A DNA stretch of 64,000 nt from Clostridia bacterium (GTDB taxonomy: Bacteria; CBDUZB01; JAGLHV01). Positions 1-64,000 of the stretch are shown here, one piece after another. The notes beneath the pieces are model-generated. The model saw nothing but the letters and a program-made list of their open reading frames with translations. It ran no database searches and had not been told where the DNA came from. The stretch covers positions 2,257 to 66,256 of the forward strand of contig DAOVVV010000010.1 of the NCBI GenBank assembly GCA_030637025.1, written 5' to 3'. Numbering within the stretch: position 1 is the stretch's first letter; every line of letters begins with the position of its first letter. Both the position numbers and the translations under genes were made by a program.

Positions 1-1356
1 AGTCTGGAAACGGCTAATATTCTTTTTAATCAGCGGGAATACGAAAAAGCAATTACTTATTATGATACTTTTGTATCAAAATATCCTGATAATGTTAATG
101 TAAGCCAGGCCTTTTATCAACAGGGAGTGGCTTTGTACCGGTTGGAATTTTATGAAGAGGCGGTAGGAAAATGGAAAAAGATAGCCGGTAGATATCCGGA
201 AAGTGAATTTGCTCCTAAAGCCTTATTTCAAATAGGAAAGACTTATTTTGGAATGTGGAAATATAAAGAAGCAATACAAGCTTATCAGATTTTAGTAGAT
301 GCGTATACTTCTTCGGATTTGGTAAAAGAGAGTTTTTTACAGTTGGGACAGTGTTATTACAATGCAGGAAATATTAATGAGGCGGTTACGCTTTATAAGA
401 ATTTTATGAATTTGTTTCCTCAAGATGAAAAGATACCTTATGTTTTAGAACAATTACAAACTTGTTATTATCGGCAGGGTAAGAAAGGTAAAGAGTTAGG
501 TAAATTACTTAAAGAATTTCCCAAAAGTAAATTTGCAGTGGATTCTTATTGGGAAATGGGGGCAGAGGCTTTTAATAAAAAGAAATACACGATAGCAAAA
601 GAATATTTTAATAAAATTATTATTGATTTTCCGGAAACAGAAACCGCTAAAAAAGCAATGTTTTATTTATGTGAAATAAGTTTTCTGGAAGAAAAATATG
701 AAATTGCAATAAAATCTTATGAAAATTTTATTCAGAATTTTTCCGAAGACGATCTTTCTTTGCAAGTGAGGTTTCGTTTAGCAGTGTCGGCTTTTAAGGG
801 TAAGAATTATCTTCAGGCAGCTACTTATTTTATGAATTTTCTGGAAAAGTATCCTCTGGATCCTCTTGCTAAAGATGCACGCTTAAATATTCCTCTGTGT
901 TATAAAAAATCCCGTAGATTTAATGAGGCTATTGAGGGCTACAAAAGTTTTATCCAACATTATCCCGAGGATGCTTCCGTTGGTTTTTGTTATTTACAGG
1001 TGGGTGCTTTAAACGAAGAGTTAAGGAATTTTAAGCAGGCAATTGAATTTTATCAAAAAATACCGGAGCAGTTAAAAGAAAAATCCGAGGCAATATTTTA
1101 TACGGGTAGATGTTACGAAGAATTACAGCTTGCCGAAAAAGTGAAAGAGACTTATAAGCAATTTCTTAAGTTTAGGCCGGCAGCTGATAAATTCCGTCTG
1201 GCCGGTTTAGCTACCCTGGGTGAAATTTATGAAAAAGGAGGCAATAATAAAGCAGCTATTATCGTTTATCAGGATATTGTCCGGAATAGTCCGGATGCCG
1301 GTTGGAAAAGCACAGCAAGAGAAAAAATTAATTTATTGAAAGGAGGAAAGAAATAA
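1..1356 (+). CDS. TPR-repeat protein, 5'-partial. The listed ORF 127..1356 stays open in the same frame back to nt 1. YbgF/CpoB-like context upstream of the ExbB/ExbD/TonB genes.
   Basis: No stop codon in frame between nt 1 and 127. Repeated 34-aa TPR-like helical units (W/Y..A..Y pattern). Immediately followed by MotA/TolQ/ExbB. Confidence 0.7.
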   Translation, partial: SLETANILFNQREYEKAITYYDTFVSKYPDNVNVSQAFYQQGVALYRLEFYEEAVGKWKKIAGRYPESEFAPKALFQIGKTYFGMWKYKEAIQAYQILVDAYTSSDLVKESFLQLGQCYYNAGNINEAVTLYKNFMNLFPQDEKIPYVLEQLQTCYYRQGKKGKELGKLLKEFPKSKFAVDSYWEMGAEAFNKKKYTIAKEYFNKIIIDFPETETAKKAMFYLCEISFLEEKYEIAIKSYENFIQNFSEDDLSLQVRFRLAVSAFKGKNYLQAATYFMNFLEKYPLDPLAKDARLNIPLCYKKSRRFNEAIEGYKSFIQHYPEDASVGFCYLQVGALNEELRNFKQAIEFYQKIPEQLKEKSEAIFYTGRCYEELQLAEKVKETYKQFLKFRPAADKFRLAGLATLGEIYEKGGNNKAAIIVYQDIVRNSPDAGWKSTAREKINLLKGGKK

Positions 1357-2043
1357 ATGGATTATAGTTTTTTTAATATTATAAAAATCAGTCCTGTAGT
1401 TATGAGTGTTCTTTTATTTTGTTCTATTTTGATGATTACTTATGCCCTGGAGAGGTTTTTTTATTTTTCCCGGGCAGGAAAATTTAAAGAAACTTATTGG
1501 GTTAGGGTGAAAACACTGGTAGAACAGAATAAATTAAATGAAGCAATTATAGCCTCCAGGGAAGAAAAAGGATTGGTTCCCCAGGTTATCAAAGTCTTAC
1601 TGGAACAATCATCGCAGCTGAACCGCTTAGACCTTGAGGATACGGTGACTATTTACAAACAGAGAATCCGCGATCTTCTTTCCCGGAAATTAGGATTGTT
1701 TGGAACAATGAGTTTTATTTCTCCTCTTTTGGGATTGTTGGGAACCGTATTAGGAATTATTCGTGCCTTTCATGATTTAGCTTTGTCCGGTTCAGGAGGT
1801 CCTACTATCGTAGCGGCAGGTATTTCCGAGGCATTGATTACCACTGTAGCCGGGATAGTAGTAGCTATTCCTTCCGCTGTGGTTTATAATATTCTCACTT
1901 ATAAAATACGTGGTAAAATGACTAAAATAGATACTTGTACCCAGGAATTATTGATTCTTCTTTTTAGAAAAAAGAGAACGGCTAAAAAAGCAGAAATGGC
2001 GGCAGCCCGTTCTATAACACATAAAGATGATAGAATTATCTAA
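1357..2043 (+). CDS. exbB: MotA/TolQ/ExbB-family proton channel
   Basis: Three C-terminal TM helices with a conserved MotA_ExbB core (…LLGLLGTVLGIIRAF…GGPTIVAAGISEALITTVAGIVVAIPSAVVYN). ATG sits directly after the upstream stop. Followed by two ExbD genes and TonB. Confidence 0.85.
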   Translation: MDYSFFNIIKISPVVMSVLLFCSILMITYALERFFYFSRAGKFKETYWVRVKTLVEQNKLNEAIIASREEKGLVPQVIKVLLEQSSQLNRLDLEDTVTIYKQRIRDLLSRKLGLFGTMSFISPLLGLLGTVLGIIRAFHDLALSGSGGPTIVAAGISEALITTVAGIVVAIPSAVVYNILTYKIRGKMTKIDTCTQELLILLFRKKRTAKKAEMAAARSITHKDDRII

Positions 2044-2086
2044 AGACGGTTTTAAAAAACAAATTTAGCGGTCAGGAGAAATATAA

Positions 2087-2509
2087 ATGAGAAAAAGGTC
2101 TACGGAAAAAGGATTGTCAAGTGATATTGCGGATATAAATGTTACTCCTATGTGTGATCTTTCTTTAACCCTTTTAATTATTTTGATGGTTATTTCCCCG
2201 ATGATAATGCAGTCAATGATAAAAGTTATTTCTTCCCGGGCCGTAGCCAGTAAAATTGAGCAACTTAAGAAGGAAAAGCCACTCTTTGTTGATATCCGGG
2301 AAAAAGATATATATTTAAATAACAGGAAGGTTCCCTCTGAACTGTATTTCGCTGCTCATTTGTTAGCTGAGTTGTCCAGAAAAGCGGATAAAAAGGTAAT
2401 GGTAACGGTTCACCCGGCTGTTTTACACGGTAAAGTAGTACATATTTTAGATATTATAAAACAAAACGGTGCCAGAAGTATTTCTTTGTTAAAAAGACGG
2501 AAAAGATAA
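2087..2509 (+). CDS. exbD: ExbD/TolR-family biopolymer transport protein
   Basis: Single N-terminal TM (INVTPMCDLSLTLLIILMVISP) and the ExbD periplasmic domain. RBS aggaga upstream. Confidence 0.8.
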   Translation: MRKRSTEKGLSSDIADINVTPMCDLSLTLLIILMVISPMIMQSMIKVISSRAVASKIEQLKKEKPLFVDIREKDIYLNNRKVPSELYFAAHLLAELSRKADKKVMVTVHPAVLHGKVVHILDIIKQNGARSISLLKRRKR

Positions 2510-2521
2510 TAGGAGAAAAAA

Positions 2522-2941
2522 ATGAAAGTTACAAGGTCGGAAGAGGTCCCTATTGGCGGGGTATATATTGCGCCAATAATAAATGTGGCTTTTGTTCTGG
2601 TAATTGTATTGATGATTGTTGCTCCTATTGTTAATATTCCCAGTATCCCGGTAGATTTACCCGAGGCAATAACCAAAGAATCAAAAGAGCAAAATGTTAC
2701 GGTTAGTTATTCAAAGGACGGTAGGTTAGCTATAGACTCCGAAGAGGTATCATGGGATGAATTAGTTCCCGGCGTAAGAAAAAGAATCGGTAAAAGAAGG
2801 AACGTGTATGTTATTGTAAGAGCGGATAAAGATATTCCTTTTGGTAAGGTAGAAAAAATATTTGATATTTTGGTTAAAAAAGTAAGGGCAAGAAGAGTAG
2901 CAGTAGCAACTAAACAAAAAATTAAAAAGTATAAAAAATAG
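2522..2941 (+). CDS. exbD: ExbD/TolR-family protein, second paralog
   Basis: N-terminal TM (YIAPIINVAFVLVIVLMIVAPIV) plus ExbD-like periplasmic domain. RBS aggaga. Confidence 0.8.
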   Translation: MKVTRSEEVPIGGVYIAPIINVAFVLVIVLMIVAPIVNIPSIPVDLPEAITKESKEQNVTVSYSKDGRLAIDSEEVSWDELVPGVRKRIGKRRNVYVIVRADKDIPFGKVEKIFDILVKKVRARRVAVATKQKIKKYKK

Positions 2942-2965
2942 GTTCGTAATGAGGGGTAGTTTCCT

Positions 2966-4255
2966 ATGGTTATAACAATAAAACTAATAAATCCCCGGTT
3001 AACCGATGAAATAATTTGTTGGGTATTAGCGATACTGATGCATTCATTGCTGTTATTCTGGCAGGTAAGTCCTATAGGAGACCGGGAAATACGTAATCCT
3101 ATAATAAGTATAGATTATATAAGCGAAGAAATAGGTCCTCCTTTACCTGCTTATCGTGAGAAAAAAGGGCTTAGTTTAGCCGGTAAGATAAAAAGTTTTT
3201 TTAAGAAAGCAGAACCGCCGAAAAAAGAGGAAAGTGAACTGGCCGGTAAAATAGATACAAGTCTGAAGCCTATAAAAATTACCGAAAAAATTATTAAACC
3301 AAAAGGAAAACTGATAGCTAAAAACGGTTCAATATCTAACTTTAATTTTAAAGGAAAATCTGCTCAACAAGAGCTGGCAATGACTGAGGACCAAATTGCT
3401 TTTGCTACAAAGCATGCTGAAGAAATTACTGAAAAACAAGCAAGGAAATTGGAATCCAGAAGTTATTCTGTAGCTTCCGGGGATCTTCCTTTCCAGGTAA
3501 GTAAAGCAGAAGGAATCTCACAAGGCGGAGGGGATATTGCCCTGATTTCTACCGGTAAAACCAGTAAAAATATTGGAACGACCAAGAAAATGCTTGTTCC
3601 TAAAGTTAAATCGTCCAGGATGCAGGGAAAAACTTTCGGTACGGAAAAAATCGGAGGGGGATTTGGTACGGAAGGATTATCGTCGGACAGTATGGACAGC
3701 CGTTTTACCGGAGGAATTAGTGAAGGTGACCTATCCGGGGGAGACGGAGTCGGGGGTACCGGGGCCCAAACAGGGGGTTCGGGAAGCTCGGGAGGCAAAG
3801 ATGGTGGTGGAAAATACGGCGGAATTTTTAAAACCACCGGTGGAGGTACGGGAGGCGGTGGTTGGTCATCAATTAAAGAAGAAATTGAGGCAGAAGAGGT
3901 ACGTTCTAAAAAGCAGAGTGAAGAGAAAGTAATTCGGCGGACAGCAGCTAAAAAACGGACTTTATTTGAAATAGTCGGTCCCTTAGCCAATCGGGAAATA
4001 CTTGATAAAGTTGTTCCCAAATATCCGGAATGGGCTAAAAGGCAGGGTGTAGATGCGGCGGTTAGCCTGCATTTTGTGGTGCTTTCCAATGGTAAAGTAA
4101 AAAAGAATATTTATGTTCAGCGAACTTCCGGTTATTCCAGGCTGGACCAATTGGTTACCAATGCTTTGAGTCAATGGGTATTTGTTGCCCTGGAGAAGAA
4201 GTTTTACGGTAAAGAACAGTGGGGAGTTATAACTTTCTATTTTAATCTTAAATAA
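2966..4255 (+). CDS. TonB-family energy transducer. Has an N-terminal TM, a K/P-rich and very long Gly-rich linker, and a C-terminal TonB_C domain.
   Basis: C-terminal ~90 aa (…KYPEWAKRQGVDAAVSLHFVVLSNGKV…) fits the TonB C-terminal fold signature. Gly-rich low-complexity segment GGDGVGGTGAQTGGSGSSGGKDGGGKYGG. Operon context with ExbB/ExbD. Confidence 0.7.
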   Translation: MVITIKLINPRLTDEIICWVLAILMHSLLLFWQVSPIGDREIRNPIISIDYISEEIGPPLPAYREKKGLSLAGKIKSFFKKAEPPKKEESELAGKIDTSLKPIKITEKIIKPKGKLIAKNGSISNFNFKGKSAQQELAMTEDQIAFATKHAEEITEKQARKLESRSYSVASGDLPFQVSKAEGISQGGGDIALISTGKTSKNIGTTKKMLVPKVKSSRMQGKTFGTEKIGGGFGTEGLSSDSMDSRFTGGISEGDLSGGDGVGGTGAQTGGSGSSGGKDGGGKYGGIFKTTGGGTGGGGWSSIKEEIEAEEVRSKKQSEEKVIRRTAAKKRTLFEIVGPLANREILDKVVPKYPEWAKRQGVDAAVSLHFVVLSNGKVKKNIYVQRTSGYSRLDQLVTNALSQWVFVALEKKFYGKEQWGVITFYFNLK

Positions 4256-4290
4256 TTTATTTAGTATGTAGTATTTATTCTGTATTTTTA

Positions 4291-4334
4291 TCTATGGACT
4301 ATCGACTGTGGACTATGGACTGTCTTTATTTTTT
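4291..4334. repeat. 44-bp unit tctatggactatcgactgtggactatggactgtctttatttttt, copy 1 of the 'tccatag' family
   Basis: Exact direct repeat of 4414-4457. Reverse-complement copies of the 34-bp core are at 36779, 41667, 41719, 41805 and 52157. Confidence 0.85.
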
Positions 4335-4413
4335 GTTTTGAATTTTGGATTTTGAATTTAGAATTTGTTTAGGATTTCGGATTTAGTATTTAGAATTTAT
4401 TTTTTGTTTGTTG

Positions 4414-4457
4414 TCTATGGACTATCGACTGTGGACTATGGACTGTCTTTATTTTTT
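4414..4457. repeat. 44-bp 'tccatag'-family unit, copy 2
   Basis: Identical to 4291-4334. Confidence 0.85.
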
Positions 4458-4507
4458 TAGTATTTCGAATTTAGTATTTATTTTAGATTTTTGTAAAATA
4501 CAATATT

Positions 4508-4582
4508 CTGTCATTCCGCACTCGATGCGGAATCTATAATGTTTTTAAATATCAATAGATTCCTGCTTCCGCAGGAATGACA
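4508..4582. repeat. Composite REP-like element: two opposed hairpins (gtcattccgcactcgatgcggaatc … gattcctgcttccgcaggaatgaca) bounded by inverted tgtcattcc/ggaatgaca termini
   Basis: About 90% identical to 47755-47829. Each arm is a perfect 8-9 bp stem-loop. Confidence 0.85.
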
Positions 4583-4597
4583 AACCGGAGGATATAA

Positions 4598-5509
4598 ATG
4601 ATAAAAAGTAAGTTTTTGGGAATGGTAGTTGTTGTCTTTATAATTTTAAATTTATCTGTTTTGTTAGCTCAGGATTCTAATGAAAAAGCTTCAGATAGTG
4701 AAATGTCCGATATTATTATTAAAGGAGAAGCTAAGGATAAGATAGAGATAAAAAAAGAACCGGCTAAAATTGATGTAAAAATAGAAGAATTATTAGATTC
4801 TTCAACTGAAAAAACAGAAGAATTATTACAGAATGATATTGTTGTTCCCAGCAAGAGTGATTTCGCTCAATTTAATCTTTTAACCGGTGACCAGGTATTC
4901 AGGCCGTATTTGCCCGATATTCTTACTCCCCCGTTGGTTTCTTTTTATCCTCGTTTATCACAAGGAAGAATAAAAGCATGGCGGCTTGTGGTGACTGATG
5001 AAGAAGGTAGTTTAGTCAGAATTATGAAAGGAAAGGGGCTTCCCCGGAAAGTTATTCTCTGGGACGGTAAAGATAAAAGCGGAAAGATGATAGAGGTAGA
5101 TGTAATCTATTCTTTTAAGTTTATAACGGTTGATTTGGATAGCAGGGAACATACTACCCTGGGAAAATCTTTTCAGGTAGATTCTTTAATGTATGAAGAA
5201 AAAGGAAAACTGTTCATTAAAATTGCGAATAAGGCTTTATATACCAAAAGAAAAGCAGTCTTTTCAAAAACAGGAAAACAACTATTGGATAAAACAATCG
5301 ATGTATTACGTCAATATTCCCGGCATCCTTTTAGTATAGAAACATTATACAAAGGGGGGAAACAAGAATATGAATTAGCCCATGAAAGAACGCAGGAATT
5401 AGTGGATTATATAACGGATGAAATGATTATAGTTTTAAAAGATATGAGATTTAAAGTAAAAAAGGAAGAAGAAAAAAAGATAACTATTTTTACTGTTCAT
5501 TTAAAATAA
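4598..5509 (+). CDS. Secreted protein with an OmpA/MotB-like C-terminal peptidoglycan-binding-type domain
   Basis: Signal peptide (MIKSKFLGMVVVVFIILNLSVLLAQD). C-terminal motif …EYELAHERTQELVDYI… matches the OmpA-like L-x-x-RA-x-x-V-x-x-Y-L signature. Confidence 0.5.
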   Translation: MIKSKFLGMVVVVFIILNLSVLLAQDSNEKASDSEMSDIIIKGEAKDKIEIKKEPAKIDVKIEELLDSSTEKTEELLQNDIVVPSKSDFAQFNLLTGDQVFRPYLPDILTPPLVSFYPRLSQGRIKAWRLVVTDEEGSLVRIMKGKGLPRKVILWDGKDKSGKMIEVDVIYSFKFITVDLDSREHTTLGKSFQVDSLMYEEKGKLFIKIANKALYTKRKAVFSKTGKQLLDKTIDVLRQYSRHPFSIETLYKGGKQEYELAHERTQELVDYITDEMIIVLKDMRFKVKKEEEKKITIFTVHLK

Positions 5510-5668
5510 TTAATTTACTAAATCTCTTTCCCCTTTGTCCAAATTTGTCAACCGTCGTTATTATCCCCCTTCATAATTTTATCTTTTAATCAATCCAACC
5601 AATCTAATTGCTGTTAAACTGCTACATCATTCCCGCGAACAAACTATGTCACAATTCCCTTTTTAAAA

Positions 5669-5700
5669 CAATTGTAGGGGCGACATTTATGACGCCCGTT
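5669..5700. repeat. Family C hairpin repeat caattgtaggggcgacatttatgacgcccgt
   Basis: Second copy at 10029-10062. Stem ggcgacat/atgacgcc. Confidence 0.8.
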
Positions 5701-5730
5701 GAAAGCGACAGGAATAGACTCCTGCTTTCC

Positions 5731-5850
5731 AGACTGTGTCATAACTCATATTTTCATGTGGTAGCCGCAGGCTTTAGCCTGCGTTATCGTCGGAGCTTTT
5801 CCGCAGGCTAAAGCCTGCGACTACCAAAAAAGGGATTATGACACAGTCTG
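5731..5850. repeat. Nested palindrome: outer IR agactgtgtcataa/ttatgacacagtct enclosing a 23-bp-stem hairpin gtagccgcaggctttagcctgcg…cgcaggctaaagcctgcgactac
   Basis: Read directly. Each arm also contains the internal palindrome gcaggc-ttta-gcctgc (cruciform-capable). Confidence 0.8.
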
Positions 5851-6068
5851 TTCGCAGGAGTGACATTGATTTATTATTGTTGTCGTTCCCAATGTTGTTT
5901 CCCGCCTTTGAAAAAAGTGTAAACGATGTCCCCGGTTTAAAATGTAAACCATGTTTGTGTTGCACATTTGTTAGATACCCCACAGCAAGTTAATTTAAAT
6001 TTTGCCATGTAAAAAATCTTATCTCTTTATGTGTGTTTTTTTCATCCCCGGAAATTTATTATTTTTTT

Positions 6069-6097
6069 CTTGACAATATTTATCTGTTAAAGTATTA
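6069..6097 (+). promoter_or_regulatory. Canonical sigma70-type promoter (TTGACA-N17-TATTAT) upstream of 6156
   Basis: ttgaca 6069-6074, 17-nt spacer, tattat 6092-6097. Confidence 0.55.
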
Positions 6098-6155
6098 TTT
6101 AAATTAAGTAAAGCGACATTAAAACGATAGGGTTTAAGAAAAAGCAGGTAATTAT

Positions 6156-6977
6156 ATGAGATTAAAACGATTTTTTCTTTTTTTGTTGATTTTTATCAGT
6201 TATATATTTATGTATTACCTTTTTTCTTCGGAAAGATTGTCACCTATAAAAGGTAAAGATACGGAATTTTTTACCCGGTCGGAATTTGTTCATCTCTTAT
6301 GCAGGGTGAAAAAATTTGAATTATATTTGCCTGAGGAGTCCAATCTTGTTTCATCCGGAGAAATTTATAAAGCAGAAATAAGTTTTTTAGCCACTAAAGG
6401 CATTTCTGTTTTTTTAAATACCGATGGAAAGGTTAATTTAACCAGAGGAGAATTGGCAGAGACTTTATACTCATTAGTTGATGTTGAGCTTAAAGAAATA
6501 AGCACGGCGAAAAAAATATCTTTTTTAGCTAAAAAAGATATTATCGAAAAAGGAAAAATTAATAAGCCGGTTACTAAAAAAGAAATAATGGAGGCTCTTA
6601 ACACTTCTTATTTAGCGGATATGACTGCTGAAACATATATTTCACCAGATAGTTTTTCCAGCTCTAAAGTCATTAGTAATATAGGTACTTATCCTAATCC
6701 GGTCGATGTTAAAAGAGGTAATACGACTCTTACTTATAAACTTGATCAAAATGTGCCGGTGAGTATTACTATTTATGATTTGATGGGCTACGAAATAAAA
6801 CATTTTGAATTTAAACCGGGTGAGCAGGGTGGAAAGAAAGGGACAAATGAAATTCTCTGGGATTGTACGGATGGTTGGGGACAACCGGTAATGAAGGGCG
6901 GATATATATGCCGAATTGTAGTTCATTCCTTTAAAGGGAAAAAAGTAGTGATAAGAAAAATAGGCGTTATTCCCTGA
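6156..6977 (+). CDS. Secreted protein with an SLH-like N-terminal domain and a C-terminal FlgD-Ig/T9SS-type sorting-like domain
   Basis: N-terminal hydrophobic segment. The N-domain is paralogous to ORF 7150..7698. C-terminal ~80 aa (TYPNPVDVKRGNTTLTYKLDQNVPVSITIYDLMGYEI…) resembles a YPNP-x…IYD-x-x-G C-terminal sorting/Ig-like domain. Canonical sigma70 promoter upstream. Confidence 0.5.
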   Translation: MRLKRFFLFLLIFISYIFMYYLFSSERLSPIKGKDTEFFTRSEFVHLLCRVKKFELYLPEESNLVSSGEIYKAEISFLATKGISVFLNTDGKVNLTRGELAETLYSLVDVELKEISTAKKISFLAKKDIIEKGKINKPVTKKEIMEALNTSYLADMTAETYISPDSFSSSKVISNIGTYPNPVDVKRGNTTLTYKLDQNVPVSITIYDLMGYEIKHFEFKPGEQGGKKGTNEILWDCTDGWGQPVMKGGYICRIVVHSFKGKKVVIRKIGVIP

Positions 6978-7032
6978 TAAATATTAATTATTGCTAAAGA
7001 AAATTACAGTAAAACTAAAATAAATAAAAATC

Positions 7033-7061
7033 TTGACAGCTTTATTGAAATGTATTAGAAT
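7033..7061 (+). promoter_or_regulatory. Canonical sigma70-type promoter (TTGACA-N17-TAGAAT) upstream of 7150
   Basis: ttgaca 7033-7038, 17-nt spacer, tagaat 7056-7061. Confidence 0.55.
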
Positions 7062-7149
7062 ATATAAATGTTATTCTCTGAAAGAGTATTTTTTTGTTAA
7101 AAATATTATTCTAATATCTTAAAATTAAAAGAAGAGAAAGGAGTAAAAA

Positions 7150-7698
7150 ATGAAAAGTTTTAAAAAAGCAGTTGTTATTTTATTTGCAATGGTTATTTTA
7201 TTTACTGTTAGTGTTAATATTCCGGCAAGGAGTGCGCGTTATATGACCAATGCTAAATTTATAGACATGGTTATTCGCATAATGGATTTAGAAGAAAAGT
7301 TACCTGCGGATGCAGATTTAATGTCGGTAAGAGAATTGTATAAAGTGGAAATGGAAATTTTGGCTCGAAAAGGAATTTATATTTTTGTAGGTACTGACCC
7401 TGGTAAAATGGTAAGAAGAAGAAATGTAGTAAATTTTTTGTATTTTGCCCTGGTGCAAAATCCTCCCCCTAATATTACCGACGAAAGGAAATTTGTTTTT
7501 TTAATTAAAAGAGGATTTTTAAGTACCGGAGATCTGGATGGAATAATGTTAGAGAAAGAAATTATTAAAGCCCTTAATATTCCCAAAATAGTCACGGCTA
7601 TAACAGAAACTTATATTGCTCCGGGTTCGGCAGAGGGAATAAAGGAAATTGAAGTTACTCTTGAAGTATATGAAGAACCGGCAAGTCCGATATATTAA
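7150..7698 (+). CDS. Secreted hypothetical protein, paralog of the 6156..6977 N-terminal domain
   Basis: Signal peptide (MKSFKKAVVILFAMVILFTVSVNIPA). Alignable segment EF/KF-x-x-x-x-R…LP…YK-x-E-x-x-LA-x-KGI shared with the upstream paralog. Canonical sigma70 promoter upstream. Confidence 0.55.
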   Translation: MKSFKKAVVILFAMVILFTVSVNIPARSARYMTNAKFIDMVIRIMDLEEKLPADADLMSVRELYKVEMEILARKGIYIFVGTDPGKMVRRRNVVNFLYFALVQNPPPNITDERKFVFLIKRGFLSTGDLDGIMLEKEIIKALNIPKIVTAITETYIAPGSAEGIKEIEVTLEVYEEPASPIY

Positions 7699-7713
7699 TT
7701 AATGGGAGGAAGG

Positions 7714-8919
7714 ATGTTTAAAAAAATTTTAGGTAGAAAAGGGACTTTGGTTTTAATAACCCTGTTGTCTTTTTTATTAAACAGTGGAAGTCTTTATGCC
7801 CGTAAACTTTATGTTCGCAAGGTAAGAGGGATAAAATTGGGTGATTTTATACTGCATCCGGGGTTAACAATAGAAGGAATGCATGATGACAATGTTTTTC
7901 TTACTTCTTCTAATAAAAAAGATGATTTTCTTACTACCTTTACTCCATCTTTAAGTCTGGAAATACCTTTTAGGAACTATCATTTTGAAATGGATTATTC
8001 TCTGAATATTTTAAAATATTCCGAATACCCCAGTCAGGATGCGGACAATCATATTTTAAAAGGAGCATTGGATTTAAGTTTTAGAGATTTTGAAATAAAT
8101 ATAAAAAACGATTTTAAAGATACTTTTGACCGGGCCGATACGGAATTTATGGATAGGGTCAGGTATTCTCAAAATGATTTAAAAGGAGAGATTTCTTTTT
8201 CCTTTCCCCGGCTGGAAACAGTTTTTAAGATTCAAAATATACGCCATAATCATTATAAGAAAATATGGTCCGCCGAGGATAGAACCGAAAATATTTATAC
8301 TTTCCGTATGAACTACCGTTTTCTTCCCAAAACAGCTTTTTTAATGGAGTATAACCATGGTGAGATCAGGTACGATACTGCTTTGATTAATCCTGAATCG
8401 GATTACAGAGAAGGAATGGTGGGGGTAGTAGGAAAGTTAACCAGTAAGTGTGAAAGTACTATAAAAGTGGGGTATCAAAATCGTAAATATAAAGATATTT
8501 TAGATCCACCTGATTTTGATACTATAGTCACTGATATTAATATAAAAGAACGGTTTAATAGTAGAAATACACTTAACTTAAGTTTCTTACGTAAAGCAAT
8601 GGAATCTACTTTTACTCCTAATGCCTATTATCAGATGAATAAGGTCTGGTTGAAATACGAGTATAAGTTAAATAGAAAATTATTTTCTGAGGTAGTAGGT
8701 TCTTATCAGTTAAATCAATATCCCGAAGAAACTACGATAGGTACCCTGACAGAGGAAAGAGAGGATGTTCTAACTAGTGCCGGTATAAACCTGAAATATA
8801 AACTTTTAAGGTGGCTCTTTTTAAATATAGGTTATCAGCATGAGGAAAGAGATTCTAATTTTGATATTTTCAATTATAGAGATAATAAAACCAGTCTAAA
8901 TCTGACTGCCCTCTATTAA
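7714..8919 (+). CDS. Putative outer-membrane beta-barrel protein associated with the polysaccharide locus (BBP2-like)
   Basis: Start moved to the ATG at 7714 because of the GGAGG RBS (the track ORF begins at 7702). Signal peptide. Alternating hydrophobic beta-strand pattern. C-terminal …LNLTALY ends in an aromatic residue, typical of OM barrels. Confidence 0.5.
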   Translation: MFKKILGRKGTLVLITLLSFLLNSGSLYARKLYVRKVRGIKLGDFILHPGLTIEGMHDDNVFLTSSNKKDDFLTTFTPSLSLEIPFRNYHFEMDYSLNILKYSEYPSQDADNHILKGALDLSFRDFEINIKNDFKDTFDRADTEFMDRVRYSQNDLKGEISFSFPRLETVFKIQNIRHNHYKKIWSAEDRTENIYTFRMNYRFLPKTAFLMEYNHGEIRYDTALINPESDYREGMVGVVGKLTSKCESTIKVGYQNRKYKDILDPPDFDTIVTDINIKERFNSRNTLNLSFLRKAMESTFTPNAYYQMNKVWLKYEYKLNRKLFSEVVGSYQLNQYPEETTIGTLTEEREDVLTSAGINLKYKLLRWLFLNIGYQHEERDSNFDIFNYRDNKTSLNLTALY

Positions 8920-8997
8920 AAACCATTTGTAATTTTCTATCATTGCAGAATCAATTTTTTATGTGATTATGTAGTTATGTTGTTATGTAGCTATGTT

Positions 8998-9031
8998 GTA
9001 GCCGCAGGCTTTTAGCCTGCGTTATCATCGG
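8998..9031. repeat. gtagccgcaggcttttagcctgcgttatcatcgg repeat (family B)
   Basis: Matches 5761-5793 and 13376-13408. Preceded by a degenerate (atgt[ag]gttatgt) tract. Confidence 0.8.
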
Positions 9032-9090
9032 ATTTAAAATTTCGGATTTATTCTATATGTTTAGTATTTATTCTTTGTCTTTTTTATTTT

Positions 9091-9117
9091 GTCATTCCTG
9101 TGCAAACAGGAATCTAT
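9091..9117. repeat. REP-like hairpin gtcattcctgtgcaaacaggaatctat (family A)
   Basis: 9-bp stem attcctg(t/c)…caggaat. The same sequence is at 10096-10122. Confidence 0.85.
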
Positions 9118-9319
9118 AGTTGTTTTGCTGGAGCAAAGCGAAAGTCTCGCCAGTCAGTAAGGCGGATGGACTATGAACTTTTGTTTGTCTTTATCTATGG
9201 ATTGAATCTGTTTTATGTTTAGTCTTTTATTTTTTAACCAATTTAAACAAATTTAAACCAATGAAACTGTTTTTTAACTGTCTTTATGTTTGTGTCTTTT
9301 CATATTTCAAGGGGGAAAT

Positions 9320-9907
9320 ATGTCATTATTTAAAAGGTTGTTAATTTTAACCATAATAACAAGTTTTATTTCCGGGTTAGGTTTTACGGAAAATAAAAAT
9401 AGAAAAGAATATACTATCCATTCAGAAGATGTCCTTGAGATTAAAGTTTATGAGCATAAAGATTTAACCACTAAAGTAAGAGTAAGTGCCGCAGGTGATA
9501 TTACTTTTCCCTTAATTGGGCAGGTTCATGCCGCAGGTCTAACTGTAAATCAATTATGTGAAAAAATAAAAGCGCTTCTTAATGAGGGCTATTTAGTAGA
9601 TCCTCAGGTGAATATTTTTATTGAAAGTTACCATCCTGAGAAGTTTTTTGTAATGGGAGCAGTGAGAAAACCTGCCGCTTATGAATTATCCAGAGAAAAA
9701 CCAACTACAGTTTTAGAAGCAATTTCCCGGGCCGGAGGTTTTACTGAACAAGCAGCCCCTAATAGAACTAAAGTAATTAGGGTAGGCAGTGAAAAAGGGG
9801 AAACAATAAAAGTAAAGGTAACCGAAATAACTAAAACAGGTGACAAGAGTAAAGATATTCCTCTTCAGCCCAACGATATAGTTTTCGTCCCCGAAAGCAT
9901 CTTTTAA
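9320..9907 (+). CDS. Polysaccharide export protein, short periplasmic OPX (Wza-like family)
   Basis: Poly_export-domain signature (…VRVSAAGDITFPLIGQVHAAGLTVNQL…YLVDPQVNIFIESY…FFVMGAV…TVLEAISRAGG…). Start at 9320 preferred (agggggaaat-ATG); the track ORF begins at 9290. Confidence 0.75.
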   Translation: MSLFKRLLILTIITSFISGLGFTENKNRKEYTIHSEDVLEIKVYEHKDLTTKVRVSAAGDITFPLIGQVHAAGLTVNQLCEKIKALLNEGYLVDPQVNIFIESYHPEKFFVMGAVRKPAAYELSREKPTTVLEAISRAGGFTEQAAPNRTKVIRVGSEKGETIKVKVTEITKTGDKSKDIPLQPNDIVFVPESIF

Positions 9908-9935
9908 CCCTTGCTATCGGGTTCCCTTCTTGATT

Positions 9936-9970
9936 TCCCCCCTTTGGAAAAGGGGGCTAGGGGGATTTTA
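9936..9970. terminator. Repeated poly-C/G hairpin element (ttcccccctttggaaaagggggctagggggatttt) at the 3' end of the Wza-like gene; probably a transcription-terminator-type repeat
   Basis: Copies at 40983-41019 (reverse), 42098-42131 (reverse) and 50658-50694. Stem cccccttt/aaaggggg. Confidence 0.5.
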
Positions 9971-10028
9971 TAAATAATAAAGCAGGTCAGATAGAGAGAT
10001 AGTTCATTTAAATTTACAGATTTTCAAA

Positions 10029-10062
10029 GCAATTGTAGGGGCGACATTTATGACGCCCGTCC
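10029..10062. repeat. Family C repeat copy
   Basis: gcaattgtaggggcgacatttatgacgcccgtcc. Confidence 0.8.
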
Positions 10063-10095
10063 AAAACCTGTTGATGCGGAATCTGTAAAATATCT

Positions 10096-10122
10096 GTCAT
10101 TCCTGTGCAAACAGGAATCTAT
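10096..10122. repeat. Family A REP hairpin
   Basis: gtcattcctgtgcaaacaggaatctat. Confidence 0.85.
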
Positions 10123-10175
10123 TTTTTGTCTTTAGAATTTGCTGGAGCAGAGAGACGAAGCAATTTTAAACTGTT

Positions 10176-10202
10176 GTCATTCCTGCGAAAGCAGGAATCT
10201 AT
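10176..10202. repeat. Family A REP hairpin (gtcattcctgcgaaagcaggaatctat), preceded by the ttgctggagca…gcaattttaaa module
   Basis: Module+hairpin 10135-10202 recurs at 11307-11369. A related fragment is at 9123-9175. Confidence 0.85.
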
Positions 10203-10265
10203 TCTTTGCTGTTTTTAGTTTTTTAACTTATAATTCATAACTGTAGTTTGTAAATCGGGGTTCAT

Positions 10266-10982
10266 TTGATCGACCTACATTCACATATATTACCGGAACT
10301 AGACGACGGAGCAAAAACAGTAGAAGAAGCTCTTCAAATGTGCCGTATAGCAGAAGCAGACGGGATAACTACCATTGTTGCTACTCCGCACAGTATGAAT
10401 GGTATATATTTAAATAAAAAAGAAACTGTTTGCCGGAAGGTTGATGAATTTAACAATACATTAAAAAAAGAAGAAATAAATATAAATGTTTTACCGGGAT
10501 TGGATTTACACCTTTATCCGGAATTAATTCTTCATCTTAAAGAAGGAAAAATTTTAACTTTAAACAACCGGGGATGTTATTTAATTATAGAATTTCCGGA
10601 GGTGATTTCTTCTCATATTGAATCTGTTTGTTTTAATTTGCAGGTTTTGGGAGTAATTCCTGTTATTAGTCATCCGGAGCGAAATTATTTTTTTCGGAAA
10701 AATCCACAAGTTTTACAGGGTTTTGTAAATAGGGGAGCTTTGGTACAGGTAACTGCTATGAGTATAACCGGAGAATTTGGTAAAGAAGCGGAAAAAGCAG
10801 TGAAAAATTTTCTTAAAAAAAATTTAGTACATATTATTGCTACAGATGCGCATTCTATAGATAGGCGTCCGCCCCTTCTTTCTTCAGCAGTTAAAGTAGC
10901 AGCGAAAATTGTGGGTAAAGAACAAGCCTGGAGAATGGTTACTACTATTCCCGAAAAGATTATAAACCAAAAAAGGGCTTAA
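10266..10982 (+). CDS. PHP-family protein-tyrosine phosphatase (CpsB/CapC/YwqE-like), TTG start
   Basis: N-terminal HSHILPELDDGA metal-binding motif and the overall PHP-domain pattern (…ATPH…SHPER…DAHS). Sits next to the BY-kinase gene. Confidence 0.8.
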   Translation: MIDLHSHILPELDDGAKTVEEALQMCRIAEADGITTIVATPHSMNGIYLNKKETVCRKVDEFNNTLKKEEININVLPGLDLHLYPELILHLKEGKILTLNNRGCYLIIEFPEVISSHIESVCFNLQVLGVIPVISHPERNYFFRKNPQVLQGFVNRGALVQVTAMSITGEFGKEAEKAVKNFLKKNLVHIIATDAHSIDRRPPLLSSAVKVAAKIVGKEQAWRMVTTIPEKIINQKRA

Positions 10983-11112
10983 TCGGTATTCCTGCTTTTC
11001 CCCCTTGACAAAGGGAAATCGAAAAGGCCCTTTTTTGGCAAATATAAGTTTTTAATTGAAAGCCCTATTATTTTAATATTTTTTAAAGTATTTGTCCATT
11101 ATTTTTATTTCT

Positions 11113-11138
11113 GTCATTCCTGCGAAAGCAGGAATCTA
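11113..11138. repeat. Family A REP hairpin
   Basis: gtcattcctgcgaaagcaggaatcta. Followed at 11147-11200 by the variant gtcattccgctccgcctgaggcg…gataaggcgg. Confidence 0.85.
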
Positions 11139-11342
11139 AAACAGTTGTCATTCCGCTCCGCCTGAGGCGCTTGTCCGCCTCTGGAGGAGATAAGGCGGAT
11201 ATAGAATTTAGATATTAGTATTTATTCTTTGCATTTGTTTCTGTCTATGAACTGTCTTTTATATTTATCTGTTGTCTTTGTCTATGGACTATTTCATTTA
11301 GAATTTTGCTGGAGCAAAGAGACGGAGCAATTTTAAAGTGTT

Positions 11343-11369
11343 GTCATTCCTGCGAAAGCAGGAATCTAT
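11343..11369. repeat. Family A REP hairpin
   Basis: gtcattcctgcgaaagcaggaatctat. Confidence 0.85.
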
Positions 11370-11438
11370 TCTTTGTCGTCTTTAGTTTTTTAACTAATAA
11401 CTAATAACTAATAACTGTAGTTAAAAGGAGGAACCCAA

Positions 11439-13301
11439 ATGTTTAACCAAAACGAAGAAGTTCATTTAAAAGATTACCTGGAAATAATTATTCAAAGAAG
11501 ATGGATTATAATAACCTTTTTCTTAGTAATGCTTACCACCGTTACTATCGGCACATTTCGTCAGATTCCCATTTATCAAGCCACGGCAACAGTGCTTATC
11601 GATAAAGAAAGCCCCAATATCATTGCGGTTAAAGATGTAATGACGCTGGGTTCACCCGATTATTACGCCTATAAAGATTATCTGGAAACCCAGAAATTTG
11701 TTATTACCAGCAGGCCGGTTATCAAAAAAGTATACGAAGATTTAAATCTTTTTCTTCAGCCTGAATATAAAGAAACAAGTGATCCGCTCAATGTTCTGCA
11801 GAAAAAAGTAAAAGTAGAAAATATCAGAAATACCCGCCTGGTAAAAATCAATGTAGAAGATGCAGACCCTCAATATGCAGCAAAAATCGCCAATGGTATT
11901 GCTGATGTTTATATCTCTAAAAATTTAAATCGCCAAATGGTTGTTTCAGTTGAAGCTAATGAATGGCTTTCTCAAGAGCTGGACCGTCTTAAAAGCAAGG
12001 TAAAAGAATCAGAAGAGGCTCTTCAACAATATCGTGTGCAAAACAATATCATTTCTCTGAATGAAAAAGAAGAAGTAATTAATAAGGCGTTAAGTCTACT
12101 GACCAATGAACATTTAATGATGCAGGCAAAACTTGTTGAATACAAAAAGATTTATAAATATAAAAACCCTAAAATGATTCGACTTAATAAAGAACTTGAT
12201 GAATTAGGAAAAAGTTTAGCCCGGGAACGAAAAAGCGCCTTGGATTACGAACGAAAGGCTATAGAATATGGGGTGCTGGAAAGAGAAGTAAGAAGTAATA
12301 AAGAACTGTTTGAGTCTGTGTTAAAACGGGTTAAAGAAACTACTCTATCCGAAACAATAAAGGCAAACAACATCAGTATTCAGGAACGGGCAAAAGTTCC
12401 TTTAAGCCCAATAAAACCCCGGAAAAAATTAAATATCATTCTGGCCTGTCTGGTAGGTGCTGTAGGAGGAATAGGTTTAGCCTTTTTCTTTGATTATTTA
12501 GATAACAGTATTAAGACACCCGAGGATGTGGAAAAATATGTCCAATATCCTTTCTTAGGATATATCCCGGCAATAGAATCCGACAAAAAAGATACAATTG
12601 TTCAATTAGAGCCTAAATCAGGGGTAGCTGAAGCTTACCGTACTTTACGCACCAGTATTCTTTTTTCTTCCTCCGACCAGGTAGCTACCAAAAGTATTTT
12701 AGTTACCAGCCCGGGACCGGGAGAGGGAAAAACCATTACAGCATCTAATTTAAGTATAACTATGGCTGTAGGAGGAAGCAGGGTTCTTTTAGTTGATTCC
12801 GATATGCGTAAACCCAGGGTAAATAAAATATTTGACTTAAAAAATGATATTGGCTTGAGTAATTTTTTAGTAGGTCAGGCCGGACTGGATGAAATTGTTA
12901 AAGGAACAGGAATTCAAAATTTATCCGTAGTATCTTGCGGGCCTCGTCCGCCTAATCCGTCTGAGTTACTTACTTCCTTACAAATGATTGATTTTATCAA
13001 ACAGGCCACTGAAAAATTTGATAAGGTAATATTTGATTCACCGCCTTTAGGAGTAGTCACCGATGCTAATATTTTAGCCAAAATAGTAAGCGGGGTTATA
13101 CTGGTATTTCAGGGAGGTAAAACTTCCAGGAATATAATTCCCAGAATCAGACAGTTGTTAACAAATGCCCAGGCCCGGGTATTAGGAGTAACCATCAATA
13201 ATCTCCGCCAGGAAAGAAGCGGATATTATAATTATTATTACTACAACTATCAATATTACGGCAAAGAAGACGAAAAAAAAGAAACACCCGAACAAGTTTA
13301 A
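11439..13301 (+). CDS. Wzc-like chain-length determinant fused to a bacterial tyrosine (BY) kinase
   Basis: Two TM helices flank a Wzz-like periplasmic coiled-coil region. Walker A VTSPGPGEGKT, Walker A' VLLVDSDMRKPR, Walker B VIFDSPP. C-terminal tyrosine cluster YYNYYYYNYQYY. Confidence 0.85.
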   Translation: MFNQNEEVHLKDYLEIIIQRRWIIITFFLVMLTTVTIGTFRQIPIYQATATVLIDKESPNIIAVKDVMTLGSPDYYAYKDYLETQKFVITSRPVIKKVYEDLNLFLQPEYKETSDPLNVLQKKVKVENIRNTRLVKINVEDADPQYAAKIANGIADVYISKNLNRQMVVSVEANEWLSQELDRLKSKVKESEEALQQYRVQNNIISLNEKEEVINKALSLLTNEHLMMQAKLVEYKKIYKYKNPKMIRLNKELDELGKSLARERKSALDYERKAIEYGVLEREVRSNKELFESVLKRVKETTLSETIKANNISIQERAKVPLSPIKPRKKLNIILACLVGAVGGIGLAFFFDYLDNSIKTPEDVEKYVQYPFLGYIPAIESDKKDTIVQLEPKSGVAEAYRTLRTSILFSSSDQVATKSILVTSPGPGEGKTITASNLSITMAVGGSRVLLVDSDMRKPRVNKIFDLKNDIGLSNFLVGQAGLDEIVKGTGIQNLSVVSCGPRPPNPSELLTSLQMIDFIKQATEKFDKVIFDSPPLGVVTDANILAKIVSGVILVFQGGKTSRNIIPRIRQLLTNAQARVLGVTINNLRQERSGYYNYYYYNYQYYGKEDEKKETPEQV

Positions 13302-13329
13302 ATCGTCATTCCGCTTGTGTTTTTATATT

Positions 13330-13356
13330 GTCATTCCGCACTTGATGCGGAATCCA
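13330..13356. repeat. Family A REP hairpin (gtcattccgcacttgatgcggaatcca)
   Basis: Same arm type as 4510 and 47757. A half-copy cgtcattccgcttgtg lies just upstream at 13304. Confidence 0.8.
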
Positions 13357-13375
13357 TTTTTTATGTGGTTATGTG

Positions 13376-13408
13376 GTAGCCGCAGGCTTTAGCCTGCGTT
13401 ATTGTCGG
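13376..13408. repeat. Family B repeat gtagccgcaggctttagcctgcgttattgtcgg
   Basis: Matches 5761 and 8998. Confidence 0.8.
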
Positions 13409-13484
13409 AGCAGAGCTTTGCAAATCTGCCTCAGGCATGATATTCTGCTTGTTCTTTAGTTTTTTATCTGTTGTCTTTTTTTTT

Positions 13485-13511
13485 GTCTTTCCTGCGAAAG
13501 CAGGAATCTAT
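13485..13511. repeat. Family A REP hairpin (gtctttcctgcgaaagcaggaatctat)
   Basis: Followed by the hairpin cctctctccttgtgggagagg at 13523-13545. Confidence 0.8.
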
Positions 13512-13572
13512 TCTTTTATTTTTCCTCTCTCCTTGTGGGAGAGGATAGGGTGAGGGGAAATCAGAAAACCCA

Positions 13573-16113
13573 ATGAAAACAAAAATATTCGACCAAATAA
13601 TAGAAGCACTAATTATTTCCCTAATCATCATAACCCCGTTTATTTTTGTTCCTTTACGGGAATATGCATCAACCATAACCAACATTACAGCTATAATACT
13701 CCTTATGGTCTGGATGACCAAAATGATTTATGCCGGAAAAATAACCATTGTTAAAACCCCGTTAAACTGGATAATTTTATCTTTCCTTTTTTTAGGAATC
13801 TTACAGGTCATAGGTTTTAACAAAAATTTATTATGTATTCCCTCCACTGTTTATCAATATCCCACCATACTAAAAATCTTAGATATTTTAAGTCTGGCAA
13901 TAATTTTTTGGGTAATAATAAATAATTTTACTAAAAAATCCCAGATAAACCGCATTTTGACCGTAATAATTTTTATGGGTTTTTCCTTAAGTTTTCTATG
14001 TATTTTGCAGCATTTAAGCAAAGGTGGTAATACTTTTTTAGGCATAAAACCTATGTATGCAAGGTCTAAGTTTTTTGGTCCCTACATCAACGGTAACCAT
14101 TTTGCTGCTTATTTAGGAATGATTGTTCCCCTATCTATAGGGATGGGATTAGCTGAAATAAAAAAAAGTAAAAAACTATTATTCTGGTTTGTTGGAATAA
14201 TTATGGCCTTAGGGCTTTTATTTTCTCTTTCCAACGGGGGAATAGTTTCCTTTATAGGAGCAATGATTTTTCTTTTTATTTTTTTAAACAGCAGAAAATC
14301 TACTCAAAAAGGAAAATGGATTATTGCTACTGTTCTTTGTCTGGTTATTATGGGTGTTATTTGGTTGGGGGTTAGCCCGGTAAAAGAAGAGGCATCTCAG
14401 CTCTTTCAATTTAATCAATCAGAATCATTTCAATCCCGCTGGCCCGTATGGAAAGCAAGCATAAAAATGCTAAAGGGAAACTGGTTGTTGGGTACAGGAC
14501 TGGGTACCTTTCGTTATGTCTTTCCAAAATTCAGGCCTCCCGGAATAAACAGAGAATTCAGATATGTCCATAACGATTACTTAGAAGTTCTTCTAAATAC
14601 AGGTATTGTAGGATTTCTTATACTGTTTTTAGGTGGATTTTATTATTTTCGTAATATCCTTAAAAAATTTTATAAAAGACGAAATCCTTATATCATAGCA
14701 ATATCCTGTGGTCCCATCACTGCCTTATTTTCAATGTTACTGCATAGTTTTGTTGACTTCAACTTACAAATAGGTCCCAATGTTTTACTTTTTATTATTA
14801 TTACCGCTATTACTATTCAAATATTAAAACTTAGAAATGAAAATAAAGATACTAAATCCCCATTGGATAACTTAATAGTAATAAAAGAAAGAACGACCAA
14901 TATTTTCCTTACTGGATGGCAAAAGCCACTTGTCGTAGGAATTACCGGGATTATTTCAGTATTTCTAATATTAACATTAATAAAACCCGCCAGAGCCACC
15001 CATTATTACAATTGCTATGTCATTGAGAGGGGAGCAAACAAGGAATCAATCTCCAACAAAACTGTCATTGCGAGGAGGGTAACCAACGAATCAATCTCCA
15101 ATGAAACTGTCATTGCGAGGAGATCCAACGACGAAGCAATCTCAAAGAACAACAAAAACGTCATCTCAAGCTTAGAAAAAGCGATAGAGTTAAACCCTTT
15201 AAATGCACTTTATCACTATAAACTTTCCTTAGAATATTTAAAGAAAAAACCACAAAACAAAAACATTAAAAATTCTTTAAAAGAAATGAAACAGGCAATA
15301 TATCTTAATCCAACAAATGCAAAGTATCACCTGACTCTTGCCATGCTCTACAGCCAATTGGCAAATTGGCCCATTACCCATCAGCCATCAAAGGACGATT
15401 ACATAAAGTTAGCTCATCAGGAATTCCAGCAAGCAATTTATTTAGCACCTAATACCCCCTATGGACATAAAAACTATGCTGATTGGCTTTTTACCCAACC
15501 TATCAAGGAGAACATCGAAAAAGGAATTGTTGAGTATAAAACGGCGATTACTTTAAAGCCGGAGTTGACTGCTAATGCTCTTGGTTTTTGTTATAACTTA
15601 ACCCATAACTATAATTTATTATCAGAAATAATACCGGATACAACCGATGGTCATTTCACTTTAAGAAAATACCTTATTAAAAAAGGATTAAAAGAAAAAG
15701 CTTTAGAGGAAGAAAATATTATATTAGATAAAATAACAGAAGAGCTTTCTTTTGCGGAAAATAAAAAAGAAGTTTACCAAAAAGCAGGACAAATTTATCA
15801 TGACTTAGGAAGATTTAACGAAGCAATAAAAGTGTATCACGAAGCTATGGACCTTGGTTTACAAAACAGTTGGTCTTATTATCGTCTTGCAGATAGCTAT
15901 AGAAAATTAGGTAAGATGGATTTAGCTATAAAATATTTTAAACTTTCATTAGAATTAGATGAAGAGAACTGCTGGGCATACTTTAGTTTAGCACGAACAT
16001 ATCAAGGTTTAGGCAAAAAAGCTGAGGCAGAATCAATGTGGCAGGAAATTATTAATTTAAAAAATGCAGATTCTGATGCTAAACGGATAGCTAAAAGGGA
16101 ATTAAAAAAATAA
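13573..16113 (+). CDS. O-antigen ligase/Wzy-family polytopic membrane protein fused to a C-terminal TPR domain
   Basis: About 11 TM helices carrying a Wzy_C-like loop (…SFIGAMIFLF…HNDYLEVLLNTGIVGF…). C-terminal ~330 aa has TPR-like repeats (…NPLNALYHYKLSLEYL…, …AIKVYHEAMDLG…, …YFKLSLELDEENCWAYFSLA…). A 45-bp in-frame tandem repeat lies in the linker. Confidence 0.75.
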   Translation: MKTKIFDQIIEALIISLIIITPFIFVPLREYASTITNITAIILLMVWMTKMIYAGKITIVKTPLNWIILSFLFLGILQVIGFNKNLLCIPSTVYQYPTILKILDILSLAIIFWVIINNFTKKSQINRILTVIIFMGFSLSFLCILQHLSKGGNTFLGIKPMYARSKFFGPYINGNHFAAYLGMIVPLSIGMGLAEIKKSKKLLFWFVGIIMALGLLFSLSNGGIVSFIGAMIFLFIFLNSRKSTQKGKWIIATVLCLVIMGVIWLGVSPVKEEASQLFQFNQSESFQSRWPVWKASIKMLKGNWLLGTGLGTFRYVFPKFRPPGINREFRYVHNDYLEVLLNTGIVGFLILFLGGFYYFRNILKKFYKRRNPYIIAISCGPITALFSMLLHSFVDFNLQIGPNVLLFIIITAITIQILKLRNENKDTKSPLDNLIVIKERTTNIFLTGWQKPLVVGITGIISVFLILTLIKPARATHYYNCYVIERGANKESISNKTVIARRVTNESISNETVIARRSNDEAISKNNKNVISSLEKAIELNPLNALYHYKLSLEYLKKKPQNKNIKNSLKEMKQAIYLNPTNAKYHLTLAMLYSQLANWPITHQPSKDDYIKLAHQEFQQAIYLAPNTPYGHKNYADWLFTQPIKENIEKGIVEYKTAITLKPELTANALGFCYNLTHNYNLLSEIIPDTTDGHFTLRKYLIKKGLKEKALEEENIILDKITEELSFAENKKEVYQKAGQIYHDLGRFNEAIKVYHEAMDLGLQNSWSYYRLADSYRKLGKMDLAIKYFKLSLELDEENCWAYFSLARTYQGLGKKAEAESMWQEIINLKNADSDAKRIAKRELKK
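15040..15147 (+). repeat. In-frame 45-bp (15-aa) tandem repeat (2.4 copies) within the Wzy-TPR gene linker. Contains ctgtcattgcgagg, reminiscent of the REP family A arm.
   Basis: aaggaatcaatctccaacaaaactgtcattgcgaggagggtaacc / aacgaatcaatctccaatgaaactgtcattgcgaggagatccaac / gacgaagcaatctca. Encodes KESISNKTVIARRVTN-ESISNETVIARRSND-EAIS. Confidence 0.8.
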
Positions 16114-17621
16114 TGGAAAAATCAAGACCTCGTAGTCACATTCTTGTTCGTAATACTTTGTGGAATTTTCTCTCACAGGGTTGGTTTCTAATCTTGGCTT
16201 TTGTGACGACACCTTACATTATCCGCAAATTAGGAACAGATGCTTATGGGGTTCTATCTATAGTGGGTGTTGTTCTTGGCTATTTTGCTTTTTTAGATTT
16301 GGGTTTAGATCGAGCAGTTATAAAATATGTGGCAGAATATTATGCCAAAAAAGACTTTGATACAATAAGGGAAGTGATAGGTACTGCTTTAGTAATATAT
16401 TTTCTGATGGGTTTTATTGGTGGAACAGTTATTGCTTCTTTAACAGCTATTTTGATTACGAAGGTATTAAAAATTCCTTCCAATTTGATAAATATCTCTC
16501 AATTTATATTTTACATAAGTGCCCTTGGTTTTTTAATCAATATGCCGCTTAGTGTGTTTGGTTCCATTCCCAAAGCATTACAGAGATTCGATGTGGTTAA
16601 CAAAATTAAAATATGTTTTGGTACTTTACAATTACTACTTACAGTGCTACTTCTACATTTGGGATATTTCCTTAAACAGATAGTTATTATGAATTTTTTG
16701 GTAAGCATGTTAAGTATATTTATTTATATATTTATCTCAAAAAGACTTTTGCCACAAATACAATTTAGGCCTGTTTTTAATAAAGATATATTTATTAAGC
16801 TCTTTAAATTTGGAGGGACTATAACAATTGGAAAGATAACAGTTCCAATTGGTACCCAGTTAGGTAGATTTTTAATAGGAGTTTTTTATCCTATTTCTTT
16901 TGTAACTTATTTTACCGTTCCCTATATGTTAGCGTCAAAAATATGGCTAATTCCTAGCAATATTGTTTCAGTAATTTTTCCTGCAACAAGTGAACTATTT
17001 AGTCAAAATCAAACGAATATTCTTCATGAACTTCATTTGCGCAGCACAAAATATATAATGATGGTTGCAGTCCCTATAACTATTTTGCTTATTATTTTTG
17101 CTAAACAAATACTTGGTTTATGGATGGGACCTGATTTTGCAATCCAAGGTGCTTTTTCTCTTAGATTGTTGGCATTGGCGACGTTGATTAGTTCTTCTGC
17201 CTGGACTTGTGTTACAGCAGCTCAGGGAGCAGGAAGACCGGACATACCAGCAAAGGTTCAGGTTTTACAAGCAGTAATAAATGTAATATTATGTTTCTTG
17301 CTAATACCAAGATGGGGTATCAATGGTGTTGCTGTAGCTTGGCTCATTCATCATATGGTAGGAATACCAATAATTATTGGTGTAACAAATAAGCGGATCT
17401 TAAAAATGTCTAATCTACAGTTTATCAAAAACGGATTAGGATTTCCCCTTATTGTAGGGGTAGTAATTCCCTGTTTTTTTATTCCTTTGAGGTCAATTAT
17501 TTCTAGCTTACCAATCCTATTATGTGTGTTTATCCTTATTGGTATTATTTATGCAGTTGTGGCTTATTTTACTATATTGGATGATAAAGATAAAAGTTTG
17601 TTATTAAGTTGTTTTCGTTAA
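16113..17621 (+). CDS. Wzx-type polysaccharide flippase (MOP/PST family)
   Basis: ATG overlaps the upstream TAA (taATGg). About 12-14 TM helices with the polysacc_synt-family pattern. Locus context. Confidence 0.75.
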   Translation: MEKSRPRSHILVRNTLWNFLSQGWFLILAFVTTPYIIRKLGTDAYGVLSIVGVVLGYFAFLDLGLDRAVIKYVAEYYAKKDFDTIREVIGTALVIYFLMGFIGGTVIASLTAILITKVLKIPSNLINISQFIFYISALGFLINMPLSVFGSIPKALQRFDVVNKIKICFGTLQLLLTVLLLHLGYFLKQIVIMNFLVSMLSIFIYIFISKRLLPQIQFRPVFNKDIFIKLFKFGGTITIGKITVPIGTQLGRFLIGVFYPISFVTYFTVPYMLASKIWLIPSNIVSVIFPATSELFSQNQTNILHELHLRSTKYIMMVAVPITILLIIFAKQILGLWMGPDFAIQGAFSLRLLALATLISSSAWTCVTAAQGAGRPDIPAKVQVLQAVINVILCFLLIPRWGINGVAVAWLIHHMVGIPIIIGVTNKRILKMSNLQFIKNGLGFPLIVGVVIPCFFIPLRSIISSLPILLCVFILIGIIYAVVAYFTILDDKDKSLLLSCFR

Positions 17622-17743
17622 TTGTGCGATAAATTATGTTTATTTCTAATAGTTAATTTTAATTAGGTAGAGATAAAAGGTAACAGAGGGATTAGACGAA
17701 GTCATTTATTGACGACTTTTGAAAAGTAGAAAAGGATATAATA

Positions 17744-18706
17744 ATGGATTTATCGATAATAATTGTTAGTTATAATGTAAGGGATTTATTAAGGGATTGC
17801 TTAAAATCTATCTATACACAAACGAAAGATATTTCTTTTGAAGTTTTTGTGGTTGATAATGCGTCGTCTGATGGAAGTTCAGATATGGTTGAAAAAGAAT
17901 TTTCTAAAATAAACTTAATTAGAAATAAGAATAATTTGGGATTTGCTAAAGCAAATAATATTGCTTTTAAACTAAGCAATAGTAAATATATTTTACTACT
18001 TAATCCTGATACAATTATTTTGGATAATGCCATACAGAAAATGGTTGCTTTTATGAATGAACACTTTAAGGCAGGAGGAGTTACCCCTAAAATTTTAGGT
18101 CCTGAAGGAAACATTCAATACTTTCAACTTTCTAAAGATGCTTTTTCTTATTCGTACTTTTTTTATCTATTTTGTTCTTTTTTCCAAATTTTATTTTCCA
18201 AATATGTGAAAAAGAAAAAGAGTCGGATACATTTATATAATAGTTATAAGAAAATAAACGAAGTAGGTTTTATTGCAGGTACTTGCTTTATGCTTTCTAC
18301 AAAAGCCATAAATAGAAATGAAGACATTTTAGATGAAAGATTTTTTATGTTTGCAGAAGATAGAGATCTTTCTCTTAGAATAAGAAAAAAAGGTTACAAT
18401 CTTTATCTCCTTCCGGATATATCTATAATTCATTATTGGGGGAGAAGTTGTTCGGAAAATTCCTCTTTTTGTAGAGATGTTGTTTTTTGTGAGAATAGGT
18501 ATATTTTTTTAAAGAAGAATTTTAGTATATTTAAAGCTTTGCTGTATCGTCTTGTTATAGCTATAGGATATTTGAAATTTTTGCTATGGTCAAATATTAA
18601 GGTAGCTTTATTTATTCCGCTTGGTTCAAAAGACAGATTATACCATAGAAAAAGAAATGAGAAGGCAAAAGCTCTATTTTTTTGGGGGATGGGTTTATCC
18701 CATTGA
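17744..18706 (+). CDS. Glycosyltransferase family 2
   Basis: N-terminal IIIVSYN…VVDNASSDGS…LLLNPD (DxD region) signature of GT2. Confidence 0.8.
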   Translation: MDLSIIIVSYNVRDLLRDCLKSIYTQTKDISFEVFVVDNASSDGSSDMVEKEFSKINLIRNKNNLGFAKANNIAFKLSNSKYILLLNPDTIILDNAIQKMVAFMNEHFKAGGVTPKILGPEGNIQYFQLSKDAFSYSYFFYLFCSFFQILFSKYVKKKKSRIHLYNSYKKINEVGFIAGTCFMLSTKAINRNEDILDERFFMFAEDRDLSLRIRKKGYNLYLLPDISIIHYWGRSCSENSSFCRDVVFCENRYIFLKKNFSIFKALLYRLVIAIGYLKFLLWSNIKVALFIPLGSKDRLYHRKRNEKAKALFFWGMGLSH

Positions 18707-18760
18707 TTAAATATTTAATATGTTTATACTATGTATAAAAAGAAAGAATGAAGGTGCAAA

Positions 18761-19741
18761 ATGTATAATGAGATGGGACAAATAAAAGATGATTCAACTG
18801 TATGTGTAATTATTCCAACATATAATCGGGGCAATTTAATAAGTAAAAGTGTGAAAAGTGTTCTTAATCAAACTTATCAAGATTTTGAATTAATTGTAAT
18901 AGATGATGCTTCTATCGATAATACCCGAGAAATTGTGAATAGTTTTGCAGATAAGAGAATTAGATATATTAAACTTGAAAAAAACAAAGGTGCAGCTAAT
19001 GCTCGAAATGTGGGACTCAAAGTTGCTAGAGGAAAATACATTGCATTTCAAGATAGCGATGATGAATGGCTGCCGGAAAAATTGGAAAAACAAATGAAGG
19101 CATTTCAAATTTTACCTGCAAATGTAGGTGTTGTGTATACTGATATGTACCGGATTTCTAATGGAAATACAAAAATAAAACATTGGGAATCTCCACATTT
19201 GAATTCAGATGATGACATGATTCATCGAAAACTATTATCATCTGCTTTGATAAAAAATTATGGAATAGGCATTCAATCAACAATGATTAGAAAAAAATGT
19301 TTTGATAAAGTAGGTTTTTTTGATGAGCGTCTTCCTATGTTCATTGATTTTGAGATGTTTGTTAAACTGTCATATCATTTTCGTTTTTTTCATATACAAG
19401 AACCATTAGTAAATTTTTATAATACATCTGAGAGCATTACTTCTGCAAAAGGAGGGAATAGACACATTATAGCTAATAATTTGATTCTCCAAAAACACTT
19501 TTGCTATATTAAGAAAGATAAAAAACTTTTAACAAAATATTGTTCATGGCTCAGCGAGAGAATGATATGTTCTAAAGATACTTTTAATCAGGGAAGGAAG
19601 TATCTCCTTATGCAATTTTCTGTTGATTTTTTTAATATTAAACTTTTTTTAAAAACTTTAACGTCTTTTTTTGGTATAAAATTTTATTTAAAAATGAGTA
19701 ATATCGGTCACAGATTGTTAGAAAAAAACTTGGATAGATAA
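18761..19741 (+). CDS. Glycosyltransferase family 2
   Basis: VCVIIPTYNRGNLI…IVIDDASIDNT…FQDSDDEW motifs. Confidence 0.8.
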   Translation: MYNEMGQIKDDSTVCVIIPTYNRGNLISKSVKSVLNQTYQDFELIVIDDASIDNTREIVNSFADKRIRYIKLEKNKGAANARNVGLKVARGKYIAFQDSDDEWLPEKLEKQMKAFQILPANVGVVYTDMYRISNGNTKIKHWESPHLNSDDDMIHRKLLSSALIKNYGIGIQSTMIRKKCFDKVGFFDERLPMFIDFEMFVKLSYHFRFFHIQEPLVNFYNTSESITSAKGGNRHIIANNLILQKHFCYIKKDKKLLTKYCSWLSERMICSKDTFNQGRKYLLMQFSVDFFNIKLFLKTLTSFFGIKFYLKMSNIGHRLLEKNLDR

Positions 19742-19780
19742 TATGAAGGTTTAATATAAGCAATTGTTGGGAGGAAAGTA

Positions 19781-20503
19781 ATGTATAAAAAACTCAATGC
19801 TTCAGGTTATGTAACTGATAAGTCAACGCTATATTTAAAGAACTATGAAGAGTATTTTCAGCCTTTTATTGATAAAGATATCAAATTGCTGGAACTTGGT
19901 ATTCACAAAGGGGGGTCTTTACTTCTTTGGGCAGATTATTTCAGAAAGGGAGTTATTATCGGATTGGATGTTAAATTATGCCAAATCAATGATTCGTCGG
20001 ATAGAATTCACATGTATCAAGGTCTTCAAGAGGATTGTGCATTACTTGATCGTATTAGATCTGAGACTGCACCTGCTGGATTTGATGTAATTATTGATGA
20101 CGCTTCCCATATTGGAGAATTAACCAAAATAGCTTTTTGGCACTTATTTGACAACCATCTTAAACCCGGGGGGGTGTATATAATTGAAGATTGGAGGACT
20201 GGGTATTGGGGTAAGTGGCCGGATGGTAAACAATATAAACCCATGTTGTATCAAAATGGTTTTCTAAAAAAACTTAGCGATAGATTGTTTTTTCGAAAAA
20301 AAAGGTTTCTTAGTCACTGTTATGGAATGGTTGGTTTTATTAAGGAACTAATTGATGAGCTTGGTATGGACATGATAACGAATCCCGAACGTAATGGTAT
20401 TGTACCACAGAGATATCCAAAATTCAAGAAAATGGAAATTACTCCTGGTCAGGTCTTTATCGTTAAAGCAACTGCTAGGGACAATGAACTTATGATTAAA
20501 TAG
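19781..20503 (+). CDS. Class I SAM-dependent O-methyltransferase (TylF/MycF/CmcI-like family)
   Basis: LELGIHKGGSLLLWADYF…GLDV and IIDDASHIGE…KPGGVYIIEDW motifs. Confidence 0.6.
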   Translation: MYKKLNASGYVTDKSTLYLKNYEEYFQPFIDKDIKLLELGIHKGGSLLLWADYFRKGVIIGLDVKLCQINDSSDRIHMYQGLQEDCALLDRIRSETAPAGFDVIIDDASHIGELTKIAFWHLFDNHLKPGGVYIIEDWRTGYWGKWPDGKQYKPMLYQNGFLKKLSDRLFFRKKRFLSHCYGMVGFIKELIDELGMDMITNPERNGIVPQRYPKFKKMEITPGQVFIVKATARDNELMIK

Positions 20504-20584
20504 TTTAAGATAAAAAATGTTTTTTTAGTTCAAAAACTGCAAAAGGATAGCATAAAAAAAGATTAAATAAAAAGAGGAACAATA

Positions 20585-22663
20585 ATGAGTAGTGAAAAAT
20601 TTTTGCCTTTAGTTTATATTATAATTTTGAATTGGAATGGTAAGGAACATTTGGAATATTGTATTCCCACAGTCCTTACCACTGATTATCCAAATTTTCA
20701 TATTTTGTTAGTTGATAATGGTTCAACAGATGATTCGGTGTCTTTTGTAAAACAGAGATTCCCCGGAATTACGGTTATCTGCAATAAGAAAAATTTAGGG
20801 TATGCTAAGGGTAATAATATAGGGATAAAATATGCTTTAAAACAAGGTGCCGATTATATTGTTATTTTAAATAATGATATGAAAGTAGATTTAAGATGGA
20901 TTTCTGAAGCAGTAAAAGTGGCGGAATATGATGAGAAAATTGGGTTAATCGGTTTTAAGGTCTTTGGAGAATATGAGGAGGAGGATGAAAACAAATTCAA
21001 GAAAGCACAAAAACATTTTTCAACAGTATCAGTTGAACCAGCAATTTTTGTAACAGGATGTGCTTTATTTATAAAAAAGGAAGTTTTAAAAAAAATAGGA
21101 TTATTTGACGAAGGATACTTTCTTTATGCAGATGAAGAAGATCTTGAATTAAGATTGCAAAGAGCAGGGTTTAATATGAAAAGGTTAAATATCCCTTTGT
21201 GGCATAAAGGAAGCGGGTCAGTTAAGACTAAAAAGGCAAGAATAACAAGTACATATCATAGTTACAGGAGTTATTTAAGATTTCTTATTAAGAATTACAA
21301 ATTACAAGAAGGATTCAGAAAGTTGGGAATATTATTTTTCCGTATCTATTTTAGAAGAAAAAAAACAAGATATCGTCGTTATTATCAGCGACTCCGAAGT
21401 TCCAATTTTTTCCTGAGTACATTCTTATTTATTTGCGCAGCAGTATCAGTAGTCTTTTCCATTTATGAAATTCTAAAAGAAAGGAAGAAATGTACTAAAA
21501 TGCTTGATTTTCCAAAAATCAAAAAAAAGGGCTCTCTTGAAAAAAAAATTAAGGTAATGCATATTATACCTGGATTAGGTCTTGGTGGAGCAGAAACGTC
21601 AGTTGTAAATTTACTTAAAAATCTTCGAGGGCAAGATTGTGAAGTGGCACTCTGCTCTTTAGAGTCTAGAGGGCATACTTTTTTGGAAAAGGAATTAGAA
21701 CGGATAGGGATACGAATTTATTATCTGAATATGAAAAAACATTTAGATTGGCGTGTGGCAATTAGACTTTTTAAAATTATTGGTGATTTTAAACCACTTA
21801 TAGTCCATACTCATCTTCGCGTTATGCGTTATAGTCTAATAGTTGGTCTTTTAAGACGTGTGCCGTTGCAAATACATACTGTGCGGAATGTTGCAAAAAA
21901 CGAATTTGCCAATATGGGTAAATATTCTACTTTAATTCGTTTAATAGCTTTTCGTTGGTGCAAAGTTATTCCAGTGAGTATCTCAAAAATTGTAGCTAAA
22001 ACAGTAAAGGAAGTTTATAGGGTATCATCACCAATAATTCATAATGGGATTCCAATAGATAAATTTACAATGCCGATAGATTCAGAAAGATCACCCAAGA
22101 CAAACAGTAAGGAAAAAATAAGGTTTGTTAATATTTCTAATTTTAGACCTGAAAAAAATCATCAGTTAATAGTTGAAGCTTTTAAATTGGTTAATAAGGA
22201 GTACTTGTCTACTGAATTAGTTTTTGTTGGAGATGGGAATTTATTTTCAGATATTAAAAAATTGGTAAAAGAAAAGAATCTTGATAATTATGTAAGTTTT
22301 CTTGGCCATTGCAGTGATATTCCTCGAGTTCTCAAGAGTTGTGATATCTTTGTATTTCCTTCTGAATATGAAGGTTTTGGTTTAGTAACAATTGAAGCTA
22401 TGTTATCCGGAATACCAGTAATTGCTACACCAACAGGAATAATACCTGAATTAGTAAAAGAAGGTATAAATGGTTTTGTCGTGCCTTTTAATAATGTACA
22501 ATATTTAGCAAGCAAAATGTTAAAATTAGCAAAAGATGAAAATCTTAGAAAGAGAGTCGCTAATAGAGCTCGGGAAGAAGCTATTCGACGATTTGATATA
22601 ACCAATACAGCTAAAGGATATAAGAAATTATATGTTCATAACTTGCATGATAGGTTTATTTGA
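20585..22663 (+). CDS. Bifunctional glycosyltransferase: N-terminal GT2, central TM segment, C-terminal GT4 (Glycos_transf_1)
   Basis: N-term: LVYIIILNWNG…LLVDNGSTDDS…ILNNDM. C-term: KVMHIIPGLGLGGAETSVVNL…EGFGLVTIEAMLSGIPVIATPTG (the EX7E-type GT4 motif region). Confidence 0.75.
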   Translation: MSSEKFLPLVYIIILNWNGKEHLEYCIPTVLTTDYPNFHILLVDNGSTDDSVSFVKQRFPGITVICNKKNLGYAKGNNIGIKYALKQGADYIVILNNDMKVDLRWISEAVKVAEYDEKIGLIGFKVFGEYEEEDENKFKKAQKHFSTVSVEPAIFVTGCALFIKKEVLKKIGLFDEGYFLYADEEDLELRLQRAGFNMKRLNIPLWHKGSGSVKTKKARITSTYHSYRSYLRFLIKNYKLQEGFRKLGILFFRIYFRRKKTRYRRYYQRLRSSNFFLSTFLFICAAVSVVFSIYEILKERKKCTKMLDFPKIKKKGSLEKKIKVMHIIPGLGLGGAETSVVNLLKNLRGQDCEVALCSLESRGHTFLEKELERIGIRIYYLNMKKHLDWRVAIRLFKIIGDFKPLIVHTHLRVMRYSLIVGLLRRVPLQIHTVRNVAKNEFANMGKYSTLIRLIAFRWCKVIPVSISKIVAKTVKEVYRVSSPIIHNGIPIDKFTMPIDSERSPKTNSKEKIRFVNISNFRPEKNHQLIVEAFKLVNKEYLSTELVFVGDGNLFSDIKKLVKEKNLDNYVSFLGHCSDIPRVLKSCDIFVFPSEYEGFGLVTIEAMLSGIPVIATPTGIIPELVKEGINGFVVPFNNVQYLASKMLKLAKDENLRKRVANRAREEAIRRFDITNTAKGYKKLYVHNLHDRFI

Positions 22664-22684
22664 AAAAGTATAAAGGTTAATAAT

Positions 22685-24094
22685 ATGTATTTAAATGTTT
22701 TCAATAGAATAAGAAATACGAAACAAATCGTAGGTGTAGTTTTGTTTTCTATAGGGATAGGTATAACTTGTTTATCTATTGTTGAAAATTTAATTCCTAC
22801 CCTTGCTGTGGTGACAATACTTTTTAGCATTTGTCTGATTGTTATTTATCCAAGTATCCTTTTTGGAATTTATGCAAGTGGATTAATATTTATTATGATT
22901 ATGCAGGCAACTTATGAATTTAATATTTCACCAACAAACAAATGGGTTTTAATACCTTTTATGGGGATATTATTTTATTTATTAAAAGAAAAAAAAGTTT
23001 ATCTTTTCAGAGATGTAACTAAAATGGCAATATCACAAATAATTTTTGCAATATTATTATACATTGGGACTTTTTATGCCGTACACTCCTTTACAAGGAG
23101 CACCTATACGGTACTAATTGCCAGACGTTTTATTTATTTAAATCTTTTTCCTTTTCTGGGTTCTCTTTTTTTTTACAAGGATGATAAAAAGCTAAAGAAT
23201 ATATTTATGGCATTTGCAGTGAGTACAATAATTCTGGCATTAATTCCTTCTTTTTTTCTTGGTGAAAGCTTTTATGCAGATGAAATGCGTCTTACCACAC
23301 GATTGATGGGATTTGCGGGTTCTATTGGTGTGGGAAGAATAACTGGGTTTGCAGCTTTATTAATTGTTTGTTTTTTTGTTGTGATTAAGCGGAATTGGGG
23401 TTATAAACTTCTCCTTTCTCCATTGCTTGCAGTTTTTATTTTTCTTATGCTTCGATCGGGGACGAGAGGAGCACTTATAGCTTTTGTTGTTTCTTTGTCC
23501 ATATTGTTTACTATTGTTTTAAAAATAAAAAAAATATTTTTATTTAAACGAATATTTATACTATTTCTTGTCTTTTTGTTTTCTTTAGGAATTATATATG
23601 CTTTATGGAGCAATATTCCTGATGAACTTAGAGACCGATATCTAACTCTAAGTTCGGGTGGTACTTTTACAAATAATTATCGTATGATATTAATAAAGGA
23701 ATCCATTCAAATGTTCAAAAAATCTCCGATTATAGGATGTGGTACAGGTTCTTTTTATAATCTTGTTGGCACTTATCCACACAACATATTTTTAGAAATA
23801 GCGGGTTATTTAGGTCTTGCAGGGCTATCTATATTTATTTATTTTATTATTAGTACTTTTTTGCGTGCTTTTAAGAGTATTTCAATAAGTACTAATTCCA
23901 ATTCAGATCTTAAGTTTGCAATAACAGCAGCAACTATTGGATTTGTATTTTATCTTACTGAGGCGCAATTTAGTTTTAACTTAGACTTAAATGGAATAAT
24001 TTGGTTCTTTGCCGGATTCATCTGGGCTGCACATGCATGTATTATTTCCAAAGATTATACCTATAGAAAAGAAGAAAGATTTTATGTGGAATAA
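22685..24094 (+). CDS. Second O-antigen-ligase/Wzy-like polytopic membrane protein (putative polymerase)
   Basis: At least 10 TM helices. A periplasmic loop (…RSGTRGALIAFVVS…) is typical of the Wzy_C/O-antigen-ligase family. Confidence 0.6.
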   Translation: MYLNVFNRIRNTKQIVGVVLFSIGIGITCLSIVENLIPTLAVVTILFSICLIVIYPSILFGIYASGLIFIMIMQATYEFNISPTNKWVLIPFMGILFYLLKEKKVYLFRDVTKMAISQIIFAILLYIGTFYAVHSFTRSTYTVLIARRFIYLNLFPFLGSLFFYKDDKKLKNIFMAFAVSTIILALIPSFFLGESFYADEMRLTTRLMGFAGSIGVGRITGFAALLIVCFFVVIKRNWGYKLLLSPLLAVFIFLMLRSGTRGALIAFVVSLSILFTIVLKIKKIFLFKRIFILFLVFLFSLGIIYALWSNIPDELRDRYLTLSSGGTFTNNYRMILIKESIQMFKKSPIIGCGTGSFYNLVGTYPHNIFLEIAGYLGLAGLSIFIYFIISTFLRAFKSISISTNSNSDLKFAITAATIGFVFYLTEAQFSFNLDLNGIIWFFAGFIWAAHACIISKDYTYRKEERFYVE

Positions 24095-24173
24095 TATTGT
24101 TAAATTTAAATTAATTAAATGGACACTGCTCAGTGATTAATTGAAATATCGAAAAAATGTGAGGCTATAATAT

Positions 24174-25349
24174 ATGAAAATAGGATTTGTGCATTTAAAG
24201 GGACATTTCGCAGTAAATGTCCGGAATTCTGCTATATATAATTTTTTAGTCTCCAATGGATTGGATGTTAAAGATATCTTAATAGAGGAAAGCAAATATT
24301 TAGAGAGTTCATACAAAGGAAAGAGTATATTTCACTATGTGAATTTTGCAAATGCTCTTATATTAATAAAGGGGATTTTATTTAGACAAAGTGTGTTTTT
24401 TATAATGAATGAAATATCTTTCAATAATCTTGCTAAGAAGTACAAGATGATGCTAAAGGGAGAATATAAGAATTTATTAAAGGCGGCGGAAGAATGTGAG
24501 GTGCTTCATGCAGAAGACATGTGGTCTGGTTATTTGTGCCGAATGATTAAGAAAAAACTTAATAAACCATATATTTTAGACTTACATGATTCTAATGTAG
24601 CAGCTTTTAGTGCCTATGGTGCGTCTCCGCGAAAAATAGAGTATTATCGGTCAATAGAAAGCAAAGCGGTTTTAAATGCAAAATTTGTAACTGCTGTGAG
24701 TAAACCTGCCAGAAGTTATTTGTCTAATAGTTACGATAAACCGGAAAATGAAATATTTGTTGCACCTAATGGAGCACAGCCGTTGGAAGCTAAAGCACAT
24801 TTTAATCAACAGTTCAAAATAATTTATGCTGGGGGATTTGAACGCAAATATAATATACTTGCGTTTCTCAGAGCGGCTGAAATTCTTAATAATGGAAATT
24901 ACGAGTTTTATATTTTAGGGGATGGTTCTCTTAGAAATGAAATAATTGATTATATTAATAAAAAACATGTAAATGTTTCCTACTTAGGATTTAAAAACAG
25001 AAAAGAAACTCTAAAAGTACTAAGTACAATGCAGGTAGGAATTTGTCCACTATGCGATAATATTGGCAACCAAATTTCGTCTCCTATAAAACCTTTAGAT
25101 TATGCCGCGTGTGGTTTGCCTATAATCATAACCGATGTGAGTGAAATTAGTTTATTGATTAAAAAATATGATTGTGGGATTGTTGTTAAAAGAAATGACC
25201 CAACGGAATTTGCAAATGCAATAAAAAAGTTGAATAATAAGGACATCTGGGAGAAGAAATCAATTAATGCTAAAAAAATGATTAAAGAAGAACTTACATG
25301 GAAACACACTTTAAAACCGTTGTTGATGATTTATAAAAATTTGCTATGA
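24174..25349 (+). CDS. Glycosyltransferase family 4
   Basis: C-terminal GT4 fold with …CPLCDNIGNQISSPIKPLDYAACGLPIIITD… Locus context. Confidence 0.65.
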   Translation: MKIGFVHLKGHFAVNVRNSAIYNFLVSNGLDVKDILIEESKYLESSYKGKSIFHYVNFANALILIKGILFRQSVFFIMNEISFNNLAKKYKMMLKGEYKNLLKAAEECEVLHAEDMWSGYLCRMIKKKLNKPYILDLHDSNVAAFSAYGASPRKIEYYRSIESKAVLNAKFVTAVSKPARSYLSNSYDKPENEIFVAPNGAQPLEAKAHFNQQFKIIYAGGFERKYNILAFLRAAEILNNGNYEFYILGDGSLRNEIIDYINKKHVNVSYLGFKNRKETLKVLSTMQVGICPLCDNIGNQISSPIKPLDYAACGLPIIITDVSEISLLIKKYDCGIVVKRNDPTEFANAIKKLNNKDIWEKKSINAKKMIKEELTWKHTLKPLLMIYKNLL

Positions 25350-26587
25350 AAAACAAATTAAATATGTTGATAAAAACAATTCCTATTTTTTTTGTACGAT
25401 TTTTCTTTATTAGATATTATTGGGTAATAAGGAAAAAAGCACTAAAATTATTTGGGTTGAAAGGAATTAATGAAGCTATAAGAAATGGTACAATAAAAAG
25501 AATTTTGGTTACTCGTTCTCAATGTATGGGAGATATGATAGTATTTATTCCGTTTTTAAGGGAACTAAGAAGAAATTTGCCGGATTCTTATATATGCGTA
25601 TTGGCTGAGGAAAAATTAGGAATAGAAACATTAGATGGTTGTTCTTATATAAATAAAATTATAAAATTTAAATCTGAAAAATTCTTGTTAAAGAGACTGA
25701 AGCAAATAGTTAGTTTAAGAAAGGAACACTTTGATTTATTTATTGTTTCCTCTGCAGAAACAGGATTTGCTTATGCCGGTGCTTTTATGGGAGTGAAATA
25801 TATCATCGGTTTTGATAAAAAAATTAGATTTGGTGAACTTCGGGCAAAAGAGGATACACACTTACTAGATGTATGCGTAAAATTTGATTATTGTCAAAAT
25901 GAAATTTTGCAAAACTTGAAATTATTGAAATTTTTAAATTTTAAAAATGTAAGGAGCAATCCTGAATATTGGATTTACGAATCGGATAAAGCATATATGC
26001 AGAGGTTGCTTTATAATGATCTTCGAATTTCACCGGATAAAATTTTTGTTGGTTTACATCCGGGTTCTAAACAATCGACAAAATGTTGGGCACCATTAAA
26101 ATTTGCTCGGGTGGCTGATTTTTTAATTAAAGACTTTGGAGTGGAAGTTGTACTAATCGGGTCGTATAATGAAATGGATTTGTCTCTTCAAGTAAGTAAT
26201 TTGATGAAGTATAAACCAATTATTTTAAATGGTAAAACAACAATACGCCAATTGGCAGCATTGATGTCAGAGTTGAAATTATTTATATGTAATGATTCTG
26301 GTCCAATGCATATGGCTGCAGCTATTGGTCTACCTGTTGTGGCTTTGTTTGGTCCGGGTCAGATTGCTCATTGGAATTGTTATCAGGATTCAGAAAATGT
26401 GGCCATAATTAGGCATAATGTTTCTTGTTCACCATGCCAAAAAATGTCTTGTCAAAGTAATGAATGTATGAAATTAATTACAGTAAATGAGGTTTATGGA
26501 ACAGCAAAAAAAATATTAGAAAAGAAACTTGAAAAAAAAGATGCGGTTTTTAATAATAAGATTATGGGAAAAGGAGTAGTAGCATGA
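25346..26587 (+). CDS. Glycosyltransferase family 9 (heptosyltransferase-like)
   Basis: GDMIVFIPFLRELR…GSKQSTKCWAPLKF…LIGSYNE…GKTTIRQLAALMSELKLFICNDSGPMHMAAAIGLPVVALFGP matches the GT9 C-terminal signature. Confidence 0.75.
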   Translation: MKNKLNMLIKTIPIFFVRFFFIRYYWVIRKKALKLFGLKGINEAIRNGTIKRILVTRSQCMGDMIVFIPFLRELRRNLPDSYICVLAEEKLGIETLDGCSYINKIIKFKSEKFLLKRLKQIVSLRKEHFDLFIVSSAETGFAYAGAFMGVKYIIGFDKKIRFGELRAKEDTHLLDVCVKFDYCQNEILQNLKLLKFLNFKNVRSNPEYWIYESDKAYMQRLLYNDLRISPDKIFVGLHPGSKQSTKCWAPLKFARVADFLIKDFGVEVVLIGSYNEMDLSLQVSNLMKYKPIILNGKTTIRQLAALMSELKLFICNDSGPMHMAAAIGLPVVALFGPGQIAHWNCYQDSENVAIIRHNVSCSPCQKMSCQSNECMKLITVNEVYGTAKKILEKKLEKKDAVFNNKIMGKGVVA

Positions 26588-26648
26588 GAGTTACGTTTGT
26601 TATTATAAGCCGAGTTATTAAGTTAGTCCTTATTTTGGAGATCAGGAT

Positions 26649-27320
26649 ATGAAAGAAATCATTAAGAGAATACCAATTGTTAGAACTATCGCCAGAAAGG
26701 TTTATGGTGTGTTATTTAATAACCTAAAGCCGTTTCCAGGTTCTGAGGATTATTGGATACAGAGATACAATTCAGGTAGAAATTCCGGAGCAGGTTCATA
26801 CAACCGTCTTGCAAAATTCAAGGCTGAGATAATCAACCATTTTGTGAAAGATAACAATGTTACCACAATCATAGAATATGGTTGTGGCGATGGTAATCAA
26901 TTGAAACTTGCAGAATATCCATCATGTATCGGTTTTGATGTAAGTTCAAAAGCAATAGCATTTTGTCAGGATATTTTTCAGTCCGACAAAACCAAAAGCT
27001 TCAAGTTAATGACTGAATATAAAGGTGAAATGGCCCAATTGACGCTTTCCCTGGATGTGATTTATCACTTGATTGAAGATGACGTTTATTATTTTTATAT
27101 GAAAAGGTTATTTAACTCTTCGGAACGATTTGTGATTATATATTCATCAAATTACGATAAAGAACAACAATACCATGAGAAGCGTAGGCAGTTCACTAGG
27201 TGGGTTGAAACAAACAAATCTGACTGGAACTTGATACATCATATACCAAATAGACTACCGTACAATGGCAATAATGAAGAAAGTTCGCTTTCTGATTTTT
27301 ACATATACGAGAAAGCCTAA
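26649..27320 (+). CDS. Class I SAM-dependent methyltransferase
   Basis: Motif I IIEYGCGDGNQL and a post-I acidic residue (IGFDVS). Confidence 0.6.
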   Translation: MKEIIKRIPIVRTIARKVYGVLFNNLKPFPGSEDYWIQRYNSGRNSGAGSYNRLAKFKAEIINHFVKDNNVTTIIEYGCGDGNQLKLAEYPSCIGFDVSSKAIAFCQDIFQSDKTKSFKLMTEYKGEMAQLTLSLDVIYHLIEDDVYYFYMKRLFNSSERFVIIYSSNYDKEQQYHEKRRQFTRWVETNKSDWNLIHHIPNRLPYNGNNEESSLSDFYIYEKA

Positions 27321-27511
27321 CAAGATATTGTACTTGAGCGCTATGTTCCATAGCGGCAGGTGAGTTTGGTCGTTAGCTATTTCCGGCTTTTTTTTTATAA
27401 GATATAATTTTTTGTTGTTGAAAGAGACATTCAGGTACTTATAGTAGAAGGTTTTTTTAATAAGATGAAAAAATCTTTTTATGGAATAGATTAGTTTAAT
27501 GAAGGTGTATA

Positions 27512-28678
27512 ATGAAGGTTTTTCTGCTAACAAATTCATATTTACCACAATTAGGAGGATTGGAAATAGCAGTTTATAATATTGCACATCAATTAGCTAA
27601 AAAGGGACATAGAGTGACAGTGGTAACAGGTACATCGAATATTAATTATTCTAAAAAAATAGAAAAAGGTGGAATTTGTGTTTATCGTATGCCGTTTATC
27701 CTTCCTCGAATTGTTGTTAGGTGTGGATATAAAAGAGCAATATTAAGTTTATTCAAATGTATTATTGCCCCGTTAATAATTCCCTTAACTTTAATTAAAT
27801 TAGGGTTAATTATAAAATTAACAAAACCTGATATTGTTAATTTACATTATATTGCCGAAAACGCTTTTTTTTGTTTAGCGATAAAAAAGTTTTTGAAATT
27901 CAAATTTATAGTAAATATTCATGGTTCAGATATAGATAGATGTTCACATCGTTCTGTTTTTGCCCGTTGGTTAACGAGGAAAACATTGAAAGAGGCGGAC
28001 TGTGTACTGTCTAATTCTGATTATTTGTTATGCCAAGCAAAAAAAATATGTCCAGAAATAGCAGTAAAATCAAGGACAATTGCAAATGGGATTGATTTAA
28101 AGCGTTTTGAAATTACTGATGAATATGTGAATAATTCAAAATATATTTTAAGTATAGGTAATTTTTCATTCAATAAAGGTTTTGATGTCCTCATTAAGGC
28201 ATTTAATATGGTACACTGTAAATATCAGGATTTAAAGTTATTAATTATAGGTGAAGGTTCAGGAAAGACAGAATGTGAAAAAATTGCCTCCGAATTTGGT
28301 ATTAGTGATTCAGTTAAGTTTTTAGGTAGAAAAGAATTTTTAAAAATTCCGATGTTTTTAAGTGGTTGTGAAATTTTTGTTTTGCCGTCTAGAAAGGAGG
28401 CTTTTGGCATGGTTTTATTAGAAGCTATGGCGGTGGGTAAACCAATTGTGGCAACCAGTGTGGGTGGAGTGCCTGAAGTGGTTAAAGAAAGAGAAAATGC
28501 TATTTTAGTTGAACCTGATTCTCCTGGTAATTTAGCAGAAGGAATTATCAAGTTGATAGACAATCCTGATTTAATAAAGCAATTCGGAAATAAAAGTAAA
28601 GAGATAGTTAAAGATTTCACCTGGGATAAAATTGTGGATAAATATATTGATGTCTATAAGTCATTAATTGAGGTTTAA
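27512..28678 (+). CDS. Glycosyltransferase family 4
   Basis: N-terminal GT4 motif (LPQLGGLEIAVYNIAHQLAKKGHRVTVVT). C-terminal …EAFGMVLLEAMAVGKPIVATSVGGVPEVV…. Confidence 0.8.
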   Translation: MKVFLLTNSYLPQLGGLEIAVYNIAHQLAKKGHRVTVVTGTSNINYSKKIEKGGICVYRMPFILPRIVVRCGYKRAILSLFKCIIAPLIIPLTLIKLGLIIKLTKPDIVNLHYIAENAFFCLAIKKFLKFKFIVNIHGSDIDRCSHRSVFARWLTRKTLKEADCVLSNSDYLLCQAKKICPEIAVKSRTIANGIDLKRFEITDEYVNNSKYILSIGNFSFNKGFDVLIKAFNMVHCKYQDLKLLIIGEGSGKTECEKIASEFGISDSVKFLGRKEFLKIPMFLSGCEIFVLPSRKEAFGMVLLEAMAVGKPIVATSVGGVPEVVKERENAILVEPDSPGNLAEGIIKLIDNPDLIKQFGNKSKEIVKDFTWDKIVDKYIDVYKSLIEV

Positions 28679-28682
28679 ATAA

Positions 28683-29768
28683 ATGGAAAAATATAACATT
28701 TTGCTAATAACCCCTTGTTTAAATATTGGAGGAGAGGAATTATCTACCATTGCTGTAGCAGAAGAATTAATAAAAAGAGGGCATAATGTTTATTATATGT
28801 CTAGTGATGGCCCGTTATTGAAAGAATTAGTGAATAAAAGAATTAATTTTTCAAATGGTAGAATGAATGCAAAGAACATATTCGGATTTAAGAAGGGGAT
28901 AGAAGATATTAAAAATATAGTGAAGAAATGTAAAATTGATATTATTCATTGTTCTGATCCGCATACAACTACTATGAGTTATTTTGCTGTCAAATTTTAT
29001 AGATTAAAGAATAAAATAATTTGGCATGATAGAAGGACTCGTTTTTATCCTATTACAACTAGAATAATGAATATTGTTGCTGATTTTGTAATTGCCAATT
29101 CAAATTTTGAAAAACAAAAGTTAATTAAAAATGGGTTAAATTGTAAAAAAATTAAAACTATTCATAATTCTTTAAATATTCCTTTTCCTAAAAAAAAATC
29201 ACTTAGCACACACAACACACATAGACCACAGATATGTACGGTGGGTAGGTTAGTGCCTATAAAAGGGCATAAGTATTTTGTAAAAGCAGCTGCAGAAATA
29301 AGAAAGGAGAAGTATAAAGTAAAATTTTTGATTGTTGGCGATGGTTTTTTAAGAACAAAATTGCAAGATTTTGTAGTTAAAAAAAACATGGAAAAAGATG
29401 TAATATTTACTGGATTTAAAAGAAATTTAGAAGAGTTATATTCTTCGATAGATATTTTGGTTAATCCATCTTTATATGAATCATTTGGTAATACATGTTT
29501 GGAAGCAATGGCTTATGGAAAACCTGTAATAGCAACTAAGACGGGTGGTGTGCCGGAGGTTATAGAAGATGGCGTTACCGGTATACTTGTACCTCCTCGA
29601 AATTTTAAAAAAATGGCTGAGGCAGTTATCTATTTGTTAAAAAATCCTAATATTACTCAAAAAATGGGTAAAGCAGGAAGGGAAAAAGCAAAGAAATATT
29701 TTACTATTAATAGGGTTGGAAATGAGATAGAAGGAGTTTATAAGAATGTAATGGAGAATACACAATGA
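28683..29768 (+). CDS. Glycosyltransferase family 4
   Basis: …ESFGNTCLEAMAYGKPVIATKTGGVPEVIEDGVTG… GT4 signature. Confidence 0.8.
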   Translation: MEKYNILLITPCLNIGGEELSTIAVAEELIKRGHNVYYMSSDGPLLKELVNKRINFSNGRMNAKNIFGFKKGIEDIKNIVKKCKIDIIHCSDPHTTTMSYFAVKFYRLKNKIIWHDRRTRFYPITTRIMNIVADFVIANSNFEKQKLIKNGLNCKKIKTIHNSLNIPFPKKKSLSTHNTHRPQICTVGRLVPIKGHKYFVKAAAEIRKEKYKVKFLIVGDGFLRTKLQDFVVKKNMEKDVIFTGFKRNLEELYSSIDILVNPSLYESFGNTCLEAMAYGKPVIATKTGGVPEVIEDGVTGILVPPRNFKKMAEAVIYLLKNPNITQKMGKAGREKAKKYFTINRVGNEIEGVYKNVMENTQ

Positions 29769-30226
29769 AACAACAATGGACATATCCCGAATATGTAAAA
29801 AAAACAAATCCTAATTCGATTAAAAAGTTTTATAGGAAAATTTTAAATACTATTGCAAGATTAACCGTTTTTCCACAGATAAGAATGCTTACATATAAAT
29901 TAATGGGCATGAAGATTGGTAAAAAGGTATTTATTGGTCCGGATTGTTATTTGGATGATACATTTCCAGAGCTTATTTATATTGAAGATGAAGCTACTAT
30001 TTCTTTCCGTGTTACAATAGCTGTACATGGAGAGTGTGCAGGTAGAGTTTCAAGTAAAGTATGTCCTGTAATTATTAGAAAGAAGGCATTTATAGGAACA
30101 GGAGCTATTATTTTACCAGGCGTTGAAGTTGGAGAAAATGCTGTTGTGGGGGCAGGGGCCGTTGTTACAAAGGATGTTGTTCCGGGTATAACTGTAATTG
30201 GTATTCCAGCAAAGGTATTAAAATGA
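29765..30226 (+). CDS. Left-handed beta-helix (hexapeptide-repeat) acetyltransferase, WcaF-like
   Basis: C-terminal hexapeptide repeats (IGTGAIILPGVEVGENAVVGAGAVV). N-terminal region resembles WcaF/colanic-acid O-acetyltransferases. 4-bp overlap with the upstream gene. Confidence 0.7.
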   Translation: MKQQWTYPEYVKKTNPNSIKKFYRKILNTIARLTVFPQIRMLTYKLMGMKIGKKVFIGPDCYLDDTFPELIYIEDEATISFRVTIAVHGECAGRVSSKVCPVIIRKKAFIGTGAIILPGVEVGENAVVGAGAVVTKDVVPGITVIGIPAKVLK

Positions 30227-31356
30227 AGATAATGTTTTGGATATTTATAACAATTGTTTTTTATGTTTATTTTGGTTATCCATTGTTATTGATAGTTATT
30301 TCAAAATTCATTAAAAAACCTGTAAAAAGTGAAAAGATAGAACCTTTAGTCTCAATAATTATTACTGCTTACAACGAAGAAAAAAATATCCAAGAAAAAC
30401 TTGATAATACTTTGGCCATTGATTATCCAAAAGATAAATTGGAAATCATTATTGCTTCCGACGGTTCTACAGATAGGACTAATGAAATAGTAAGAGAATT
30501 TGAGGATAAGAGAGTAAAATTAGTTTATGAGCTTACGCACAAAGGTAAATCTTCAATTCAGAATAAAGCAGTGGAAAAAGCTAAAGGTGAAATATTAGTT
30601 TTTTCAGATGCTACATCTATGTATAAAGAAGATGCATTAAAGAAATTAATTTCTAATTTTAATGATGAAAAAGTAGGATGTGTTACAGGAAAAGCTTGTT
30701 ATGTAAATACTGAACAAAGCTCTACTGCAGAGGGAGAAAGTATTTATTGGCGATATGAATTATTTTTAAGGAAAAAAGAAAGTGATATCGGAATATTAGC
30801 TATGGCTAGTGGATGTTTTTTTGCAGTGAGAAAAAATTGTTTTATTCTTATTGATTCTAATACCAGTGATGATTTTATTCTTCCTATGAATGTGGTAAAG
30901 AAAGGGTTTAGAGTGATTTATGATACAAATGCAATTGCTTATGATAAAGTAGTTGTTCCAGCATCAGGATTGCTCAAAACAAAAGCAAGAACTATTGGAA
31001 TGGATGTAAAAGGACTTTTTTTGAATAGGAATCTTTTAAACCCATTTTCTCATTTTGCTGTTGCCTGGTCTTTAATATCTCATAAGCTTTTGCGATGGTT
31101 GATTCCTTTTTTCTTAATGGGGTTTTTTATATGTAATTTGTTTTTATTAGATTATCATTTCTATCAAATATTCTTTGTTTTACAAATATTGTTTTATCTT
31201 CTAGCTGGTTTGGGTTATTTATTCCAGAAATTTGGTAAAAAAACTAAATTATTGGGAATACCCTTTAGTTTTTGTGTGGTTAATACTGCTGCTTTGATAG
31301 GGACATTGAAGTTTTTATTGGGCAAAGCTTCAGGAAAGTGGGAGCCAATTAGGTAA
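30223..31356 (+). CDS. Membrane-anchored glycosyltransferase family 2
   Basis: N-terminal TM, then SIIITAYNEE…IIASDGSTDRT…FSDAT GT2 motifs, then C-terminal TM helices. Confidence 0.75.
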   Translation: MKIMFWIFITIVFYVYFGYPLLLIVISKFIKKPVKSEKIEPLVSIIITAYNEEKNIQEKLDNTLAIDYPKDKLEIIIASDGSTDRTNEIVREFEDKRVKLVYELTHKGKSSIQNKAVEKAKGEILVFSDATSMYKEDALKKLISNFNDEKVGCVTGKACYVNTEQSSTAEGESIYWRYELFLRKKESDIGILAMASGCFFAVRKNCFILIDSNTSDDFILPMNVVKKGFRVIYDTNAIAYDKVVVPASGLLKTKARTIGMDVKGLFLNRNLLNPFSHFAVAWSLISHKLLRWLIPFFLMGFFICNLFLLDYHFYQIFFVLQILFYLLAGLGYLFQKFGKKTKLLGIPFSFCVVNTAALIGTLKFLLGKASGKWEPIR

Positions 31357-31409
31357 ATCCAATCCCAAGTTTCTATTTGAATAGATAGGAAGGAAAGATA
31401 AGAAGATTT

Positions 31410-32179
31410 ATGAAATATATCAAAATGGCAGTAAAGAATGTGATTCCAAAGAAATATTATACTTTAGTGAGGAGTATTTATTCTTCCATTAAATATTTTG
31501 GTTTGCGTTTTAAATGTCCCTGTTGTGGAGGAAATTTTCGTAAATTTCTATCTTGTGGTATTAAATTACGAAGAAATGCTTTATGTCCTAGGTGTGGATC
31601 TTTAGAACGACATCGTCTTTTGTACTTATACCTCAAAGATAAAACCAATTTTTTTAGTGAACAGTTAAGAGTTTTTGATATTGCTCCCATGTATTTTTTT
31701 GCAAAAAAATGTAAGAAGTTGAAAAAACTTAATTATATTAGTGTTGATATTTTATCTCCAATAGCAATGGTTAAAATGGACATTAGAAATATTAGTTTCT
31801 CTAATAATCAATTTGATTGTATAATTTGTTACCATGTTCTTGAACATATTCTTGATGATGAAAAAGCAATGAGAGAATTGTATAGAATCTTAAAGCCGGG
31901 TGGTTGGGCAATATTGCAATCACCTATAGATTACAATCGCGAGAAGACTTTAGAGGATTCTAATATCGTGTCACCTACGAGCGAGAGCGTTTTTTTGGAC
32001 AAAAAAGCCATGTTAGGATATATGGGCAAGACTATAAAGATAGACTTGAAAAGGCAGGGTTTATTGTGAAACTTGATAACTATGTTAGAGAACTAGGAAA
32101 TAATATCATCAAAAAATATGGTTTGGATAAGAATGAGAGTATATATTATTGTACCAAATCAAAATCAAAAGGGAATTAG
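31410..32179 (+). pseudogene. Class I SAM-dependent methyltransferase (Methyltransf_11-like) with an N-terminal Zn-ribbon. Interrupted by a -1/+2 frameshift near 31995-32010 (a T7/A6 homopolymer tract).
   Basis: The ORF 31410..32069 ends prematurely. The alternative frame continues …VRIYGQDYKDRLEKAGFIVKL…SKSKGN* to the TAG at 32177-32179, which is the typical methyltransferase C-terminus. The shift maps to gtttttttggacaaaaaagcc. Confidence 0.5.
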
Positions 32180-32260
32180 GGGACGTAGTTTAAAGGTTAA
32201 AAGTATTGATATATGATTGAAAAAAGGATAAACGAAACGTATGCCAAGAGAAGCCAGAAT
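32174..32260 (+). repeat. Left copy of an ~87-bp direct repeat (RAYT promoter region plus the first 7 codons ATGCCAAGAGAAGCCAGAAT) lying upstream of the Fic gene
   Basis: About 90% identical to 33640-33726. Overlaps the 3' end of the frameshifted methyltransferase. Confidence 0.8.
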
Positions 32261-32432
32261 TTTGAGGGACGTTGTCAATTTGTCAAGTTGTGATAAAAAA
32301 AGAAGAGATTAATAAAAAAGAGAAGATGTAAAGGAGAGGGGAAGAAGTAACTAAAAATAAAGCAAAAGTAATAGAAAAGATAATTAGTTAATAAAGGATG
32401 CAACGTTCCCTATATTGCTTGGAGGTATTGAG

Positions 32433-33566
32433 ATGAATCTTAAAGATTTTAAAGCTGGTGTTTATAGACAACAATATCAATATAAAAGTTTTCTACCTGA
32501 AAAAATAAATCATCCATGGATTTGGGATGATCCTAAAATCAATGTCCTATTAGAAAAAGCCACTCAATCATTAGGTGAACTTAATGCATTTTCACTTATT
32601 GTTCCAGATGTAGATGTTTTTATTCAAATGCATATTGTCAAAGAAGCACAAGCGTCAAGCAAAATAGAAGGTACAAAAACCAACATAGATGAAGCAATAA
32701 TGGATAAGAATGTTATAGTTCCTGAAAAAAGGGATGACTGGCAAGAAGTAAAAAACTATATAGCGGCAATGAAATATGCTATTAGGAAACTTGAGAAGTT
32801 ACCATTAAGCAACAGATTATTAAAAGGGATGCATAAAATTTTATTGATGGGGGCTCGTGGCAAACACAAATTACCAGGAGAGTTTCGTAGAACCCAAAAC
32901 TGGTTTGGAGGTTCAAGCCCATCAGATGCTGTTTTTGTACCACCAACCCATGATGAAGTACCGGAGCTTATGGGCGACATTGAAAAGTTTTTGCACAACG
33001 AAGAGATAGAAGTTCCTCATCTTATCAAAATAGCAATTGGGCATTATCAATTCGAGACTGTTCATCCATTTAATGATGGAAATGGCCGTTGTGGCAGATT
33101 GATGATAACATTTTATTTAGTTGCAAATAAATTGCTTATTAAACCTTCATTATATTTATCTGATTTCTTTGAAAAAAACAGAATATCTTATTATGACGCG
33201 CTTTCTCGTGTACGAGAAAGTAACGATTTATCACACTGGATAAAATTTTTCTTAAATGGAATTACAGTGACTGCAGAAAAAGGGAAGAAAACATTTCAAG
33301 GAATATTGAAACTTAAAAATGATATCGACGCAAAAATAGTAAAACTCAACAGAAAAGCTGAAAGAGGAAGAGAATTTGTTCATTACCTTTATAGTAAACC
33401 AATAGTAAGTATTAATGATGTAGTTAATTTTTTTAAGATAACTAAAAAGTCTGCCATTTCTTTGGTTAGTGATTTTGAGAAATTAGGAATATTAAAGGAG
33501 TTAACTGGATATAAAAGAAATAAACTATTTGCTTTTAGTGATTATTTGGAATTGTTCTTAAAGTAA
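32433..33566 (+). CDS. Fic/DOC-family protein (class II Fic with an N-terminal inhibitory SxxxEG helix), predicted AMPylator
   Basis: Canonical active-site motif HPFNDGNGRCGRL (HxFx[D/E]GNGRxxR). N-terminal ASSKIEGT carries the [S/T]xxxE[G/N] inhibitory motif. C-terminal wHTH-like tail. Start chosen at 32433 (ggaggtattgag-ATG). Confidence 0.8.
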   Translation: MNLKDFKAGVYRQQYQYKSFLPEKINHPWIWDDPKINVLLEKATQSLGELNAFSLIVPDVDVFIQMHIVKEAQASSKIEGTKTNIDEAIMDKNVIVPEKRDDWQEVKNYIAAMKYAIRKLEKLPLSNRLLKGMHKILLMGARGKHKLPGEFRRTQNWFGGSSPSDAVFVPPTHDEVPELMGDIEKFLHNEEIEVPHLIKIAIGHYQFETVHPFNDGNGRCGRLMITFYLVANKLLIKPSLYLSDFFEKNRISYYDALSRVRESNDLSHWIKFFLNGITVTAEKGKKTFQGILKLKNDIDAKIVKLNRKAERGREFVHYLYSKPIVSINDVVNFFKITKKSAISLVSDFEKLGILKELTGYKRNKLFAFSDYLELFLK

Positions 33567-33634
33567 ACTATAAAAATCCATAGTTTACTTTAAGGCATCA
33601 AAGTAAACTATAAAAATCCATAGTTTACTTTGAT
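33567..33634. repeat. Two tandem copies of the hairpin aagtaaactataaaaatccatagtttactt (11-bp stem), between Fic and RAYT
   Basis: Read directly. Perfect palindromic arms. No U-tail. Confidence 0.8.
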
Positions 33635-33639
33635 AAAGG

Positions 33640-33726
33640 ATTAAGGGACGTAGTTTAAAAGTTTAAAGTATTGACATATGATTGAAAAAAGGATAAACTA
33701 AGCCTATGCCAAGAGAAGCCAGAATA
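33640..33726 (+). repeat. Right copy of the ~87-bp direct repeat: the authentic RAYT promoter and 5' coding end
   Basis: See 32174-32260. Confidence 0.8.
33671..33699 (+). promoter_or_regulatory. Putative RAYT promoter TTGACA-N17-TAAACT inside the right direct repeat
   Basis: ttgaca 33671-33676, taaact 33694-33699. The left-repeat copy is degenerate (ttgata…taaacg). Confidence 0.45.
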
Positions 33727-34695
33727 GATTATCCAGGAGCTCTGCACCATGTAATTGGAAGAGGGATAGAAAGAAGTAAAATATTTGAAGAGGATACGGA
33801 TAAGGAAAAGTTTTTACTTCGATTAAAGTTACTATTAGATAAGAGTGGTATGCAATGTTATGCATGGTGTATTATGGATAATCATTTTCATTTGTTACTT
33901 CTTACCGGGAAAACCCCGTTATCAGAATTCATGAGAAAATTACTAACGGGATATGCTGTTAATTATAATAAAGAGCACAAGAGAATTGGTCATTTATTTC
34001 AAAATAGATATAAATCAATATTATGTGATAGGGATGAATATTTGTTGCCGCTAATAAGATATATACATTTAAATCCGGTAAGAGTGAAAAAAGTGGAGAT
34101 AAATAAATTGCCTGGATATAAATGGACAAGTCATAAAGAAATGATAAATAAGCAGAAGAAAGAAGATAAATTAATAGAAGCAGAAGAAGTCTTGGGATAT
34201 TTTGGGAAGAGGAGAAAGGAATCAATAGCAGGATATGTAGAATATGTTAGAGAAGGAAAAGAATTAAGAGAAGATTATGGGGGAGGGGGATTAATAAGGA
34301 GGGCAGGAGGAATAAAAGAAATATTGAAGAGAAAAGCTGAGGAGCGAGAGCTGTATGATGAGCGGATATTAGGGTCGGGAGGATTTGTAGAAGAAACCTT
34401 GAGGAGGATGGAGCAAGAAGAAGATAAATATCCAAAGATCAGGAATATAGAGGAGCTAATAGGGAGAATCAGCAGGTATTATGGTATAGAAGTAGAAGAG
34501 ATAATAGAAACGAGGAAAAAGAAAGTAAGAGAAGCGAGGAGTGTATTAGTATATTTGGCGAGTAAATATTTAAAGGAAACAGGGGTAAAAATAGGAAAGT
34601 TGTTGGGAGTAGGAAAAGGAGCGATAAGTATAGCAAAAGAAAAAGGTAGAAATTTTTGTAAAGAGAAAGGGATTGAGGGGCACATATTACAATAA
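33706..34695 (+). mobile_element. REP-associated tyrosine transposase (RAYT; IS200-like Y1 HuH family) with a C-terminal DnaA-C-like HTH extension. Intact.
   Basis: HuH motif (DNHFHLLL), catalytic-Tyr region (FQNRYKS), and the RAYT-specific Y-I-H-L-N-P-V-R motif. No IS terminal inverted repeats. Surrounded by REP-like hairpins. Its own TTGACA-N17-TAAACT promoter is at 33671-33699. Confidence 0.75.
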
Positions 34696-34950
34696 ATTAA
34701 ACAATTGAGCAGCGTCCTTAAAATGATATGATAGGTTTTATTGAAAGCAAAAAATATTTTATGCAATAGTAAATGTTGTTTTGTACATAAAATATTGTTG
34801 TTTTGTGCATAATTGTATGGTATAGGATTTTGAAGCACAACGGAGTTTACTTGGTTGACTTAAAGGGAAAATTAGTAAACGGTCTTAGAATAAAAGAATT
34901 GGAGTTAGATTTTTACATTTTACATTAAAGATAAAAATAATGCTAAATGG

Positions 34951-34977
34951 ATAGATTCCTGCTTTTGCAGGAATGAC
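34951..34977. repeat. Family A REP hairpin in reverse orientation (atagattcctgcttttgcaggaatgac), directly downstream of the RAYT
   Basis: Read directly. Followed by the ccgcctcaggcgg module. Confidence 0.85.
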
Positions 34978-35007
34978 CCGACTAATCCTCCGCCTCAGGC
35001 GGATAAG

Positions 35008-35056
35008 GCGGAGCGGGCAGGCAACAAGGGAAGAAGGCTATTTTGCAGAAGGCTAA
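35008..35056. repeat. About 50-bp gene-proximal module …agcgggcaggcaacaagggaagaaggctattttgcagaaggctaa
   Basis: Also at 47845-47890 and 48604-48650. Each copy ends 30-100 bp upstream of a start codon (35153, 47919, 48674). Confidence 0.75.
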
Positions 35057-35152
35057 ATGCTCATTAAAATAAGGAGGGGACAGTTGGTTGTATGTTTTTC
35101 CATATGGTAAAATTATAAAAATTAAACGAGAAGGGTTAAGGAGAGATTTATT

Positions 35153-35524
35153 ATGGGCAAGGATATCAAATTAAAAGATATTGAATTAAGATTTAGATTT
35201 ATGAAAGATGAAAACTATTTATTAGATGGGTATCATATGTCTACGGAAATTAAAAAACAAGTGGAAGTTAATTTAAGAGATTATGTTAAGGAAAACAAAA
35301 ATACAATATTGTCCAGGTTAAATGCGTTGAGAAATAAACTGGAAAAGTATCCTCAATTTGCAGTAAGTGTATATTTAGATGCAGAAGTGAACGGATATTC
35401 TAATGGAAGTATCGATTTTACGTTACTTGTTTGTGCAACAATAGGTGGACGGTCTATTGTAGACAAAATTAAAGTTAAGGATAATAGATTAAACGAAATG
35501 TTTACTATTGCGACAGGAAAATAG
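35153..35524 (+). CDS. Hypothetical protein (123 aa)
   Basis: ORF with an RBS (aaggagag) and no recognisable motif. Has an extended -10 promoter-like sequence and a repeat module upstream. Confidence 0.45.
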   Translation: MGKDIKLKDIELRFRFMKDENYLLDGYHMSTEIKKQVEVNLRDYVKENKNTILSRLNALRNKLEKYPQFAVSVYLDAEVNGYSNGSIDFTLLVCATIGGRSIVDKIKVKDNRLNEMFTIATGK

Positions 35525-35620
35525 AAAGGCAGTAAAGACGAAAAAGAAGGTTTAAAGTGGTTGGGAAAGATATAAAGATAGTTGCTAAAGACGGTTACAT
35601 TGATTTCAAGAGGAGTAAAG

Positions 35621-36529
35621 ATGGAAATTTTGATTGTTTTTTTGGGTAGTTTGTTGGTTTCTTTGTTGATGATACCTTTGATAATGAAAATAGCAATAAA
35701 GAAAAGTTTTTTTGACCGGCCGGAAAATGTTTTAAAAATCCACAAAGAGCCCATCCCGCATTTGGGAGGGGTGGCTATTTTTATTAGTTTGGTGGTGGGG
35801 TTAATTACTGCCGGTTTTTTATTGGAATCATTTAAGTTTGCCGGAATTATAAGTATGGTTGTTGCTGCGGGTATAGTTTTTTTTATGGGTTTATGGGATG
35901 ATTTTAAAGAAGTTAAACCTGTTTATCGGTTTATAGCCCAGATAAGTGCAGGAATTATTCTGGTTTTGTCCGGATATAAAATAGGTTTTGTCAATTGTCC
36001 GGGTTTGAGCGGGATTTTGATTGTTCTTTATGTTTTAGGTTCGATAAACAGTATGAATTTACTGGATGGGATAGATGGATTAGCTGCCGGGGTGACCTTA
36101 ATTATTGGCTTGGGATTTTTAACGGCTTTTATTATGCAGGCTAATTTTTTTGGAATAGTTGTATCACTTATCTTTATTGGGGCGGTATGGGGTTTTTTAC
36201 CTTATAATTTTCCTAAAGCGTTTATATTTATGGGAGATAACGGAAGTACGCTTCTGGGGTTTATCTTAGCTTTTTTAGCCATAAATCTTGCTCAGTCCTC
36301 TGAGTTTAGCTGGTTTATTGCCTCGGTTGTGATTATGGGAGTGCCTATCATTGACACAGCGGTAGCAATTGCAAGGAGAATAATAAAGAAACGGCCGATT
36401 TTCCAGGGGGATCGCAGTCATATTTATGATTGGTTAATGGATAAAGGGATGAGTTCGAAAGAAACGGTATTTATTTTTTGCATAGCGGGGTTTGTTTTTC
36501 TTGTTATAGGATTGGTGGTGGGGGTATAA
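35621..36529 (+). CDS. Polyprenyl-phosphate HexNAc-1-phosphate transferase (WecA/MraY family, GT4-PNPT), the initiating phosphoglycosyl transferase
   Basis: Polytopic. Conserved PNPT motifs: …FMGLWDDFKEVKP…, NSMNLLDGIDGLAAG, FMGDNGSTLLGF. Start at 35621 (aggagtaaag-ATG) preferred over the track start at 35582. Confidence 0.8.
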   Translation: MEILIVFLGSLLVSLLMIPLIMKIAIKKSFFDRPENVLKIHKEPIPHLGGVAIFISLVVGLITAGFLLESFKFAGIISMVVAAGIVFFMGLWDDFKEVKPVYRFIAQISAGIILVLSGYKIGFVNCPGLSGILIVLYVLGSINSMNLLDGIDGLAAGVTLIIGLGFLTAFIMQANFFGIVVSLIFIGAVWGFLPYNFPKAFIFMGDNGSTLLGFILAFLAINLAQSSEFSWFIASVVIMGVPIIDTAVAIARRIIKKRPIFQGDRSHIYDWLMDKGMSSKETVFIFCIAGFVFLVIGLVVGV

Positions 36530-36778
36530 AGACGGTTAAAAGGCGGTTGAATTGGTTTAGATTGGTTTTATTGGTTAGAAAAGAAAAGATAAAAGACAGT
36601 TAAAGACAGTTAAAGACAGTTGGAAAAGACGGTTAAAAGGCGGTTGAATTGGTTTAGATTGGTTTAATCGGTTAGAAAAGAAAAGATAAAAGACAGTTAA
36701 AGACAGTTGGAAAAGACGGTTAAAAGACGGTTGAATTGGTTTAGATTGGTTTTATTGGTTGAAAAGATAAAAGAGACC
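36527..36778. repeat. About 87-bp tandem repeat, ~2.9 copies (aaagacggttaaaaggcggttgaattggtttagattggttttattggttagaaaagaaaagataaaagacagttaaagacagtt…)
   Basis: Read directly. Partial related copies at 50549-50622 and 52228-52268. Confidence 0.85.
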
Positions 36779-36896
36779 TAAAGACAGTCGATAGTCCATA
36801 GACTACAGATAAAGACAAAAGACAAAGACAAAGACAAAGACAAAGACAAAAGACAAAAGACAGAGACAGAGACAGAGACAACGACTAAAGACAAAG
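36779..36896. repeat. 'tccatag' unit (reverse orientation) followed by an (AAAGAC)n/(AGAGAC)n hexanucleotide tract of ~85 bp
   Basis: taaagacagtcgatagtccatagactacag, then aaagacaaaagacaaagacaaagacaaagacaaagacaaaagacaaaagacagagacagagacagagac. Confidence 0.85.
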
Positions 36897-36897
36897 A

Positions 36898-36924
36898 ATA
36901 GATTCCTGTTTGCACGGGAATGAC
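36898..36924. repeat. Family A REP hairpin in reverse orientation (atagattcctgtttgcacgggaatgac)
   Basis: Reverse complement of the 9091 type. Confidence 0.8.
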
Positions 36925-37000
36925 AAGATAAAAAAGACAAAGAATAAAGAGACAGTTCATAGACAGAAACTACGATTATAAATTAGGGGGGAGAAGCAAG

Positions 37001-38140
37001 ATGAGAAAAGATGAGATAATTCCGATAAACAAGCCGAATATGCCGGGTTTAAAATCTCTTTTGCCGGAATATTCAGAGGTTTTTGATAATGGAATGCTCA
37101 CTAATCATAAGTATGTGGGAATCTTTGAGGAAAGGTTAAGGGAATATCTAAGAACAGAGAATGTAGTTTGTGTTTCTTGTTGTACTTCAGGGTTGATGTT
37201 GGTAGCGAAGTGTTTAGTTTTAACCGGGGAAGTGATTGTTCCCAGTTTTACTTTTCCGGCTACGGTGCATTCTTTAATCTGGAATAATTTAACCCCTGTA
37301 TTTGTTGATTGTGATCCGGAAACTTTTAATCTGGATGTTGCCCAGGTAGAGAAAAAAATTACTGAAAAAACATCGGCTATTCTGGGGGTGTATATATTCG
37401 GTAATCCTCCGGAAATGGAGAAGTTAGAGAATTTAGCAAGTAAATATCATCTTAAATTGATATTTGATTCTGCCCATGCTTTAGGGGCCCGGTTTGGAGG
37501 AAAATTTGCCGGCAACTTCGGTGATGCAGAGGTGTTTAGTTTAGCACCTACTAAAATAATTACTTCCGGTGAAGGAGGGATAATTACTACTAAAGAGAAG
37601 ACTTTAGCGGAAAAATTAAGATTAGCCCGTAATTATGGAAATCCCGGTGATTATGATTGTTCTTTGCTGGGGTTGAATGCCAGAATGAATGAGTTGAGTG
37701 CAATATTGGGTTTAAAGAGTATGAATTTATTAGAGGGTAGTATTGCTAAAAGAGAAGTCCTTGTAGATTTATATAAAAGAGAATTGAGTAAAATTGAGGG
37801 AATAGATTTTCAGAAGATTAAAGAGGGGAATCGGACTACTTTTAATTATTTTGCTATCTTAATTAATCCCCGGAAGTTTGGTATGAACAATAAAAAGTTA
37901 CTTTTAGCTTTGAAAGAAAAGGGAATAATGACCCGTATTTATTTTTATCCTCCGGTACACAGGCAAAAGGTTTATAAACAATATTATGCTACATATATAA
38001 ATAGTCTTCCCTGTACGGATAAAATAGCCGATTCAATTATTTGTTTGCCTCTTTATTCGGATATGGGGGAAGAGAGGGTTTTGAGGGTATGTGAGGCAAT
38101 AAAGGATTTGGGCGGGAATACAAGGCATGAAAGAGGTTGA
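37001..38140 (+). CDS. DegT/DnrJ/EryC1/StrS-family PLP-dependent sugar aminotransferase
   Basis: …FDSAHALGARFGGKFAGNFGDAEVFSLAPTKIITSGEGGIITT… (PLP-lysine in APTK). Typical length and N-terminal pattern. Confidence 0.85.
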   Translation: MRKDEIIPINKPNMPGLKSLLPEYSEVFDNGMLTNHKYVGIFEERLREYLRTENVVCVSCCTSGLMLVAKCLVLTGEVIVPSFTFPATVHSLIWNNLTPVFVDCDPETFNLDVAQVEKKITEKTSAILGVYIFGNPPEMEKLENLASKYHLKLIFDSAHALGARFGGKFAGNFGDAEVFSLAPTKIITSGEGGIITTKEKTLAEKLRLARNYGNPGDYDCSLLGLNARMNELSAILGLKSMNLLEGSIAKREVLVDLYKRELSKIEGIDFQKIKEGNRTTFNYFAILINPRKFGMNNKKLLLALKEKGIMTRIYFYPPVHRQKVYKQYYATYINSLPCTDKIADSIICLPLYSDMGEERVLRVCEAIKDLGGNTRHERG

Positions 38141-38198
38141 CAAAGAAAAGTTCATAGTTTAGGGAAAGAAATTGCTGGTTAAATAAGGGGAAGAAAGA

Positions 38199-40028
38199 AT
38201 GAAACATTTAAGGATTAGAATTTTATTAATAATAACTGATTTAATATTTATTAATGTTGCTTTGATATTTAGTTTCTTTTTAAGATTTGATACTCACTTT
38301 CCACCTCTTTATTGGGCTTTATATACGCGTAGTTTTTGGTTTTATTCGGGTATGACTATCGGTGTGTTTTATTTCTTTGAGTTTTATCATCATGATTGGC
38401 GTTATATGACGGTGCGTAATGTTTTTCGTATTTTTATGTCGGTAAATATAAGCATTGCTATATATATTGTCTCTCTTTATTTTATCAACAATCTTTCTTT
38501 GCCGCGGACAGTAGCAATAATGACTTCTATTATTACTACCGGTTTGGTTGGCGGGAGTAGATTGTTAATTTATTTAGGTTTTTCTTATTGGAAGAAATTT
38601 AATAATATGAGAAATCATCGCTGTAAAAAAGTAATTATTATAGGTGCCGGGAGTTGTGGGGAATTGTTAGTTCGGGATATGGAAAAAAACGGTTATGTTC
38701 CTTACCGGCCGGTAGGTTTTCTCGATGATAATTCGGCCAAAAAGGGAATGATTATCCGGGATATTCCTATTTTAGGCAAGATTGAAGAAGCGGAAAAATG
38801 GGTTAAAGAGAAAAAAGCAGTCATGCTTATTATTGCTATTCCCTCAATAGCCGTTGAGCGAACAAAAGAAATTATTTCTTTATGTGAAAAGGCAGGGGTA
38901 GAATTAAAGAGGGTTCCTTCTCTTTTTAATATCCTGGATGGTTCTTTGCAGGTTAGTCAAATAGGGGAGGTTAAAGCGGAAAATGTTTTAGAGAGGGAGG
39001 TGCATTTTAAAAAAAATGCTACAACAGCTAAATTTCTAAAAGGGAAAATAGTGATGGTAACCGGGGCTGGGGGTTCTATCGGAGCAGAATTGTGTAGGCA
39101 GATTGTTAATTTTAATCCGCGCCAGTTAGTCTTGTTAGATAATTCCGAGCATTCACTTTATGCAATATATATGGAATTATTAAATAAATCTTCTCAGTCT
39201 ATTCTTAAACCGGTGATTGCCGATATTCAACATAAAACAAAGATGAAGAGTGTTTTTAAAAATTGTGTTCCCCAGATTATTTTTCATGCAGCAGCTTATA
39301 AACATGTGCCTTTAATGGAAGAAAGTATAGATGTAGCTATTAAAAACAATATCGGAGGAACCAAAAATATAGCTGCTTTGGCAGTTGAACATAAGGTAGA
39401 AAAATTTGTAATGATATCTACAGATAAGGCTGTTAATCCTACCAGTATTATGGGGGCTACTAAACGGGTTGCGGAAAAAGTAGTACAGTCTTTACATAAT
39501 GTGGAGCAGACGAGTTTTTGTGCAGTCCGATTCGGCAATGTTTTAGATAGTAGCGGGAGTGTTTTACCTTTATTTAGAAAACAGATAGCACAGGGAGGCC
39601 CTTTGACTGTGACTCATCCTGAAGTAATCAGGTACTTTATGACGATTTCCGAAGCGGTACATTTAGTTTTGACGGCGGGTAGTATGAGTCAGGGCGGAGA
39701 GCTTTTTGTGCTTAATATGGGAAAACCGGTGAAAATTCTTAATATGGCGGAATCGTTGATCAGGTTATCAGGTTTATGTCCGTATACAGATATCGATATA
39801 GAATTTACCGGGTTAAGGCCGGGTGAAAAATTATATGAAGAACTTTTAACTAAAAAAGAAAATGTATTAAAGACGGAGAATGATAAAATATTTACGACTT
39901 TTTCAGGTAAGGTAGAAAAAGAGCCGTTATTTGAGGAAGTTGAGAAACTTTGGCATTTAGCTGATAAGCAAGACTTGGATATGGCTATGCTTAAATTGAA
40001 ACAACTTGTTCCGGAATATAAAAATTAA
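38199..40028 (+). CDS. Membrane-anchored UDP-GlcNAc 4,6-dehydratase (CapD/WbpM/PglF family)
   Basis: Four N-terminal TM helices, then a CoA-binding-like region, then an SDR Rossmann fold (VTGAGGSIGAEL) with the YxxxK dehydratase core. Confidence 0.85.
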   Translation: MKHLRIRILLIITDLIFINVALIFSFFLRFDTHFPPLYWALYTRSFWFYSGMTIGVFYFFEFYHHDWRYMTVRNVFRIFMSVNISIAIYIVSLYFINNLSLPRTVAIMTSIITTGLVGGSRLLIYLGFSYWKKFNNMRNHRCKKVIIIGAGSCGELLVRDMEKNGYVPYRPVGFLDDNSAKKGMIIRDIPILGKIEEAEKWVKEKKAVMLIIAIPSIAVERTKEIISLCEKAGVELKRVPSLFNILDGSLQVSQIGEVKAENVLEREVHFKKNATTAKFLKGKIVMVTGAGGSIGAELCRQIVNFNPRQLVLLDNSEHSLYAIYMELLNKSSQSILKPVIADIQHKTKMKSVFKNCVPQIIFHAAAYKHVPLMEESIDVAIKNNIGGTKNIAALAVEHKVEKFVMISTDKAVNPTSIMGATKRVAEKVVQSLHNVEQTSFCAVRFGNVLDSSGSVLPLFRKQIAQGGPLTVTHPEVIRYFMTISEAVHLVLTAGSMSQGGELFVLNMGKPVKILNMAESLIRLSGLCPYTDIDIEFTGLRPGEKLYEELLTKKENVLKTENDKIFTTFSGKVEKEPLFEEVEKLWHLADKQDLDMAMLKLKQLVPEYKN

Positions 40029-40042
40029 ATATAAAAGATAAA

Positions 40043-40103
40043 AAAAAGGGGGGGAGACTACACTTTGAGTAGTTGAAAGTGTACAGGTCTGACCCCTTTT
40101 ATA
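40043..40103 (+). terminator. Long imperfect GC-capped hairpin followed by TTTT, after the CapD-like dehydratase
   Basis: aaaaggggggg…(tacacttt/aaagtgta inner stem)…ccccttttat. Confidence 0.5.
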
Positions 40104-40116
40104 ATAAGGAGGTAAA

Positions 40117-40983
40117 ATGTTAAAAATAAAAATACTTTTTAGTTTTTCGGTTATTATTTTGTTAATAACTTCCAGTTATTTATTGATTGATATGTTCGGG
40201 GGGAAAGGGGGGTATCCTTCCCAAATCGGGAAGGAAGATGTTTTAGTAGAGGTAAATAATTACTGGATGACAGCAGAGGAATTTAAAGGTGAAGTAATGA
40301 ATTTATCCTCTACCGAGAAAAGAAAACTCGCTACTTATCAGGGGAAGAAACAGTTTTTAGAAACTATAATAGAGAGAGAGATCTTATTACAGGAGGCCCA
40401 GAAACAAAATCTGGATAAAGATAAAGATTTTATGAGAACTATAGAAAAATATTGGGAACAGGCTTTACTGCAGACGCTTTTAAAGAAAAAAAGCAAAGAA
40501 ATTAAGGAAACGGTTGGGGTTAGTGATAAGGAAATAAATGGTTATCGTTTGAAAATGCAGGAAGAAGTCTGGGCAAAAGTGGTGTTATTAAGCAGTAATC
40601 GAGCTACTAAACAGTTAATTAAAGAAAAGGATATGCAGGAAGGGATTGAAAAGCTAAAAGAATTTGTTTTAGACAGTGAAGAATGGCAATGGTATGGCAT
40701 AGGAGATTTAGAGTGGAAGATAGAAAAGGTTTTATTTTCGTTATCGGAAGGAGAAATAAGTAAACCGATAAAGATATATTCTGATTGGGCGGTAATGAAG
40801 GCCGGGAAACGAAGAAAGAAAATAAAAGTAAAGAAATTATCGGATGATGAGATTGCTGTGATTATTAAAAGACGGAAAGAAACCGAAGAAATGGAAAACT
40901 GGTTAAATCAATTGGATGAGCAGGCGAGAATTATTCAGAATAAAAAGGTATTGGAAGATTTAGATTTAAATATAGAATTATAA
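40117..40983 (+). CDS. Hypothetical periplasmic protein with an N-terminal anchor and a SurA/PrsA N-domain-like coiled-coil; no PPIase core
   Basis: Signal/anchor (ILFSFSVIILLITSSYLL). K/E-rich helical protein. Only weak resemblance to the SurA_N chaperone domain. Confidence 0.4.
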   Translation: MLKIKILFSFSVIILLITSSYLLIDMFGGKGGYPSQIGKEDVLVEVNNYWMTAEEFKGEVMNLSSTEKRKLATYQGKKQFLETIIEREILLQEAQKQNLDKDKDFMRTIEKYWEQALLQTLLKKKSKEIKETVGVSDKEINGYRLKMQEEVWAKVVLLSSNRATKQLIKEKDMQEGIEKLKEFVLDSEEWQWYGIGDLEWKIEKVLFSLSEGEISKPIKIYSDWAVMKAGKRRKKIKVKKLSDDEIAVIIKRRKETEEMENWLNQLDEQARIIQNKKVLEDLDLNIEL

Positions 40984-41019
40984 AATCCCCCTAACCCCCT
41001 TTTTCAAAGGGGGAAAAAC
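40983..41019. terminator. Poly-C/G hairpin element copy (aaatccccctaaccccctttttcaaagggggaaaaac) after gene 40117-40983
   Basis: See 9936. This orientation has a T-run after the C-stem. Confidence 0.5.
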
Positions 41020-41054
41020 ATAGGGGGGAGAAAACAGAGGAAGGAGATTAAACG

Positions 41055-41693
41055 ATGAATCAAAAAAATGTTTTCGCAGGGAAGAGAAAGTATTATTTCA
41101 TTAATGAGTATTTTCAGATAAAAGACATATTGAAAGTTTGTTTTTTGGTAGTTGTCGGATGTGTTATTTTTGCTGCAATTATATATCTTTTTTCAAAGCA
41201 GACGATGACTACTTCTTTTGAAAATTCCCGTTTAGTGTTGAAAAGTACGGCGGATTTTATTTTTCCTGCTCTTGTTTCCAGTATGATTGTGGTAATTACG
41301 GTGTTAAGTATTATTTGCCTTATAGTAGTTTTATTTGCTTCTCAAAATATAATAAGGCCGATGTGTATTTTAGCCGGGAAGGTCAAGGATATGGGTGAAG
41401 GGGACCTTACTTTAACTATTAATTCAACGGCTCAGGTTGAAATGGGAGAAGTGGTTGGAAATTTTAATGAAATGCTTGAAAAACTTAAAAGCCGTATATT
41501 GCAAATAAAAGGAATAAACGGTGAATTAGGAGAAAACATTGAAAAATTAAGGAAAATACGCGGAACCTGTTCACAAGAAGAAGCTAAATTAATAGAAGAG
41601 TTATTGAAAAAACAAGAAGAAATAAGTGAGAGGCTTGCTTATTTTAAAACGGAGAGTAAAGACAAAAGACAGTCCATAGTCCACAGTCAATAG
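41055..41693 (+). CDS. Small membrane protein with two TM helices and a HAMP domain; no output domain
   Basis: TM1 (VCFLVVVGCVIFAAIIYLF) and TM2 (FIFPALVSSMIVVITVLSIICLIVVLFA), followed by a HAMP-like IIRPMCILAGKVKDMGEGDLTLTI…FNEMLEKLK. The last 12 codons and the stop lie inside the intergenic repeat mosaic. Confidence 0.55.
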   Translation: MNQKNVFAGKRKYYFINEYFQIKDILKVCFLVVVGCVIFAAIIYLFSKQTMTTSFENSRLVLKSTADFIFPALVSSMIVVITVLSIICLIVVLFASQNIIRPMCILAGKVKDMGEGDLTLTINSTAQVEMGEVVGNFNEMLEKLKSRILQIKGINGELGENIEKLRKIRGTCSQEEAKLIEELLKKQEEISERLAYFKTESKDKRQSIVHSQ

Positions 41694-42200
41694 TCCATAG
41701 TCCATAGATAAAGAATAAAGACAGTCCATAGTCCACAGTCAATAGTCCATAGACAAAGACAAAGACAAAGACAAAGAATAAAGAATAAAGAATAAAGAAT
41801 AAAGACAGTCTATAGTCGATAGTCGATAGTCCATAGACAAAGAATAAAGATAGTCCATAGATAAAGACTAAAGAATAAATACTAAATTCAAAATACAAAA
41901 TTCTAAACAAAGACAAAGAATAAAAATAAATACTAAATAACAACTTTAAACAAAGCAAGCTTTGCAACTACTGGATTCCGCATCATCCGCCTCAGGCGGA
42001 GCGGAATGACAACATAAAAACATAAATTCAAAACAAAGACAAAGACAAAAGATAAAGAGTAAAAACAGTCCATAGAACAGAAACAAATGCAAAGAATAAA
42101 TCCCCCTAACCCCCTTTTCCAAAGGGGGAAACTCAATGAGGGCTGTTGCTTTGCTCCAGCAAAATAAAGAGAAGACGGTAAAGATAGTCCATAGACAGAA
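41660..42200. repeat. About 540-bp mosaic repeat block: 3 'tccatag' units, (AAAGAC)4, (ATAAAGA)4, an aaatactaaattc module, a ccgcctcaggcgg/ggaatgac hairpin, the poly-C/G hairpin (42098-42131) and a ttgctccagcaa module
   Basis: All sub-modules have copies elsewhere in the window. The block overlaps the last codons of the HAMP gene. Confidence 0.85.
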
Positions 42201-42425
42201 GATGCAGTTATAAGTTATTAGTTATGAGTTTTTAGTTAAAAAAGTTTGAAGTTTGAAGTTGGGATTTGGGAATTTGAAAGAAGAGTCAAACATAGTTTAT
42301 GACAATGTATGACGCGAACGAAGTGAGTATATGACTATTTGTGACAGTGATTGTAAAGCAAGCAAAATACTAATCTGTAATGAGGAATAACAAATTGGTT
42401 AGGGTGAATAGCAATTGGGGAGATT

Positions 42426-42989
42426 ATGCTTAAGCTGAGGATAGGTATATTAAGTAGTTGTTTATTATTGTGCTGGTGCGGTTCTTTTGGCTGGGCAGCA
42501 CAAAAATGGAAAAAGATAAATAGTGAATATTGTGAAATATATTTTTTAAGCTATAGTGAACTTAAAAAAATAAACTCTAATGTCGATGTATCCTCTATTT
42601 CTTTGGATTTCAAGAAAAAGATTATAAATTCTAAAATAAAAACTAAAAGCATTAGTGAAAAAGTAAAGCGAAAGTTTGATATTATTTTCAGGAAAGCGGA
42701 AGAAATTTTAAATATGTATCCCAGGGGGATAAATGTCAAAATAAGGATTTATTTAAACCAGAAACAGCTGAACAGGGTATATCGTAAAATGTTTAAGGGA
42801 GAAAATAAAGCCCTCTCTTTTTATATTTATAAAACCAATACTATTTATATCAGCACTGAACATATTTCAGAAGGAGTATTAGCTCATGAAATGGGGCATT
42901 GTATTATCGACCACTATTTTGTGATTCTCCCACCCCGTAATGTACAGGAAATATTAGCTATTTATGTGGATACTCATTTAAAAGATTAA
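42426..42989 (+). CDS. Hypothetical secreted protein
   Basis: Signal peptide (LLLCWCGSFGWAAQ). Possible HExxH-like motif (AHEMGHCIIDH) hinting at a small metallopeptidase-like fold. Confidence 0.45.
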   Translation: MLKLRIGILSSCLLLCWCGSFGWAAQKWKKINSEYCEIYFLSYSELKKINSNVDVSSISLDFKKKIINSKIKTKSISEKVKRKFDIIFRKAEEILNMYPRGINVKIRIYLNQKQLNRVYRKMFKGENKALSFYIYKTNTIYISTEHISEGVLAHEMGHCIIDHYFVILPPRNVQEILAIYVDTHLKD

Positions 42990-43035
42990 AGGAATAAAAG
43001 TGAGATTGGTTATATCATGATATTTATGATTTATA

Positions 43036-45276
43036 TCATGAAGAAGATTTTTTTTCCAATACATCTAATGATTCGGTAGCAATTTGTTGGACTAGTTTGC
43101 TTTTATCTTTTTGTACTGTTTCCGAAAGAACTTTTTTTGTGTCGTCTCCGGGAACGTTTCGTAAAGACCAGGCTATGCGCAGGCGGAGGCGCTCATCGGT
43201 TCCTTTTTGTAATCCAAAGAATTTTTTCCTTCTTTTTAGTAATTTTGTTAAGAAAGGAAAAGTTTTTTCACTTTCCATTTGTCCTAAAGCTATACAAATT
43301 TCTTCCTGAAAGGAAGTATCCTTTGATTTTTTAAACAGTTGGATTAATTCGTCAACTGCTTCAGTGTCTTTTAATTTTCCCAGGCCTTTTATTGCTTCTT
43401 TCCTGATAGATAAATCGCTGTCGCTCAGGAATTTGATTAAGATAGTGCTTATTTGGCTGCTGTTCGTTTTAGTAAGAACAGAGATAATATCTTTTTTTAT
43501 TGAAGGGTCGGGGAAAGTACTAAGTGTCTCTAATTGAATGAGAAAGGGTTCAATTTTAAATTCGTCAAGAATTTCTATTATTTTTTTCAAAGAGGAAACG
43601 GATAAACCAAGATTTAATTCATTACGCAAAGAAATTATTCCTTCGTTTCCGACACTTTTTAATATCTTTGCCAGATTTTTTCGTATGCGTAAATCGTCTA
43701 CTTCTTTAATAGCTTCTATAAGAAATTTTGTGCATGAATTCCCTAATGCGGAAGTTATTTGCAGGGAGGTTTCATGCTTTTTTTGATTTACAGATTTAAA
43801 ATCGGTTAAAAGAAGTTCTTTTGATTCGTAAGCTATTTTTTCTAAGGAAATATTAATAATTCTGGTTTTTTCTTTTTCTTGCGAAGAAAACAGGGCTTGT
43901 TTAAATGTTTTAATTATCAGCAGTAAATTGTCAGTATCTTTTTTTAGCAGGAAATCGTGTGCTCGTTTGATTAAAAGTTTAGTAATTTGTTTATGTGCTT
44001 CGGTGCTTGTTTCTTTTTCTAAAGATTCGAATATTTTCTCTTGCATAATAGTTAATAGTTTTTCATCGTCAATAGAGGAAAGATTTTCATAAATTTTAGC
44101 AATTAATTGTATCGCGCTTAACCGGATCATCGGAGAGGTGTTGTCCATGTTTTCCAGTACTTTTTTGGTTAAATCCTGGGCATAATCATCTAAATTTAAT
44201 TGGGAAAGTTGTTTAATCATTAACGGTATTTCCTGGTAGACAGGACTCTCTAATAAAGAAGCGCTTTCTTTTTCTAATAATTTGTCAGTACTGAATAGGA
44301 GTTCTTTTTTTTCGTCTTTGGTTTCGGTTATCCCTTCAGGAATTTTCTCTATTAATTCGTTTTTTAATAATTGTTCAAAAACTTTGAAAGACACTTTTTT
44401 ACTGGTTGGGGAGGTTAAGATTTGACTAATAAATGTTTTTAAGCTGTTGAGCTGGTCAATACTTTTAAAATTAGGGTTATTTTGATCGCTTAAATCCTTA
44501 TACCAGCAAGAAATTTCACTAAAGATTTCGGTTATTTTGTCTTTGGAAAGAGTGGAAAGAAGTGAATCTTTTAATCCGGACTGTTCAATTTTTTGTGGTA
44601 ATTGTCTTCCAAAAATTTCCTTTAAGACCATAGGATTTAAATCAGCTAATTTTGTAGCTAAGTGCTTTTGTACATTATCTTTTACATTTTGTTCGGGAAT
44701 TTGTTCCATCATCCCATAAGCTTGCGAAAGAGTTTTTAGGACACTTTCTATTTCTTCCCCTTTTTTTATATTGTTTAATGAGTTGGAAACTTTTTGAATA
44801 ATAATTTCCCCTTTTACTATAGGTACATATACCGTTTGGTCTAAGCTTATATGAGAATTTTCTTTTTCATTGAATAATTCGATAAGTTCGGTTTTGTGTT
44901 CTTTTTTAGAGAGAAGATGTTCTATTAATAGTAGTAATTCTTGTTGTTCTATTCCTGCTTTAAAGGTAATACTTTGTATGTTATGTTCGGCTAAGATTTT
45001 CCAGAAACTATCAATAGCTGCTTTGGATAAGTCTGCTGATAAAGGTAATTCTTTACCCTGGAAAAGTAATTTTTCATTTGCCTGGGAAATATTCAGCTCT
45101 GGATAAGAATGTAAACCGTTTTTAAGAAGGAGAAGGAGACTGTTTATGGAATTATCTAGTATATTGCTGCCCAACGGATAAATCTTAAAATTAGCAATAG
45201 TCATTCGGAAGGTTTTAAGTATTTCTGCACCCAGGTGTTGGACGTCTTCATTGTTAATTGTTTTTTCGTCTGTCAT
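43036..45276 (-). CDS. HEAT/PBS-lyase-type repeat protein (746 aa)
   Basis: Only sizeable minus-strand ORF. Multiple HEAT-like repeats (…DLSIRKEAIKGLGKLKDTEAVDELIQLF…, …DDLRIRKNLAKILKSVGNEG…). Confidence 0.65.
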   Translation of the reverse strand: MTDEKTINNEDVQHLGAEILKTFRMTIANFKIYPLGSNILDNSINSLLLLLKNGLHSYPELNISQANEKLLFQGKELPLSADLSKAAIDSFWKILAEHNIQSITFKAGIEQQELLLLIEHLLSKKEHKTELIELFNEKENSHISLDQTVYVPIVKGEIIIQKVSNSLNNIKKGEEIESVLKTLSQAYGMMEQIPEQNVKDNVQKHLATKLADLNPMVLKEIFGRQLPQKIEQSGLKDSLLSTLSKDKITEIFSEISCWYKDLSDQNNPNFKSIDQLNSLKTFISQILTSPTSKKVSFKVFEQLLKNELIEKIPEGITETKDEKKELLFSTDKLLEKESASLLESPVYQEIPLMIKQLSQLNLDDYAQDLTKKVLENMDNTSPMIRLSAIQLIAKIYENLSSIDDEKLLTIMQEKIFESLEKETSTEAHKQITKLLIKRAHDFLLKKDTDNLLLIIKTFKQALFSSQEKEKTRIINISLEKIAYESKELLLTDFKSVNQKKHETSLQITSALGNSCTKFLIEAIKEVDDLRIRKNLAKILKSVGNEGIISLRNELNLGLSVSSLKKIIEILDEFKIEPFLIQLETLSTFPDPSIKKDIISVLTKTNSSQISTILIKFLSDSDLSIRKEAIKGLGKLKDTEAVDELIQLFKKSKDTSFQEEICIALGQMESEKTFPFLTKLLKRRKKFFGLQKGTDERLRLRIAWSLRNVPGDDTKKVLSETVQKDKSKLVQQIATESLDVLEKKSSS

Positions 45277-45504
45277 ACTTGCTTCTCCCCCTTTTTAAAG
45301 CTATTAGATTCCGGAATATAAGTAACCGGAAATAAAATCTTAAATTTTTAAGAAATCTAAAAGCATTTTAGCATAAATTTAATTGAGAGGTCAACAAGTT
45401 TTTAAGCTATATTTTGTTTATTTTTCATTTGCAAAGAATAAATATTTATGCTAAATTTACAAAAAAAGTAATTACCGAAAAAAACCACCTAAAAGGAATT
45501 AATA

Positions 45505-46260
45505 ATGCAGGAAAATATTTTTATCGGGACAAGTGGTTATAGCTATTCCCATTGGGGAAAGGGTGTTTTTTATCCGGGAAATCTTTCCCGGAGCAAGTGG
45601 TTTGAATATTATACGAAATTTTTTAATACGGTAGAAATAAATGCGTCTTTTTATAGATTATTTAAAAGGGAAATATTTGAAGAATGGTATAGGCGAACAC
45701 CGGAAGATTTTATTTTTGCCCTTAAAGGTAACCGGTTTATTACCCATATTAAAAAAATTGAGAATTGTGAGGACTCTTTAAAGTTGTTTTTTGAAAACGT
45801 TTTTGGTCTGAAAGAGAAACTGAAAATTGTTTTGTGGCAGTTTCCGCCGGGATTAGTTTTTAATGTAAAAAAAATTAGAGATTTTTGTGAAATGATTGAT
45901 AGGTGTAGTGTTGGTCACGGTGATGTCCGGCAGGTTTTTGAATTTCGTCATCAGAGCTGGTTTTCCCGGAAAGTTTACCAAATATTAAAAGAGCATAAAT
46001 TTTCTTTGTGTTTTGCTCATTCCGGTCGTTGGCCTTATCAGGAAGAAATAACAAGTGATTTAATATATTTACGCTTTCATGGAGCGGGAGAGGTATACAA
46101 TTCTAATTATTCTATTAGTGAGTTAAAAAGAATTGCTTCTAAGATAAAGAAGTGGTTAAAGCATAGGAAAAAAGTGTATGTCTATTTTAACAATGACCTG
46201 CATGGTTTTGCTGTAAAAAACAGTCTTAAATTAAAAAAAATAATGTCGGATTTATTTTAA
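45505..46260 (+). CDS. DUF72 (UPF0759) family protein
   Basis: N-terminal IGTSGYSYSHW and the overall DUF72 pattern (…WQFPP…FRH.SW…). Confidence 0.75.
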   Translation: MQENIFIGTSGYSYSHWGKGVFYPGNLSRSKWFEYYTKFFNTVEINASFYRLFKREIFEEWYRRTPEDFIFALKGNRFITHIKKIENCEDSLKLFFENVFGLKEKLKIVLWQFPPGLVFNVKKIRDFCEMIDRCSVGHGDVRQVFEFRHQSWFSRKVYQILKEHKFSLCFAHSGRWPYQEEITSDLIYLRFHGAGEVYNSNYSISELKRIASKIKKWLKHRKKVYVYFNNDLHGFAVKNSLKLKKIMSDLF

Positions 46261-46274
46261 AGGAGAATTAACTA

Positions 46275-46556
46275 ATGGAAGAAAATCTTGTGTTTTGCCG
46301 TATAGTTTTTAAAGGAAAGGTACAGGGGGTTGGATTTCGCTTTACTACTCAGCGACTGGCGGAAAAGTATAATCTTTGCGGATTTGTACGAAATATGTTT
46401 AGTGGGGATGTAGAAGTAGAGATAGAGGGGGGGCAAAGTGTTATTGAAAACTTCTTAAAAGAACTTACCCAACGGATGAAGTTTTATGTCACTGATTCTG
46501 AGATTTTATGGGACAAAGGCAGGGGGAAATTTGGGAAGTTTGAGATTAAAATGTAA
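46275..46556 (+). CDS. acyP: Acylphosphatase
   Basis: VQGVGFRFTTQRLAEKYNLCGFVRN…G.VEVEIEG signature. 93 aa. Confidence 0.8.
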   Translation: MEENLVFCRIVFKGKVQGVGFRFTTQRLAEKYNLCGFVRNMFSGDVEVEIEGGQSVIENFLKELTQRMKFYVTDSEILWDKGRGKFGKFEIKM

Positions 46557-46607
46557 AGGTATACAATATTTTATGCATTTTGGCGTTATATATAATAGAA
46601 GGGGCTT

Positions 46608-47198
46608 ATGCAAAATTTATCCGATATGCAATTAATAGACAGTTATAAGGAAGGAAATTCAGACGCCCTTAATTCCTTAATTGAAAGATATTCTCAACCT
46701 GTATTCACCTTTATTTATCAAATGGTTGGGGACCGGGTCCTGGCAGAAGATGTTTTTGGGGAGGTATTTTTGAAAATGATAAAAAATATCAGTCGCTATA
46801 GAAATGAAGGTAAGTTTAAAAGCTGGTTGTATAAAATAGCCAGGAATCAGGTGATAGATATTTTAAGAAAAGAAGGGAAAATGAAAATATTTTCTCTGGA
46901 TAAAGTAGTTAATCCCGACACTGAAAGACCGTTAACCCTCGAAGATAAACTTTCCTGCCGGTCACCGCTACCGGAAAATATACTTCAGAATAAAACTATT
47001 CAGGAGGATTTAGAAGAAGCAATATCTTCTTTATCTTTCGAGCAAAGAGAAGTTTTTCTCTTGCGGGAATACTCAAATCTTTCATTTAAGGAAATTGCTT
47101 CAACGTTGAAATGTCCGCTTAATACTGTGCTGGGAAGAATGCATTATGCTTTAAAGAAATTGCGGGTTAAATTATCTGCAAAGTATGGGGGAAATTAA
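46608..47198 (+). CDS. ECF-type RNA polymerase sigma-70 factor (sigma-24 family)
   Basis: Region 2 (…FTFIYQMVGDRVLAEDVFGEVFLKM…WLYKIARNQVID) and region 4 HTH (…SFKEIASTLKCPLNTVLGRMHYALKKLR). Confidence 0.8.
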   Translation: MQNLSDMQLIDSYKEGNSDALNSLIERYSQPVFTFIYQMVGDRVLAEDVFGEVFLKMIKNISRYRNEGKFKSWLYKIARNQVIDILRKEGKMKIFSLDKVVNPDTERPLTLEDKLSCRSPLPENILQNKTIQEDLEEAISSLSFEQREVFLLREYSNLSFKEIASTLKCPLNTVLGRMHYALKKLRVKLSAKYGGN

Positions 47199-47720
47199 AT
47201 GAATTGCTATTTTTTTAAAGAAAAAGGTATTCTTTATTTATACGGGGAATTAAATGAACAGGAGATGAAAAGATTCAGGCAGCATTTAGAATCTTGCCCT
47301 TTTTGCAGGGAAGAAGTACTAAAGTTAAAGGAAACAATAAATATTTTTAAAGAAAAAAGAATGAATAAGCCGGATTCGGGAGTGGTAGAAAACATTCTTT
47401 TAACAACTAAGGAAAAAGGTTTTTTAAAACCGGGTATCTTCTCTTTTAATTATAAATCGCCGATTTTTACTTTTTGCTCGGTAGCAGCGGTAGTAGTAAT
47501 TGGGTTTTTGTTTTTTTATCAAAAAGATTTTGGTCTCTTAAGCGAGAAGATGTCATGGCAATTTGAAGATGAAATTGAGATAGTCAGGAAAGAAGTAGAT
47601 GAAGAGATAGGTTTTTTCGATGAGGAAATAAATGATTATTCTGCATCTTTTTTTAATAGGGAAATGGAAGAGATTAAAACAGAAGTAGATGAATTAGGGC
47701 TTGAGATGAATGAGGTTTGA
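47199..47720 (+). CDS. Zinc-finger (HxxxCxxC) anti-sigma factor with a single-pass TM
   Basis: Start abuts the sigma-factor stop. H-x3-C-x2-C motif (HLESCPFC). TM (IFTFCSVAAVVVIGFLFFY). Confidence 0.65.
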   Translation: MNCYFFKEKGILYLYGELNEQEMKRFRQHLESCPFCREEVLKLKETINIFKEKRMNKPDSGVVENILLTTKEKGFLKPGIFSFNYKSPIFTFCSVAAVVVIGFLFFYQKDFGLLSEKMSWQFEDEIEIVRKEVDEEIGFFDEEINDYSASFFNREMEEIKTEVDELGLEMNEV

Positions 47721-47754
47721 AAAATATTTTAAGTCTTCTGCGAAATAACACATT

Positions 47755-47829
47755 CTGTCATTCCGCACTTGATATGGAATCTATAATGTGCTTGAAATAT
47801 CAATAGATTCCTGCTTTCGCAGGAATGAC
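47755..47829. repeat. Second copy of the 75-bp composite REP-pair element
   Basis: ctgtcattccgcacttgatatggaatctataatgtgcttgaaatatcaatagattcctgctttcgcaggaatgacc versus the copy at 4508. Confidence 0.85.
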
Positions 47830-47844
47830 CCTCTTTAAGGACTG

Positions 47845-47890
47845 GCGGGCAGGCAATAAAGATAAAAAGACTATTTTGCAAAAGTCTAAA
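47845..47890. repeat. 50-bp gene-proximal module copy (ggcgggcaggcaataaagataaaaagactattttgcaaaagtctaa)
   Basis: See 35008. Confidence 0.7.
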
Positions 47891-47918
47891 AATATTTAAA
47901 AAAAGGAGGTAATATAAA

Positions 47919-48512
47919 ATGAGAAAGAAGTTTTTGATAGCAGCAGCAGTCTTAGTTTTTTCCGCAACTTTTATTTCTTTGGTGAAGACAGGGGTTACGG
48001 CTAAACCAGTGCCGGAACATCGTATGCGAACAAAAGTTATTTTGGAAGGAGAGGAAAGGATGTTTATGGAGTATTTGCGGGAAAAAAATCCTGAAAAGTT
48101 TGAAAAAATGAGGGAATTAAAAACAGAAAGGCCTCATTTGTATTTAGAGATACTCCAACGGGGAATAAAGGAAAAGCATCTTATGAAAAGGCTTAAAAAG
48201 GAAGATCCCGCCCGGTATGAGAGAAAAAAGGAGATATTACAACTTAGAGCTAAAAATTGGCGGTTGGGAAGAGAATATAGAGAATGTGAATCTGATAAAA
48301 GAAAAGAAGAAATAAGAAAAGAGATTAAAGAGTCGTTGGACAGACTTTTTGATTTAAAGCAAGAGGAAAATTATTGTAGAATAACTGAGGTTGAAAAGAA
48401 ATTAAAAAAACTAAAAAAGAGAGGTGAAACCCGAAAGAAAAATAAGGGGAAAATAATTAATCAGCGGTTTAATCGGATAATTAATAAAGCGGAAGATCTG
48501 GGTTGGGAATAA
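47919..48512 (+). CDS. Hypothetical secreted K/E/R-rich coiled-coil protein
   Basis: Signal peptide. Highly charged helical sequence. Lies downstream of the ECF operon and directly after a 50-bp repeat module. Confidence 0.45.
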   Translation: MRKKFLIAAAVLVFSATFISLVKTGVTAKPVPEHRMRTKVILEGEERMFMEYLREKNPEKFEKMRELKTERPHLYLEILQRGIKEKHLMKRLKKEDPARYERKKEILQLRAKNWRLGREYRECESDKRKEEIRKEIKESLDRLFDLKQEENYCRITEVEKKLKKLKKRGETRKKNKGKIINQRFNRIINKAEDLGWE

Positions 48513-48587
48513 GATTGTATGGCCTTGCATAGTTGATTTCATTTGTTAATTTTGTATAATTAAAAGGGTAGGAATGACCCGTCTTAT

Positions 48588-48650
48588 CCGCCTGAGGCGG
48601 AGCGGGCAGGCAAAAAAGGTAAAAAGGCTATTTTGCAGAAGTCTAATTAT
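48588..48650. repeat. ccgcctgaggcgg hairpin plus a 50-bp gene-proximal module copy
   Basis: ccgcctgaggcggagcgggcaggcaaaaaaggtaaaaaggctattttgcagaagtctaa. Confidence 0.75.
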
Positions 48651-48673
48651 TTTATAGGAAAGGAGGGGTTTTT

Positions 48674-48910
48674 ATGAATAAAAACGTTGGATTAAGAAAG
48701 ATTTTTGGTTGGTGGAGCGTAATAATTTGTATTGCAGGATTTATAAGCGGGTGTACTTATTATGTTAAGGCTCCCCCTGCTCCTGCGGTAAAGACAGAAA
48801 TAAGAACGATTAGACCTTATCCCCGGGCTGTATGGGTGCCGGGACGCTGGAAATGGCGGCGGAGAAGAGGAAGGCATGTTTGGATTCCGGGACATTGGAG
48901 AAGAAGATAA
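48674..48910 (+). CDS. Small lipoprotein with WxxGxW-type repeats
   Basis: Lipobox (IAGFISGC). C-terminal repeats WVPGRWKW and WIPGHWRR. Lies directly after a 50-bp repeat module. Confidence 0.5.
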   Translation: MNKNVGLRKIFGWWSVIICIAGFISGCTYYVKAPPAPAVKTEIRTIRPYPRAVWVPGRWKWRRRRGRHVWIPGHWRRR

Positions 48911-48925
48911 ATAAGAGGTAATAAA

Positions 48926-49327
48926 ATGAAAATAAATATAGAAAAAATACAAATAGACGAATTAATCAAACAGGCAAAGCAAGCCAAAAAAAACTCTTAT
49001 TGTCCCTATTCTAAGTTTCCGGTTGGGGCATCGGTATTAACCGCTAAGGGTAAAATTTACCAGGGGTGTAATGTTGAAAATAGTTCTTACGGGTTGACTA
49101 TTTGTGCAGAACGGGCAGCTGTTTTTAATGCCGTAGCCTGTGGCGATAGAGAAATAGTAGTTCTTTGTGTGGTTAGTGATGATTCTAAATGGATAACCCC
49201 TTGCGGTGCTTGTCGCCAGGTAATTTATGAATTTGGAAAGAATGTTTTAGTGATTATGGTTAGAAAAGATGGAAAAATTAAAAAGAAACAAATTTCTTTT
49301 TTATTGCCCGATGCCTTTTCCTTATAA
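48926..49327 (+). CDS. cdd: Cytidine deaminase
   Basis: Zinc-ligand motifs C-AE (…TICAERAAV…) and PCGACRQ. 133 aa, the homotetrameric-class size. Confidence 0.85.
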   Translation: MKINIEKIQIDELIKQAKQAKKNSYCPYSKFPVGASVLTAKGKIYQGCNVENSSYGLTICAERAAVFNAVACGDREIVVLCVVSDDSKWITPCGACRQVIYEFGKNVLVIMVRKDGKIKKKQISFLLPDAFSL

Positions 49328-49338
49328 GTTTGTAAATG

Positions 49339-49386
49339 GAGGGTTGATTATGAAATGATTTTTCATAGGCAGCCCTCTTTTTAATT
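49339..49386 (+). terminator. Rho-independent terminator-like compound hairpin after cdd
   Basis: gaggg…tatgaaa-tgatt-tttcata…ccctc followed by tttttaattt. Confidence 0.5.
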
Positions 49387-49477
49387 TATTAAAATGATTG
49401 ACATTTTTATATGATTTGGATATAATACAGCTATCGAAAGAAGGTAAGATAAATAGGTGTAGAAAGGAGAGAAATTA

Positions 49478-49999
49478 ATGGTAAAAAAGAAAGAGAAAAA
49501 CACGGAAAAAAAGGATAAATCAAAGAAAATAAAAAAAATAAATAAAGGTATAAATAAAGGTATAAATAAAGAAAATAAGGGTAAAAAAGAAAAAGCAAGT
49601 ATAAAAGAAGATATAAAAGAACAAATAAAAGTTGTGGAAAAGAAGCTGAAAGATCCGAAAATGAAAGAAGAATTTAAAAAAATTGTGCAAAGAACCGAAA
49701 AAGGTTTGAAGACTTTCGGATCTAAAATTTTAGAGTTGGCCGAGATAGTAAAAGAAGACACTGTTTATGGTGCGAAGATCGGGAAATTAAAATTAAAAGT
49801 AATGGATCTTGAATCGAAAAGAATGAAGAAATTAAGAATGCTGGGAGAAACTGTATATAAACTTGTACAGGAAGAAAATTTGGATGATCCTAAGGTGACG
49901 GAGTTGTATAATCAAATATTAGTAATAGAGAAAGATATTCGCGGATATCAGGCAGAAATAAAAAAGACAAGCGGAAAATTTAAAAAAGTAAATTTTTAA
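49478..49999 (+). CDS. Hypothetical K-rich protein with an N-terminal low-complexity KKINKGINKGINKENKGKK tract
   Basis: ORF with an RBS (aaaggagag). No motif recognised. Confidence 0.4.
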   Translation: MVKKKEKNTEKKDKSKKIKKINKGINKGINKENKGKKEKASIKEDIKEQIKVVEKKLKDPKMKEEFKKIVQRTEKGLKTFGSKILELAEIVKEDTVYGAKIGKLKLKVMDLESKRMKKLRMLGETVYKLVQEENLDDPKVTELYNQILVIEKDIRGYQAEIKKTSGKFKKVNF

Positions 50000-50028
50000 T
50001 TTTTTTTAAAAATATCTAATATTTTTTG

Positions 50029-50104
50029 GGGGGCGTAGTTCAGCTGGGAGAACGCATCCTCGGCAGGGATGAGGTCACCGGTTCGAGCCCGGTCGCCTCC
50101 ACCA
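50029..50104 (+). tRNA. tRNA-Ala (anticodon GGC), CCA encoded
   Basis: Manually folded cloverleaf: 7-bp acceptor stem with the G3:U70 alanine identity pair, D-arm GTTC/AGCTGGGA/GAAC, anticodon stem CATCC/GGATG with loop TCGGCAG, T-arm ACCGG/TTCGAGC/CCGGT, discriminator A plus CCA. Position 33 appears to be C rather than U. Confidence 0.85.
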
Positions 50105-50128
50105 TAAATATAATACGGATAAACATTA

Positions 50129-50548
50129 ATGAGTGTAATTACCAGGGAATTGTCTTATAATTCAAGAGGAAATACCGATATAATAGAACTTACCGGTGAT
50201 CTGGAAAAATTATTAAGCAAGCAAGAGATAAAGAATGGATTAGTGACTGTTTTTGTGGTTGGCTCTACTGTTGGGATAACCACTATAGAATATGAAAGCG
50301 GGTTAGTGGCAGATTTTCAAAAAATGTTTGAACGAATTATACCGCAAAATATGAGATATGCACATAACGATAAATGGCAGGATGGTAATGGACATGCTCA
50401 TATCCGTGCTTCCTTATTAGGTTCTTCTTGTCTAATTCCTTTAGTTAATAATAAACTTTGTTTGGGTACCTGGCAGCAGGTAATTTTGGTTGATTTTGAT
50501 AACCGTACACGGAGAAGAAAAGTAATTGTTCAGATAATGGGAGAATGA
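50129..50548 (+). CDS. yjbQ: YjbQ/UPF0047-family protein (secondary thiamine-phosphate synthase-like)
   Basis: …TGLVTVFVVGSTVGITTIEYE…HAHIRASLLGSS… matches the YjbQ fold signature. 139 aa. Confidence 0.7.
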   Translation: MSVITRELSYNSRGNTDIIELTGDLEKLLSKQEIKNGLVTVFVVGSTVGITTIEYESGLVADFQKMFERIIPQNMRYAHNDKWQDGNGHAHIRASLLGSSCLIPLVNNKLCLGTWQQVILVDFDNRTRRRKVIVQIMGE

Positions 50549-50694
50549 AAAAAGACAGTTGGAAAAGACAGTTAAAAGACAGTTAAATTGGTTGAATTGG
50601 TTTTATTAGTTTAGATTGGTTCAAAGACAAAAGACAAAAGACAAAGATAAAGACAATCTTTTCCCTCTTTGAAAAAGGGGGTTAGGGGGATTTA
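50549..50694. repeat. Mosaic: a partial 87-bp-family copy, an (AAAGAC)n tract (50623-50656), and the poly-C/G terminator-like hairpin (50658-50694)
   Basis: Read directly. Lies after yjbQ. Confidence 0.8.
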
Positions 50695-50752
50695 TGATTA
50701 TTTATGATACTGCTTGTGAGACAGGCAAATTAAAATGTTTTTGAGTTTATAG

Positions 50753-51319
50753 ATGGATATACGTATAATCGGTGGTATTGCCAGGGGGAGAAAATTAAAA
50801 TCTCCTTCAAGTTTTTCTACAAGGCCTCTTTTAGGAAGGGTTAAAAAATCATTATTTGATATACTTTCTCCGTATATAAAGGATTCTTATTTTTTGGATC
50901 TTTATGGCGGGGTGGGAAGTGTAGGTGTTGAAGCTCTTTCCAGAGGGGCAAGAAAAGCGGTTTTTGTAGAAAACGATTCTGATTGTATAAGCCTGATTAA
51001 GGAAAATTTAGCCAAGTGTGGTTTTGAAGATAAAGCAGAAATTTATCAGGGAGATGTATTAGGGGGATTAGCTTTTCTTTTATCGGAAGAAAAGTTTGAT
51101 TTGGTTTTTGTGGGCCCGCCTTATAATTTAAATCTTTTGGAAAAAACTATAAAAATTATTGATGAAACTAAAATCTTAAAAGGAAAAGGATTAGTAATCG
51201 GACAACATCATTTTAAAGAAGTAATACCTCAAAAAATAGGAAATCTAGGAATGTTTCGCCAGAAAAAATACGGAGACATGAGATTGAGTTTTTTTAAAAT
51301 AGGGGGTAAGCTTGAGTGA
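50753..51319 (+). CDS. rsmD: 16S rRNA (guanine966-N2)-methyltransferase
   Basis: RIIGGIARGRKLKSP…RPLLGRVKKSLFDIL…LDLYGGVGSVGVEALSRGA…VGPPY motifs. Confidence 0.8.
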   Translation: MDIRIIGGIARGRKLKSPSSFSTRPLLGRVKKSLFDILSPYIKDSYFLDLYGGVGSVGVEALSRGARKAVFVENDSDCISLIKENLAKCGFEDKAEIYQGDVLGGLAFLLSEEKFDLVFVGPPYNLNLLEKTIKIIDETKILKGKGLVIGQHHFKEVIPQKIGNLGMFRQKKYGDMRLSFFKIGGKLE

Positions 51320-52152
51320 AAAAAATAATCGTGTTGACTAATCCCCAAAAAAAAGAAGTTAAGAGTATTTTCCCTTCCCTGGTAAATTGGTTGGAAAAGA
51401 AAAAAATAGAGGTTTCAGTAAACCAGACCGGTAAAGAGAATTTTAAAAAAACGGATTTGGTGGTTGTTTTAGGTGGGGATGGAACAATATTAAAAGCAGC
51501 AAGATTGGTGGTGCCTTTTGGGATTCCCGTTCTGGGAATTAATTTGGGAGAATTTGGGTTTTTATCCGGAATAAATGTTAAAAGTCTGTATTCTACCCTG
51601 GAGCGGATTTTAAAGAAGGATTATTATATAGAGGAAAGGATTCTTCTCACTGCTAAGGTAATAGGTCCATTATCCTCTAATAAAAAGAATAACTCGAAGT
51701 TTTTTTTCTTATCTTTAAATGATATAGTCGTTAAAAATGCGAGTTCAGCAAGAGTAATTAAGTTAAAAGTAAAACTGGGAAGTAAACAAATTACCCAATG
51801 GGTGGGAGATGGGTTAATTGTGGCTACTCCCACGGGTTCAACGGCATATTCATTAGCCGCCTTTGGACCCATTGTTTATCCAACTCTGCCGGTGTTAATT
51901 ATTACTCCGATTTGTCCTCATCTTTTATCGTTCAGGTCTTTAGTATTACCGGCCGGTGAATTAATTTCTATTCAAGTGGATTCTGGAAAGAATGTGATGC
52001 TTTCTGTAGATGGCCAGGAAGAAATGAATTTGGGATATAATGATATTATTGAGATAAAACAGGCGAAGAAAAAACTTAAATTGGTTTGTTTATCTGGGAA
52101 TGCGGATTATTTTCAGATTTTAAATAAAAAACTTAAATGGGGAAAAAGGTAA
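51316..52152 (+). CDS. nadK: NAD+ kinase, GTG start overlapping the rsmD stop
   Basis: GGDGT motif (VVLGGDGTILKAA), NDIVV, and DGLIVATPTGSTAYSLAAFGPIV signatures. Confidence 0.85.
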   Translation: MKKIIVLTNPQKKEVKSIFPSLVNWLEKKKIEVSVNQTGKENFKKTDLVVVLGGDGTILKAARLVVPFGIPVLGINLGEFGFLSGINVKSLYSTLERILKKDYYIEERILLTAKVIGPLSSNKKNNSKFFFLSLNDIVVKNASSARVIKLKVKLGSKQITQWVGDGLIVATPTGSTAYSLAAFGPIVYPTLPVLIITPICPHLLSFRSLVLPAGELISIQVDSGKNVMLSVDGQEEMNLGYNDIIEIKQAKKKLKLVCLSGNADYFQILNKKLKWGKR

Positions 52153-52156
52153 AAAA

Positions 52157-52275
52157 ACAGTCCATAGTCCACAGTCGATAGTCCATAGACAAAGACAAAG
52201 AATAAATACTAAATTCGAAAGTCAAATAAAAGACAGTTTAATTGGTTGAATTGGTTTAGATTGGTTCAAAGACAA
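52157..52275. repeat. Mosaic: 'tccatag' unit, (AAAGAC)2, an aaatactaaattc module, and a partial 87-bp-family copy
   Basis: Begins 5 bp after the nadK stop. Confidence 0.8.
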
Positions 52276-52327
52276 AAGATAAAGGTAAAGATAAAAAATT
52301 TAAGATTTAAAATTTGGGAGTTAAAAA

Positions 52328-54001
52328 ATGTTGTTGGAATTGTCAATAAATAATTTTGCTATTATTTCTGATTTACAAATCTCTTTTGACCATGGGTTAA
52401 ATATTCTTACCGGTGAAACCGGTGTGGGTAAATCAATTATTATCGATGCTTTAAATTTAATTCTGGGTGAGAGGGCTTCTTCGGATTTAATTAGAAAGGG
52501 AAGTCAGACCTGTGAAGTGCGTGCGATTTTTAATCTTAAAGAAAACAAAGATTTGAGAGATTTATTAAGAGGTATAATCGGCTCTGATTTCGATGAAAAA
52601 GAAGTTCTTATAAGTAGACAATTAAGCAGGGAAGGAAGGAATCGTTGTTTTGTTAATAGTTATCTTACCAGCTTGTCTGTCTTACAGTTGATAGGAGAAA
52701 AACTGGTCGATGTTCACGGACAACATGAACATCAGATTTTATTAAAGAACAGAGAACAGCTAAATGTTTTAGATAGTTTTGCTAACCTTTTTTCTTTGCG
52801 GGAAAATGTTTCATTTTTGTGTAAACAATATAAAGGGCAAAAAGAAGAAAGAGATAAACTTATAACATCTGAGGAAGAAAGAAAGCGCAAAATTGATTTG
52901 TATCAATATGAGATAGAAGAAATCAATCAGGCAGAACTTGTTTCGGGGGAAGAAAAAGAAATAGAAGAAGAATATCAGGTATTAACTAATGCACAGGAGT
53001 TATCTTCTCTTTACTCGGGTGTTTATGAAAAGTTGTATGAAAAGGAAGAATCTGTTCTTGATATGCTTAAATCTATTCAAAAAAATTTAAAAGTAATTAC
53101 GAGCATTGATGGTGAAGTAGAAGATGTTTTAGAAAACATAAATAATGTTTTTTTTGAATTGGAGGAGATAGGAGAAGATGTTCTTGGATTTAAGGAAAAA
53201 ATCAGGTTTAATTCTCCGCGATTGGAACAAATCTTAGAAAGAAAGGATTTAATTCTTAAATTAAAAAGAAAATACGGAGGTAGCATTGAGAAGATATTGG
53301 AATATAAAGAAAAAATGGAAAAAAGATTAAAACAAGTACTTTCCTATGAAGAGAGTAAAGAAGAAATAGAGAAAGAAATAAAAAAAACAGAACAAGAACT
53401 GGGTAAGTTAGCTAATAATTTGTCCGGGGAAAGACGGAAAACAGCAAAAATTTTGGAAAAAAGAATAAATAATCAGTTGCATTCTTTATCTATGGATAAA
53501 GTAAAATTCGTAATAGGGTGTAAAGACATTGAATTGAATTTTAGTGGTTTAGACCGGATAGAATTTTTAATTTCTTCCAATGTCGGAGAGGATTTAAAGC
53601 CGATTAGTTCAATTGCTTCCGGAGGAGAAATGTCCCGGATTATGCTTGCCTTAAAAACTGTTTTAGCTAAAGCAGATGCTGTTCCCTGTCTTGTATTTGA
53701 TGAAATAGATGCGGGTATTAGCGGGGGAGTGGCAAAAACCATAGGGGAAAAATTAATCGAACTGGCTGATATTCATCAGCTAATTTGTATTACGCACTTG
53801 CCTCAGATAGCCGGTTTTGCCTCTGCACATTTTTATGTAACCAAACAAGTAGAGAAAGGCAGGACTATAACGCTGGTTAAAAAATTAACCGATGAAGAAA
53901 GAATTAATGAGATTGCCCGTATGCTGGGAGGAGACGAAGTTAGTGCTCTTACTTTAAAACATGCTCAGGAAATGGTGAAACAATCAAAAAAATCAAAATA
54001 G
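52328..54001 (+). CDS. recN: DNA repair protein RecN
   Basis: N-terminal Walker A (LTGETGVGKSIIIDAL), long coiled coil, and C-terminal ABC signature/Walker B (…SGGEMSRIMLALK…LVFDEIDAGISG). 557 aa. Confidence 0.85.
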   Translation: MLLELSINNFAIISDLQISFDHGLNILTGETGVGKSIIIDALNLILGERASSDLIRKGSQTCEVRAIFNLKENKDLRDLLRGIIGSDFDEKEVLISRQLSREGRNRCFVNSYLTSLSVLQLIGEKLVDVHGQHEHQILLKNREQLNVLDSFANLFSLRENVSFLCKQYKGQKEERDKLITSEEERKRKIDLYQYEIEEINQAELVSGEEKEIEEEYQVLTNAQELSSLYSGVYEKLYEKEESVLDMLKSIQKNLKVITSIDGEVEDVLENINNVFFELEEIGEDVLGFKEKIRFNSPRLEQILERKDLILKLKRKYGGSIEKILEYKEKMEKRLKQVLSYEESKEEIEKEIKKTEQELGKLANNLSGERRKTAKILEKRINNQLHSLSMDKVKFVIGCKDIELNFSGLDRIEFLISSNVGEDLKPISSIASGGEMSRIMLALKTVLAKADAVPCLVFDEIDAGISGGVAKTIGEKLIELADIHQLICITHLPQIAGFASAHFYVTKQVEKGRTITLVKKLTDEERINEIARMLGGDEVSALTLKHAQEMVKQSKKSK

Positions 54002-54087
54002 TTTCCTGTCACCCTTTCGATGGAAATGTTGGTAAGGGGATTGAAAAGCAGTAATTAAAAAAAATAAAAAGTGAGGTGGGAGCAGTA

Positions 54088-55032
54088 GTGATTGAAATAA
54101 ATAACTTAACTAAGAAGTACGGAGAACAAGCAGCAGTAGATAATATTTCTCTTAAAGTAAACCAGGGAGAGATATTAGGGTTTTTAGGTCCTAACGGTGC
54201 CGGTAAGACGACTACTTTAAGGGTCGTTGCCTGTTATATGCCGGCGACTATGGGTACGGTTTCTGTGATGGGGTATGATGTTTATCAATCTCCTTTGCAA
54301 GTAAGGGAAAAAATCGGTTATTTACCGGAAACCAATCCGCTTTATCCGGAAATGGGAGTAGTGGAATACTTATGTTTTATTGCTAAATTGAGAAATATTC
54401 CTTCGGGTAAAATAAAAGCGAGTGTAAGGGAAGTAATACAACTTTGTGGTTTAGCCGGGGTAATAGGGAAAAACATCGGAGAACTTTCCCGAGGGTTTAA
54501 ACAACGGGTAGGCCTCGCCCAGGCAATTATTCATAATCCTTCCGTGCTTATTCTTGATGAGCCGACTTTAGGGTTAGACCCCAATCAAATCGTTGAAATC
54601 AGGGAATTAATTAAAAAACTGGGAAAAGAAAAAACAGTTATTCTGAGCAGTCATATTTTATCCGAGGTACAGGCAACCTGTGACCGGGTAGTAATTATTA
54701 ATAAAGGAAAAATTGTTGCCGACGGAAAAAAAGAAGAGCTTCAATCGATGGTTCGCGGCGGAGAAAGAATTTATTTGAAATTGAAAGGTAAAGATAAGCA
54801 GGCGGTAACGGATTTTTTTAGCAGCCAGAAAGATATTTTTAATGTATCAATAAAAGAAGAAGAACCGGACAGCATCGAGTATGAACTGGATATTCAGAAA
54901 GGAGTGGATTTAAGGGAAAAAGTTTTTCGTTGGACAGTAAAAAATAAATGGGTAATTCTGGAGATGATACCCGAAAAAGTAAGCCTGGAGGATGTTTTCC
55001 GCAAGTTAACGATAGAGGAGGATAAAGTATAG
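54088..55032 (+). CDS. ABC transporter ATP-binding protein (GldA-like)
   Basis: Walker A GPNGAGKTT, signature LSRGFKQRVGLA, Walker B LILDEPT. GTG at 54088 preferred (gaggtgggagcagta-GTG); the track start is 54076. Confidence 0.85.
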   Translation: MIEINNLTKKYGEQAAVDNISLKVNQGEILGFLGPNGAGKTTTLRVVACYMPATMGTVSVMGYDVYQSPLQVREKIGYLPETNPLYPEMGVVEYLCFIAKLRNIPSGKIKASVREVIQLCGLAGVIGKNIGELSRGFKQRVGLAQAIIHNPSVLILDEPTLGLDPNQIVEIRELIKKLGKEKTVILSSHILSEVQATCDRVVIINKGKIVADGKKEELQSMVRGGERIYLKLKGKDKQAVTDFFSSQKDIFNVSIKEEEPDSIEYELDIQKGVDLREKVFRWTVKNKWVILEMIPEKVSLEDVFRKLTIEEDKV

Positions 55033-55743
55033 ATGAAGAATATAATTACAATTTTCAGCAAGGAGTTTAAAGAATATTTTAATTCTCCTGTTGCTTATAT
55101 AGTAATAATTGTTTTTTTACTTGTTTCCGGATGGTTTTTTCAGGCAACTATGTTTTTGGTTAATCAGGCGACAATAGGGTCTTTTTTGGGTAATGTGCCA
55201 TTGCTTTTTGTTTTTTTTATTCCGGCAATTACTATGCGGCTTTTTAGTGAAGAGATGAAGAGCGGAACAATGGAAATATTAACTACTCTGCCGTTGGAAG
55301 ATTATCAAATCATTTTAGGGAAATATTTAGCTGCCCTGGGTTTGGTTACGGTAGCTATTGGTTTGACTTTAATTCACCCTTTTATTTTAATGTTTTTGGG
55401 TAAGTTGGATTATGGAGAAATAATCGGTTCTTATCTGGGATTATTTCTTATGGGGGCAGCTTTTGTGGCGATAGGGGTTTTTGCTTCTTCCATTACTAAG
55501 AATCAGATAATTTCTTTTATTGTTGCTTTTATTGTTTGTTTTGTTTTTTTTATGTTTAATAAAATATTAAGTCTGGTTCCTTCTTATCTTGTATCTTTAT
55601 TTGAATATTTAAGTATAGAGTACCATTTCAATAATCTTGCCCGGGGGGTCATTGATTCCCGGGATATTATCTATTTTTTTAGTATATGTCTGTTTTTTTA
55701 TAGTATGACGTTGTATTTTGTAGGAAGCAGGAGGTGGAGATAA
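55033..55743 (+). CDS. ABC-2 family permease (GldF-like)
   Basis: Six TM helices. Follows the ATPase immediately. Confidence 0.75.
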   Translation: MKNIITIFSKEFKEYFNSPVAYIVIIVFLLVSGWFFQATMFLVNQATIGSFLGNVPLLFVFFIPAITMRLFSEEMKSGTMEILTTLPLEDYQIILGKYLAALGLVTVAIGLTLIHPFILMFLGKLDYGEIIGSYLGLFLMGAAFVAIGVFASSITKNQIISFIVAFIVCFVFFMFNKILSLVPSYLVSLFEYLSIEYHFNNLARGVIDSRDIIYFFSICLFFYSMTLYFVGSRRWR

Positions 55744-55746
55744 AAA

Positions 55747-57375
55747 ATGAAAAAAGAAAATATTTTTAAATTTAAACAGGGAATTAATTCTGTAATTTCG
55801 GTTTTAATTATTTTAGGCATATTAGTAGTTTTTAATTTTATGATGTACCGGGTTTTTATAAGAATAGATTTGACCGGAGGAAATATTTATTCTCTTTCTA
55901 AATCTACTAAAAAAATGATTAGCAACTTAGATGATCCGGTGATAATTAAGGCTTATTTTAGTCGGAATCTTCCCCCTCCTTATAGTACTAACCGCCAATA
56001 TATAAAGGATATACTTTCGGAATATAAAACTTATTCCAGAGGGAAAATAGATATTCAGTTTATTGACCCGTCGGAAGATGAACAAACACGGACCCAGGCC
56101 CGGATGGCCGGTATAGCTCCGGTAAGAATTACCCAGGTAGAAAGTGATAAATACGAAATGAAAGAAGGGTATATGGGATTAATTTTTCTTTATGAAGACA
56201 AAAAAGAAATAATTCCTTTTATCGGTCAAACCGGAACTCTGGAGTATGATATAACCAGCCGCATTAAAAAAATTACTAAAAGCAGTATGAAATCGGTAGG
56301 TTTTTTTACAGGTGACGGGGGAGCTGATATTTTCGAGCAACTACCCCAAATAAAACAGTTTTTATCCGAGCAATACAGGTTAAGAAGTATTTCTTTTAAG
56401 GAAGATAAAAAAAATCCGCACATAGATGCTTTAATTATACTTTTACCTCAGCAAAAACTGAGTGATTGGGAAAAGTACAAAATTGACCAGCATTTAATGA
56501 TGGGAAAACCGGTTGCTTTTCTTTTAGGTAGAAATGATGTAAACCTGGAAACTTTTCAGGTTAAAACAATAGATGATAATTTAGATGACTTACTTAAACA
56601 TTATGGTGTGGAAATAAGGCCGGGAATGATTTTAGATGCTCAATGTCAGATGATTACTTTGCAGACAAGAAGAGGGCTTTTTACTGTTAATAATATGGTA
56701 AAGTACCCTTTTTTCCCTTTAGTTAGTTCTTTTAAAAAAGATAATTTTATAGTAAAAGGATTGGAAAGAGTTACTTTTCCTTTTATAAACCCAATTAAAA
56801 TAGAAGCAATTTCAGCTGAAAAAGAAAAGGGGACAAAAGGAGAAGATTTAAAAGTAGAGGTTCTTGCTCAATCATCGGAAAAGAGCTGGTATAGAGAAAA
56901 TGTCAGGGATTTGAATCCGTTAAGGCAATATTCTCCATCGCCTGATGACGAAAAAGGCCCTTTTAATTTAGCGGTAACAATAAAGGGTAGTTTTAAAAGT
57001 TTTTATGCGGATAAAGAAATTCCTTCCGGTCCGTCGGAGAATATTTCTGAAAAGAAAGAGGAATTAATAAAACAAAGTCCCTCTACCCGGATTTTAGTAA
57101 TGGGTAATTCAAGATTTATTAGTATAGGTGACCGGGCGGGATTGAATTTCTTTTTGAATATAGTTGATTGGCTGGCTCAGGATGAGGCTTTGATTTCCAT
57201 TCGTTCCAAAGAGGTTGTTTATAGGCCGCTTAAAGAGCTTTCTAAAGGGTGGAGAAGAGTCGTTAAATATGTTGATATATTTCTTGTGCCGGTGATGCTT
57301 ATTATTTTTGGATTGACCTTGTGGCGAATTCGTCGTTTTCGCCGAAAAGGGTTAACTCTGGAAAAAATAGGCTAA
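55747..57375 (+). CDS. GldG-like ABC-transporter auxiliary protein (ABC_transp_aux)
   Basis: N-terminal TM, large periplasmic domain, C-terminal TM (VDIFLVPVMLIIFGLTLW). Conserved position after GldA/GldF homologs. Confidence 0.7.
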   Translation: MKKENIFKFKQGINSVISVLIILGILVVFNFMMYRVFIRIDLTGGNIYSLSKSTKKMISNLDDPVIIKAYFSRNLPPPYSTNRQYIKDILSEYKTYSRGKIDIQFIDPSEDEQTRTQARMAGIAPVRITQVESDKYEMKEGYMGLIFLYEDKKEIIPFIGQTGTLEYDITSRIKKITKSSMKSVGFFTGDGGADIFEQLPQIKQFLSEQYRLRSISFKEDKKNPHIDALIILLPQQKLSDWEKYKIDQHLMMGKPVAFLLGRNDVNLETFQVKTIDDNLDDLLKHYGVEIRPGMILDAQCQMITLQTRRGLFTVNNMVKYPFFPLVSSFKKDNFIVKGLERVTFPFINPIKIEAISAEKEKGTKGEDLKVEVLAQSSEKSWYRENVRDLNPLRQYSPSPDDEKGPFNLAVTIKGSFKSFYADKEIPSGPSENISEKKEELIKQSPSTRILVMGNSRFISIGDRAGLNFFLNIVDWLAQDEALISIRSKEVVYRPLKELSKGWRRVVKYVDIFLVPVMLIIFGLTLWRIRRFRRKGLTLEKIG

Positions 57376-57433
57376 ATAATAGTTGAATTTACAAATTAAA
57401 TTATAAATTTTTAAAAAACGAGGATAAAAAAAG

Positions 57434-58381
57434 ATGAAGTCAAAAAAGGTGATTATATTGTTAGCTGTTTTTTTAGGATTGTGTTTAATAACCGGTCTTA
57501 ATCATTATTGGTCTGATAAACAGGGAATATCCCAGTGTTTTATTAGTGTAAATGAACAGGAAATTTCTAAGATTGAAATAATTAGAAAAGAAGAACTTTT
57601 TGTTTTTGAAAAAAAAGAAGATTTATGGCAAATTATGCAGACAATCCAATATCCGGCGAATCAGTCTTTGATGATTGGTTTAATCGATTATGTAAGAAAG
57701 CTTACTTTAGATGGAATTATTTCTACCAATCCTCAAAAACACAGGAAGTTTCAGGTTGATCAAAAAGAAGGGGTACAGGTAAGTTTTTATAACCGGGAGG
57801 GGAAAAAACTTGTTAATTTTATTTTAGGTAAAATGGGAACGGATTATATGCATTATTATTTTCGCTTTCCTGATGAGCAAAAGGTTTATTTAAGTAAAGG
57901 GGTATCCAGGAATTTCGTTGATAAAGAAATAGAAAAATGGCGGGATAGAACGATTCTTGCTTTAAATAAAGATGCTTTGGAAGAAGTAAGCCTTATTTAT
58001 TTTCACTCAGATAAAAAAAAGCAAAAAAGAGAAGAAATTAAATTAATAAAAAAAGACGATAAATGGTTATTGGAAAAGGAAGAAGTAGATTCTAATATAT
58101 GGGATAGATTTTTAAACAATTTAACTAAATTGGATATGGATGATTTAGTTGAAGGTATATCCTCAGCAGAAGAGAAGACAAAATTCGGTCTGCAGAAACC
58201 TTCTTTTCAAATAATAATTAAATTAAAAGATAATCAGGAAGAGGAGATAGTTGTAGGGGATAAAAACGAAAAAAACCAATATTATGTACAGCGAAAAGGA
58301 GTAGAAACCATATTTTTAGTAAGTTCTCACAAAATAGACAACCTAAGAAAGATAGAAAAAAAGGAGGACATTGTTAAATAG
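57434..58381 (+). CDS. DUF4340-like periplasmic protein
   Basis: Signal/anchor. This protein typically follows GldG-like genes. Confidence 0.5.
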   Translation: MKSKKVIILLAVFLGLCLITGLNHYWSDKQGISQCFISVNEQEISKIEIIRKEELFVFEKKEDLWQIMQTIQYPANQSLMIGLIDYVRKLTLDGIISTNPQKHRKFQVDQKEGVQVSFYNREGKKLVNFILGKMGTDYMHYYFRFPDEQKVYLSKGVSRNFVDKEIEKWRDRTILALNKDALEEVSLIYFHSDKKKQKREEIKLIKKDDKWLLEKEEVDSNIWDRFLNNLTKLDMDDLVEGISSAEEKTKFGLQKPSFQIIIKLKDNQEEEIVVGDKNEKNQYYVQRKGVETIFLVSSHKIDNLRKIEKKEDIVK

Positions 58382-58430
58382 TCCTTCTAACCTAATCGCC
58401 CCGGTGAATTCACAGAAGTTGGAAGTAGAA

Positions 58431-59495
58431 ATGCAAATTAAATTTCGAATATTACTTTTACCACTCTTAATTATTTTATTAAATAGCAGTTGTATAATTG
58501 GGGAAAATCAAAAAAAAATTATACCTTCTTTTTATTATTGGAAAACTACATTAGATATAAGCGAAAAAAATATCGATTATTTAAAAGAAATTGGTATTAA
58601 AAAATTATATATTAGATTTTTTGATATTACCTGGGACAAGCAAAAACAAATTCCAATTCCATGTGATAAATTGATTGTAAAGCGAGGAAAAGAATTACCT
58701 TTTGGCTTAATTCCTGTAGTATTTATAACGCAAGATGTACTTTACAAAATTAGAACACAAGATATAAATAATTTATCTAAAAATATAATTAATGAAATTA
58801 TAATATATTTGGATAGATTTGAGATAAAAGATGGTAACATTGATGAAATTCAAATTGATACCGACTGGACAAAAACTACAAGAGAAAAATATTTTTTATT
58901 AATAAAAAATATAAATAACTATTGTAAGATAAAATATCCTAATATAAAAATTTCTGTTACTCTGAGATTACATCAAATTCATAATTATGAAAGTAATATA
59001 CCCCCGGTGAAAAGTGTTACATTAATGGTTTATCAGACATCAAATCCATATACTTTTAAAAATAAAAATTCAATTTTAAATAGAGAAACAGCTCAATATT
59101 ATTTGAGGGATATTGGTAAATATCCAATAAAAATAAATATTGCCTTGCCAATTTTTTCCTGGTTAGTACATTTTGACGAGGATAAAAACTTTGTTAGAAT
59201 TATTAATAATTATGACAGAGATGTATTTGTGAAAAATAAAAATTTAAAAAAAATAGACGATAAAATATTCGTTGCGAAAGAAAATTTCTATTTTAATAAT
59301 AAAAAAATATATAAAAATGATATATTAAAAATTGAAGAAAGTCATTTTAATGAAAACATAAAATTGTTAAAATTTATTAAAAATAAACTGAATAATGATA
59401 ATTTTAACTTAATATTATATCATTTTGATTACGAAGATATAAAGAGAATTACAAATGGAAAAACTAAAAAAATCATTAAAATATTTGATATTTAG
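58431..59495 (+). CDS. Hypothetical N/K/I-rich lipoprotein, part of the AT-rich island
   Basis: Start taken at the ATG 58431 (MQIKFRILLLPLLIILLNSSC, lipobox LNSSC) rather than the overlapping 58371. Very low GC coding. Confidence 0.45.
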   Translation: MQIKFRILLLPLLIILLNSSCIIGENQKKIIPSFYYWKTTLDISEKNIDYLKEIGIKKLYIRFFDITWDKQKQIPIPCDKLIVKRGKELPFGLIPVVFITQDVLYKIRTQDINNLSKNIINEIIIYLDRFEIKDGNIDEIQIDTDWTKTTREKYFLLIKNINNYCKIKYPNIKISVTLRLHQIHNYESNIPPVKSVTLMVYQTSNPYTFKNKNSILNRETAQYYLRDIGKYPIKINIALPIFSWLVHFDEDKNFVRIINNYDRDVFVKNKNLKKIDDKIFVAKENFYFNNKKIYKNDILKIEESHFNENIKLLKFIKNKLNNDNFNLILYHFDYEDIKRITNGKTKKIIKIFDI

Positions 59496-61833
59496 TTCCT
59501 TATGGTTATTTATAATCATGGATAATAATATTTTTTCATGCGGCCCTTATTTTGGCTGGGAAGAGGATACTTTATCATTTTTTGAACATACGGTTGCCGA
59601 TGATAAACTGTTTTATCGGTACCATTTAAAATATTCTAAGCCGTTGGAAATTGAGATAGATAATAATCAACAAACACCAACAATTCGAGATGCTAATATT
59701 GAAGAATGGCAGATGTATTTTAAGGACTTTTTTAATGTGGAATTAAGTTCTCATGAAATATACGAGAGTATTTATAGGGCATCTAAAAAGGAACTTATAA
59801 CAGCTTTGAATATTGTAACAGATAAAAACAGACAAAATGAAAGCAATATAGATAATATCGGTATAAAAAAATTTATTGAAATAAGAGATAAAAATAACAT
59901 TGAATATTTATTATATATAAAGGAATTAAATCCAGCTTTAGAATTTTTAAAAGATAGATATGGGTGGAGTGAACCAGATAAAGATAATAGTAATCGGATG
60001 AAAGTTCTTGAATTCTATTACAATAAGGCAGTAGAAATTATTCATAATAAAAACTTAAATAGTTTTTTGAGTGCAAAATATGCTTTCCAATCTATTAGGT
60101 TAGCAGTTTTTTTGAAAAAATATGACGAGGCTATTGATTTATATAATAAAAATTTAGGTAATACAAAAATAAATTCATTGATTAGATATAGAGCATTAGG
60201 TTATAAAGCAAGAGCTTTGTTAAAAAAAGGAGATAAAATTGATGCATTAAAATATTACTTAATGATTTTTGATCAATGTTCTCCATTAATGGAAATGGCA
60301 AGGTTGTCAATTTCATTTATTGGTGTAAAAAGTGGTGATTGGGGACAATATATTGAAAAACAAAAAAGTGACCATAGAAAAACTGTGGCATATTTTGTAC
60401 AGGGTCTTAACAAGGATTATAGAGATATCGGTATAGATATAATAGACAAGATATTAATATCGGGGGCAGAGCAAATAAAACCTGAGATTTTATTAGTTAG
60501 AGCTATTCATAAAATAGAAAAATATCACCTGGAAAATAATAATTACGTTGAATTAATTGGATTATGCGAGAAAGCAGGGAGACTGGAACAAATTAGGCAA
60601 CCGGCACTATGGTATATAGCAGGAGCATATTTGTCATATTTACAAAATGATATTAAAAAAGCTGAGGTTTTATATAAAAAAGCTATTCAAAAAAAATCAA
60701 AAAATTTACAATTAAACAATCAGATTCATTTAATTAAAACATTGATAGAAATAAAAAAAGCGGATACTATAAATACTAATCTATGGAAAAGAATCCATAA
60801 AGATATTAATTGGGCATCTATTTTAAAAAAGAGACAAAATAATAATGGAATAAAACATTCTCTATGGGTGAAACTGGGAGAAAAATTTCTTGGTAAAGGA
60901 GATATCGCTCGTACTGTATTATGTTTTGTAAAAGCTGGAGGACAATATGGTGGAAAAACTACGGATTGGACATATAATAGATATTATGTAAAGGTATCGG
61001 ATGTACAGTATTTAATGGATGTTGTATGTAATGATAAAGAGTTATTAAACTTAGAAAATATATTTAATAGTAAAAATAAATATGATAAATTTCTAGTAAA
61101 AAATCTATATTTTAATAAGGAGGATGTATTATCTCTAAGAGGAATAAAAGAATTTCGGAATGATAATTTAAGTAAAGCAATGGGCCACTTTAATCAACTT
61201 CCACTTAATTATCCTTCTTTAATAGAATATTCAGAATCCAATCCGGATTTATCTAAAAACATTAAATACAACGAATTGCCAATGAAAGATTTTGTTAGAT
61301 TATTAAACGATATTAATGAAAATATTGAAAAATTGAAAGGGGATCCAAAAGAATTAGCCAAACAATGGTTTATGTTAGGTAATATCTATTACTCTATTAG
61401 ATCCGGGTTTCCTCAAATTAGTAGAATAAAGAAAAGAAAGTGGGGAGTAGGTGAATGGGGATTTAACAAATATCATTCTTATAAATTAAGAATATATAAG
61501 GAATTTCCATTATCAGAAGAGAAACAGAAAGAACGATATGAAAACTTTATTATATCAACAGATAATTTTAAAAAAGCAGAAAAATATTATAAAAAAATAA
61601 TTGAATTAAATAGTGATAAAGAATTAGCAGCAAAATGTTGTATTTTGATGAATACTGCAAAAAATAATTTTTTATTCCATAAATCTTTATACGGAAAAGG
61701 GAAATCTACAGATATTAATAAGTTAGAAGATTGGCAAAAAAAATATTTTTTGTTATTTATTAATGAATATAATGACACACAATATTATTCTGATTATATA
61801 AAGCAATGTCCGATTTTAAAAAGGTTTAAGTAA
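59455..61833 (+). CDS. Large hypothetical N/K/Y-rich protein (792 aa) with TPR-like helical repeats, part of the AT-rich island
   Basis: N-terminal hydrophobic segment (LKYLIFSSLWLFIIM). Scattered TPR-like motifs. No catalytic motif recognised. Confidence 0.45.
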   Translation: MEKLKKSLKYLIFSSLWLFIIMDNNIFSCGPYFGWEEDTLSFFEHTVADDKLFYRYHLKYSKPLEIEIDNNQQTPTIRDANIEEWQMYFKDFFNVELSSHEIYESIYRASKKELITALNIVTDKNRQNESNIDNIGIKKFIEIRDKNNIEYLLYIKELNPALEFLKDRYGWSEPDKDNSNRMKVLEFYYNKAVEIIHNKNLNSFLSAKYAFQSIRLAVFLKKYDEAIDLYNKNLGNTKINSLIRYRALGYKARALLKKGDKIDALKYYLMIFDQCSPLMEMARLSISFIGVKSGDWGQYIEKQKSDHRKTVAYFVQGLNKDYRDIGIDIIDKILISGAEQIKPEILLVRAIHKIEKYHLENNNYVELIGLCEKAGRLEQIRQPALWYIAGAYLSYLQNDIKKAEVLYKKAIQKKSKNLQLNNQIHLIKTLIEIKKADTINTNLWKRIHKDINWASILKKRQNNNGIKHSLWVKLGEKFLGKGDIARTVLCFVKAGGQYGGKTTDWTYNRYYVKVSDVQYLMDVVCNDKELLNLENIFNSKNKYDKFLVKNLYFNKEDVLSLRGIKEFRNDNLSKAMGHFNQLPLNYPSLIEYSESNPDLSKNIKYNELPMKDFVRLLNDINENIEKLKGDPKELAKQWFMLGNIYYSIRSGFPQISRIKKRKWGVGEWGFNKYHSYKLRIYKEFPLSEEKQKERYENFIISTDNFKKAEKYYKKIIELNSDKELAAKCCILMNTAKNNFLFHKSLYGKGKSTDINKLEDWQKKYFLLFINEYNDTQYYSDYIKQCPILKRFK

Positions 61834-61932
61834 TACACCCAGGGGTAAATGAGGTAGTTGTTAATTTGGTATGTAGTATAATTATTGACATAAGCGTAGA
61901 GGACATCTATTTTAAAATCGCTATAAATCCAC

Positions 61933-62200
61933 GTTTAATGACTTAATCAATCTAATAGCCGAAAAATTAGTAGTTGAGGCAGCAGAATTAAAAGGAAACA
62001 AAAGGGATGAAAAAATAGCCAAAGCCAGAGCTTTGATATCATACATTGGGCAAAGGTATTTTGGGGAGCAGGGTGCTGCAATAGGCTTAGAATTAAATAA
62101 GAGCAATGCCAGTATAAGTATAGCATATAATCGAGGGAAGAAAATAATAGAGAAGGATGTGGGGGCAAAAAATATTCTTAATGACATATTAACTTTTTAA
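61933..62200 (+). pseudogene. 5'-truncated remnant of a RAYT-like gene: DnaA-C-like HTH C-terminal domain only
   Basis: Translation …LINLIAEKLVVEAAELKGNKRDEKIAKARALISYIGQRYFGEQGAAIGLELNKSNASISIAYNRGKKI… aligns with the RAYT 33706..34695 C-terminus (ELIGRISRYYGIEVEEI…REARSVLVYLASKYL…GVKIGKLLGVGKGAISIA…KG). No start codon; a stop lies upstream in frame. Confidence 0.55.
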
Positions 62201-62246
62201 CTACTTAACAATGTCCCCTAAAGTCCCACTAAAGTCTAAATGGGGT

Positions 62247-64000
62247 AAGTTTTATAATGGGAGAAACAGCAGTGAATACATTAATTAATCAGAATAAAGG
62301 ACAAATCTATACGGTTTTACGGCAATTCTGGGGGTATAATTCTTTTTTGCCATTTCAGGAAGATTCAATTTTGTCTATGTTGGAAAATGAAGACAGCTTA
62401 ACGGTGTTACCTACAGGAGGCGGTAAGTCCTTATGTTTTCAACTACCGGCTTTATTGAAGGAAGGCATGGTCGTAGTTATTTCTCCGTTAATTTCTCTGA
62501 TGAATGACCAGGTGAACAATCTTAAAGATATGGGAATAGCTTCTTGTTATTTAAATTCTACCCTGTCTTCTAAACAGCAAAGATTAGCAATTGAGCGAAT
62601 TCGGGAAGGAAAGATAAAATTATTATACATATCTCCCGAAAGGTTACAGAATAGGGATACAATAGCTTTATTAACTTCTGTCAGGCCTTCTTTTTTTGTG
62701 ATTGATGAGGCACATTGTATAAGCCATTGGGGGCATGATTTCAGAGCGAATTATCGTAATCTTCATATGATTAAAGAAAGGTTTAAGTCTGTAAGTGTCC
62801 ATGCCTTTACTGCTACTGCCACCAAAGAAGTGCAACTGGATATAATAAAGCAATTAAAGCTAAGCAATCCTAAAATTCATGTTGGCGGGATAGACCGTCC
62901 TAACTTAACCTACCGGGTAATAGCGCGCAATCAGATTTTAAAGCAGATCGTGGGGGTTTTAGCCAAGCATACCAATGAAGCGGGTATTATATATTGTTTA
63001 CGCCGTAAAGATGTGGACGTTATTTCGGAGGGTTTAAAAAGCCTGGGTATTGATAATGTCGGCTATCATGCCGGTATGTTAGACAAAGAACGACATATAG
63101 CACAAGAAAGATTTGCTCGTGAAGAAGTAAATATAATTGTTGCTACAGTAGCCTTTGGTATGGGGATCGACCGTTCTAACATCCGTTTTATAGTTCATGC
63201 AGGTATGCCCGGAAGTGTCGAACATTATCAACAGGAAACAGGTCGTGCCGGAAGGGATGGGCTTCCTGCTTTTTGTTATATGTTTTATGGTGGTGCAGAT
63301 TTTCGGTTATGGAGTTTTTTCGCAGAAAAGTCCTATGAGCGGGAAATACTGATGAAAAAAATAAAAATTATGTACAATTTTTGTACTCAGCCTCAATGCA
63401 GGCATAAACTGCTGGTAAATTATTTCGGGCAGGATTATGAAAGACGCTCTTGCGATGCCTGCGATTATTGTTTAAACGAGCTTGAAATGGTTGATGATGC
63501 GCTTACTGTCGGAAAAAATATATTATCCTGTGTAGTTAAGGTAAGGCAAACCCATTATGGATTTGGAACAGGACATGTGGTAAATGTATTAAAAGGCAAA
63601 CTAACAGATAAAATAAAACATATGGGACATCACACCCTGTCAACTTTCGGTATAATGCAGAAGGAATCAGAGGTGTTTATAAGGCATATGATTGAACAAT
63701 TAACCGGACAGGGTTTTTTATTTAAAGAGAGAGAATTTTTAACGCTTTCAGTAACGGATACCGGAAAACAATTGTTGTACGGGGAAGTATCTCCCATATT
63801 AGCTATGCCTTTGCTTGCTGCCAAGAAAAAAGAGATTAGAAAAAAAACCACTGAAAGAAGAGATAAAGAATGGGCGGAAATAGATCAGGGATTGTTTCAA
63901 ATATTACGCGAAGAGCGGACAAAACTTGCACACCAAAAAGATGTTCCGGCATATATTATATTCAGTGATAAAACCCTGAAAGATATAGCTGCAAAAAAGC
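62247..64000 (+). CDS. recQ: ATP-dependent DNA helicase RecQ, 3'-partial (runs off the window)
   Basis: Helicase motifs: I PTGGGKSLCFQLPAL, DEAH-box FVIDEAHCISHWGHDFR, III TATAT, RecQ-Ct zinc motif CRHKLLVNYFG…CDACDYC. Not in the ORF track because there is no stop within the window. Confidence 0.85.

Follow-up and report, generated by a model that had tools for sequence, protein, structure and literature searches.

Hairpins of the CGTC-1 type have an 8-bp stem starting with AT and a 4-nt loop, allow TGTC as the tag and form head-to-head dimers (PMC3733652, PMC11893778). CGTC-type hairpins were explicitly unlinked to tyrosine transposases (Di Nocera 2013, PMC3733652), and CGTC-type/NTS hairpins have been tied, as "Ssn-related motifs", to Ssn GIY-YIG single-strand nucleases (Chenal 2025, PMC11893778). 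Y1 transposase genes of the TIRYT class carry terminal inverted repeats on both sides and had no REPs nearby in published surveys (PMC6006769, PMC3733652). In cyanobacteria, 7-bp repeats have been noted (PMC2670836). We compared with these systems the intergenic repeats in a 64,000-nt stretch of DNA (the window) and its flanks, together about 78 kb of this genome.

Self-matches within the window (blastn) covered 2699 of 7326 non-coding nt (37%) versus 182 of 54,381 coding nt (0.3%), which upholds the dense intergenic mosaic of small repeats reported in the preliminary description; all nine modules named there (A to I) were found where it had placed them or adjoining those positions. Its statement that 13 spacers are built almost entirely from repeats was true insofar as all 13 bear them, but detectable coverage ranged from 16 to 89% per spacer, with 16% in 5510–6155 and 19% in 34696–35152. 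As for the statement that almost every spacer above 100 bp is repeat-derived, 15 of the 21 spacers of at least 100 nt carry repeats and the other six carry none (6978, 17622, 27321, 45277, 49328, 50000). The gene block at 13.6–32 kb contained no repeats, and more module copies were found in the flanks, which reach 8.6 kb on the upstream side of the window and 5.2 kb on the downstream side. The mosaic was confirmed not to be an assembly artefact because assemblies made independently from about 10 samples contain its sequences at 99.8–100% identity. Seven mapped short-read contig ends fall within repeat-rich spacers or on their borders (4258, 4392, 5700, 5812, 42403, 48524, 52237), and others fall inside genes (e.g. 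6961 and both ends of L005). We consider it probable (roughly 0.7) that in the spacers several small-repeat families without mutual relationship form a mosaic of the NIME (Neisseria) or BIME (E. coli) kind, with module A belonging to the CGTC-1/NTS type and its Ssn nucleases, and the Y1 transposase gene being a separate element.

In module A, the TGTC tag is unpaired, the 8-bp stem begins with AT, the loop measures 4–5 nt and the tail reads CTAT; the module shows all structural CGTC-1 features. The window contains 13 full hairpins and 3–4 partial or composite copies, in the three variants announced earlier, which differ in stem and loop. Nine hairpins fitted the structural CGTC-1 definition, compared with 0.08 in dinucleotide shuffles, and the module hairpins folded as single-stranded DNA with z-scores of -3.9 to -6.5. 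We class module A among the CGTC-1/NTS-type hairpins. It is identical at 24 of 28 positions to the dRS3-containing NTS of Neisseria (CGTCATTCCCGCGMAVGCGGGAATCYRG; PMC11893778), which makes the earlier likening to the dRS3 landscape an apt one, and shares with it the tag-stem-loop-tail anatomy, the ATTCC...GGAAT core, head-to-head doublets and clustering in intergenic mosaics. It departs from NTS mainly by a compensatory C>T/G>A change in the stem (ATTCCTG/CAGGAAT versus ATTCCCG/CGGGAAT) and, with it, from the strict dRS3 and published SRM patterns; because of this T/A pair the published degenerate SRM search pattern gave 0 matches in the window. The CTAT tail is also unlike Neisseria NTS/dRS3, as is the host, a non-proteobacterial, deep-branching uncultured bacterium with 32% G+C.

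The exact hairpin GTCATTCCTG-N6-CAGGAATCTA was found in at least 120 stretches of 8 kb from about 15 phyla, many of the listed matches being inverted doublets; lineage specificity of the main hairpin is not supported. At three loci (L062, L087, L106) it brackets, in inverted orientation and within 6–35 nt, a gene for a 96-aa GIY-YIG (Ssn-type) protein; a Y1 gene was present in only one of the at least 120 stretches listed. Neither the window nor its ~14 kb of flanks (~78 kb in all; tblastn, E ≤ 1) contained an Ssn/GIY-YIG gene. A hairpins would form on single-stranded DNA and be recognized and cut by an Ssn-type GIY-YIG nuclease, the gene for which would lie in another part of the genome and probably form a hairpin-ssn-hairpin unit. 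To our knowledge, the manner in which CGTC/NTS hairpins multiply is known in no organism.

The preliminary description had instead taken the modules for REP/REPIN elements mobilized by the Y1 transposase encoded at 33706–34695 as their cognate RAYT, a model that now appears very improbable. The gene product does contain a Y1_Tnp domain with HUH motif and catalytic Tyr (NHFHLLL, RYIHLNPV), some of its homologues are labelled "RayT" by JGI, and, as in the RAYT-REPIN systems of Pseudomonas and E. coli, a Y1-family protein is found in the neighborhood of inverted doublets, here REPIN-like ones of A hairpins, and of hairpins (modules B and C) that bear GTAG, the usual tag of RAYT substrates (PMC3733652). 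However, the gene is flanked by inverted repeats of its own and by none of the modules, and its product scored 57 bits against the NCBI RAYT model, below the cut-off of 80. The dominant hairpin is tagged CGTC/TGTC, whereas RAYT-REPIN systems use GTAG; for module A, the RAYT model is already contradicted. The published surveys cited above, with no REPs close to subclass 2.1/TIRYT genes and no link of CGTC-type hairpins to tyrosine transposases, argue in the same direction. The Y1 homologues, including one of 80% identity, lie in module-free DNA: none of the modules was found at four homologous loci in other genomes (~77 kb in total). Finally, a decayed second copy and solo ends of the Y1 element are IS-like and unlike a single-copy domesticated RAYT.

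The protein, which has a Bac_DnaA_C domain in addition to Y1_Tnp, is assigned to Y1 subclass 2.1.2, the TIRYT class ("TIRtron"), and is not the agent of these repeats. It has in common with TIRYT/TIRtron the Y1 HUH domain and a C-terminal DnaA-like helix-turn-helix; TIRYT-like are also the bracketing inverted repeats of ~34 nt starting (A)GGGGACGT, the lack of adjoining REPs and the occurrence of two or more copies or remnants in a genome. The inverted repeats are conserved among homologues, and their motif is not dispersed elsewhere in the window. Homology to the 80%-identical copy, which has a different genomic context, extends no further than 58 nt upstream of the gene and 22 nt past it. 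Unlike standard TIRYT elements, the copy in the window is degraded at its right end, a Fic gene separates a solo left end from the intact element, and the inverted-repeat core matches the published TIRYT GGGGWSAS motif at only 6 of 8 positions.

The remaining modules comprise hairpins and simple repeats (Table 1). Modules B (four copies in the window, two of them as a doublet at 5760–5826) and C (two copies) are GTAG-tagged REP hairpins, and the hairpins of modules H and I are small and rich in G+C; hairpins are also nested in the loops of other palindromes. Module G occurs in 3 copies, H in 4, and I in 3 plus variants. Module D (five copies of a 34-nt unit and shorter heptamer runs) is a heptamer array that, by its units, resembles cyanobacterial STRR. 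Module E is represented by 14.5 (AAAGAC)n units at 36807–36897 and module F by 1.9–3 copies of its 87-nt unit, with diverged copies at 50573 and 52218. D, E, F, G and the TTATAAG module are short-period arrays (6, 7 and 10/11 nt) of strand-unequal base composition and as a group resemble STRR. The array at 41653–41935 begins within the last codons of the ORF 41055–41693. Such arrays would lengthen and shorten by slippage; for the simple-repeat modules we know of no agent at all.

Table 1. Repeat modules and the TIRYT cassette in the window.
Feature	Position	Strand	Remark
Two 50-nt D heptamer arrays (96% identical) either side of a GAATTT/GGATTT simple-repeat tract	4285–4457	-	
Module A head-to-head doublet	4509–4583	.	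+ strand TGTC-ATTCCGCA-CTCGA-TGCGGAAT-CTAT; 21-nt spacer; - strand TGCGGAAGCA variant
Module C, GTAG-tagged hairpin GTAGGGGCGACATTTATGACGCCC	5672–5699	+	
148-nt nested palindrome, dG -51 kcal/mol	5715–5862	.	Core 5760–5826 is the doublet of GTAG-tagged module B hairpins
Module B, single GTAG-tagged hairpin	8998–9022	+	
Module A hairpin, TGTGCAAACA variant	9090–9117	+	
Module H hairpin, reverse orientation	9937–9966	-	
Module C, second copy	10033–10060	+	
Module A hairpin, TGTGCAAACA variant, followed by T-run (terminator-like)	10095–10122	+	
Module A hairpin, TGCGAAAGCA variant	10175–10202	+	Within 105-nt repeat, 91% identical to 11305–11409
Module A hairpin, TGCGAAAGCA variant	11112–11139	+	
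Composite: module A 5' half (GTCATTCCGC) fused to I-type CCGCCTGAGGCG hairpins	11146–11200	+	
Module A hairpin, TGCGAAAGCA variant	11342–11369	+	
Module A hairpin, GCACTTGATGC variant	13329–13357	+	
Module B, single GTAG-tagged hairpin	13375–13399	+	
Module A hairpin, TGTCTTTCC tag variant	13484–13511	+	
TIRYT cassette, ~1.1 kb, outside mosaic	33640–34726	+	Left inverted repeat 33640–33675; gene 33706–34695; right ~34690–34726
Module A hairpin, GGTC tag	34951–34979	-	Copy closest to transposase: 256 nt past stop codon, outside cassette
I hairpin and GCGGGCAGGCA...TATTTTGCAGAAG module	34985–35077	+	Family of three with copies at 47845 and 48602
Module F, 87-nt tandem unit of 10/11-nt AAAGACAGTT and GATTGGTTT sub-repeats	36528–36795	+	
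D heptamers, then module E (AAAGAC)n, 14.5 units	36784–36897	+	
Module A hairpin, ATTCCCGT variant, one stem mismatch	36898–36926	-	
Module H hairpin CCCCCTAACCCCCTTTTTCAAAGGGGG	40985–41016	+	
D heptamer arrays (periods 7, 14, 52, 84), E (AAAGAC)n, (AAAGAAT)n, G	41653–41935	+	
A-type stem (ATTCCGC/GCGGAAT and GACA), I hairpin in loop	41975–42012	-	
E, D fragment, H hairpin (42100–42131), TTGCTCCAGCAA palindrome, heptamer module TTATAAG/TTATTAG (42200–42245)	42030–42245	+	
Module A head-to-head doublet	47756–47831	.	78% identical to doublet at 4481–4549
GCGGGCAGGCA... module, second copy	47845–47909	+	Ends at ribosome-binding site of next gene
Half module A (GGAATGAC) and I hairpin CCGCCTGAGGCGG	48571–48600	-	
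GCGGGCAGGCA... module, third copy	48602–48666	+	
F-like and E arrays, H hairpin (- strand, 50677–50689)	50549–50700	+	
D, E, G and F-like modules upstream of recN	52153–52327	+	Rearranged version in orthologous spacer of relative L278

A 131-nt module block is present in L256 and absent from the window and L257, and a 17–20-nt direct repeat lies at its bounds. L278, a syntenic relative whose RecN is 79% identical, carries D/E/G mosaics in two orthologous spacers and a further mosaic behind recN but lacks A hairpins; its counterpart of 47721–47918 in the window measures only 30 nt. In L281 (RecN 68% identical), the spacer upstream of recN is 8 nt long. The mosaic is thus shown to turn over, since the 131-nt block differs between population variants and the relatives show gain and loss at orthologous spacers. 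Across about 10 population samples the mosaics are almost invariant, and current mobility is therefore low. Recombination between repeated modules would add, remove and rearrange whole blocks, as shown for one case.

The composite palindromes (5715–5862 and the hairpin doublets) could alternatively be MITEs, i.e. deletion derivatives of a conventional insertion sequence with terminal inverted repeats, moved in trans by its transposase. The long outer arms of the 148-nt nested palindrome recur upstream of the window with a different cargo, enclosing other hairpins, and related contigs contain transposases, IS110 among them. We regard this origin as highly doubtful, since neither a target-site duplication nor a full-length IS to match was found, and the single observed indel, bounded by a 17–20-nt repeat module, fits recombination rather than transposition. 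Furthermore, the outer arms end in half a module A hairpin (GCAGGAATGAC) and therefore look like nested hairpin insertions.

Module orientation is uniform across 4.2–13.6 kb and opposite across 34.7–52.3 kb, a domain-wise uniformity that a random-insertion model does not explain. It also bears on the possibility that the repeats are chiefly host regulatory or structural sequences (intrinsic terminators, mRNA-stabilizing hairpins, promoter spacers, curved DNA), kept by selection on each spacer and not by selfish or recombining spread. At 4–14 kb, six A/B hairpins on the transcribed strand have T-rich tails and are terminator-like, and 17 terminator-like sites were found where 7.3 ± 2.7 were expected. 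In contrast, at 34–53 kb the same modules are reversed relative to an unchanged gene direction, with no enrichment of terminator-like sites (11 versus 9.7 ± 3.5); promoter-like sites were enriched in neither region. Phased A-tracts in the 10/11-nt-period arrays, the stability of the mosaics over about 10 samples and the D/E/G modules kept at two orthologous spacers of one relative would suit a host function, but in relatives the mosaic at orthologous spacers is wholly absent (30 nt, 8 nt) or different. That the A hairpin is identical in about 15 phyla points to a shared protein partner and not to local regulation. Taken together, a mainly regulatory or structural role is unlikely.

A mosaic of unrelated small-repeat families agrees with NIMEs and BIMEs in that hairpin repeats are interleaved with other families in varying order and orientation and that strains differ through gain and loss of blocks. 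Unlike in NIMEs and BIMEs, the units are not regularly bracketed by hairpins, short-period simple repeats (6-, 7- and 10/11-nt units) make up a large part of the mosaic, and modules keep one orientation throughout domains of tens of kb. The heptamer arrays, in turn, are STRR-like in being intergenic tandem 7-nt units of unassigned function with an AGTC core (here AGTCCAY; the STRR1 and STRR3 units described by Mazel in 1990 reportedly read AGTCCCC and AGTCAAC). Unlike STRR, they occur in a non-cyanobacterial host, are short (3–12 units), are mixed with other modules and, in this window, have no hairpin arrangement. Mosaics of this kind were already known in Neisseria; what is added here is a NIME-like mosaic in a deep-branching lineage.

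The window carries a real and dense intergenic repeat mosaic. Repeat finding, Tandem Repeats Finder and pattern counts recovered every module of the preliminary description (A–I) in the spacers assigned to it, and blastn self-matches covered 37% of the non-coding versus 0.3% of the coding bases. Repeats were carried by 15 of the 21 spacers of at least 100 nt; with a coverage of 16–89% per spacer, "almost entirely" was too strong. No repeats were found in the gene block between 13.6 and 32 kb of the window, and both flanks just outside it contain more module copies. In a check against Rfam, a tRNA-Ala was the sole match. Seven mapped short-read contig ends fall inside or border repeat-bearing spacers, others lie in genes; the ends at spacers are consistent with multi-copy sequence, and short-read assemblies break at predictable places owing to the mosaic. 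A spurious 107-aa ORF of the mosaic, used as protein query for other repeat-bearing contigs, gave no matches.

The window has a G+C content of 32%, nearly all genes on the + strand and a positive GC skew throughout. Genes for Tol-Pal/TonB components and RecN, a capsule/EPS gene cluster and one tRNA-Ala were identified, and near-identical contigs (99.8–100% identity) were present in approximately ten metagenome samples of a single study. The closest relatives of RecN derive from unclassified 'bacterium' MAGs (48%), followed by Elusimicrobiota as the nearest named group (43–46%), which leaves the phylum of the host uncertain. An assignment to Omnitrophota based on transposase relatives was dropped in view of this RecN placement; as the transposase is mobile, its relatives tell little about the host. 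The host is a low-G+C, deep-branching uncultured lineage.

Module A, the dominant hairpin, consists of an unpaired TGTC tag, an 8-bp stem opening with ATTCC, a 4–5-nt loop and a CTAT tail. The tag was TGTC in nine copies and GGTC in two, and the three inner pairs of the stem co-vary (TGC/GCA, TGT/ACA, GCA/TGC). The CGTC-1 REPs, among them Neisseria dRS3 and Rickettsia RPE-6, are defined by an unpaired 5′ tag for which TGTC is accepted beside CGTC (Di Nocera 2013, PMC3733652). Module A has this tag, and DNA folds gave the 8-bp stem opening with A-T and T-A pairs and the 4-nt (or 5-nt) loop of the class. A structural scan of the window for CGTC-1 hairpins returned 9 matches versus 0.08 in shuffled sequences. 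Head-to-head dimers, the predominant arrangement of the class, were also observed. Most copies of A in the window are singletons. At 24 of 28 positions, module A is identical to the 28-nt Neisseria NTS consensus CGTCATTCCCGCGMAVGCGGGAATCYRG (PMC11893778), from which it differs chiefly by the compensatory change of one stem pair from C-G to T-A. The published SRM pattern (HGTCWYN(0-2)YYVSBRHN(0-5)WNVSBRGN(0-2)RNCYNB) gave no matches in the window, and the strict dRS3 pattern (ATTCCC-N8-GGGAAT) also misses module A, because the compensatory pair of its stem (ATTCCTG/CAGGAAT) is disallowed in both. Since published patterns overlook this variant, existing surveys probably under-count the hairpin family in AT-rich genomes.

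Recent work has linked the family of the dominant hairpin to Ssn single-strand nucleases. NTS-type hairpins flank small Ssn-family GIY-YIG nucleases, which cut them as single-stranded DNA (PMC11893778), and tyrosine transposases were never found to flank CGTC REPs (PMC3733652). A 96-aa PF01541 gene was found between inverted copies of exact module A, at a distance of 6–35 nt, in loci from Ignavibacteriaceae (L062), Hyphomicrobiales (L087) and Planctomycetota (L106). In the window and approximately 14 kb of flanks, no homologue of Ssn (cd10448 GIY-YIG) was detected (tblastn, E ≤ 1). Scanning one genome per species with the pattern GTCATTCCTG-N6-CAGGAATCTA gave at least 120 matching stretches. 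Among the matches listed, inverted doublets were frequent, and the record titles pointed to about 15 phyla: Bacteroidota and Ignavibacteria; Alpha-, Beta- and Gammaproteobacteria, including Rickettsia; Campylobacterota, Planctomycetota and Chloroflexota; many Patescibacteria; Elusimicrobia, Nitrospirota and Actinomycetota; and Omnitrophus, Spirochaetota, Armatimonadota, Fusobacteria and Zixibacteria. With this spread, the main hairpin is not lineage-specific. The 240 loci retrieved from other organisms yielded no copy of B, C, E, F or H.

The Y1 transposase gene at 33706–34695 had been taken for a RAYT cognate to these repeats. Pfam analysis of the 329-aa product identified a Y1_Tnp domain (PF01797, E = 1.6e-11) and a Bac_DnaA_C domain (PF08299, E = 1.6e-8), which is the TIRYT combination of a Y1 HUH domain with a C-terminal Bac_DnaA_C-like helix-turn-helix; the score to the NCBIfam RAYT family REP_Tyr_transpos was 57.2 bits, below the cut-off of 80. 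The transposase is of Y1 subclass 2.1.2, TIRYT class (TIRtron elements). Its homologues number at least 7986, and Omnitrophota MAGs account for many. Genes of the TIRYT class have terminal inverted repeats on either side, and published surveys detected no REPs in their vicinity (PMC6006769, PMC3733652). The homology shared with an 80%-identical copy from another genomic context (L006) is confined to 33648–34717, ending 58 nt upstream of the start codon and 22 nt downstream of the stop codon. Inverted repeats of 34 nt bracket the gene in L006 and in a further homologous locus (L007), and both ends of the window's cassette align with them (gapped). An (A)GGGGACGTTG...TTGACA box is present upstream in all homologues, and its inverted complement follows right after the stop codon. 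The inverted repeat, GGGGACGT in the homologues and GGGACGTA in the window, was compared with GGGGWSAS, the motif of TIRtron inverted repeats, and agreed at 6 of 8 positions; its motif was not found dispersed in the window. Instead of the inverted REPs that flank a RAYT, the gene is flanked by inverted repeats unrelated to modules A–I, and the nearest A hairpin is located 256 nt downstream, with none upstream. The GTAG tag of RAYT-associated REPs is carried by B and C (six copies) but not by the dominant A. A RAYT-REP co-occurrence was not observed either: modules A–I were absent from four homologous loci (L006–L009, approximately 77 kb in total), and a Y1 gene occurred in one of 120 listed A-bearing stretches. 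A solo left end, a third end-like motif and a decayed second copy that still ends in the right inverted repeat ttaacaatgtcccc make the cassette insertion-sequence-like, unlike a domesticated single-copy RAYT. On the grounds of the cassette limits, its own inverted repeats, the score below the RAYT cut-off, the module-free homologous loci and these remnants, the reading as a cognate RAYT is unsupported; the Y1 gene belongs to a TIRYT cassette unrelated to the mosaic. Taking it for a RAYT would lead to the annotation of a wrong enzyme-repeat pair.

Positions of individual features in the window and in loci from other assemblies
Feature	Position	Details
Module A doublet	4509–4583	window
Module A doublet	47756–47831	window
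Module A doublet	L266 15578–15649	just past the window
Solo left end of cassette	32175–32260	inverted repeat, 5′ UTR and first 20 nt of ORF; 92% identical to 33640–33725
Third end-like motif	32262–32300	
Fic gene	32415–33566	protein adenylyltransferase-like
Two 32-nt hairpin units	33567–33631	after Fic stop codon; dG −13.3 kcal/mol, z −6.1
Decayed second transposase copy	61877–62230	in-frame stops, internal deletions
Right inverted repeat of decayed copy	~62212–62225	
Three 45-nt tandem units	15018–15152	in-frame in ORF 13573–16113
D/E array at ORF end	41655–41693	ORF 41055–41693
(TAACTAA)n tract	11391–11416	upstream of gene 11439–13301
GAATTTAGGATTT-type tract	4331–4404	window
GAATTTAGGATTT-type tract with hairpin doublet	L024 40–190	Elusimicrobia
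GAATTTAGGATTT-type tract with hairpin doublet	L071 3660–3760	Saccharibacteria

A Fic gene, followed by two hairpin units, lies between the solo left end with the third motif (upstream) and the intact cassette (downstream). Transposase homologues in four other loci (L007, L009–L011) directly follow RHS/YD-repeat toxin fragments, and that in L008 adjoins a PhdYeFM/ParE toxin-antitoxin pair, as the window's copy adjoins Fic. Y1+DnaA_C cassettes apparently accumulate in variable islands rich in toxins.

Judged by their initial GTAG, modules B and C are members of the GTAG superfamily of REPs. REPs of this kind could be mobilised by some RAYT, but none was seen here. A doublet of B (dG −28.8 kcal/mol) is nested inside a 148-nt palindrome (dG −51.4 kcal/mol) whose outer arms terminate in half an A hairpin, and the same arms reappear upstream of the window, enclosing different cargo. 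Stems of the A type also hold I hairpins in their loop. Arrays with periods of 6, 7 and 10/11 nt are formed by modules D–G and by a TTATAAG module; D resembles the cyanobacterial STRR heptamers. Three tandem units in the linker between the O-antigen-ligase-like and TPR parts of one ORF begin with TGTCATTG(A/C)GAGG and finish with CAATCTC; they look like decayed TGTC-tagged repeats that are now translated (VIARR...ESISN), and as hairpins they gave no significant folding. A second ORF runs into a D/E array; the repeat codes for the final residues of this ORF (...SKDKRQSIVHSQ*) and thus supplies the stop codon.

The mosaics were almost invariant over the approximately ten samples. One population variant (L256) has an extra 131-nt block at window position ~9060, which contains a GTAG hairpin, a D fragment, a TTGCTGGAGCAA palindrome and an I-like hairpin. 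A 17–20-nt direct repeat of a module related to G bounds this block, a pattern expected of recombination or slippage between modules. The (TAACTAA)n tract differs by one 7-nt unit between the window and L256; located near a start codon, it could be slippage-prone. An apparent length difference between L256 and a second variant (L257) upstream of the window was due to a scaffold gap and is no polymorphism. In a syntenic relative (L278; RecN 79% identical), two orthologous spacers contain rearranged D/E/G mosaics, a mosaic absent from the window follows recN, only 30 nt lie opposite window 47721–47918, and no A hairpins were found. In a more distant relative (L281; RecN 68% identical), the spacer upstream of recN is 8 nt long. 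These differences indicate a turnover of the mosaic within a time span that corresponds to genus-level divergence.

Module orientation was uniform in all repeat-bearing spacers at 4.2–13.6 kb and opposite in those at 34.7–52.3 kb, and it flips again in the next spacer past the window (beyond 64.8 kb; L266 15368–15705), while gene direction and GC skew are constant across the switches. Two switches in 13 adjacencies correspond to P ~0.011 under random orientation. Between 4 and 14 kb, A(+) hairpins with T-rich tails are terminator-like (17 sites versus 7.3 expected); no such enrichment was found at 34–53 kb, where the modules are inverted relative to the unchanged gene direction. As the enrichment is confined to one region, a general regulatory role of the repeats is unlikely; some hairpin copies may have been co-opted for regulation.

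The short-period arrays were followed into other lineages. A 19-mer of D was present in at least 120 metagenome stretches with at least 107 distinct contexts (32–72% G+C), some of them in-frame within conserved genes. In-frame AGTCCAY runs encode S(V/I)HSPQSIVHS in fabD-like (L208, L217), RHS-like (L197/L218) and truA-like (L139) genes of unrelated metagenome contigs, and in the two fabD-like genes the run is at the identical position, immediately before the GxSLGEY active-site motif. In viral contigs, D gave one match versus two and four (the latter in two unique contexts) for two control heptamer patterns, so that D is no commoner than the controls there. An enrichment of D across lineages is not claimed. 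Tracts of the GAATTTAGGATTT type adjoin doublets of the module A hairpin, or lie within them, at two loci from other phyla. A broader test gave no further cases: of 29 motifs of G-like AAATyCyAAAT arrays, only 3 were at most 200 nt from a hairpin, in two loci, and a cross-phylum link is anecdotal. The AGTCCAY, AAAGAC, AAAGACAGTT and GAATTTAGGATTT arrays might be a distinct element class of many lineages, made or copied together with Ssn-type hairpins by a strand-specific ssDNA process, rather than incidental microsatellites. Such a process would account for the uniform module orientation over tens of kb, for the arrays beside the hairpin in Elusimicrobia and Saccharibacteria, and for the many contexts of the D 19-mer, including those in-frame in genes; we nevertheless regard it as improbable.

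These results leave the knowledge of how such repeats work unchanged. To our knowledge, Ssn biology has been studied to date in Neisseria and a few proteobacteria, and an Ssn-family hairpin in a Neisseria-like mosaic of a low-G+C, deep-branching uncultured lineage is a possible comparison system. The mosaic is best filed as a NIME/BIME-like landscape of CGTC-1/NTS-type hairpins, GTAG REPs and simple-repeat arrays. The NIME of Neisseria, as reportedly described by Parkhill in 2000, are arrays of 50–150-bp repeat units, each bracketed by dRS3-type inverted repeats; in the window the hairpins are interleaved with other repeat units, but these units are not regularly bracketed by them.

Follow-up and report, generated by a model that had tools for sequence, protein, structure and literature searches.

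In-frame array of a short dispersed hairpin repeat in the juxtamembrane linker of a Wzy_C-TPR protein from a Clostridia bacterium

The Rickettsia palindromic elements (RPEs) are selfish palindromic repeats that have inserted into protein-coding genes with the reading frame kept (Ogata et al. 2000/2002, reviewed in PMC10969869). In Neisseria the NTS/dRS3 repeats and the Ssn-related motifs (SRM) are hairpins that the GIY-YIG nuclease SsnA targets as single-stranded DNA; the SRM are defined by a 5' HGTCWY head, a 3' RNCYNB tail and a palindromic core and flank the gene of a small single-domain GIY-YIG protein (cd10448), and only few NTS copies lie in genes (2% in N. meningitidis) (PMC11893778). 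Wzy_C O-oligosaccharyltransferases and ligases with a C-terminal TPR domain are represented by WsfB of Paenibacillus alvei and PglL of Neisseria (PMC2943079). Here we describe a Wzy_C-TPR gene of a Clostridia bacterium with a tandem array of a short hairpin repeat, read in frame, between its membrane and TPR parts.

The window, by which the whole analysed stretch of 64,000 nucleotides (64 kb) is meant, contains a Wzx/Wzy-type polysaccharide locus with the genes of Wza, CpsB, Wzc, the protein under study, Wzx, glycosyltransferases and a second Wzy_C protein (Table 1). Genes of Wza, TonB, BamD-like and porin proteins in the window show the host to be diderm. The second, unfused Wzy-like protein at 22685-24094, already noticed in the original prediction, was recognized by Pfam as well. 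The two Wzy_C proteins have no pairwise similarity (BLASTP E 3.9), and the second one is not a recent paralogue of the first. That in this locus the TPR-fused protein might act as ligase or O-oligosaccharyltransferase-type enzyme and its unfused counterpart as polymerase is a functional guess with about even odds.

Table 1. Positions of the features discussed (numbered along the window; aa, residues of the 846-aa protein)
Feature	Position	Strand	Basis
Weak likeness to the array-unit family (GGAGCAGAGAGACGAAGCAATTTT), twin at ~11311-11334	10144..10167	+	nhmmer E 0.052, borderline; repeat D8
Intergenic hairpin element A' (TGTCATTCCGCACTTGATGCGGAATCC)	13324..13357	+	repeat family D15
Intergenic family A (NTS-like) hairpin, ~63 nt upstream of the start codon	13483..13510	+	repeat search
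Intergenic element CCTCTCTCCTTGTGGGAGAGGATAGGGTGAGGGG of family C, to which the in-frame insert in the sister orthologue also belongs	13524..13557	+	31/34 identity
Gene of Wzy_C (O-antigen-ligase-like, GT-C) membrane protein with C-terminal TPR	13573..16113	+	ORF, Pfam, profile, AF2
Wzy_C core, aa 207-352, with large loop aa 269-338 (R289, H333)	14191..14628	+	Pfam, conservation, hydropathy
K/R-rich TM12-TM13 loop, aa 419-451	14827..14925	+	hydropathy/charge; pLDDT
TM13, aa 452-470, extra helix	14926..14982	+	hydropathy 2.55; AF2 helix 450-503
In-frame array, three 45-bp units starting at 15018, 15063 and 15108	15018..15152	+	TRF, repeat finder, nhmmer, orthologue comparison
TPR domain, aa ~524-846, ~8 helical hairpins	15142..16110	+	Pfam/NCBIfam, AF2, Foldseek
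GTCATCTCAAG, both unit-3 ends (GTCAT...CTCAAAG) without the core, directly 3' of the array	15160..15170	+	read from sequence
The other Wzy_C protein of the polysaccharide locus, unfused	22685..24094	+	Pfam Wzy_C E 3.9e-14
Ends of the array-unit element, short written form GTCATTGCGAG..GAAGCAATC			

The predicted 846-aa fusion was confirmed: the ORF is present, the Wzy_C domain (PF04932, scoring 79.3 bits where the cutoff is 31.7, E 3.4e-22) covers aa 207-352, and TPR families (TPR_11, TPR_8, TPR_12, TPR_2 and others, each above its own cutoff) match aa 524-845. Two orthologues, P0051 and P0050, back the start codon at 13573, as do distant homologues; the start of the public gene call, which gives 796 aa, lies too late. 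Hydropathy and the AF2 model (pLDDT 88.6, pTM 0.87) agree on 13 hydrophobic helices. In the alignment of 49 homologues R289 is invariant (49/49) and H333 is present in 44, both in the large loop, which was placed from hydropathy. At the arginine of the SRGG motif (column aa 221) the window and its sister lineage have N221, while R stands there in 46 of the 49 homologues, and the activity of the enzyme could be altered by this exchange. Single-sequence PDB searches gave no match for either Wzy_C protein; the WaaL structure 7tpg was reached only with the profile of the 49 homologues (E 5e-21).

The loop between TM12 and TM13 holds 7 K+R residues, has pLDDT below 50 at aa 424-438 and is likely to be cytoplasmic. 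By analogy with WaaL, TM13 would then route the C-terminal domain to the periplasmic side, where the TPR domain is expected to reside. This domain was modelled as helical hairpins at pLDDT above 90 (aa 511-845), and its best Foldseek matches are TPR superhelices; TPR matches dominated the search with the whole model, and nothing was gained on the membrane domain. The protein resembles WsfB, PglL and WaaL in having a Wzy_C core with Arg and His in a periplasmic loop, followed by a C-terminal TPR, and in being encoded in a surface-glycan locus. It differs from them in the long TPR domain (~320 aa), in the extra transmembrane helix preceding it and in the replaced SRGG arginine, and it is so divergent from the characterised enzymes that no pairwise match was obtained. 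The 846-aa protein is an ordinary member of the Wzy_C-TPR architecture.

It was also proposed originally that the repeat is a domain-fusion scar, i.e. the junction of formerly separate Wzy and TPR genes. The position of the repeat between the two domains would fit this idea, but each of the five nearest full-length homologues (P0002-P0006, 31-83% identity) has Wzy_C and TPR fused and a linker free of repeats, and roughly a dozen other matches have the same organization. Even at 31-33% identity the homologues are already fused and have both TM13 and a plain linker, and the sister orthologue is fused with the repeat absent. Moreover, the repeat lies downstream of TM13, a helix that already belongs to the fusion architecture; since the array follows this helix directly, it occupies a juxtamembrane linker and not the junction of two once-separate genes. 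The scar explanation is therefore very improbable: the Wzy_C-TPR fusion is old and the repeat arrived later.

The in-frame 45-bp tandem repeat of the linker was correctly seen in the original prediction, but its extent (15040-15147) and copy number (2.4) had to be revised to three units at 15018-15152. TRF reports 2.8 copies at 15018-15143, with 81% matches and a score of 168. Each unit consists of a decayed copy of a hairpin element, GTCATTGCGAGGAG-N-GACGAAGCAATCT, and a 9-nt spacer, and the encoded peptide reads VIERGANKESISNKT / VIARRVTNESISNET / VIARRSNDEAISKNN. The 14-mer ctgtcattgcgagg occurs only within the array; elsewhere nothing closer than 3 mismatches, a chance-level likeness, was found. 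The three units do not fold, and in the AF2 model the array region has pLDDT 49-67. The short GTCATCTCAAG sequence found just behind the array could be what is left of a unit, or else an earlier target site.

In other genomes the element, 31-39 nt (about 33 nt) long, forms a large dispersed family. The pattern of unit 3 has at least 120 exact genome matches against ~7e-4 expected by chance (our own arithmetic), which span Chloroflexota, Bacteroidota, Patescibacteria, Omnitrophota, Proteobacteria and others. An nhmmer profile built from 133 element copies in other genomes detected unit 2 with E 7.7e-8 and unit 3 with E 8.7e-12, the latter score being circular because the search pattern was taken from unit 3; the independent evidence consists of the number of matches elsewhere, the agreement of the flanks and unit 2. 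Outside the pattern used for the search, the family consensus has ct ahead of GTCATT and c behind AATCT, in agreement with the units, and the stems in the inner gap are compensatory (covarying), canonical copies forming weak hairpins of -1.6 to -5.7 kcal/mol. By these sequence matches it was shown that the array units belong to the GTCATTGCGAGGAG...GACGAAGCAATCT family. The earlier proposal of a likeness to REP-type dispersed hairpin DNA is upheld by the alignment of units 3 and 2 to the family profile, and the linker that holds the array is a tolerant one. Significant alignment of the 45-mer to dispersed copies was found together with the general fusion and plain linkers of the homologues, the former speaking for a REP-like origin and the latter against the scar. 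A clear second copy of this family was not found within the 64-kb window, the best candidate being the borderline match at 10144..10167, and the literature on the DNA core and the derived peptides yielded no description of the GCGAGGAG family.

A native, selected protein motif with a merely coincidental likeness to dispersed DNA would be an explanation of a different kind. AF2 continues the TM13 helix through the first units and the peptide is hydrophilic, a plausible stalk; nevertheless the element ends are matched at 30/30 nt in unit 3 and 28/30 in unit 2, the nhmmer E values are about 1e-11 (for the circular unit 3) and 1e-7, and the repeat, at pLDDT ~50, is present in none of the homologues. 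We regard such a coincidence as hardly credible.

The comparison with relatives bears on the direction of the event. The array is lacking in the sister orthologues, L001/P0002 and L124/P0051, which are 83-84% identical; the DNA of the membrane domain is 94% identical to the sister lineage, and the window is ~129 nt (~43 codons) longer. Outgroup sequences have 0-4 residues in the array columns of the alignment. At this site the sister sequence, SNKNIENLEKA, aligns to the native codons downstream of the array (KNNKNVISSLEKA) and no remnant is left. This demonstrated, at the level of the aligned sequences, that the array is lineage-specific and adds ~43 codons. Insertion rather than loss is indicated by two close lineages and otherwise only distant outgroups. 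The reverse order, an array present in the common ancestor and cleanly deleted in the sister lineage, gains something from the direct repeats, which favour precise deletion, and from the fact that only two close lineages are available. Yet the array is absent from the outgroups P0003-P0006, and the match of the sister site to native downstream codons without a remnant also speaks against it; we consider loss improbable. The sister protein (L001/P0051) carries another dispersed element in frame, in its TM12-TM13 loop, which reads SPLEGEGRVRG: the family C element upstream of the window gene is 31/34 identical to this in-ORF copy of L001, with 0 such matches expected by chance.

Turning from the insertion to the multiplication of the element, units 1 and 2 differ from unit 3 and from the consensus by two shared, derived substitutions, which implies at least one duplication in place. 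Tandem direct arrays of the element occur elsewhere, too (six copies with a period of 53 in L075; further arrays in L046 and L092). The tandem, in-frame arrangement within a linker, the 15-codon period, the in-situ duplication and these arrays with other copy numbers might suggest, as did the original prediction, a contingency or length-variable linker, in which slippage or recombination changes the number of units and tunes the distance between membrane and TPR domain. This was not supported. The array is identical in the window and in L002 and L003 (two independent metagenome assemblies), although this is a weak test as the three may be from one population. The unit-to-unit identity of 73-82% makes a poor substrate for slippage and argues against its activity, and the sister lineage has no unit at all rather than one or two. 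Further relatives of the protein for a comparison of copy number were found neither in the protein database nor in the JGI metagenomes. A variable linker, like loss of the array, is thus an improbable reading, and duplication in place after an in-frame arrival is preferred.

The window is rich in related elements. The dispersed family A repeat noticed earlier is real, with eight matches to CTGTCATTCCTGCGAAAGCAGG in the window against 0 expected. The likeness of the linker repeat to it is confined to the shared frame GTCAT...AATC (TGTCATT...AATCT); as the source of the array family A was rejected, since it is a separate, NTS-like perfect hairpin. Folding of the canonical copies gives -7.8 kcal/mol (z -6.5) for family A and -8.2 kcal/mol (z -3.9) for A'. 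The other 17 GTCATT-hairpin copies lie without exception between genes, in a window that is 84% coding, which makes the copies in the ORF exceptional. The spacer upstream of the gene (13302-13572) contains at least four different elements and is non-homologous between the two lineages, indicating fast element turnover. With Rfam at gathering thresholds only a tRNA was detected in the window, and no repeat corresponds to a curated RNA family.

Among the described systems the NTS/SRM repeats are close to these elements. The oriented ends are present both in the array units (cTGTCAT...AATCTC) and in family A (TGTCATTCCTGCGAAAGCAGGAATCTAT), and family A equals the 28-nt NTS consensus at 24 positions, two internal differences being a compensatory change of a C:G to a T:A pair. 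The strict degenerate SRM motif (PMC11893778) has 0 matches in the window on both strands; family A misses it solely by the compensatory T:A pair, and the array-unit family has a different core. The latter family has 5' (T/C)GTCAT, 3' AATC(T/C) and a variable covarying inner stem like NTS/SRM, but its internal region is purine-rich (GAGGAG/GACGAA) instead of a perfect stem.

In other genomes the array-unit family also occurs in convergent pairs and flanks genes of ~95-aa single-domain GIY-YIG proteins. Such ORFs, confirmed by Pfam (PF01541), lie within 108 nt of the element at L020, L064, L078 and L108; a fifth, weaker homologue near an element (L083) was not confirmed by Pfam. At several of these loci the layout is element > gene < element, matching NTS-ssnA-NTS (PMC11893778). 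The GIY-YIG ORFs fall into no named family of NCBIfam, and PDB yielded only a weak UPF0213 match. By this analogy the element appears to be linked to GIY-YIG/Ssn-type nucleases. In contrast to the NTS system there is no Ssn gene in the window: a GIY-YIG gene was found neither by a regex scan of the ORFs of the 64 kb nor by Pfam on the small ORFs beside the elements, and the Pfam scan of the latter revealed no nuclease or transposase. The REP/BIME elements with their RAYT (IS200/IS605-like) genes are similar in being short extragenic palindromes that form mosaic arrays in intergenic spacers; however, the window elements are without a GTAG-type REP head, no Y1 transposase occurs among the window ORFs scanned, and the associated gene elsewhere is GIY-YIG.

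The RPEs offer the counterpart on the protein side. They too are a dispersed palindromic family, mostly intergenic, with some copies in frame within functional genes, where a peptide is added at a structurally tolerant site, the ORF stays intact and orthologues are without the insert. For the present element, in-frame copies in real genes were found elsewhere in LeuRS, PolA, PfkB and a GT2, and five of its six reading frames are without stop. The differences are that the element is shorter, with ~33 nt where RPEs have roughly 100-150 bp, that it is probably unrelated in sequence, and that it forms a tandem array of three units, occurs in many phyla (not one genus) and is apparently GIY-YIG-associated. 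Considering its size, homology to the described RPE families is unlikely. The array is a case of selfish DNA turned protein sequence, a variant of the Rickettsia palindromic element phenomenon.

Taken together, the reading we prefer, with a probability of roughly 0.8, is that of a conserved Wzy_C-TPR protein in which a hairpin repeat was inserted in frame after TM13 and then duplicated in place. The starting point would be a 13-TM Wzy_C/WaaL-like glycosyltransferase, the extra last helix of which puts a TPR domain of ~320 aa on the periplasmic side. In this lineage only, a short dispersed repeat, GTCATTGCGAGGAG-(stem-loop)-GACGAAGCAATCT, of a class similar in layout to the Neisseria NTS and Ssn-related repeats and flanking GIY-YIG genes in other genomes, would have landed in frame just after TM13; this could be tolerated because five of the six frames are stop-free and the site is a flexible linker. 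Element and 9-nt spacer would then have been duplicated in place to give three 45-bp (15-codon) units, which have presumably decayed since and lost their folding. The outcome would be ~43 extra residues between the membrane and the TPR domain, probably a helical or flexible stalk modelled at low confidence, which is likely to be neutral or merely tolerated.

A wider and rather speculative possibility is that GTCATTGCGAGGAG...GACGAAGCAATCT represents a class of its own, found throughout bacteria, hitherto undescribed and sister to the Ssn/NTS repeats, that small GIY-YIG nucleases spread it or travel along with it, that it is recurrently built into proteins, and that the array here, expanded in place, lengthens the periplasmic stalk in a functional way. 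If so, the open frames (5/6) would make the element a source of ready-made linker segments, even in essential enzymes of reduced genomes (LeuRS of Parcubacteria, the linker of PolA).

The picture of the protein is little affected: it is a typical Wzy_C-TPR enzyme of surface polysaccharide synthesis with an old fusion. What its linker documents is that NTS-like hairpin repeats, lately tied to GIY-YIG nucleases specific for single-stranded DNA, can be translated within genes, by which the Rickettsia phenomenon of selfish DNA in proteins is extended to a much shorter element and to many phyla. For annotators, VIARS..ATKQS, SLRGA..RRSNL, CHCEE..DEAIS and ..LLAMT in predicted proteins point to element-derived DNA, and such peptides should be taken neither for conserved protein motifs nor for domain-fusion junctions.

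The open reading frame 13573..16113 (+) encodes 846 aa, and its predicted division into Wzy_C and TPR regions was confirmed by Pfam, with Wzy_C at aa 207-352 (E 3.4e-22) and many TPR families matched across aa ~524-845. In the linker Tandem Repeats Finder located one array of 45-nt period (15018-15143, 2.8 copies, 81% matches, score 168), which the repeat finder resolved into three in-register units starting at 15018, 15063 and 15108; they are in frame and encode the peptides VIERGANKESISNKT / VIARRVTNESISNET / VIARRSNDEAISKNN. The in-frame 45-bp repeat of the original prediction is thus real, its coordinates (15040-15147) and copy number (2.4) being slightly off. The sister lineage (L001, GCA_023132075.1; L124, GCA_030630345.1) was compared in protein and DNA alignments: DNA identity amounts to 94% in the membrane domain and 82.5% in the TPR domain, and the window has ~129 extra nucleotides precisely at the array. 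Since the sister lineage is devoid of the array and outgroups have 0-4 residues in its alignment columns, gain in the window lineage is the parsimonious reading. In two independent metagenome assemblies (L002, L003) the gene and the array are identical to those of the window, so that an assembly artefact can be ruled out; nothing in these three sequences points to a varying copy number, and the suggested length variability of the linker is unsupported. No additional relatives of the protein were found in JGI metagenomes. Units 1 and 2 have two derived substitutions in common (unit positions 23 and 29) relative to unit 3 and the consensus, hence at least one 45-bp duplication took place in situ. 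According to the folding computation, the units no longer form hairpins. Directly 3' of the array, GTCATCTCAAG (15160-15170) repeats both ends of unit 3 with the core missing; it could be the remains of a fourth unit that collapsed, or else the site originally targeted.

A REP-like origin of the repeat was upheld, but the source is not the dispersed family A to which it had been likened. Family A (TGTCATTCCTGCGAAAGCAGGAATCTAT) does exist: the proposed 22-mer had 8 matches within three mismatches against 0 expected, the repeat finder recovered ~10 window copies in all, and the element is a perfect hairpin (-7.8 kcal/mol, z -6.5). However, it has only TGTCATT...AATCT in common with the array units, and the 14-mer core put forward for the linker repeat is present solely inside the array in the window scan. 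Unit 3 reads GTCATTGCGAGGAG-ATCCAAC-GACGAAGCAATCT, and the pattern GTCATTGCGAGGAG-N(3-12)-GACGAAGCAATCT was detected at at least 120 loci in a scan of 185,579 species genomes, where ~7e-4 would be expected by chance according to our own estimate. The hosts among the matches listed include Chloroflexota, Bacteroidota (Pedobacter, Flavobacterium), Patescibacteria, Omnitrophota, Alpha-, Gamma- and Deltaproteobacteria, Planctomycetota, a Rickettsiales endosymbiont and others. Covarying stems are present in its variable central part, e.g. CGAAGC, CCCGAAGGGC, TCCCGGAGGGAC and CGCGCAGCGC. A profile built from 133 copies in other genomes matched unit 3 with E 8.7e-12, a partly circular value as the pattern was taken from this unit; its match to unit 2 (E 7.7e-8) is independent evidence, and unit 1 was matched only partly. 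The consensus bases just beyond the searched pattern (ct-GTCATT, AATCT-c) also agree with the array units, and the intergenic site 10144-10167 scored E 0.052.

Among the matches listed, elements are scarcer in open frames of 150 codons or more (40% vs 83% for random positions); neighbouring copies are mostly convergent (64 pairs), and 17 pairs belong to direct tandem arrays whose spacers are short; one locus (L075) has a six-copy direct array of period 53. The element has no stop codon in five of its six frames, and in-frame copies were found in several genuine genes (see the table). The LeuRS of L102 has at least four in-frame hairpin-repeat segments (CHCEESEGRRSNP, VIASSERAKQS, EIASSQAPRNDD and VIPAQAGIQ...LDPRFHGDD), one repeat-derived segment lying within the editing domain with intact Pfam domains on either side. 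Element loci also contain five mutually homologous small ORFs, four of which Pfam clearly identified as single-domain GIY-YIG proteins; each of the five is at most 108 nt from an element, and several are laid out as element > gene < element.

Locations of locus genes and repeats (window coordinates) and of element-associated features in other genomes (L handles)
Feature	Position or locus	Context
Wza-like gene	9290	
CpsB gene	10266	
Wzc-type tyrosine kinase gene	11439	
Wzx flippase gene	16113	
GT2/GT4/GT9 glycosyltransferase genes	same locus	
Second Wzy_C protein gene	22685-24094	
Tandem-repeat spacers	4292-4480, 36528-36900, 41657-41940, 50550-50656, 52157-52326	intergenic
Third hairpin family, GTAGCCGCAGGCTTTAGCCTGCGTTAT	5756-5796, 8994-9034, 13371-13411	intergenic
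In-frame element copies	L102 (Parcubacteria GW2011_GWB1_42_6, LCEC01000010.1)	leucyl-tRNA synthetase (LeuRS)
In-frame element copy	L113	inter-domain linker of PolA
In-frame element copy	L021	Omnitrophica PfkB kinase
In-frame element copy	L094	Chloroflexi GT2
In-frame element copy	L107	ScpB tail; same reading frame as window (VIARSDSDEAILN)
Single-domain GIY-YIG ORFs, ~95-100 aa	L020:231-596, L078, L108, L064	flanked by GTCATTGCGAGGAG...GCAATCT

A text search with the family A core led to the Neisseria Transformation Sequence (NTS), CGTCATTCCCGCGMAVGCGGGAATCYRG, which includes dRS3 and is cut as ssDNA by SsnA, a 94-aa single-domain GIY-YIG nuclease; an NTS-ssnA-NTS arrangement has been described, NTS is rare within genes (2%), and a generalised Ssn-related motif (SRM) occurs in many phyla (PMC11893778). 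Family A of the window agrees with 24 of the 28 positions of the NTS consensus and has one compensatory change in the stem. The family behind the array units resembles NTS/SRM in its oriented GTCAT head, its AATC tail and, in other genomes, its GIY-YIG association, the element > gene < element layout around the tabulated ORFs mirroring that of Neisseria; however, the published SRM motif does not describe it, nor was that motif matched by any window copy in the window scan. It is best regarded as functioning like the NTS/SRM class and as a probable relative of it. Palindromic repeats inserted in frame into genes are also known from Rickettsia (RPEs, PMC10969869); the array is similarly a palindromic repeat in frame within a gene, but its element is much shorter and tandemly arrayed.

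It had also been suggested that the repeat was the scar of a domain fusion. The database entry P0001 is the same protein as the window ORF, the sister orthologue (83-84% identity) is represented by P0002 (partial) and P0051 (full length, 803 aa), and the distant homologues P0003-P0006 (780-809 aa) are 31-33% identical. All of these are Wzy_C+TPR fusions with TM13, the sister orthologue and the distant homologues having a short, non-repetitive linker; about a dozen additional database matches are likewise fused. The scar is thus refuted, as homologues down to 31-33% identity are fused with a plain linker. Wzy_C enzymes with C-terminal TPR were already known, namely the O-oligosaccharyltransferases WsfB and PglL (PMC2943079), and the window protein is an ordinary member of this architecture. 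NCBIfam gave sub-threshold matches only (IctB family, PEP_O_lig_1, TPR proteins). The public gene call (P0001, 796 aa) begins at Met51 (window 13723), whereas the alignments with orthologues and distant homologues reach back to the ATG at 13573, further upstream, a start that brings in the first TM helix; it is supported by the N-termini of the orthologues P0051 and P0050, which agree with that of the window ORF (MKTKIFDQ).

Hydropathy revealed 13 hydrophobic helices, whose loops obey the positive-inside rule, and a profile from 49 homologues matched the WaaL structure 7tpg (E 5e-21). By analogy with WaaL, the 70-aa loop at aa 269-338, containing R289 (invariant, 49/49 homologues) and H333 (44/49), would be periplasmic, the K/R-rich loops aa 358-371 and 419-451 would be cytoplasmic, and TM13 (aa 452-470) would take the C-terminal TPR domain into the periplasm. 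The window protein and the sister orthologue have N at aa 221 (window 14233-14235) in place of the S-R-G-G arginine of 46/49 homologues, which could alter catalysis or substrate handling. The AlphaFold model was confident overall (pLDDT 88.6, pTM 0.87); confidence was low mainly in the TM12-TM13 loop (aa 424-438) and across the repeats (pLDDT 49-67 for aa ~491-520), and the TM13 helix was modelled as continuing into the first array units. The gene stands between those of the Wzc-type kinase and Wzx, Wza-like and CpsB preceding and the glycosyltransferases and second Wzy_C following, and TonB, BamD-like and porin genes are near. Judged by its genes, this is a Wzx/Wzy-type surface polysaccharide locus of a diderm host. 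Compared with each other, the two Wzy_C proteins are not similar (E 3.9); they therefore did not arise by recent duplication, and their roles are probably different.

The window is AT-rich (GC 32.6%), and its other GTCATT-type hairpins are all intergenic (17/17), though 84% of it is coding. The 271-nt spacer 5' of the gene (13302-13572) holds at least four different elements and cannot be aligned with its sister counterpart (L124:2233-2435), each lineage having its own repeat set, whereas the neighbouring genes are ~94% identical; this supports fast element turnover. The sister orthologue has another in-frame dispersed element, CCTCTCCCCTTGAGGGAGAGGGTAGGGTGAGGGG (SPLEGEGRVRG), in its TM12-TM13 loop (L001:1035-1100; L124, P0051 aa ~427-445), which agrees in 31/34 positions with the intergenic copy 13524-13557 of the window. 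The corresponding window loop, almost equally long, retains only TCCCC.TTGG and may be a decayed copy. Together with the array, the linker region has thus taken up repeat DNA at least twice. Intergenic spacers (see the table) are crowded with other short tandem repeats, namely heptamers (AGTCCAT/CTATGGA), decamers (AAAGACAGTT), hexamers (AGACAA) and two copies of an 87-nt unit (95% identity), and some short tandem repeats of window spacers recur in the sister spacer (L124). The third hairpin family starts with GTAG like classical REPs. An 86-nt segment, 92% identical at 32175-32260 and 33640-33725, lies ahead of and extends into the starts of ORFs 32415-33566 and 33706-34695, which suggests duplicated 5' regions or leaders of adjacent ORFs.

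The most likely history of the linker repeat has four steps. A single element would have landed in frame in a tolerant periplasmic juxtamembrane linker, local duplication would have produced the three units, their hairpins would then have decayed, and the sequence would persist as a low-complexity stalk of ~43 residues.

Follow-up and report, generated by a model that had tools for sequence, protein, structure and literature searches.

A fic gene of type I restriction-modification origin between TIRYT-family elements in the glycan locus of a Clostridia bacterium

A 2.5-kb block (positions 32175-34719) was found inside a glycan locus in the 64,000-nucleotide stretch of DNA from a Clostridia bacterium that was analysed here and that is called the window below. 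In order along the + strand, the block consists of a solo left end of a TIRtron followed by a MITE, a fic gene and an intact TIRtron, and the limits of the segment carrying fic coincide with the ends of these elements. According to the reading that we prefer, with a probability of about 50%, the block is a composite-transposon-like unit of TIRYT-family elements that would have moved to the stop codon of a methyltransferase gene. This arrangement suggests that TIRtrons, RAYT-like transposons that have received little study, are able to carry a passenger gene to a new site.

In the gene annotation of the window, the glycan locus extends on both sides of the block and the operon around it is otherwise gene-dense and co-oriented; the initial annotation had rightly described fic and the Y1 transposase gene as a foreign block in this locus. 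On the left flank, outside the insert, a class I SAM methyltransferase gene (31410-32179, + strand; Pfam Methyltransf_11) carries a frameshift near 31968-31975, also noticed at that stage, which is seen in three assemblies (the window and the contigs L081 and L089 described below). Once repaired, this gene codes for 256 residues and is full-length relative to its homologues, which end at the same residue, and its TAG stop codon (32177-32179) includes the first G of the left TIR. As the methyltransferase has a complete C-terminus and a stop codon adjoining the TIR, the insertion is a clean intergenic one. The block lies between this gene and a gene coding for 123 residues.

Positions 32175-32260 and 33640-33725 are identical at 79 of 86 positions (92%), in agreement with the direct repeats of about 87 bp and 90% identity reported initially, and BLAST lengthens the repeat to about 93 nt (90% with gaps). 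Only these two copies occur in the 64-kb window. Furthermore, 30 nt taken from the leader and the 20-nt ATGCCAAGAGAAGCCAGAAT were each found in the 64 kb at the two repeat sites only, for an expectation of 0 in shuffled sequences; in the window the leader is not a generic promoter.

These repeats had been interpreted as duplications of the promoter and first codons of the transposase gene. A truncated copy of the 5' part of this gene is indeed present, but from their sequence both repeats are identified as more than a duplicated promoter, namely as left ends of a TIRYT element, made of a TIR and a leader. The left copy, LE_A (32175-32260, + strand), contains the TIR GGGGACGTAG with two sub-repeats of about 9 nt (32179-32203), a promoter-like site and, at 32241-32260, the initial 20 nt of a TIRYT ORF. 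Of the -35/-10-like sites announced for both copies, that of the right copy (33671-33699, TTGACA-17-TAAACT) scored 10/12 in a promoter scan, whereas that of the left copy (32206-32234, TTGATA...TAAACG) is degraded. Homology of LE_A to the intact ORF stops after nucleotide 20, at codon 7, where the reading frame had been said to die; the ORF itself continues to a total of 23 codons (MPREARILRDVVNLSSCDKKRRD and stop). LE_A and the left end of the L082 element share 86% identity, and the architecture of LE_A matches that of eight related elements.

The DNA that follows LE_A had been described as unrelated sequence with an inverted repeat. The inverted repeat exists, in an imperfect form with one extra A, but the sequence is a 148-bp MITE of the same element family (32264-32411, + strand), ending with GAGGGACGTTG at 32264-32274 and GCAACGTTCCCT at 32400-32411. 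Its conserved right-hand module of about 80 nt shares 82-86% identity with two L002 copies (2156-2231 and 4508-4590), both bounded by GGGACGTT(G/C) ... GCAACGTCCC, one of which overlaps the 3' end of a gene. Three homologous copies with common ends were thus found across two genomes, and they are short, non-coding and flanked by the TIRs of the family, as expected for a MITE family. No significant similarity was detected between the MITE and the inside of the TIRYT gene.

The right part of the block is a complete element, TIRtron B (33640-34719, + strand). Its left TIR (33644-33668) begins with AAGGGACGTAG, and its TIRYT gene (33706-34695) codes for 329 residues with intact HFH (residues 60-62) and YIHLNP (119-124) motifs, a Y1_Tnp domain (Pfam, E 1.6e-11) and a C-terminal HTH matching Bac_DnaA_C (E 1.6e-08, residues 248-301). 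The right TIR, GCAGCGTCCTT (34709-34719), is degenerate, with AAGG instead of GGGGG. DNA homology to the L082 and L090 elements is found only within 33634/33648-34717, from which it follows that TIRtron B is a discrete unit. A possible extension of its right end (34720-34783, + strand) came from L042, an internally deleted TIRtron copy adjoining AbiEii: positions 2275-2509 of L042 are 83% identical to 34530-34783 of the window, the 46 nt common to both past the TIR (34738-34783) are 91% identical, and the right TIR is degenerate in both elements. The right limit of the block is therefore placed at about 34719, possibly at 34783, and not at 34977 as first proposed; the hairpin at 34946-34977 is outside the block and belongs to an unrelated dispersed repeat family.

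The transposase gene had been called a RAYT. Like RAYT/REPIN systems, its product belongs to the same protein superfamily, with RAYT-like HUH and Y motifs, and its best NCBIfam match is REP_Tyr_transpos (NF047646). However, the score is 57.2 bits for a cutoff of 80, no flanking pair of REP hairpins brackets the gene, and the protein has an additional DnaA-like domain, so that it was rejected as a RAYT in the strict sense. About 14 REP-like ATAGATTCCTGC..GCAGGAATGACA hairpins are dispersed in the window, away from the ends of the Y1 gene. With a Y1 HUH domain, a C-terminal HTH and TIRs carrying a G-rich motif rather than REPs, the gene is classified, on sequence criteria, as a TIRYT/TIRtron.

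The TIRtron/TIRYT class, for TIR-associated tyrosine transposase, is that of Di Nocera et al. 2013 (PMC3733652), and it corresponds to TnpA_REP subclass 2.1.2 in Quentin et al. 2018 (PMC6006769). In the sections of these papers that bear on the class, subclass 2.1 is characterized by a C-terminal HTH extension (Bac_DnaA_C, HTH_23 or HTH_28; PMC6006769), and the TIRYT/TIRtron class by the Bac_DnaA_C domain and the TIR motif GGGGWSAS (PMC3733652, PMC6006769). The elements of the window resemble those described there by their RAYT-like Y1 HUH protein (HFH, catalytic Y) fused to a Bac_DnaA_C HTH, by G-run TIRs at a fixed distance from the gene without REPs, and by solo or clustered TIR copies. They differ at position 7 of the motif: their TIR is GGGGACGT(T/A)G, which fits GGGGWS and has G, not A, at this position. 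The same sections make no mention of passenger genes, of MITEs whose internal module is conserved, of left-end stutter duplications or of insertions adjacent to defence genes.

The ends of TIRtron B are shared by its family. In eight related TIRYT genes (L001-L006, L082 and L090), (T)AGGGGACGTTGTTT... is located 61-66 nt before the ATG, and its reverse complement occurs within about 25 nt of the stop codon wherever the 3' flank is readable; L001 and L006 have perfect TIRs of 24-26 bp starting with GGGGACGTTG. The motif GGGACGT[TA]G was matched 16 times in 74 kb of TIRYT loci, versus 3 times in 1.3 Mb of control loci. TA or TTA directly precedes the left end in 7 of 10 elements, and a short conserved sequence is present just outside the end motif, two features which, with the single-domain Y1 HUH core, recall IS200/IS605. 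In contrast, IS200/IS605 ends are subterminal hairpins without TIRs, whereas TIRtrons carry TIRs that contain 9-nt direct repeats, and their protein has an HTH domain in addition. Left ends are often partially duplicated in tandem (left flank and start of the TIR), with copies of 35, 17 and 13 nt in L090, 31 nt twice in L003, 16 nt twice in L005, 11 nt three times in L002 and 8 nt twice in L006. In most descriptions, RAYT-like Y1 transposases are domesticated proteins or proteins whose mobility is unknown, and they are not expected to carry passenger genes. To our knowledge, neither the transposition of a TIRYT nor its chemistry has been demonstrated.

The fic gene is intact (32433-33566, + strand; ATG at 32433, 377 residues), with Pfam Fic_N and Fic domains. 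As noted initially, it is of class II: SSKIEG (SxxxEG) and HPFNDGNGRCGR are found in one chain, in accordance with HPFx[DE]GNGRxxR and (S/T)xxxE(G/N). Its product is 85-90% identical to those of fic genes located between hsdM and hsdS. At the DNA level, positions 32413-33635 are 87.5% identical to L083 and L176, 83% to L096 and 80% to L087, which are hsdM-fic-hsdS operons whose HsdM proteins are only about 61% identical to each other. The counterpart of this segment, found in three different type I R-M operons, is made of the last 19 nt of hsdM, fic and the hairpin spacer. Homology to L083 and L176 begins at window position 32413, at a point that lies 19 nt before their fic ATG and within their hsdM coding sequence; the hsdM remnant of the window (32413-32432, + strand, about 19 nt) includes the GGAGG ribosome-binding site for fic. 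The homology starts 2 nt past the right end of the MITE and ends 4-9 nt short of the left end of element B. By tblastn, no significant remnant of hsdM or hsdS beyond these 19 nt was detected anywhere in the 64-kb window, which contains no hsd gene. Judged from these comparisons, the fic segment is a piece of a type I R-M operon of the hsdM-fic-hsdS kind, out of its usual context.

Ends of the same family thus flank fic in one orientation, LE_A and the MITE on the left and the TIRtron on the right, as in a compound transposon. In the preferred reading, the right arm would be the intact TIRtron, with its Y1/HUH transposase, its DnaA-like HTH and its GGGGACGT-type TIRs. The left arm, a solo TIRtron left end joined to the 148-bp MITE with ends of the same type, would be unable to move alone, and the passenger would be a 1.2-kb piece of an R-M operon comprising the last 19 nt or so of hsdM, the complete fic and the hairpin spacer that normally precedes hsdS. 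First, an hsdM-fic-hsdS operon of a donor genome would have gained TIR elements just upstream and downstream of fic. Then, the transposase would have acted on the outer left end and on the right end of the intact TIRtron, or would have skipped the inner left end. In this way, the whole block would have been moved to a TA at the stop codon of the methyltransferase gene.

Movement as a unit is inferred, as neither an empty site nor a second copy of the block was found. Among methyltransferase homologues with usable flanks, the closest share only 69% identity and lie in different glycan loci, and no further instance of the block came up in the roughly 90 fic loci and the 80 Y1 loci retrieved, absence from these samples being weak evidence. 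Nor was a donor-like hsdM-MITE-fic-TIRtron-hsdS intermediate present among the 90 or so fic loci, and no related genome carrying fic at this site was found. The borders of the block, TA directly left of LE_A and TTAA right of the right end of element B, are ambiguous as a target duplication. In favour of the preferred reading, deletion derivatives of TIRtrons or gene-disrupting insertions are found elsewhere (L042, L087 and one L002 MITE). With an 8% divergence between its two left ends and a degenerate right TIR in element B, the unit may be ancient and may have lost its mobility. Tentatively, TIRYTs, so far regarded as RAYT-like genes with unusual flanks and without demonstrated mobility, could be active transposons that generate MITEs and assemble compound units by which single defence genes are extracted from R-M operons and scattered, and the left-end duplications would then be footprints of an end-bypassing, replication-coupled mechanism. 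In such a nick-primed, HUH rolling-circle-like process, an end would be bypassed and neighbouring DNA captured.

A serious rival, which we hold to be possible rather than probable, is decay in situ: a whole R-M operon with fic would once have been in the glycan locus, TIR elements would have inserted into it, and hsdM, hsdS and hsdR would have been lost through transposase-mediated adjacent deletions or recombination between elements, fic never being cargo. Orphan fic genes do arise by R-M decay, as in L175, where a fic 89% identical to that of the window is followed by the first 50 or so codons of hsdS and lacks hsdM. In L087, a TIRtron lies at the point where hsdS is truncated and the rest of hsdS is missing; moreover, defence genes and mobile elements gather together, for instance in L042, and the divergence of the left ends fits a long local history. 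Against this stand the lack of a significant tblastn match in the window to hsdS, or to hsdM beyond the 19 nt, and the need for about six events, in an operon that is otherwise gene-dense and co-oriented. Among these events, two deletions would each have to stop precisely at an element terminus, and one of the two precisely at the methyltransferase stop codon as well. It is unlikely that the left copy is a by-product of left-end stutter, with the MITE and fic entering later through unrelated events. Such partial duplications are common in the family, but they are contiguous and of 8-35 nt, whereas the copies in the window are 1.4 kb apart and separated by DNA with its own TIR-defined junctions; this scenario also offers no mechanism by which fic would land precisely between them.

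The initial annotation had proposed that fic was cargo or had been captured. Capture of a passenger is a fair description of the outcome, with an R-M operon as origin, but fic is not a regular partner of TIRYT transposases: it was found in 0 of 80 loci retrieved with the transposase protein, and a Y1 gene near fic was seen in only two of about 90 fic loci, L152 (the only one of 80 metagenome fic loci, 4 kb upstream) and the separately retrieved L087, neither of which has the arrangement of the window. A functional two-gene system in which linkage of Fic and Y1 is selected, such as a defence or toxin module using the HUH nuclease, is hence highly unlikely. The two genes are co-oriented, adjacent and 140 nt apart, and in L087 a different TIRYT is near fic; nevertheless, the element's own TIR separates them and no PADLOC model matches the Y1 protein. 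As for a chimeric join at the 86-bp repeat during assembly, L089, a short Logan contig 100% identical to the window, does stop at 32267, just past the left repeat. This explanation is scarcely credible, since the entire block is covered, with 99.93% identity, by L081, an independent ENA scaffold of 8.9 kb, and the repeats, being short and different at 7 of 86 positions, should not collapse. L081 (99.9%) and L089 (100%) are of the same strain and are the sole other assemblies carrying the block.

The block can be compared with compound transposons and with gene capture through end bypass by HUH rolling-circle elements (IS91, ISCR, Helitrons). It resembles both in that the passenger lies between two directly oriented copies or ends of one element family, one of them defective, and that the homology breakpoints of the passenger coincide with element ends. 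It differs in being built of Y1 TIRYT units, without a target duplication or second copy to demonstrate movement of the unit. The locus offers a concrete case, open to testing, of a relocated defence gene whose two breakpoints coincide with ends of TIRYT-family elements, and it comes with a matching MITE family and deletion derivatives elsewhere. The family-wide ends (G-run, ACGTTG, two 9-nt repeats, TA flank and left-end stutter) are direct substrates for biochemistry. If the unit moved whole, TIRYTs would join the vehicles that shuffle anti-phage genes; if not, the locus would be an ordinary mobile-element junkyard around a decayed R-M system.

SoFic is a single-gene anti-phage defence system consisting of a class II Fic AMP-transferase (PMC12249575). 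A member of this system would be expected to protect against phage and to AMPylate a target such as EF-Tu. The Fic protein of the window matches the PADLOC SoFic profile PDLC03963 over its full length (E 4.3e-114; residues 16-377 on 4-358 of 361) and shares the N-terminal inhibitory SxxxEG, the HPFx[DE]GNGRxxR active site and an HTH-like domain at the C-terminus. In contrast, it reaches only about E 1e-30 with the solved structures (SoFic/EcSofic in the PDB) and 171 bits on the NCBIfam SoFic equivalog, below the cutoff of 550. It also has no AS1-like gene: with only 73 nt between fic and the TIR, the 47-residue AS1-like gene cannot fit downstream. The gene has probably kept its function, as a stand-alone abortive-infection/AMPylation defence gene, and its transcripts could come from the co-oriented glycan operon, by read-through, or from the left-end promoter in its weakened form.

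Defence genes may be embedded in type I R-M operons, as is the PrrC anticodon nuclease in the E. coli prr locus. Similarly, the closest relatives of the window fic overlap the hsdM stop codon (ATGA) and precede hsdS, whereas at the present locus the R-M partners are no longer there. The fic-hsdS spacer, and not the transposon, is the native context of two 32-nt hairpins of identical sequence (33560-33591 and 33600-33631, + strand), of which the first overlaps the stop codon of fic. Members of this hairpin family were found 3' of fic in 2-4 copies in L083, L096, L087 and L175; the loop ATGGATTTTTAT is conserved while the stems covary, and in the window the loop is inverted.

A repeat search of the window revealed two copies of an 86-nt direct repeat, at positions 32175-32260 and 33640-33725, identical at 79 of 86 nucleotides (92%). 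This confirmed the duplication described in the initial annotation, where ~87-bp direct repeats were proposed to bracket fic in a Fic+RAYT module inserted into a polysaccharide locus. A 30-nt leader piece and the 20-nt start of the open reading frame (ORF), ATGCCAAGAGAAGCCAGAAT, each occur at two sites only in the 64 kb, namely the two repeat copies, while none is expected from shuffled sequences. The right copy leads into an intact ORF of 329 codons (33706-34695). In the left copy, the similarity to this ORF ends past nucleotide 20, as had been noticed, but the frame does not die after seven codons and closes only after 23. The right copy carries a promoter-like site (TTGACA-17-TAAACT, 10/12) which is decayed in the left one (TTGATA...TAAACG). 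As the scan returned 20 promoter-like sites against 14.3 expected, it is uninformative when taken alone; no intrinsic terminators were found by it.

The 329-aa protein contains the Pfam domains Y1_Tnp and Bac_DnaA_C, an HFH motif and YIHLNP. Labelled a RAYT earlier, it scored only 57 bits against the NCBI RAYT model (cutoff 80), and its architecture is that of a TIRYT within a TIRtron. Quentin et al. (2018, PMC6006769) assigned Y1 proteins with a Bac_DnaA_C-like C-terminus to TnpA_REP subclass 2.1.2 and observed no adjoining REPs. Such genes were termed TIRYTs and the units TIRtrons by Di Nocera et al. (2013, PMC3733652), the flanking terminal inverted repeats (TIRs) sharing GGGGWSAS. The family is very large: at least 7,986 proteins reach E<1e-10, and most of those with a name belong to Candidatus Omnitrophota. 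Exact database look-ups of the Fic and TIRYT proteins of the window returned no record, and no PDB relative of TIRYT was detectable by phmmer. A search of viral contigs gave neither a TIRYT relative nor a match to the left end; the only match to the motif of the miniature element described below was rejected as a chance match inside phage coding sequence.

Related loci were taken from genomes and from contigs encoding the closest proteins. Two of them, L082 (protein 80% identical to TIRYT, no fic) and L090 (75% identical), match the window over 33634/33648-34717 only, which indicates a discrete unit of ~1.08 kb, conserved in differing surroundings. In eight relatives (L001-L006, L082, L090), the sequence (T)AGGGGACGTTGTTT... 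is located 61-66 nt upstream of the ATG, and its reverse complement lies at most ~25 nt from the stop codon in those with a readable 3' flank; L001 and L006 carry perfect inverted repeats of 24-26 bp. Alignment of 23 ends showed a G-run, then ACGT(T/A)G, then two direct sub-repeats of ~9 nt (e.g. GTTTAAAA GTTTAAAG). Among these 23, the sub-repeat pair is present in all left ends and all TIRtron right ends and absent from the right ends of the miniature elements. In 74 kb of TIRtron loci, the motif GGGACGT[TA]G has 16 matches, against 3 in 1.3 Mb of other, unrelated loci that were fetched. In the window, it is found in forward orientation at 32179 (left repeat copy), 32266 (left end of the miniature element) and 33645 (right repeat copy), in reverse orientation at 32411 (right end of the miniature element), and in a degenerate form at 34719, the right end of the intact TIRtron (33640-34719, element B). 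The 86-nt repeat is therefore a TIRtron left end, composed of the TIR, the sub-repeats, the promoter-like site and the first 20 nt of the TIRYT gene.

In most TIRtrons, a tandem series of 2-4 partial copies of a few flank bases plus the TIR start, in units of 8-35 nt, stands before the left end (L090 1133-1232; L003 5895-5957; L005 ~2925-2955; L002 1-34 and 1976-1994; L001 ~5905-5940; L006 ~5920-5936). In L090, partial copies of 35, 17 and 13 nt precede the full end, and in L002 a right-flank stutter (TAAAATTCCAC three times, 4591-4622) follows a miniature element. These copies look like the footprint of a transposition or replication mechanism; we know of no earlier description of them at TIRtron ends. 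Furthermore, an IS110-family element (DEDD_Tnp_IS110) splits the TIR as GGGGAC / ...CAATATACA / ACGTTG at the identical position in two unrelated contigs (L082 8259-9945, left end; L004 6985-7116, right end), so this insertion sequence apparently targets the TIR specifically. Another locus, L042, contains a TIRtron of the same subfamily as element B with an internal deletion (2249-2530), in which 24 nt from the left end are fused to the final 165 nt of the gene. It directly follows an AbiEii toxin gene (Pfam E 8e-27) and is itself directly followed by another stuttered GGGGGGACGTTG end. Beyond the degenerate right TIR, L042 has 46 nt in common with window positions 34738-34783, so the right boundary of the unit may be at 34783. 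The end placed earlier at 34977 falls in one dispersed REP-like hairpin and does not bound the unit.

The inverted repeat reported previously next to the left copy was present (GAGGGACGTTG, 32264-32274; GCAACGTTCCCT, 32400-32411) and delimits a 148-bp miniature inverted-repeat element (MITE, 32264-32411) of the TIRtron family. Its right-hand module of ~80 nt, GAGGGGAAGAAGYAACTAAAAAT...ATAATTAGTT..TAAA.GA.GCAACGTCCC, is common to two L002 elements (2156-2231 and 4508-4590; 82-86% identity), which both have GGGACGTT(G/C) and GCAACGTCCC as their ends; one of the two overlaps a gene at its 3' end. No significant similarity was found between the MITE interior and the TIRYT gene, the common part being the ends only; MITEs typically share only their ends with the autonomous element. 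The idea that 32261-32411 is a decayed 3' part of TIRYT, making the left copy an internally deleted TIRtron, was rejected: alignments were at shuffle level (z 0.6 and -0.5), and the region has its terminal ~11 nt in common with element B and nothing further. A putative TIRYT 5' coding remnant in the longer L002 MITE was weak (z 2.6; 12 of 500 shuffles reached the score) and was set aside.

The fic gene starts with the ATG at 32433, and its 377-aa product has the Fic_N and Fic domains along with a weak HTH_13; the queries began at 32427, adding two residues, which did not affect the results. A class II Fic with an intact motif and an inhibitory helix had been announced, and both SSKIEG and the active site HPFNDGNGRCGR are indeed present. 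PADLOC placed the protein, over its full length, in SoFic, a family of single-gene defence systems (E 4.3e-114); among solved structures, EcSofic and SoFic come closest (~E 1e-30). SoFic has been described as a class II Fic whose AMPylation activity confers protection by abortive infection (PMC12249575). The GC contents of fic (31.5%), the TIRtron (33.9%) and the AT-rich window (32.6%) are unremarkable.

The closest Fic proteins are 85-90% identical. Where enough flank is available (L083/L085/L095; L087; L096; L176), their genes are flanked by hsdM and hsdS within type I restriction-modification (R-M) operons, the fic start overlapping the hsdM stop codon; between the three operon types, HsdM identity is only ~61%. 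Over 32413-33635, the DNA of the window is 87.5% identical to L083 and L176, 83% to L096 and 80% to L087. The match starts inside the hsdM coding sequence, 19 nt before the fic ATG and 2 nt past the MITE right end, and stops past the second of two 32-nt hairpins, 4-9 nt short of element B. These hairpins (33560-33631) belong to the fic-hsdS spacer, where 2-4 copies of the same hairpin family occur in all these operons (such as L083 7126-7203 and L096 6125-6245), and also after fic in L175 (6583-6745). By this DNA match, the fic fragment is a piece taken from a type I R-M operon. The hairpin loop ATGGATTTTTAT is conserved across loci while the stems change in a compensating manner; the two window copies are identical, with the loop inverted relative to the other loci. 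They might terminate transcription, serve as a binding site or mark the boundary of a cassette; an Rfam search of the region returned no RNA family. At L087 7830-8850, hsdS is truncated by a different TIRtron (TIRYT of 312 aa; perfect 17-bp TIRs GGGGTCAGGGCTACACA, an exact GGGGWSAS fit) and lacks its second half; an 85%-identical fic lies just upstream. In L175 (5150-7016), a fic of 89% aa identity stands as an orphan, followed by four hairpins and only the first ~50 hsdS codons, and a small ORF, apparently GIY-YIG-type by eye, occupies the hsdM position; this is an R-M operon decaying around fic without a TIR element.

The surrounding glycan-locus genes, all on the + strand on both sides, encode glycosyltransferases (GT1/GT4, GT9, GT2), a hexapeptide acyltransferase, a methyltransferase, a GT4 phospho-sugar transferase, a DegT aminotransferase and a Polysacc_synt_2 dehydratase. 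The methyltransferase frameshift noticed before was found at ~31968-31975 in three assemblies of the strain (window, L081, L089). As it is identical in all three and outside homopolymer runs, it is probably a genuine pseudogene or recoding site rather than a sequencing error. Once repaired, the protein aligns end to end with homologues of 250-260 aa and stops at the identical residue; its TAG (32177-32179) reaches into the left TIR, overlapping it at the first G, which places the start of the block precisely at the gene's end. The empty-site junction would join ...AAAAGGGAATTA to AAATGATATGATAGG. Homologues of the repaired methyltransferase came from the same strain (L089, 100%) or were 69%-identical genes in non-syntenic glycan loci (L091-L094), and the 123-aa neighbour gene had no homologue in any fetched locus.

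From left to right, the block thus consists of the solo left end, the MITE, 19 nt of hsdM with fic and the hairpin spacer, and the intact TIRtron. Both junctions of the R-M fragment lie at or within a few nucleotides of co-oriented TIR-element ends. Compound transposons in which one arm is defective have this layout. End-bypass capture, known for the HUH elements IS91, ISCR and Helitrons, would give the same layout. The best explanation is that TIRYT-family elements relocated fic, to which we assign a probability of about 0.5. The block is known from essentially one strain, and we infer its mobility, its movement as one unit and the action of element B's TIRYT. The original interpretation is supported in part: the foreign origin of the block with fic and the transposase gene is retained, with the RAYT replaced by a TIRYT and the promoter repeat by an element end. 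The block combines components of known kinds: a TIRtron and its MITE, an arrangement like that of a compound transposon, and a SoFic gene derived from a type I R-M operon.

The main rival, less probable than relocation but serious, is that an R-M island decayed in situ. The orphan fic of L175 with its hsdS stub and the TIRtron located at the hsdS truncation in L087 are in line with it; however, tblastn with HsdM and HsdS gave no significant match in the 64-kb window, and several deletions ending exactly at element termini and a stop codon would be needed. Against relocation by TIRYT-family elements, searches of methyltransferase homologues, fic loci and viral contigs returned no empty site, second block location or donor intermediate, the closest fic loci being intact R-M operons or the one orphan without TIR motifs. 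A functional pairing of Fic with TIRYT is unlikely, since none of the 80 loci fetched with the transposase protein contains fic and a Y1 gene is nearby in only 2 of ~90 fic loci. Misassembly is also unlikely because L081, the same locus at 99.93% identity, spans the block independently. The two left ends have diverged by 8% and the right end of element B is degenerate; the block may be an old, immobilised fossil.

Other repeats were observed in the window. REP-like hairpins, ATAGATTCC(T/G)G(C/T)-loop-(G/A)C(A/G)GGAATGACA, have ~14 good intergenic copies, often paired (4511-4580, 9092, 10097-10177, 11114-11344, 13306-13331, 34946-34977, 36893-36924, 42009, 47758-47828), and do not bracket the TIRYT gene. 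Some are joined to a GC-rich module of ~90 nt (..CCGACTAATCCTCCGCCTCAGGCGGATAAGGCGGAGCGGGCAGGC..; 34969-35077, 47803-47909, 48570-48646; 69-78% identity), which is odd in a genome of 32% GC. Finally, between the GT4 phospho-sugar transferase and DegT genes, a unit of ~87 bp is repeated three times in tandem (36528-36795), with AAAGAC/AGAGAC simple repeats behind it (to 36960).
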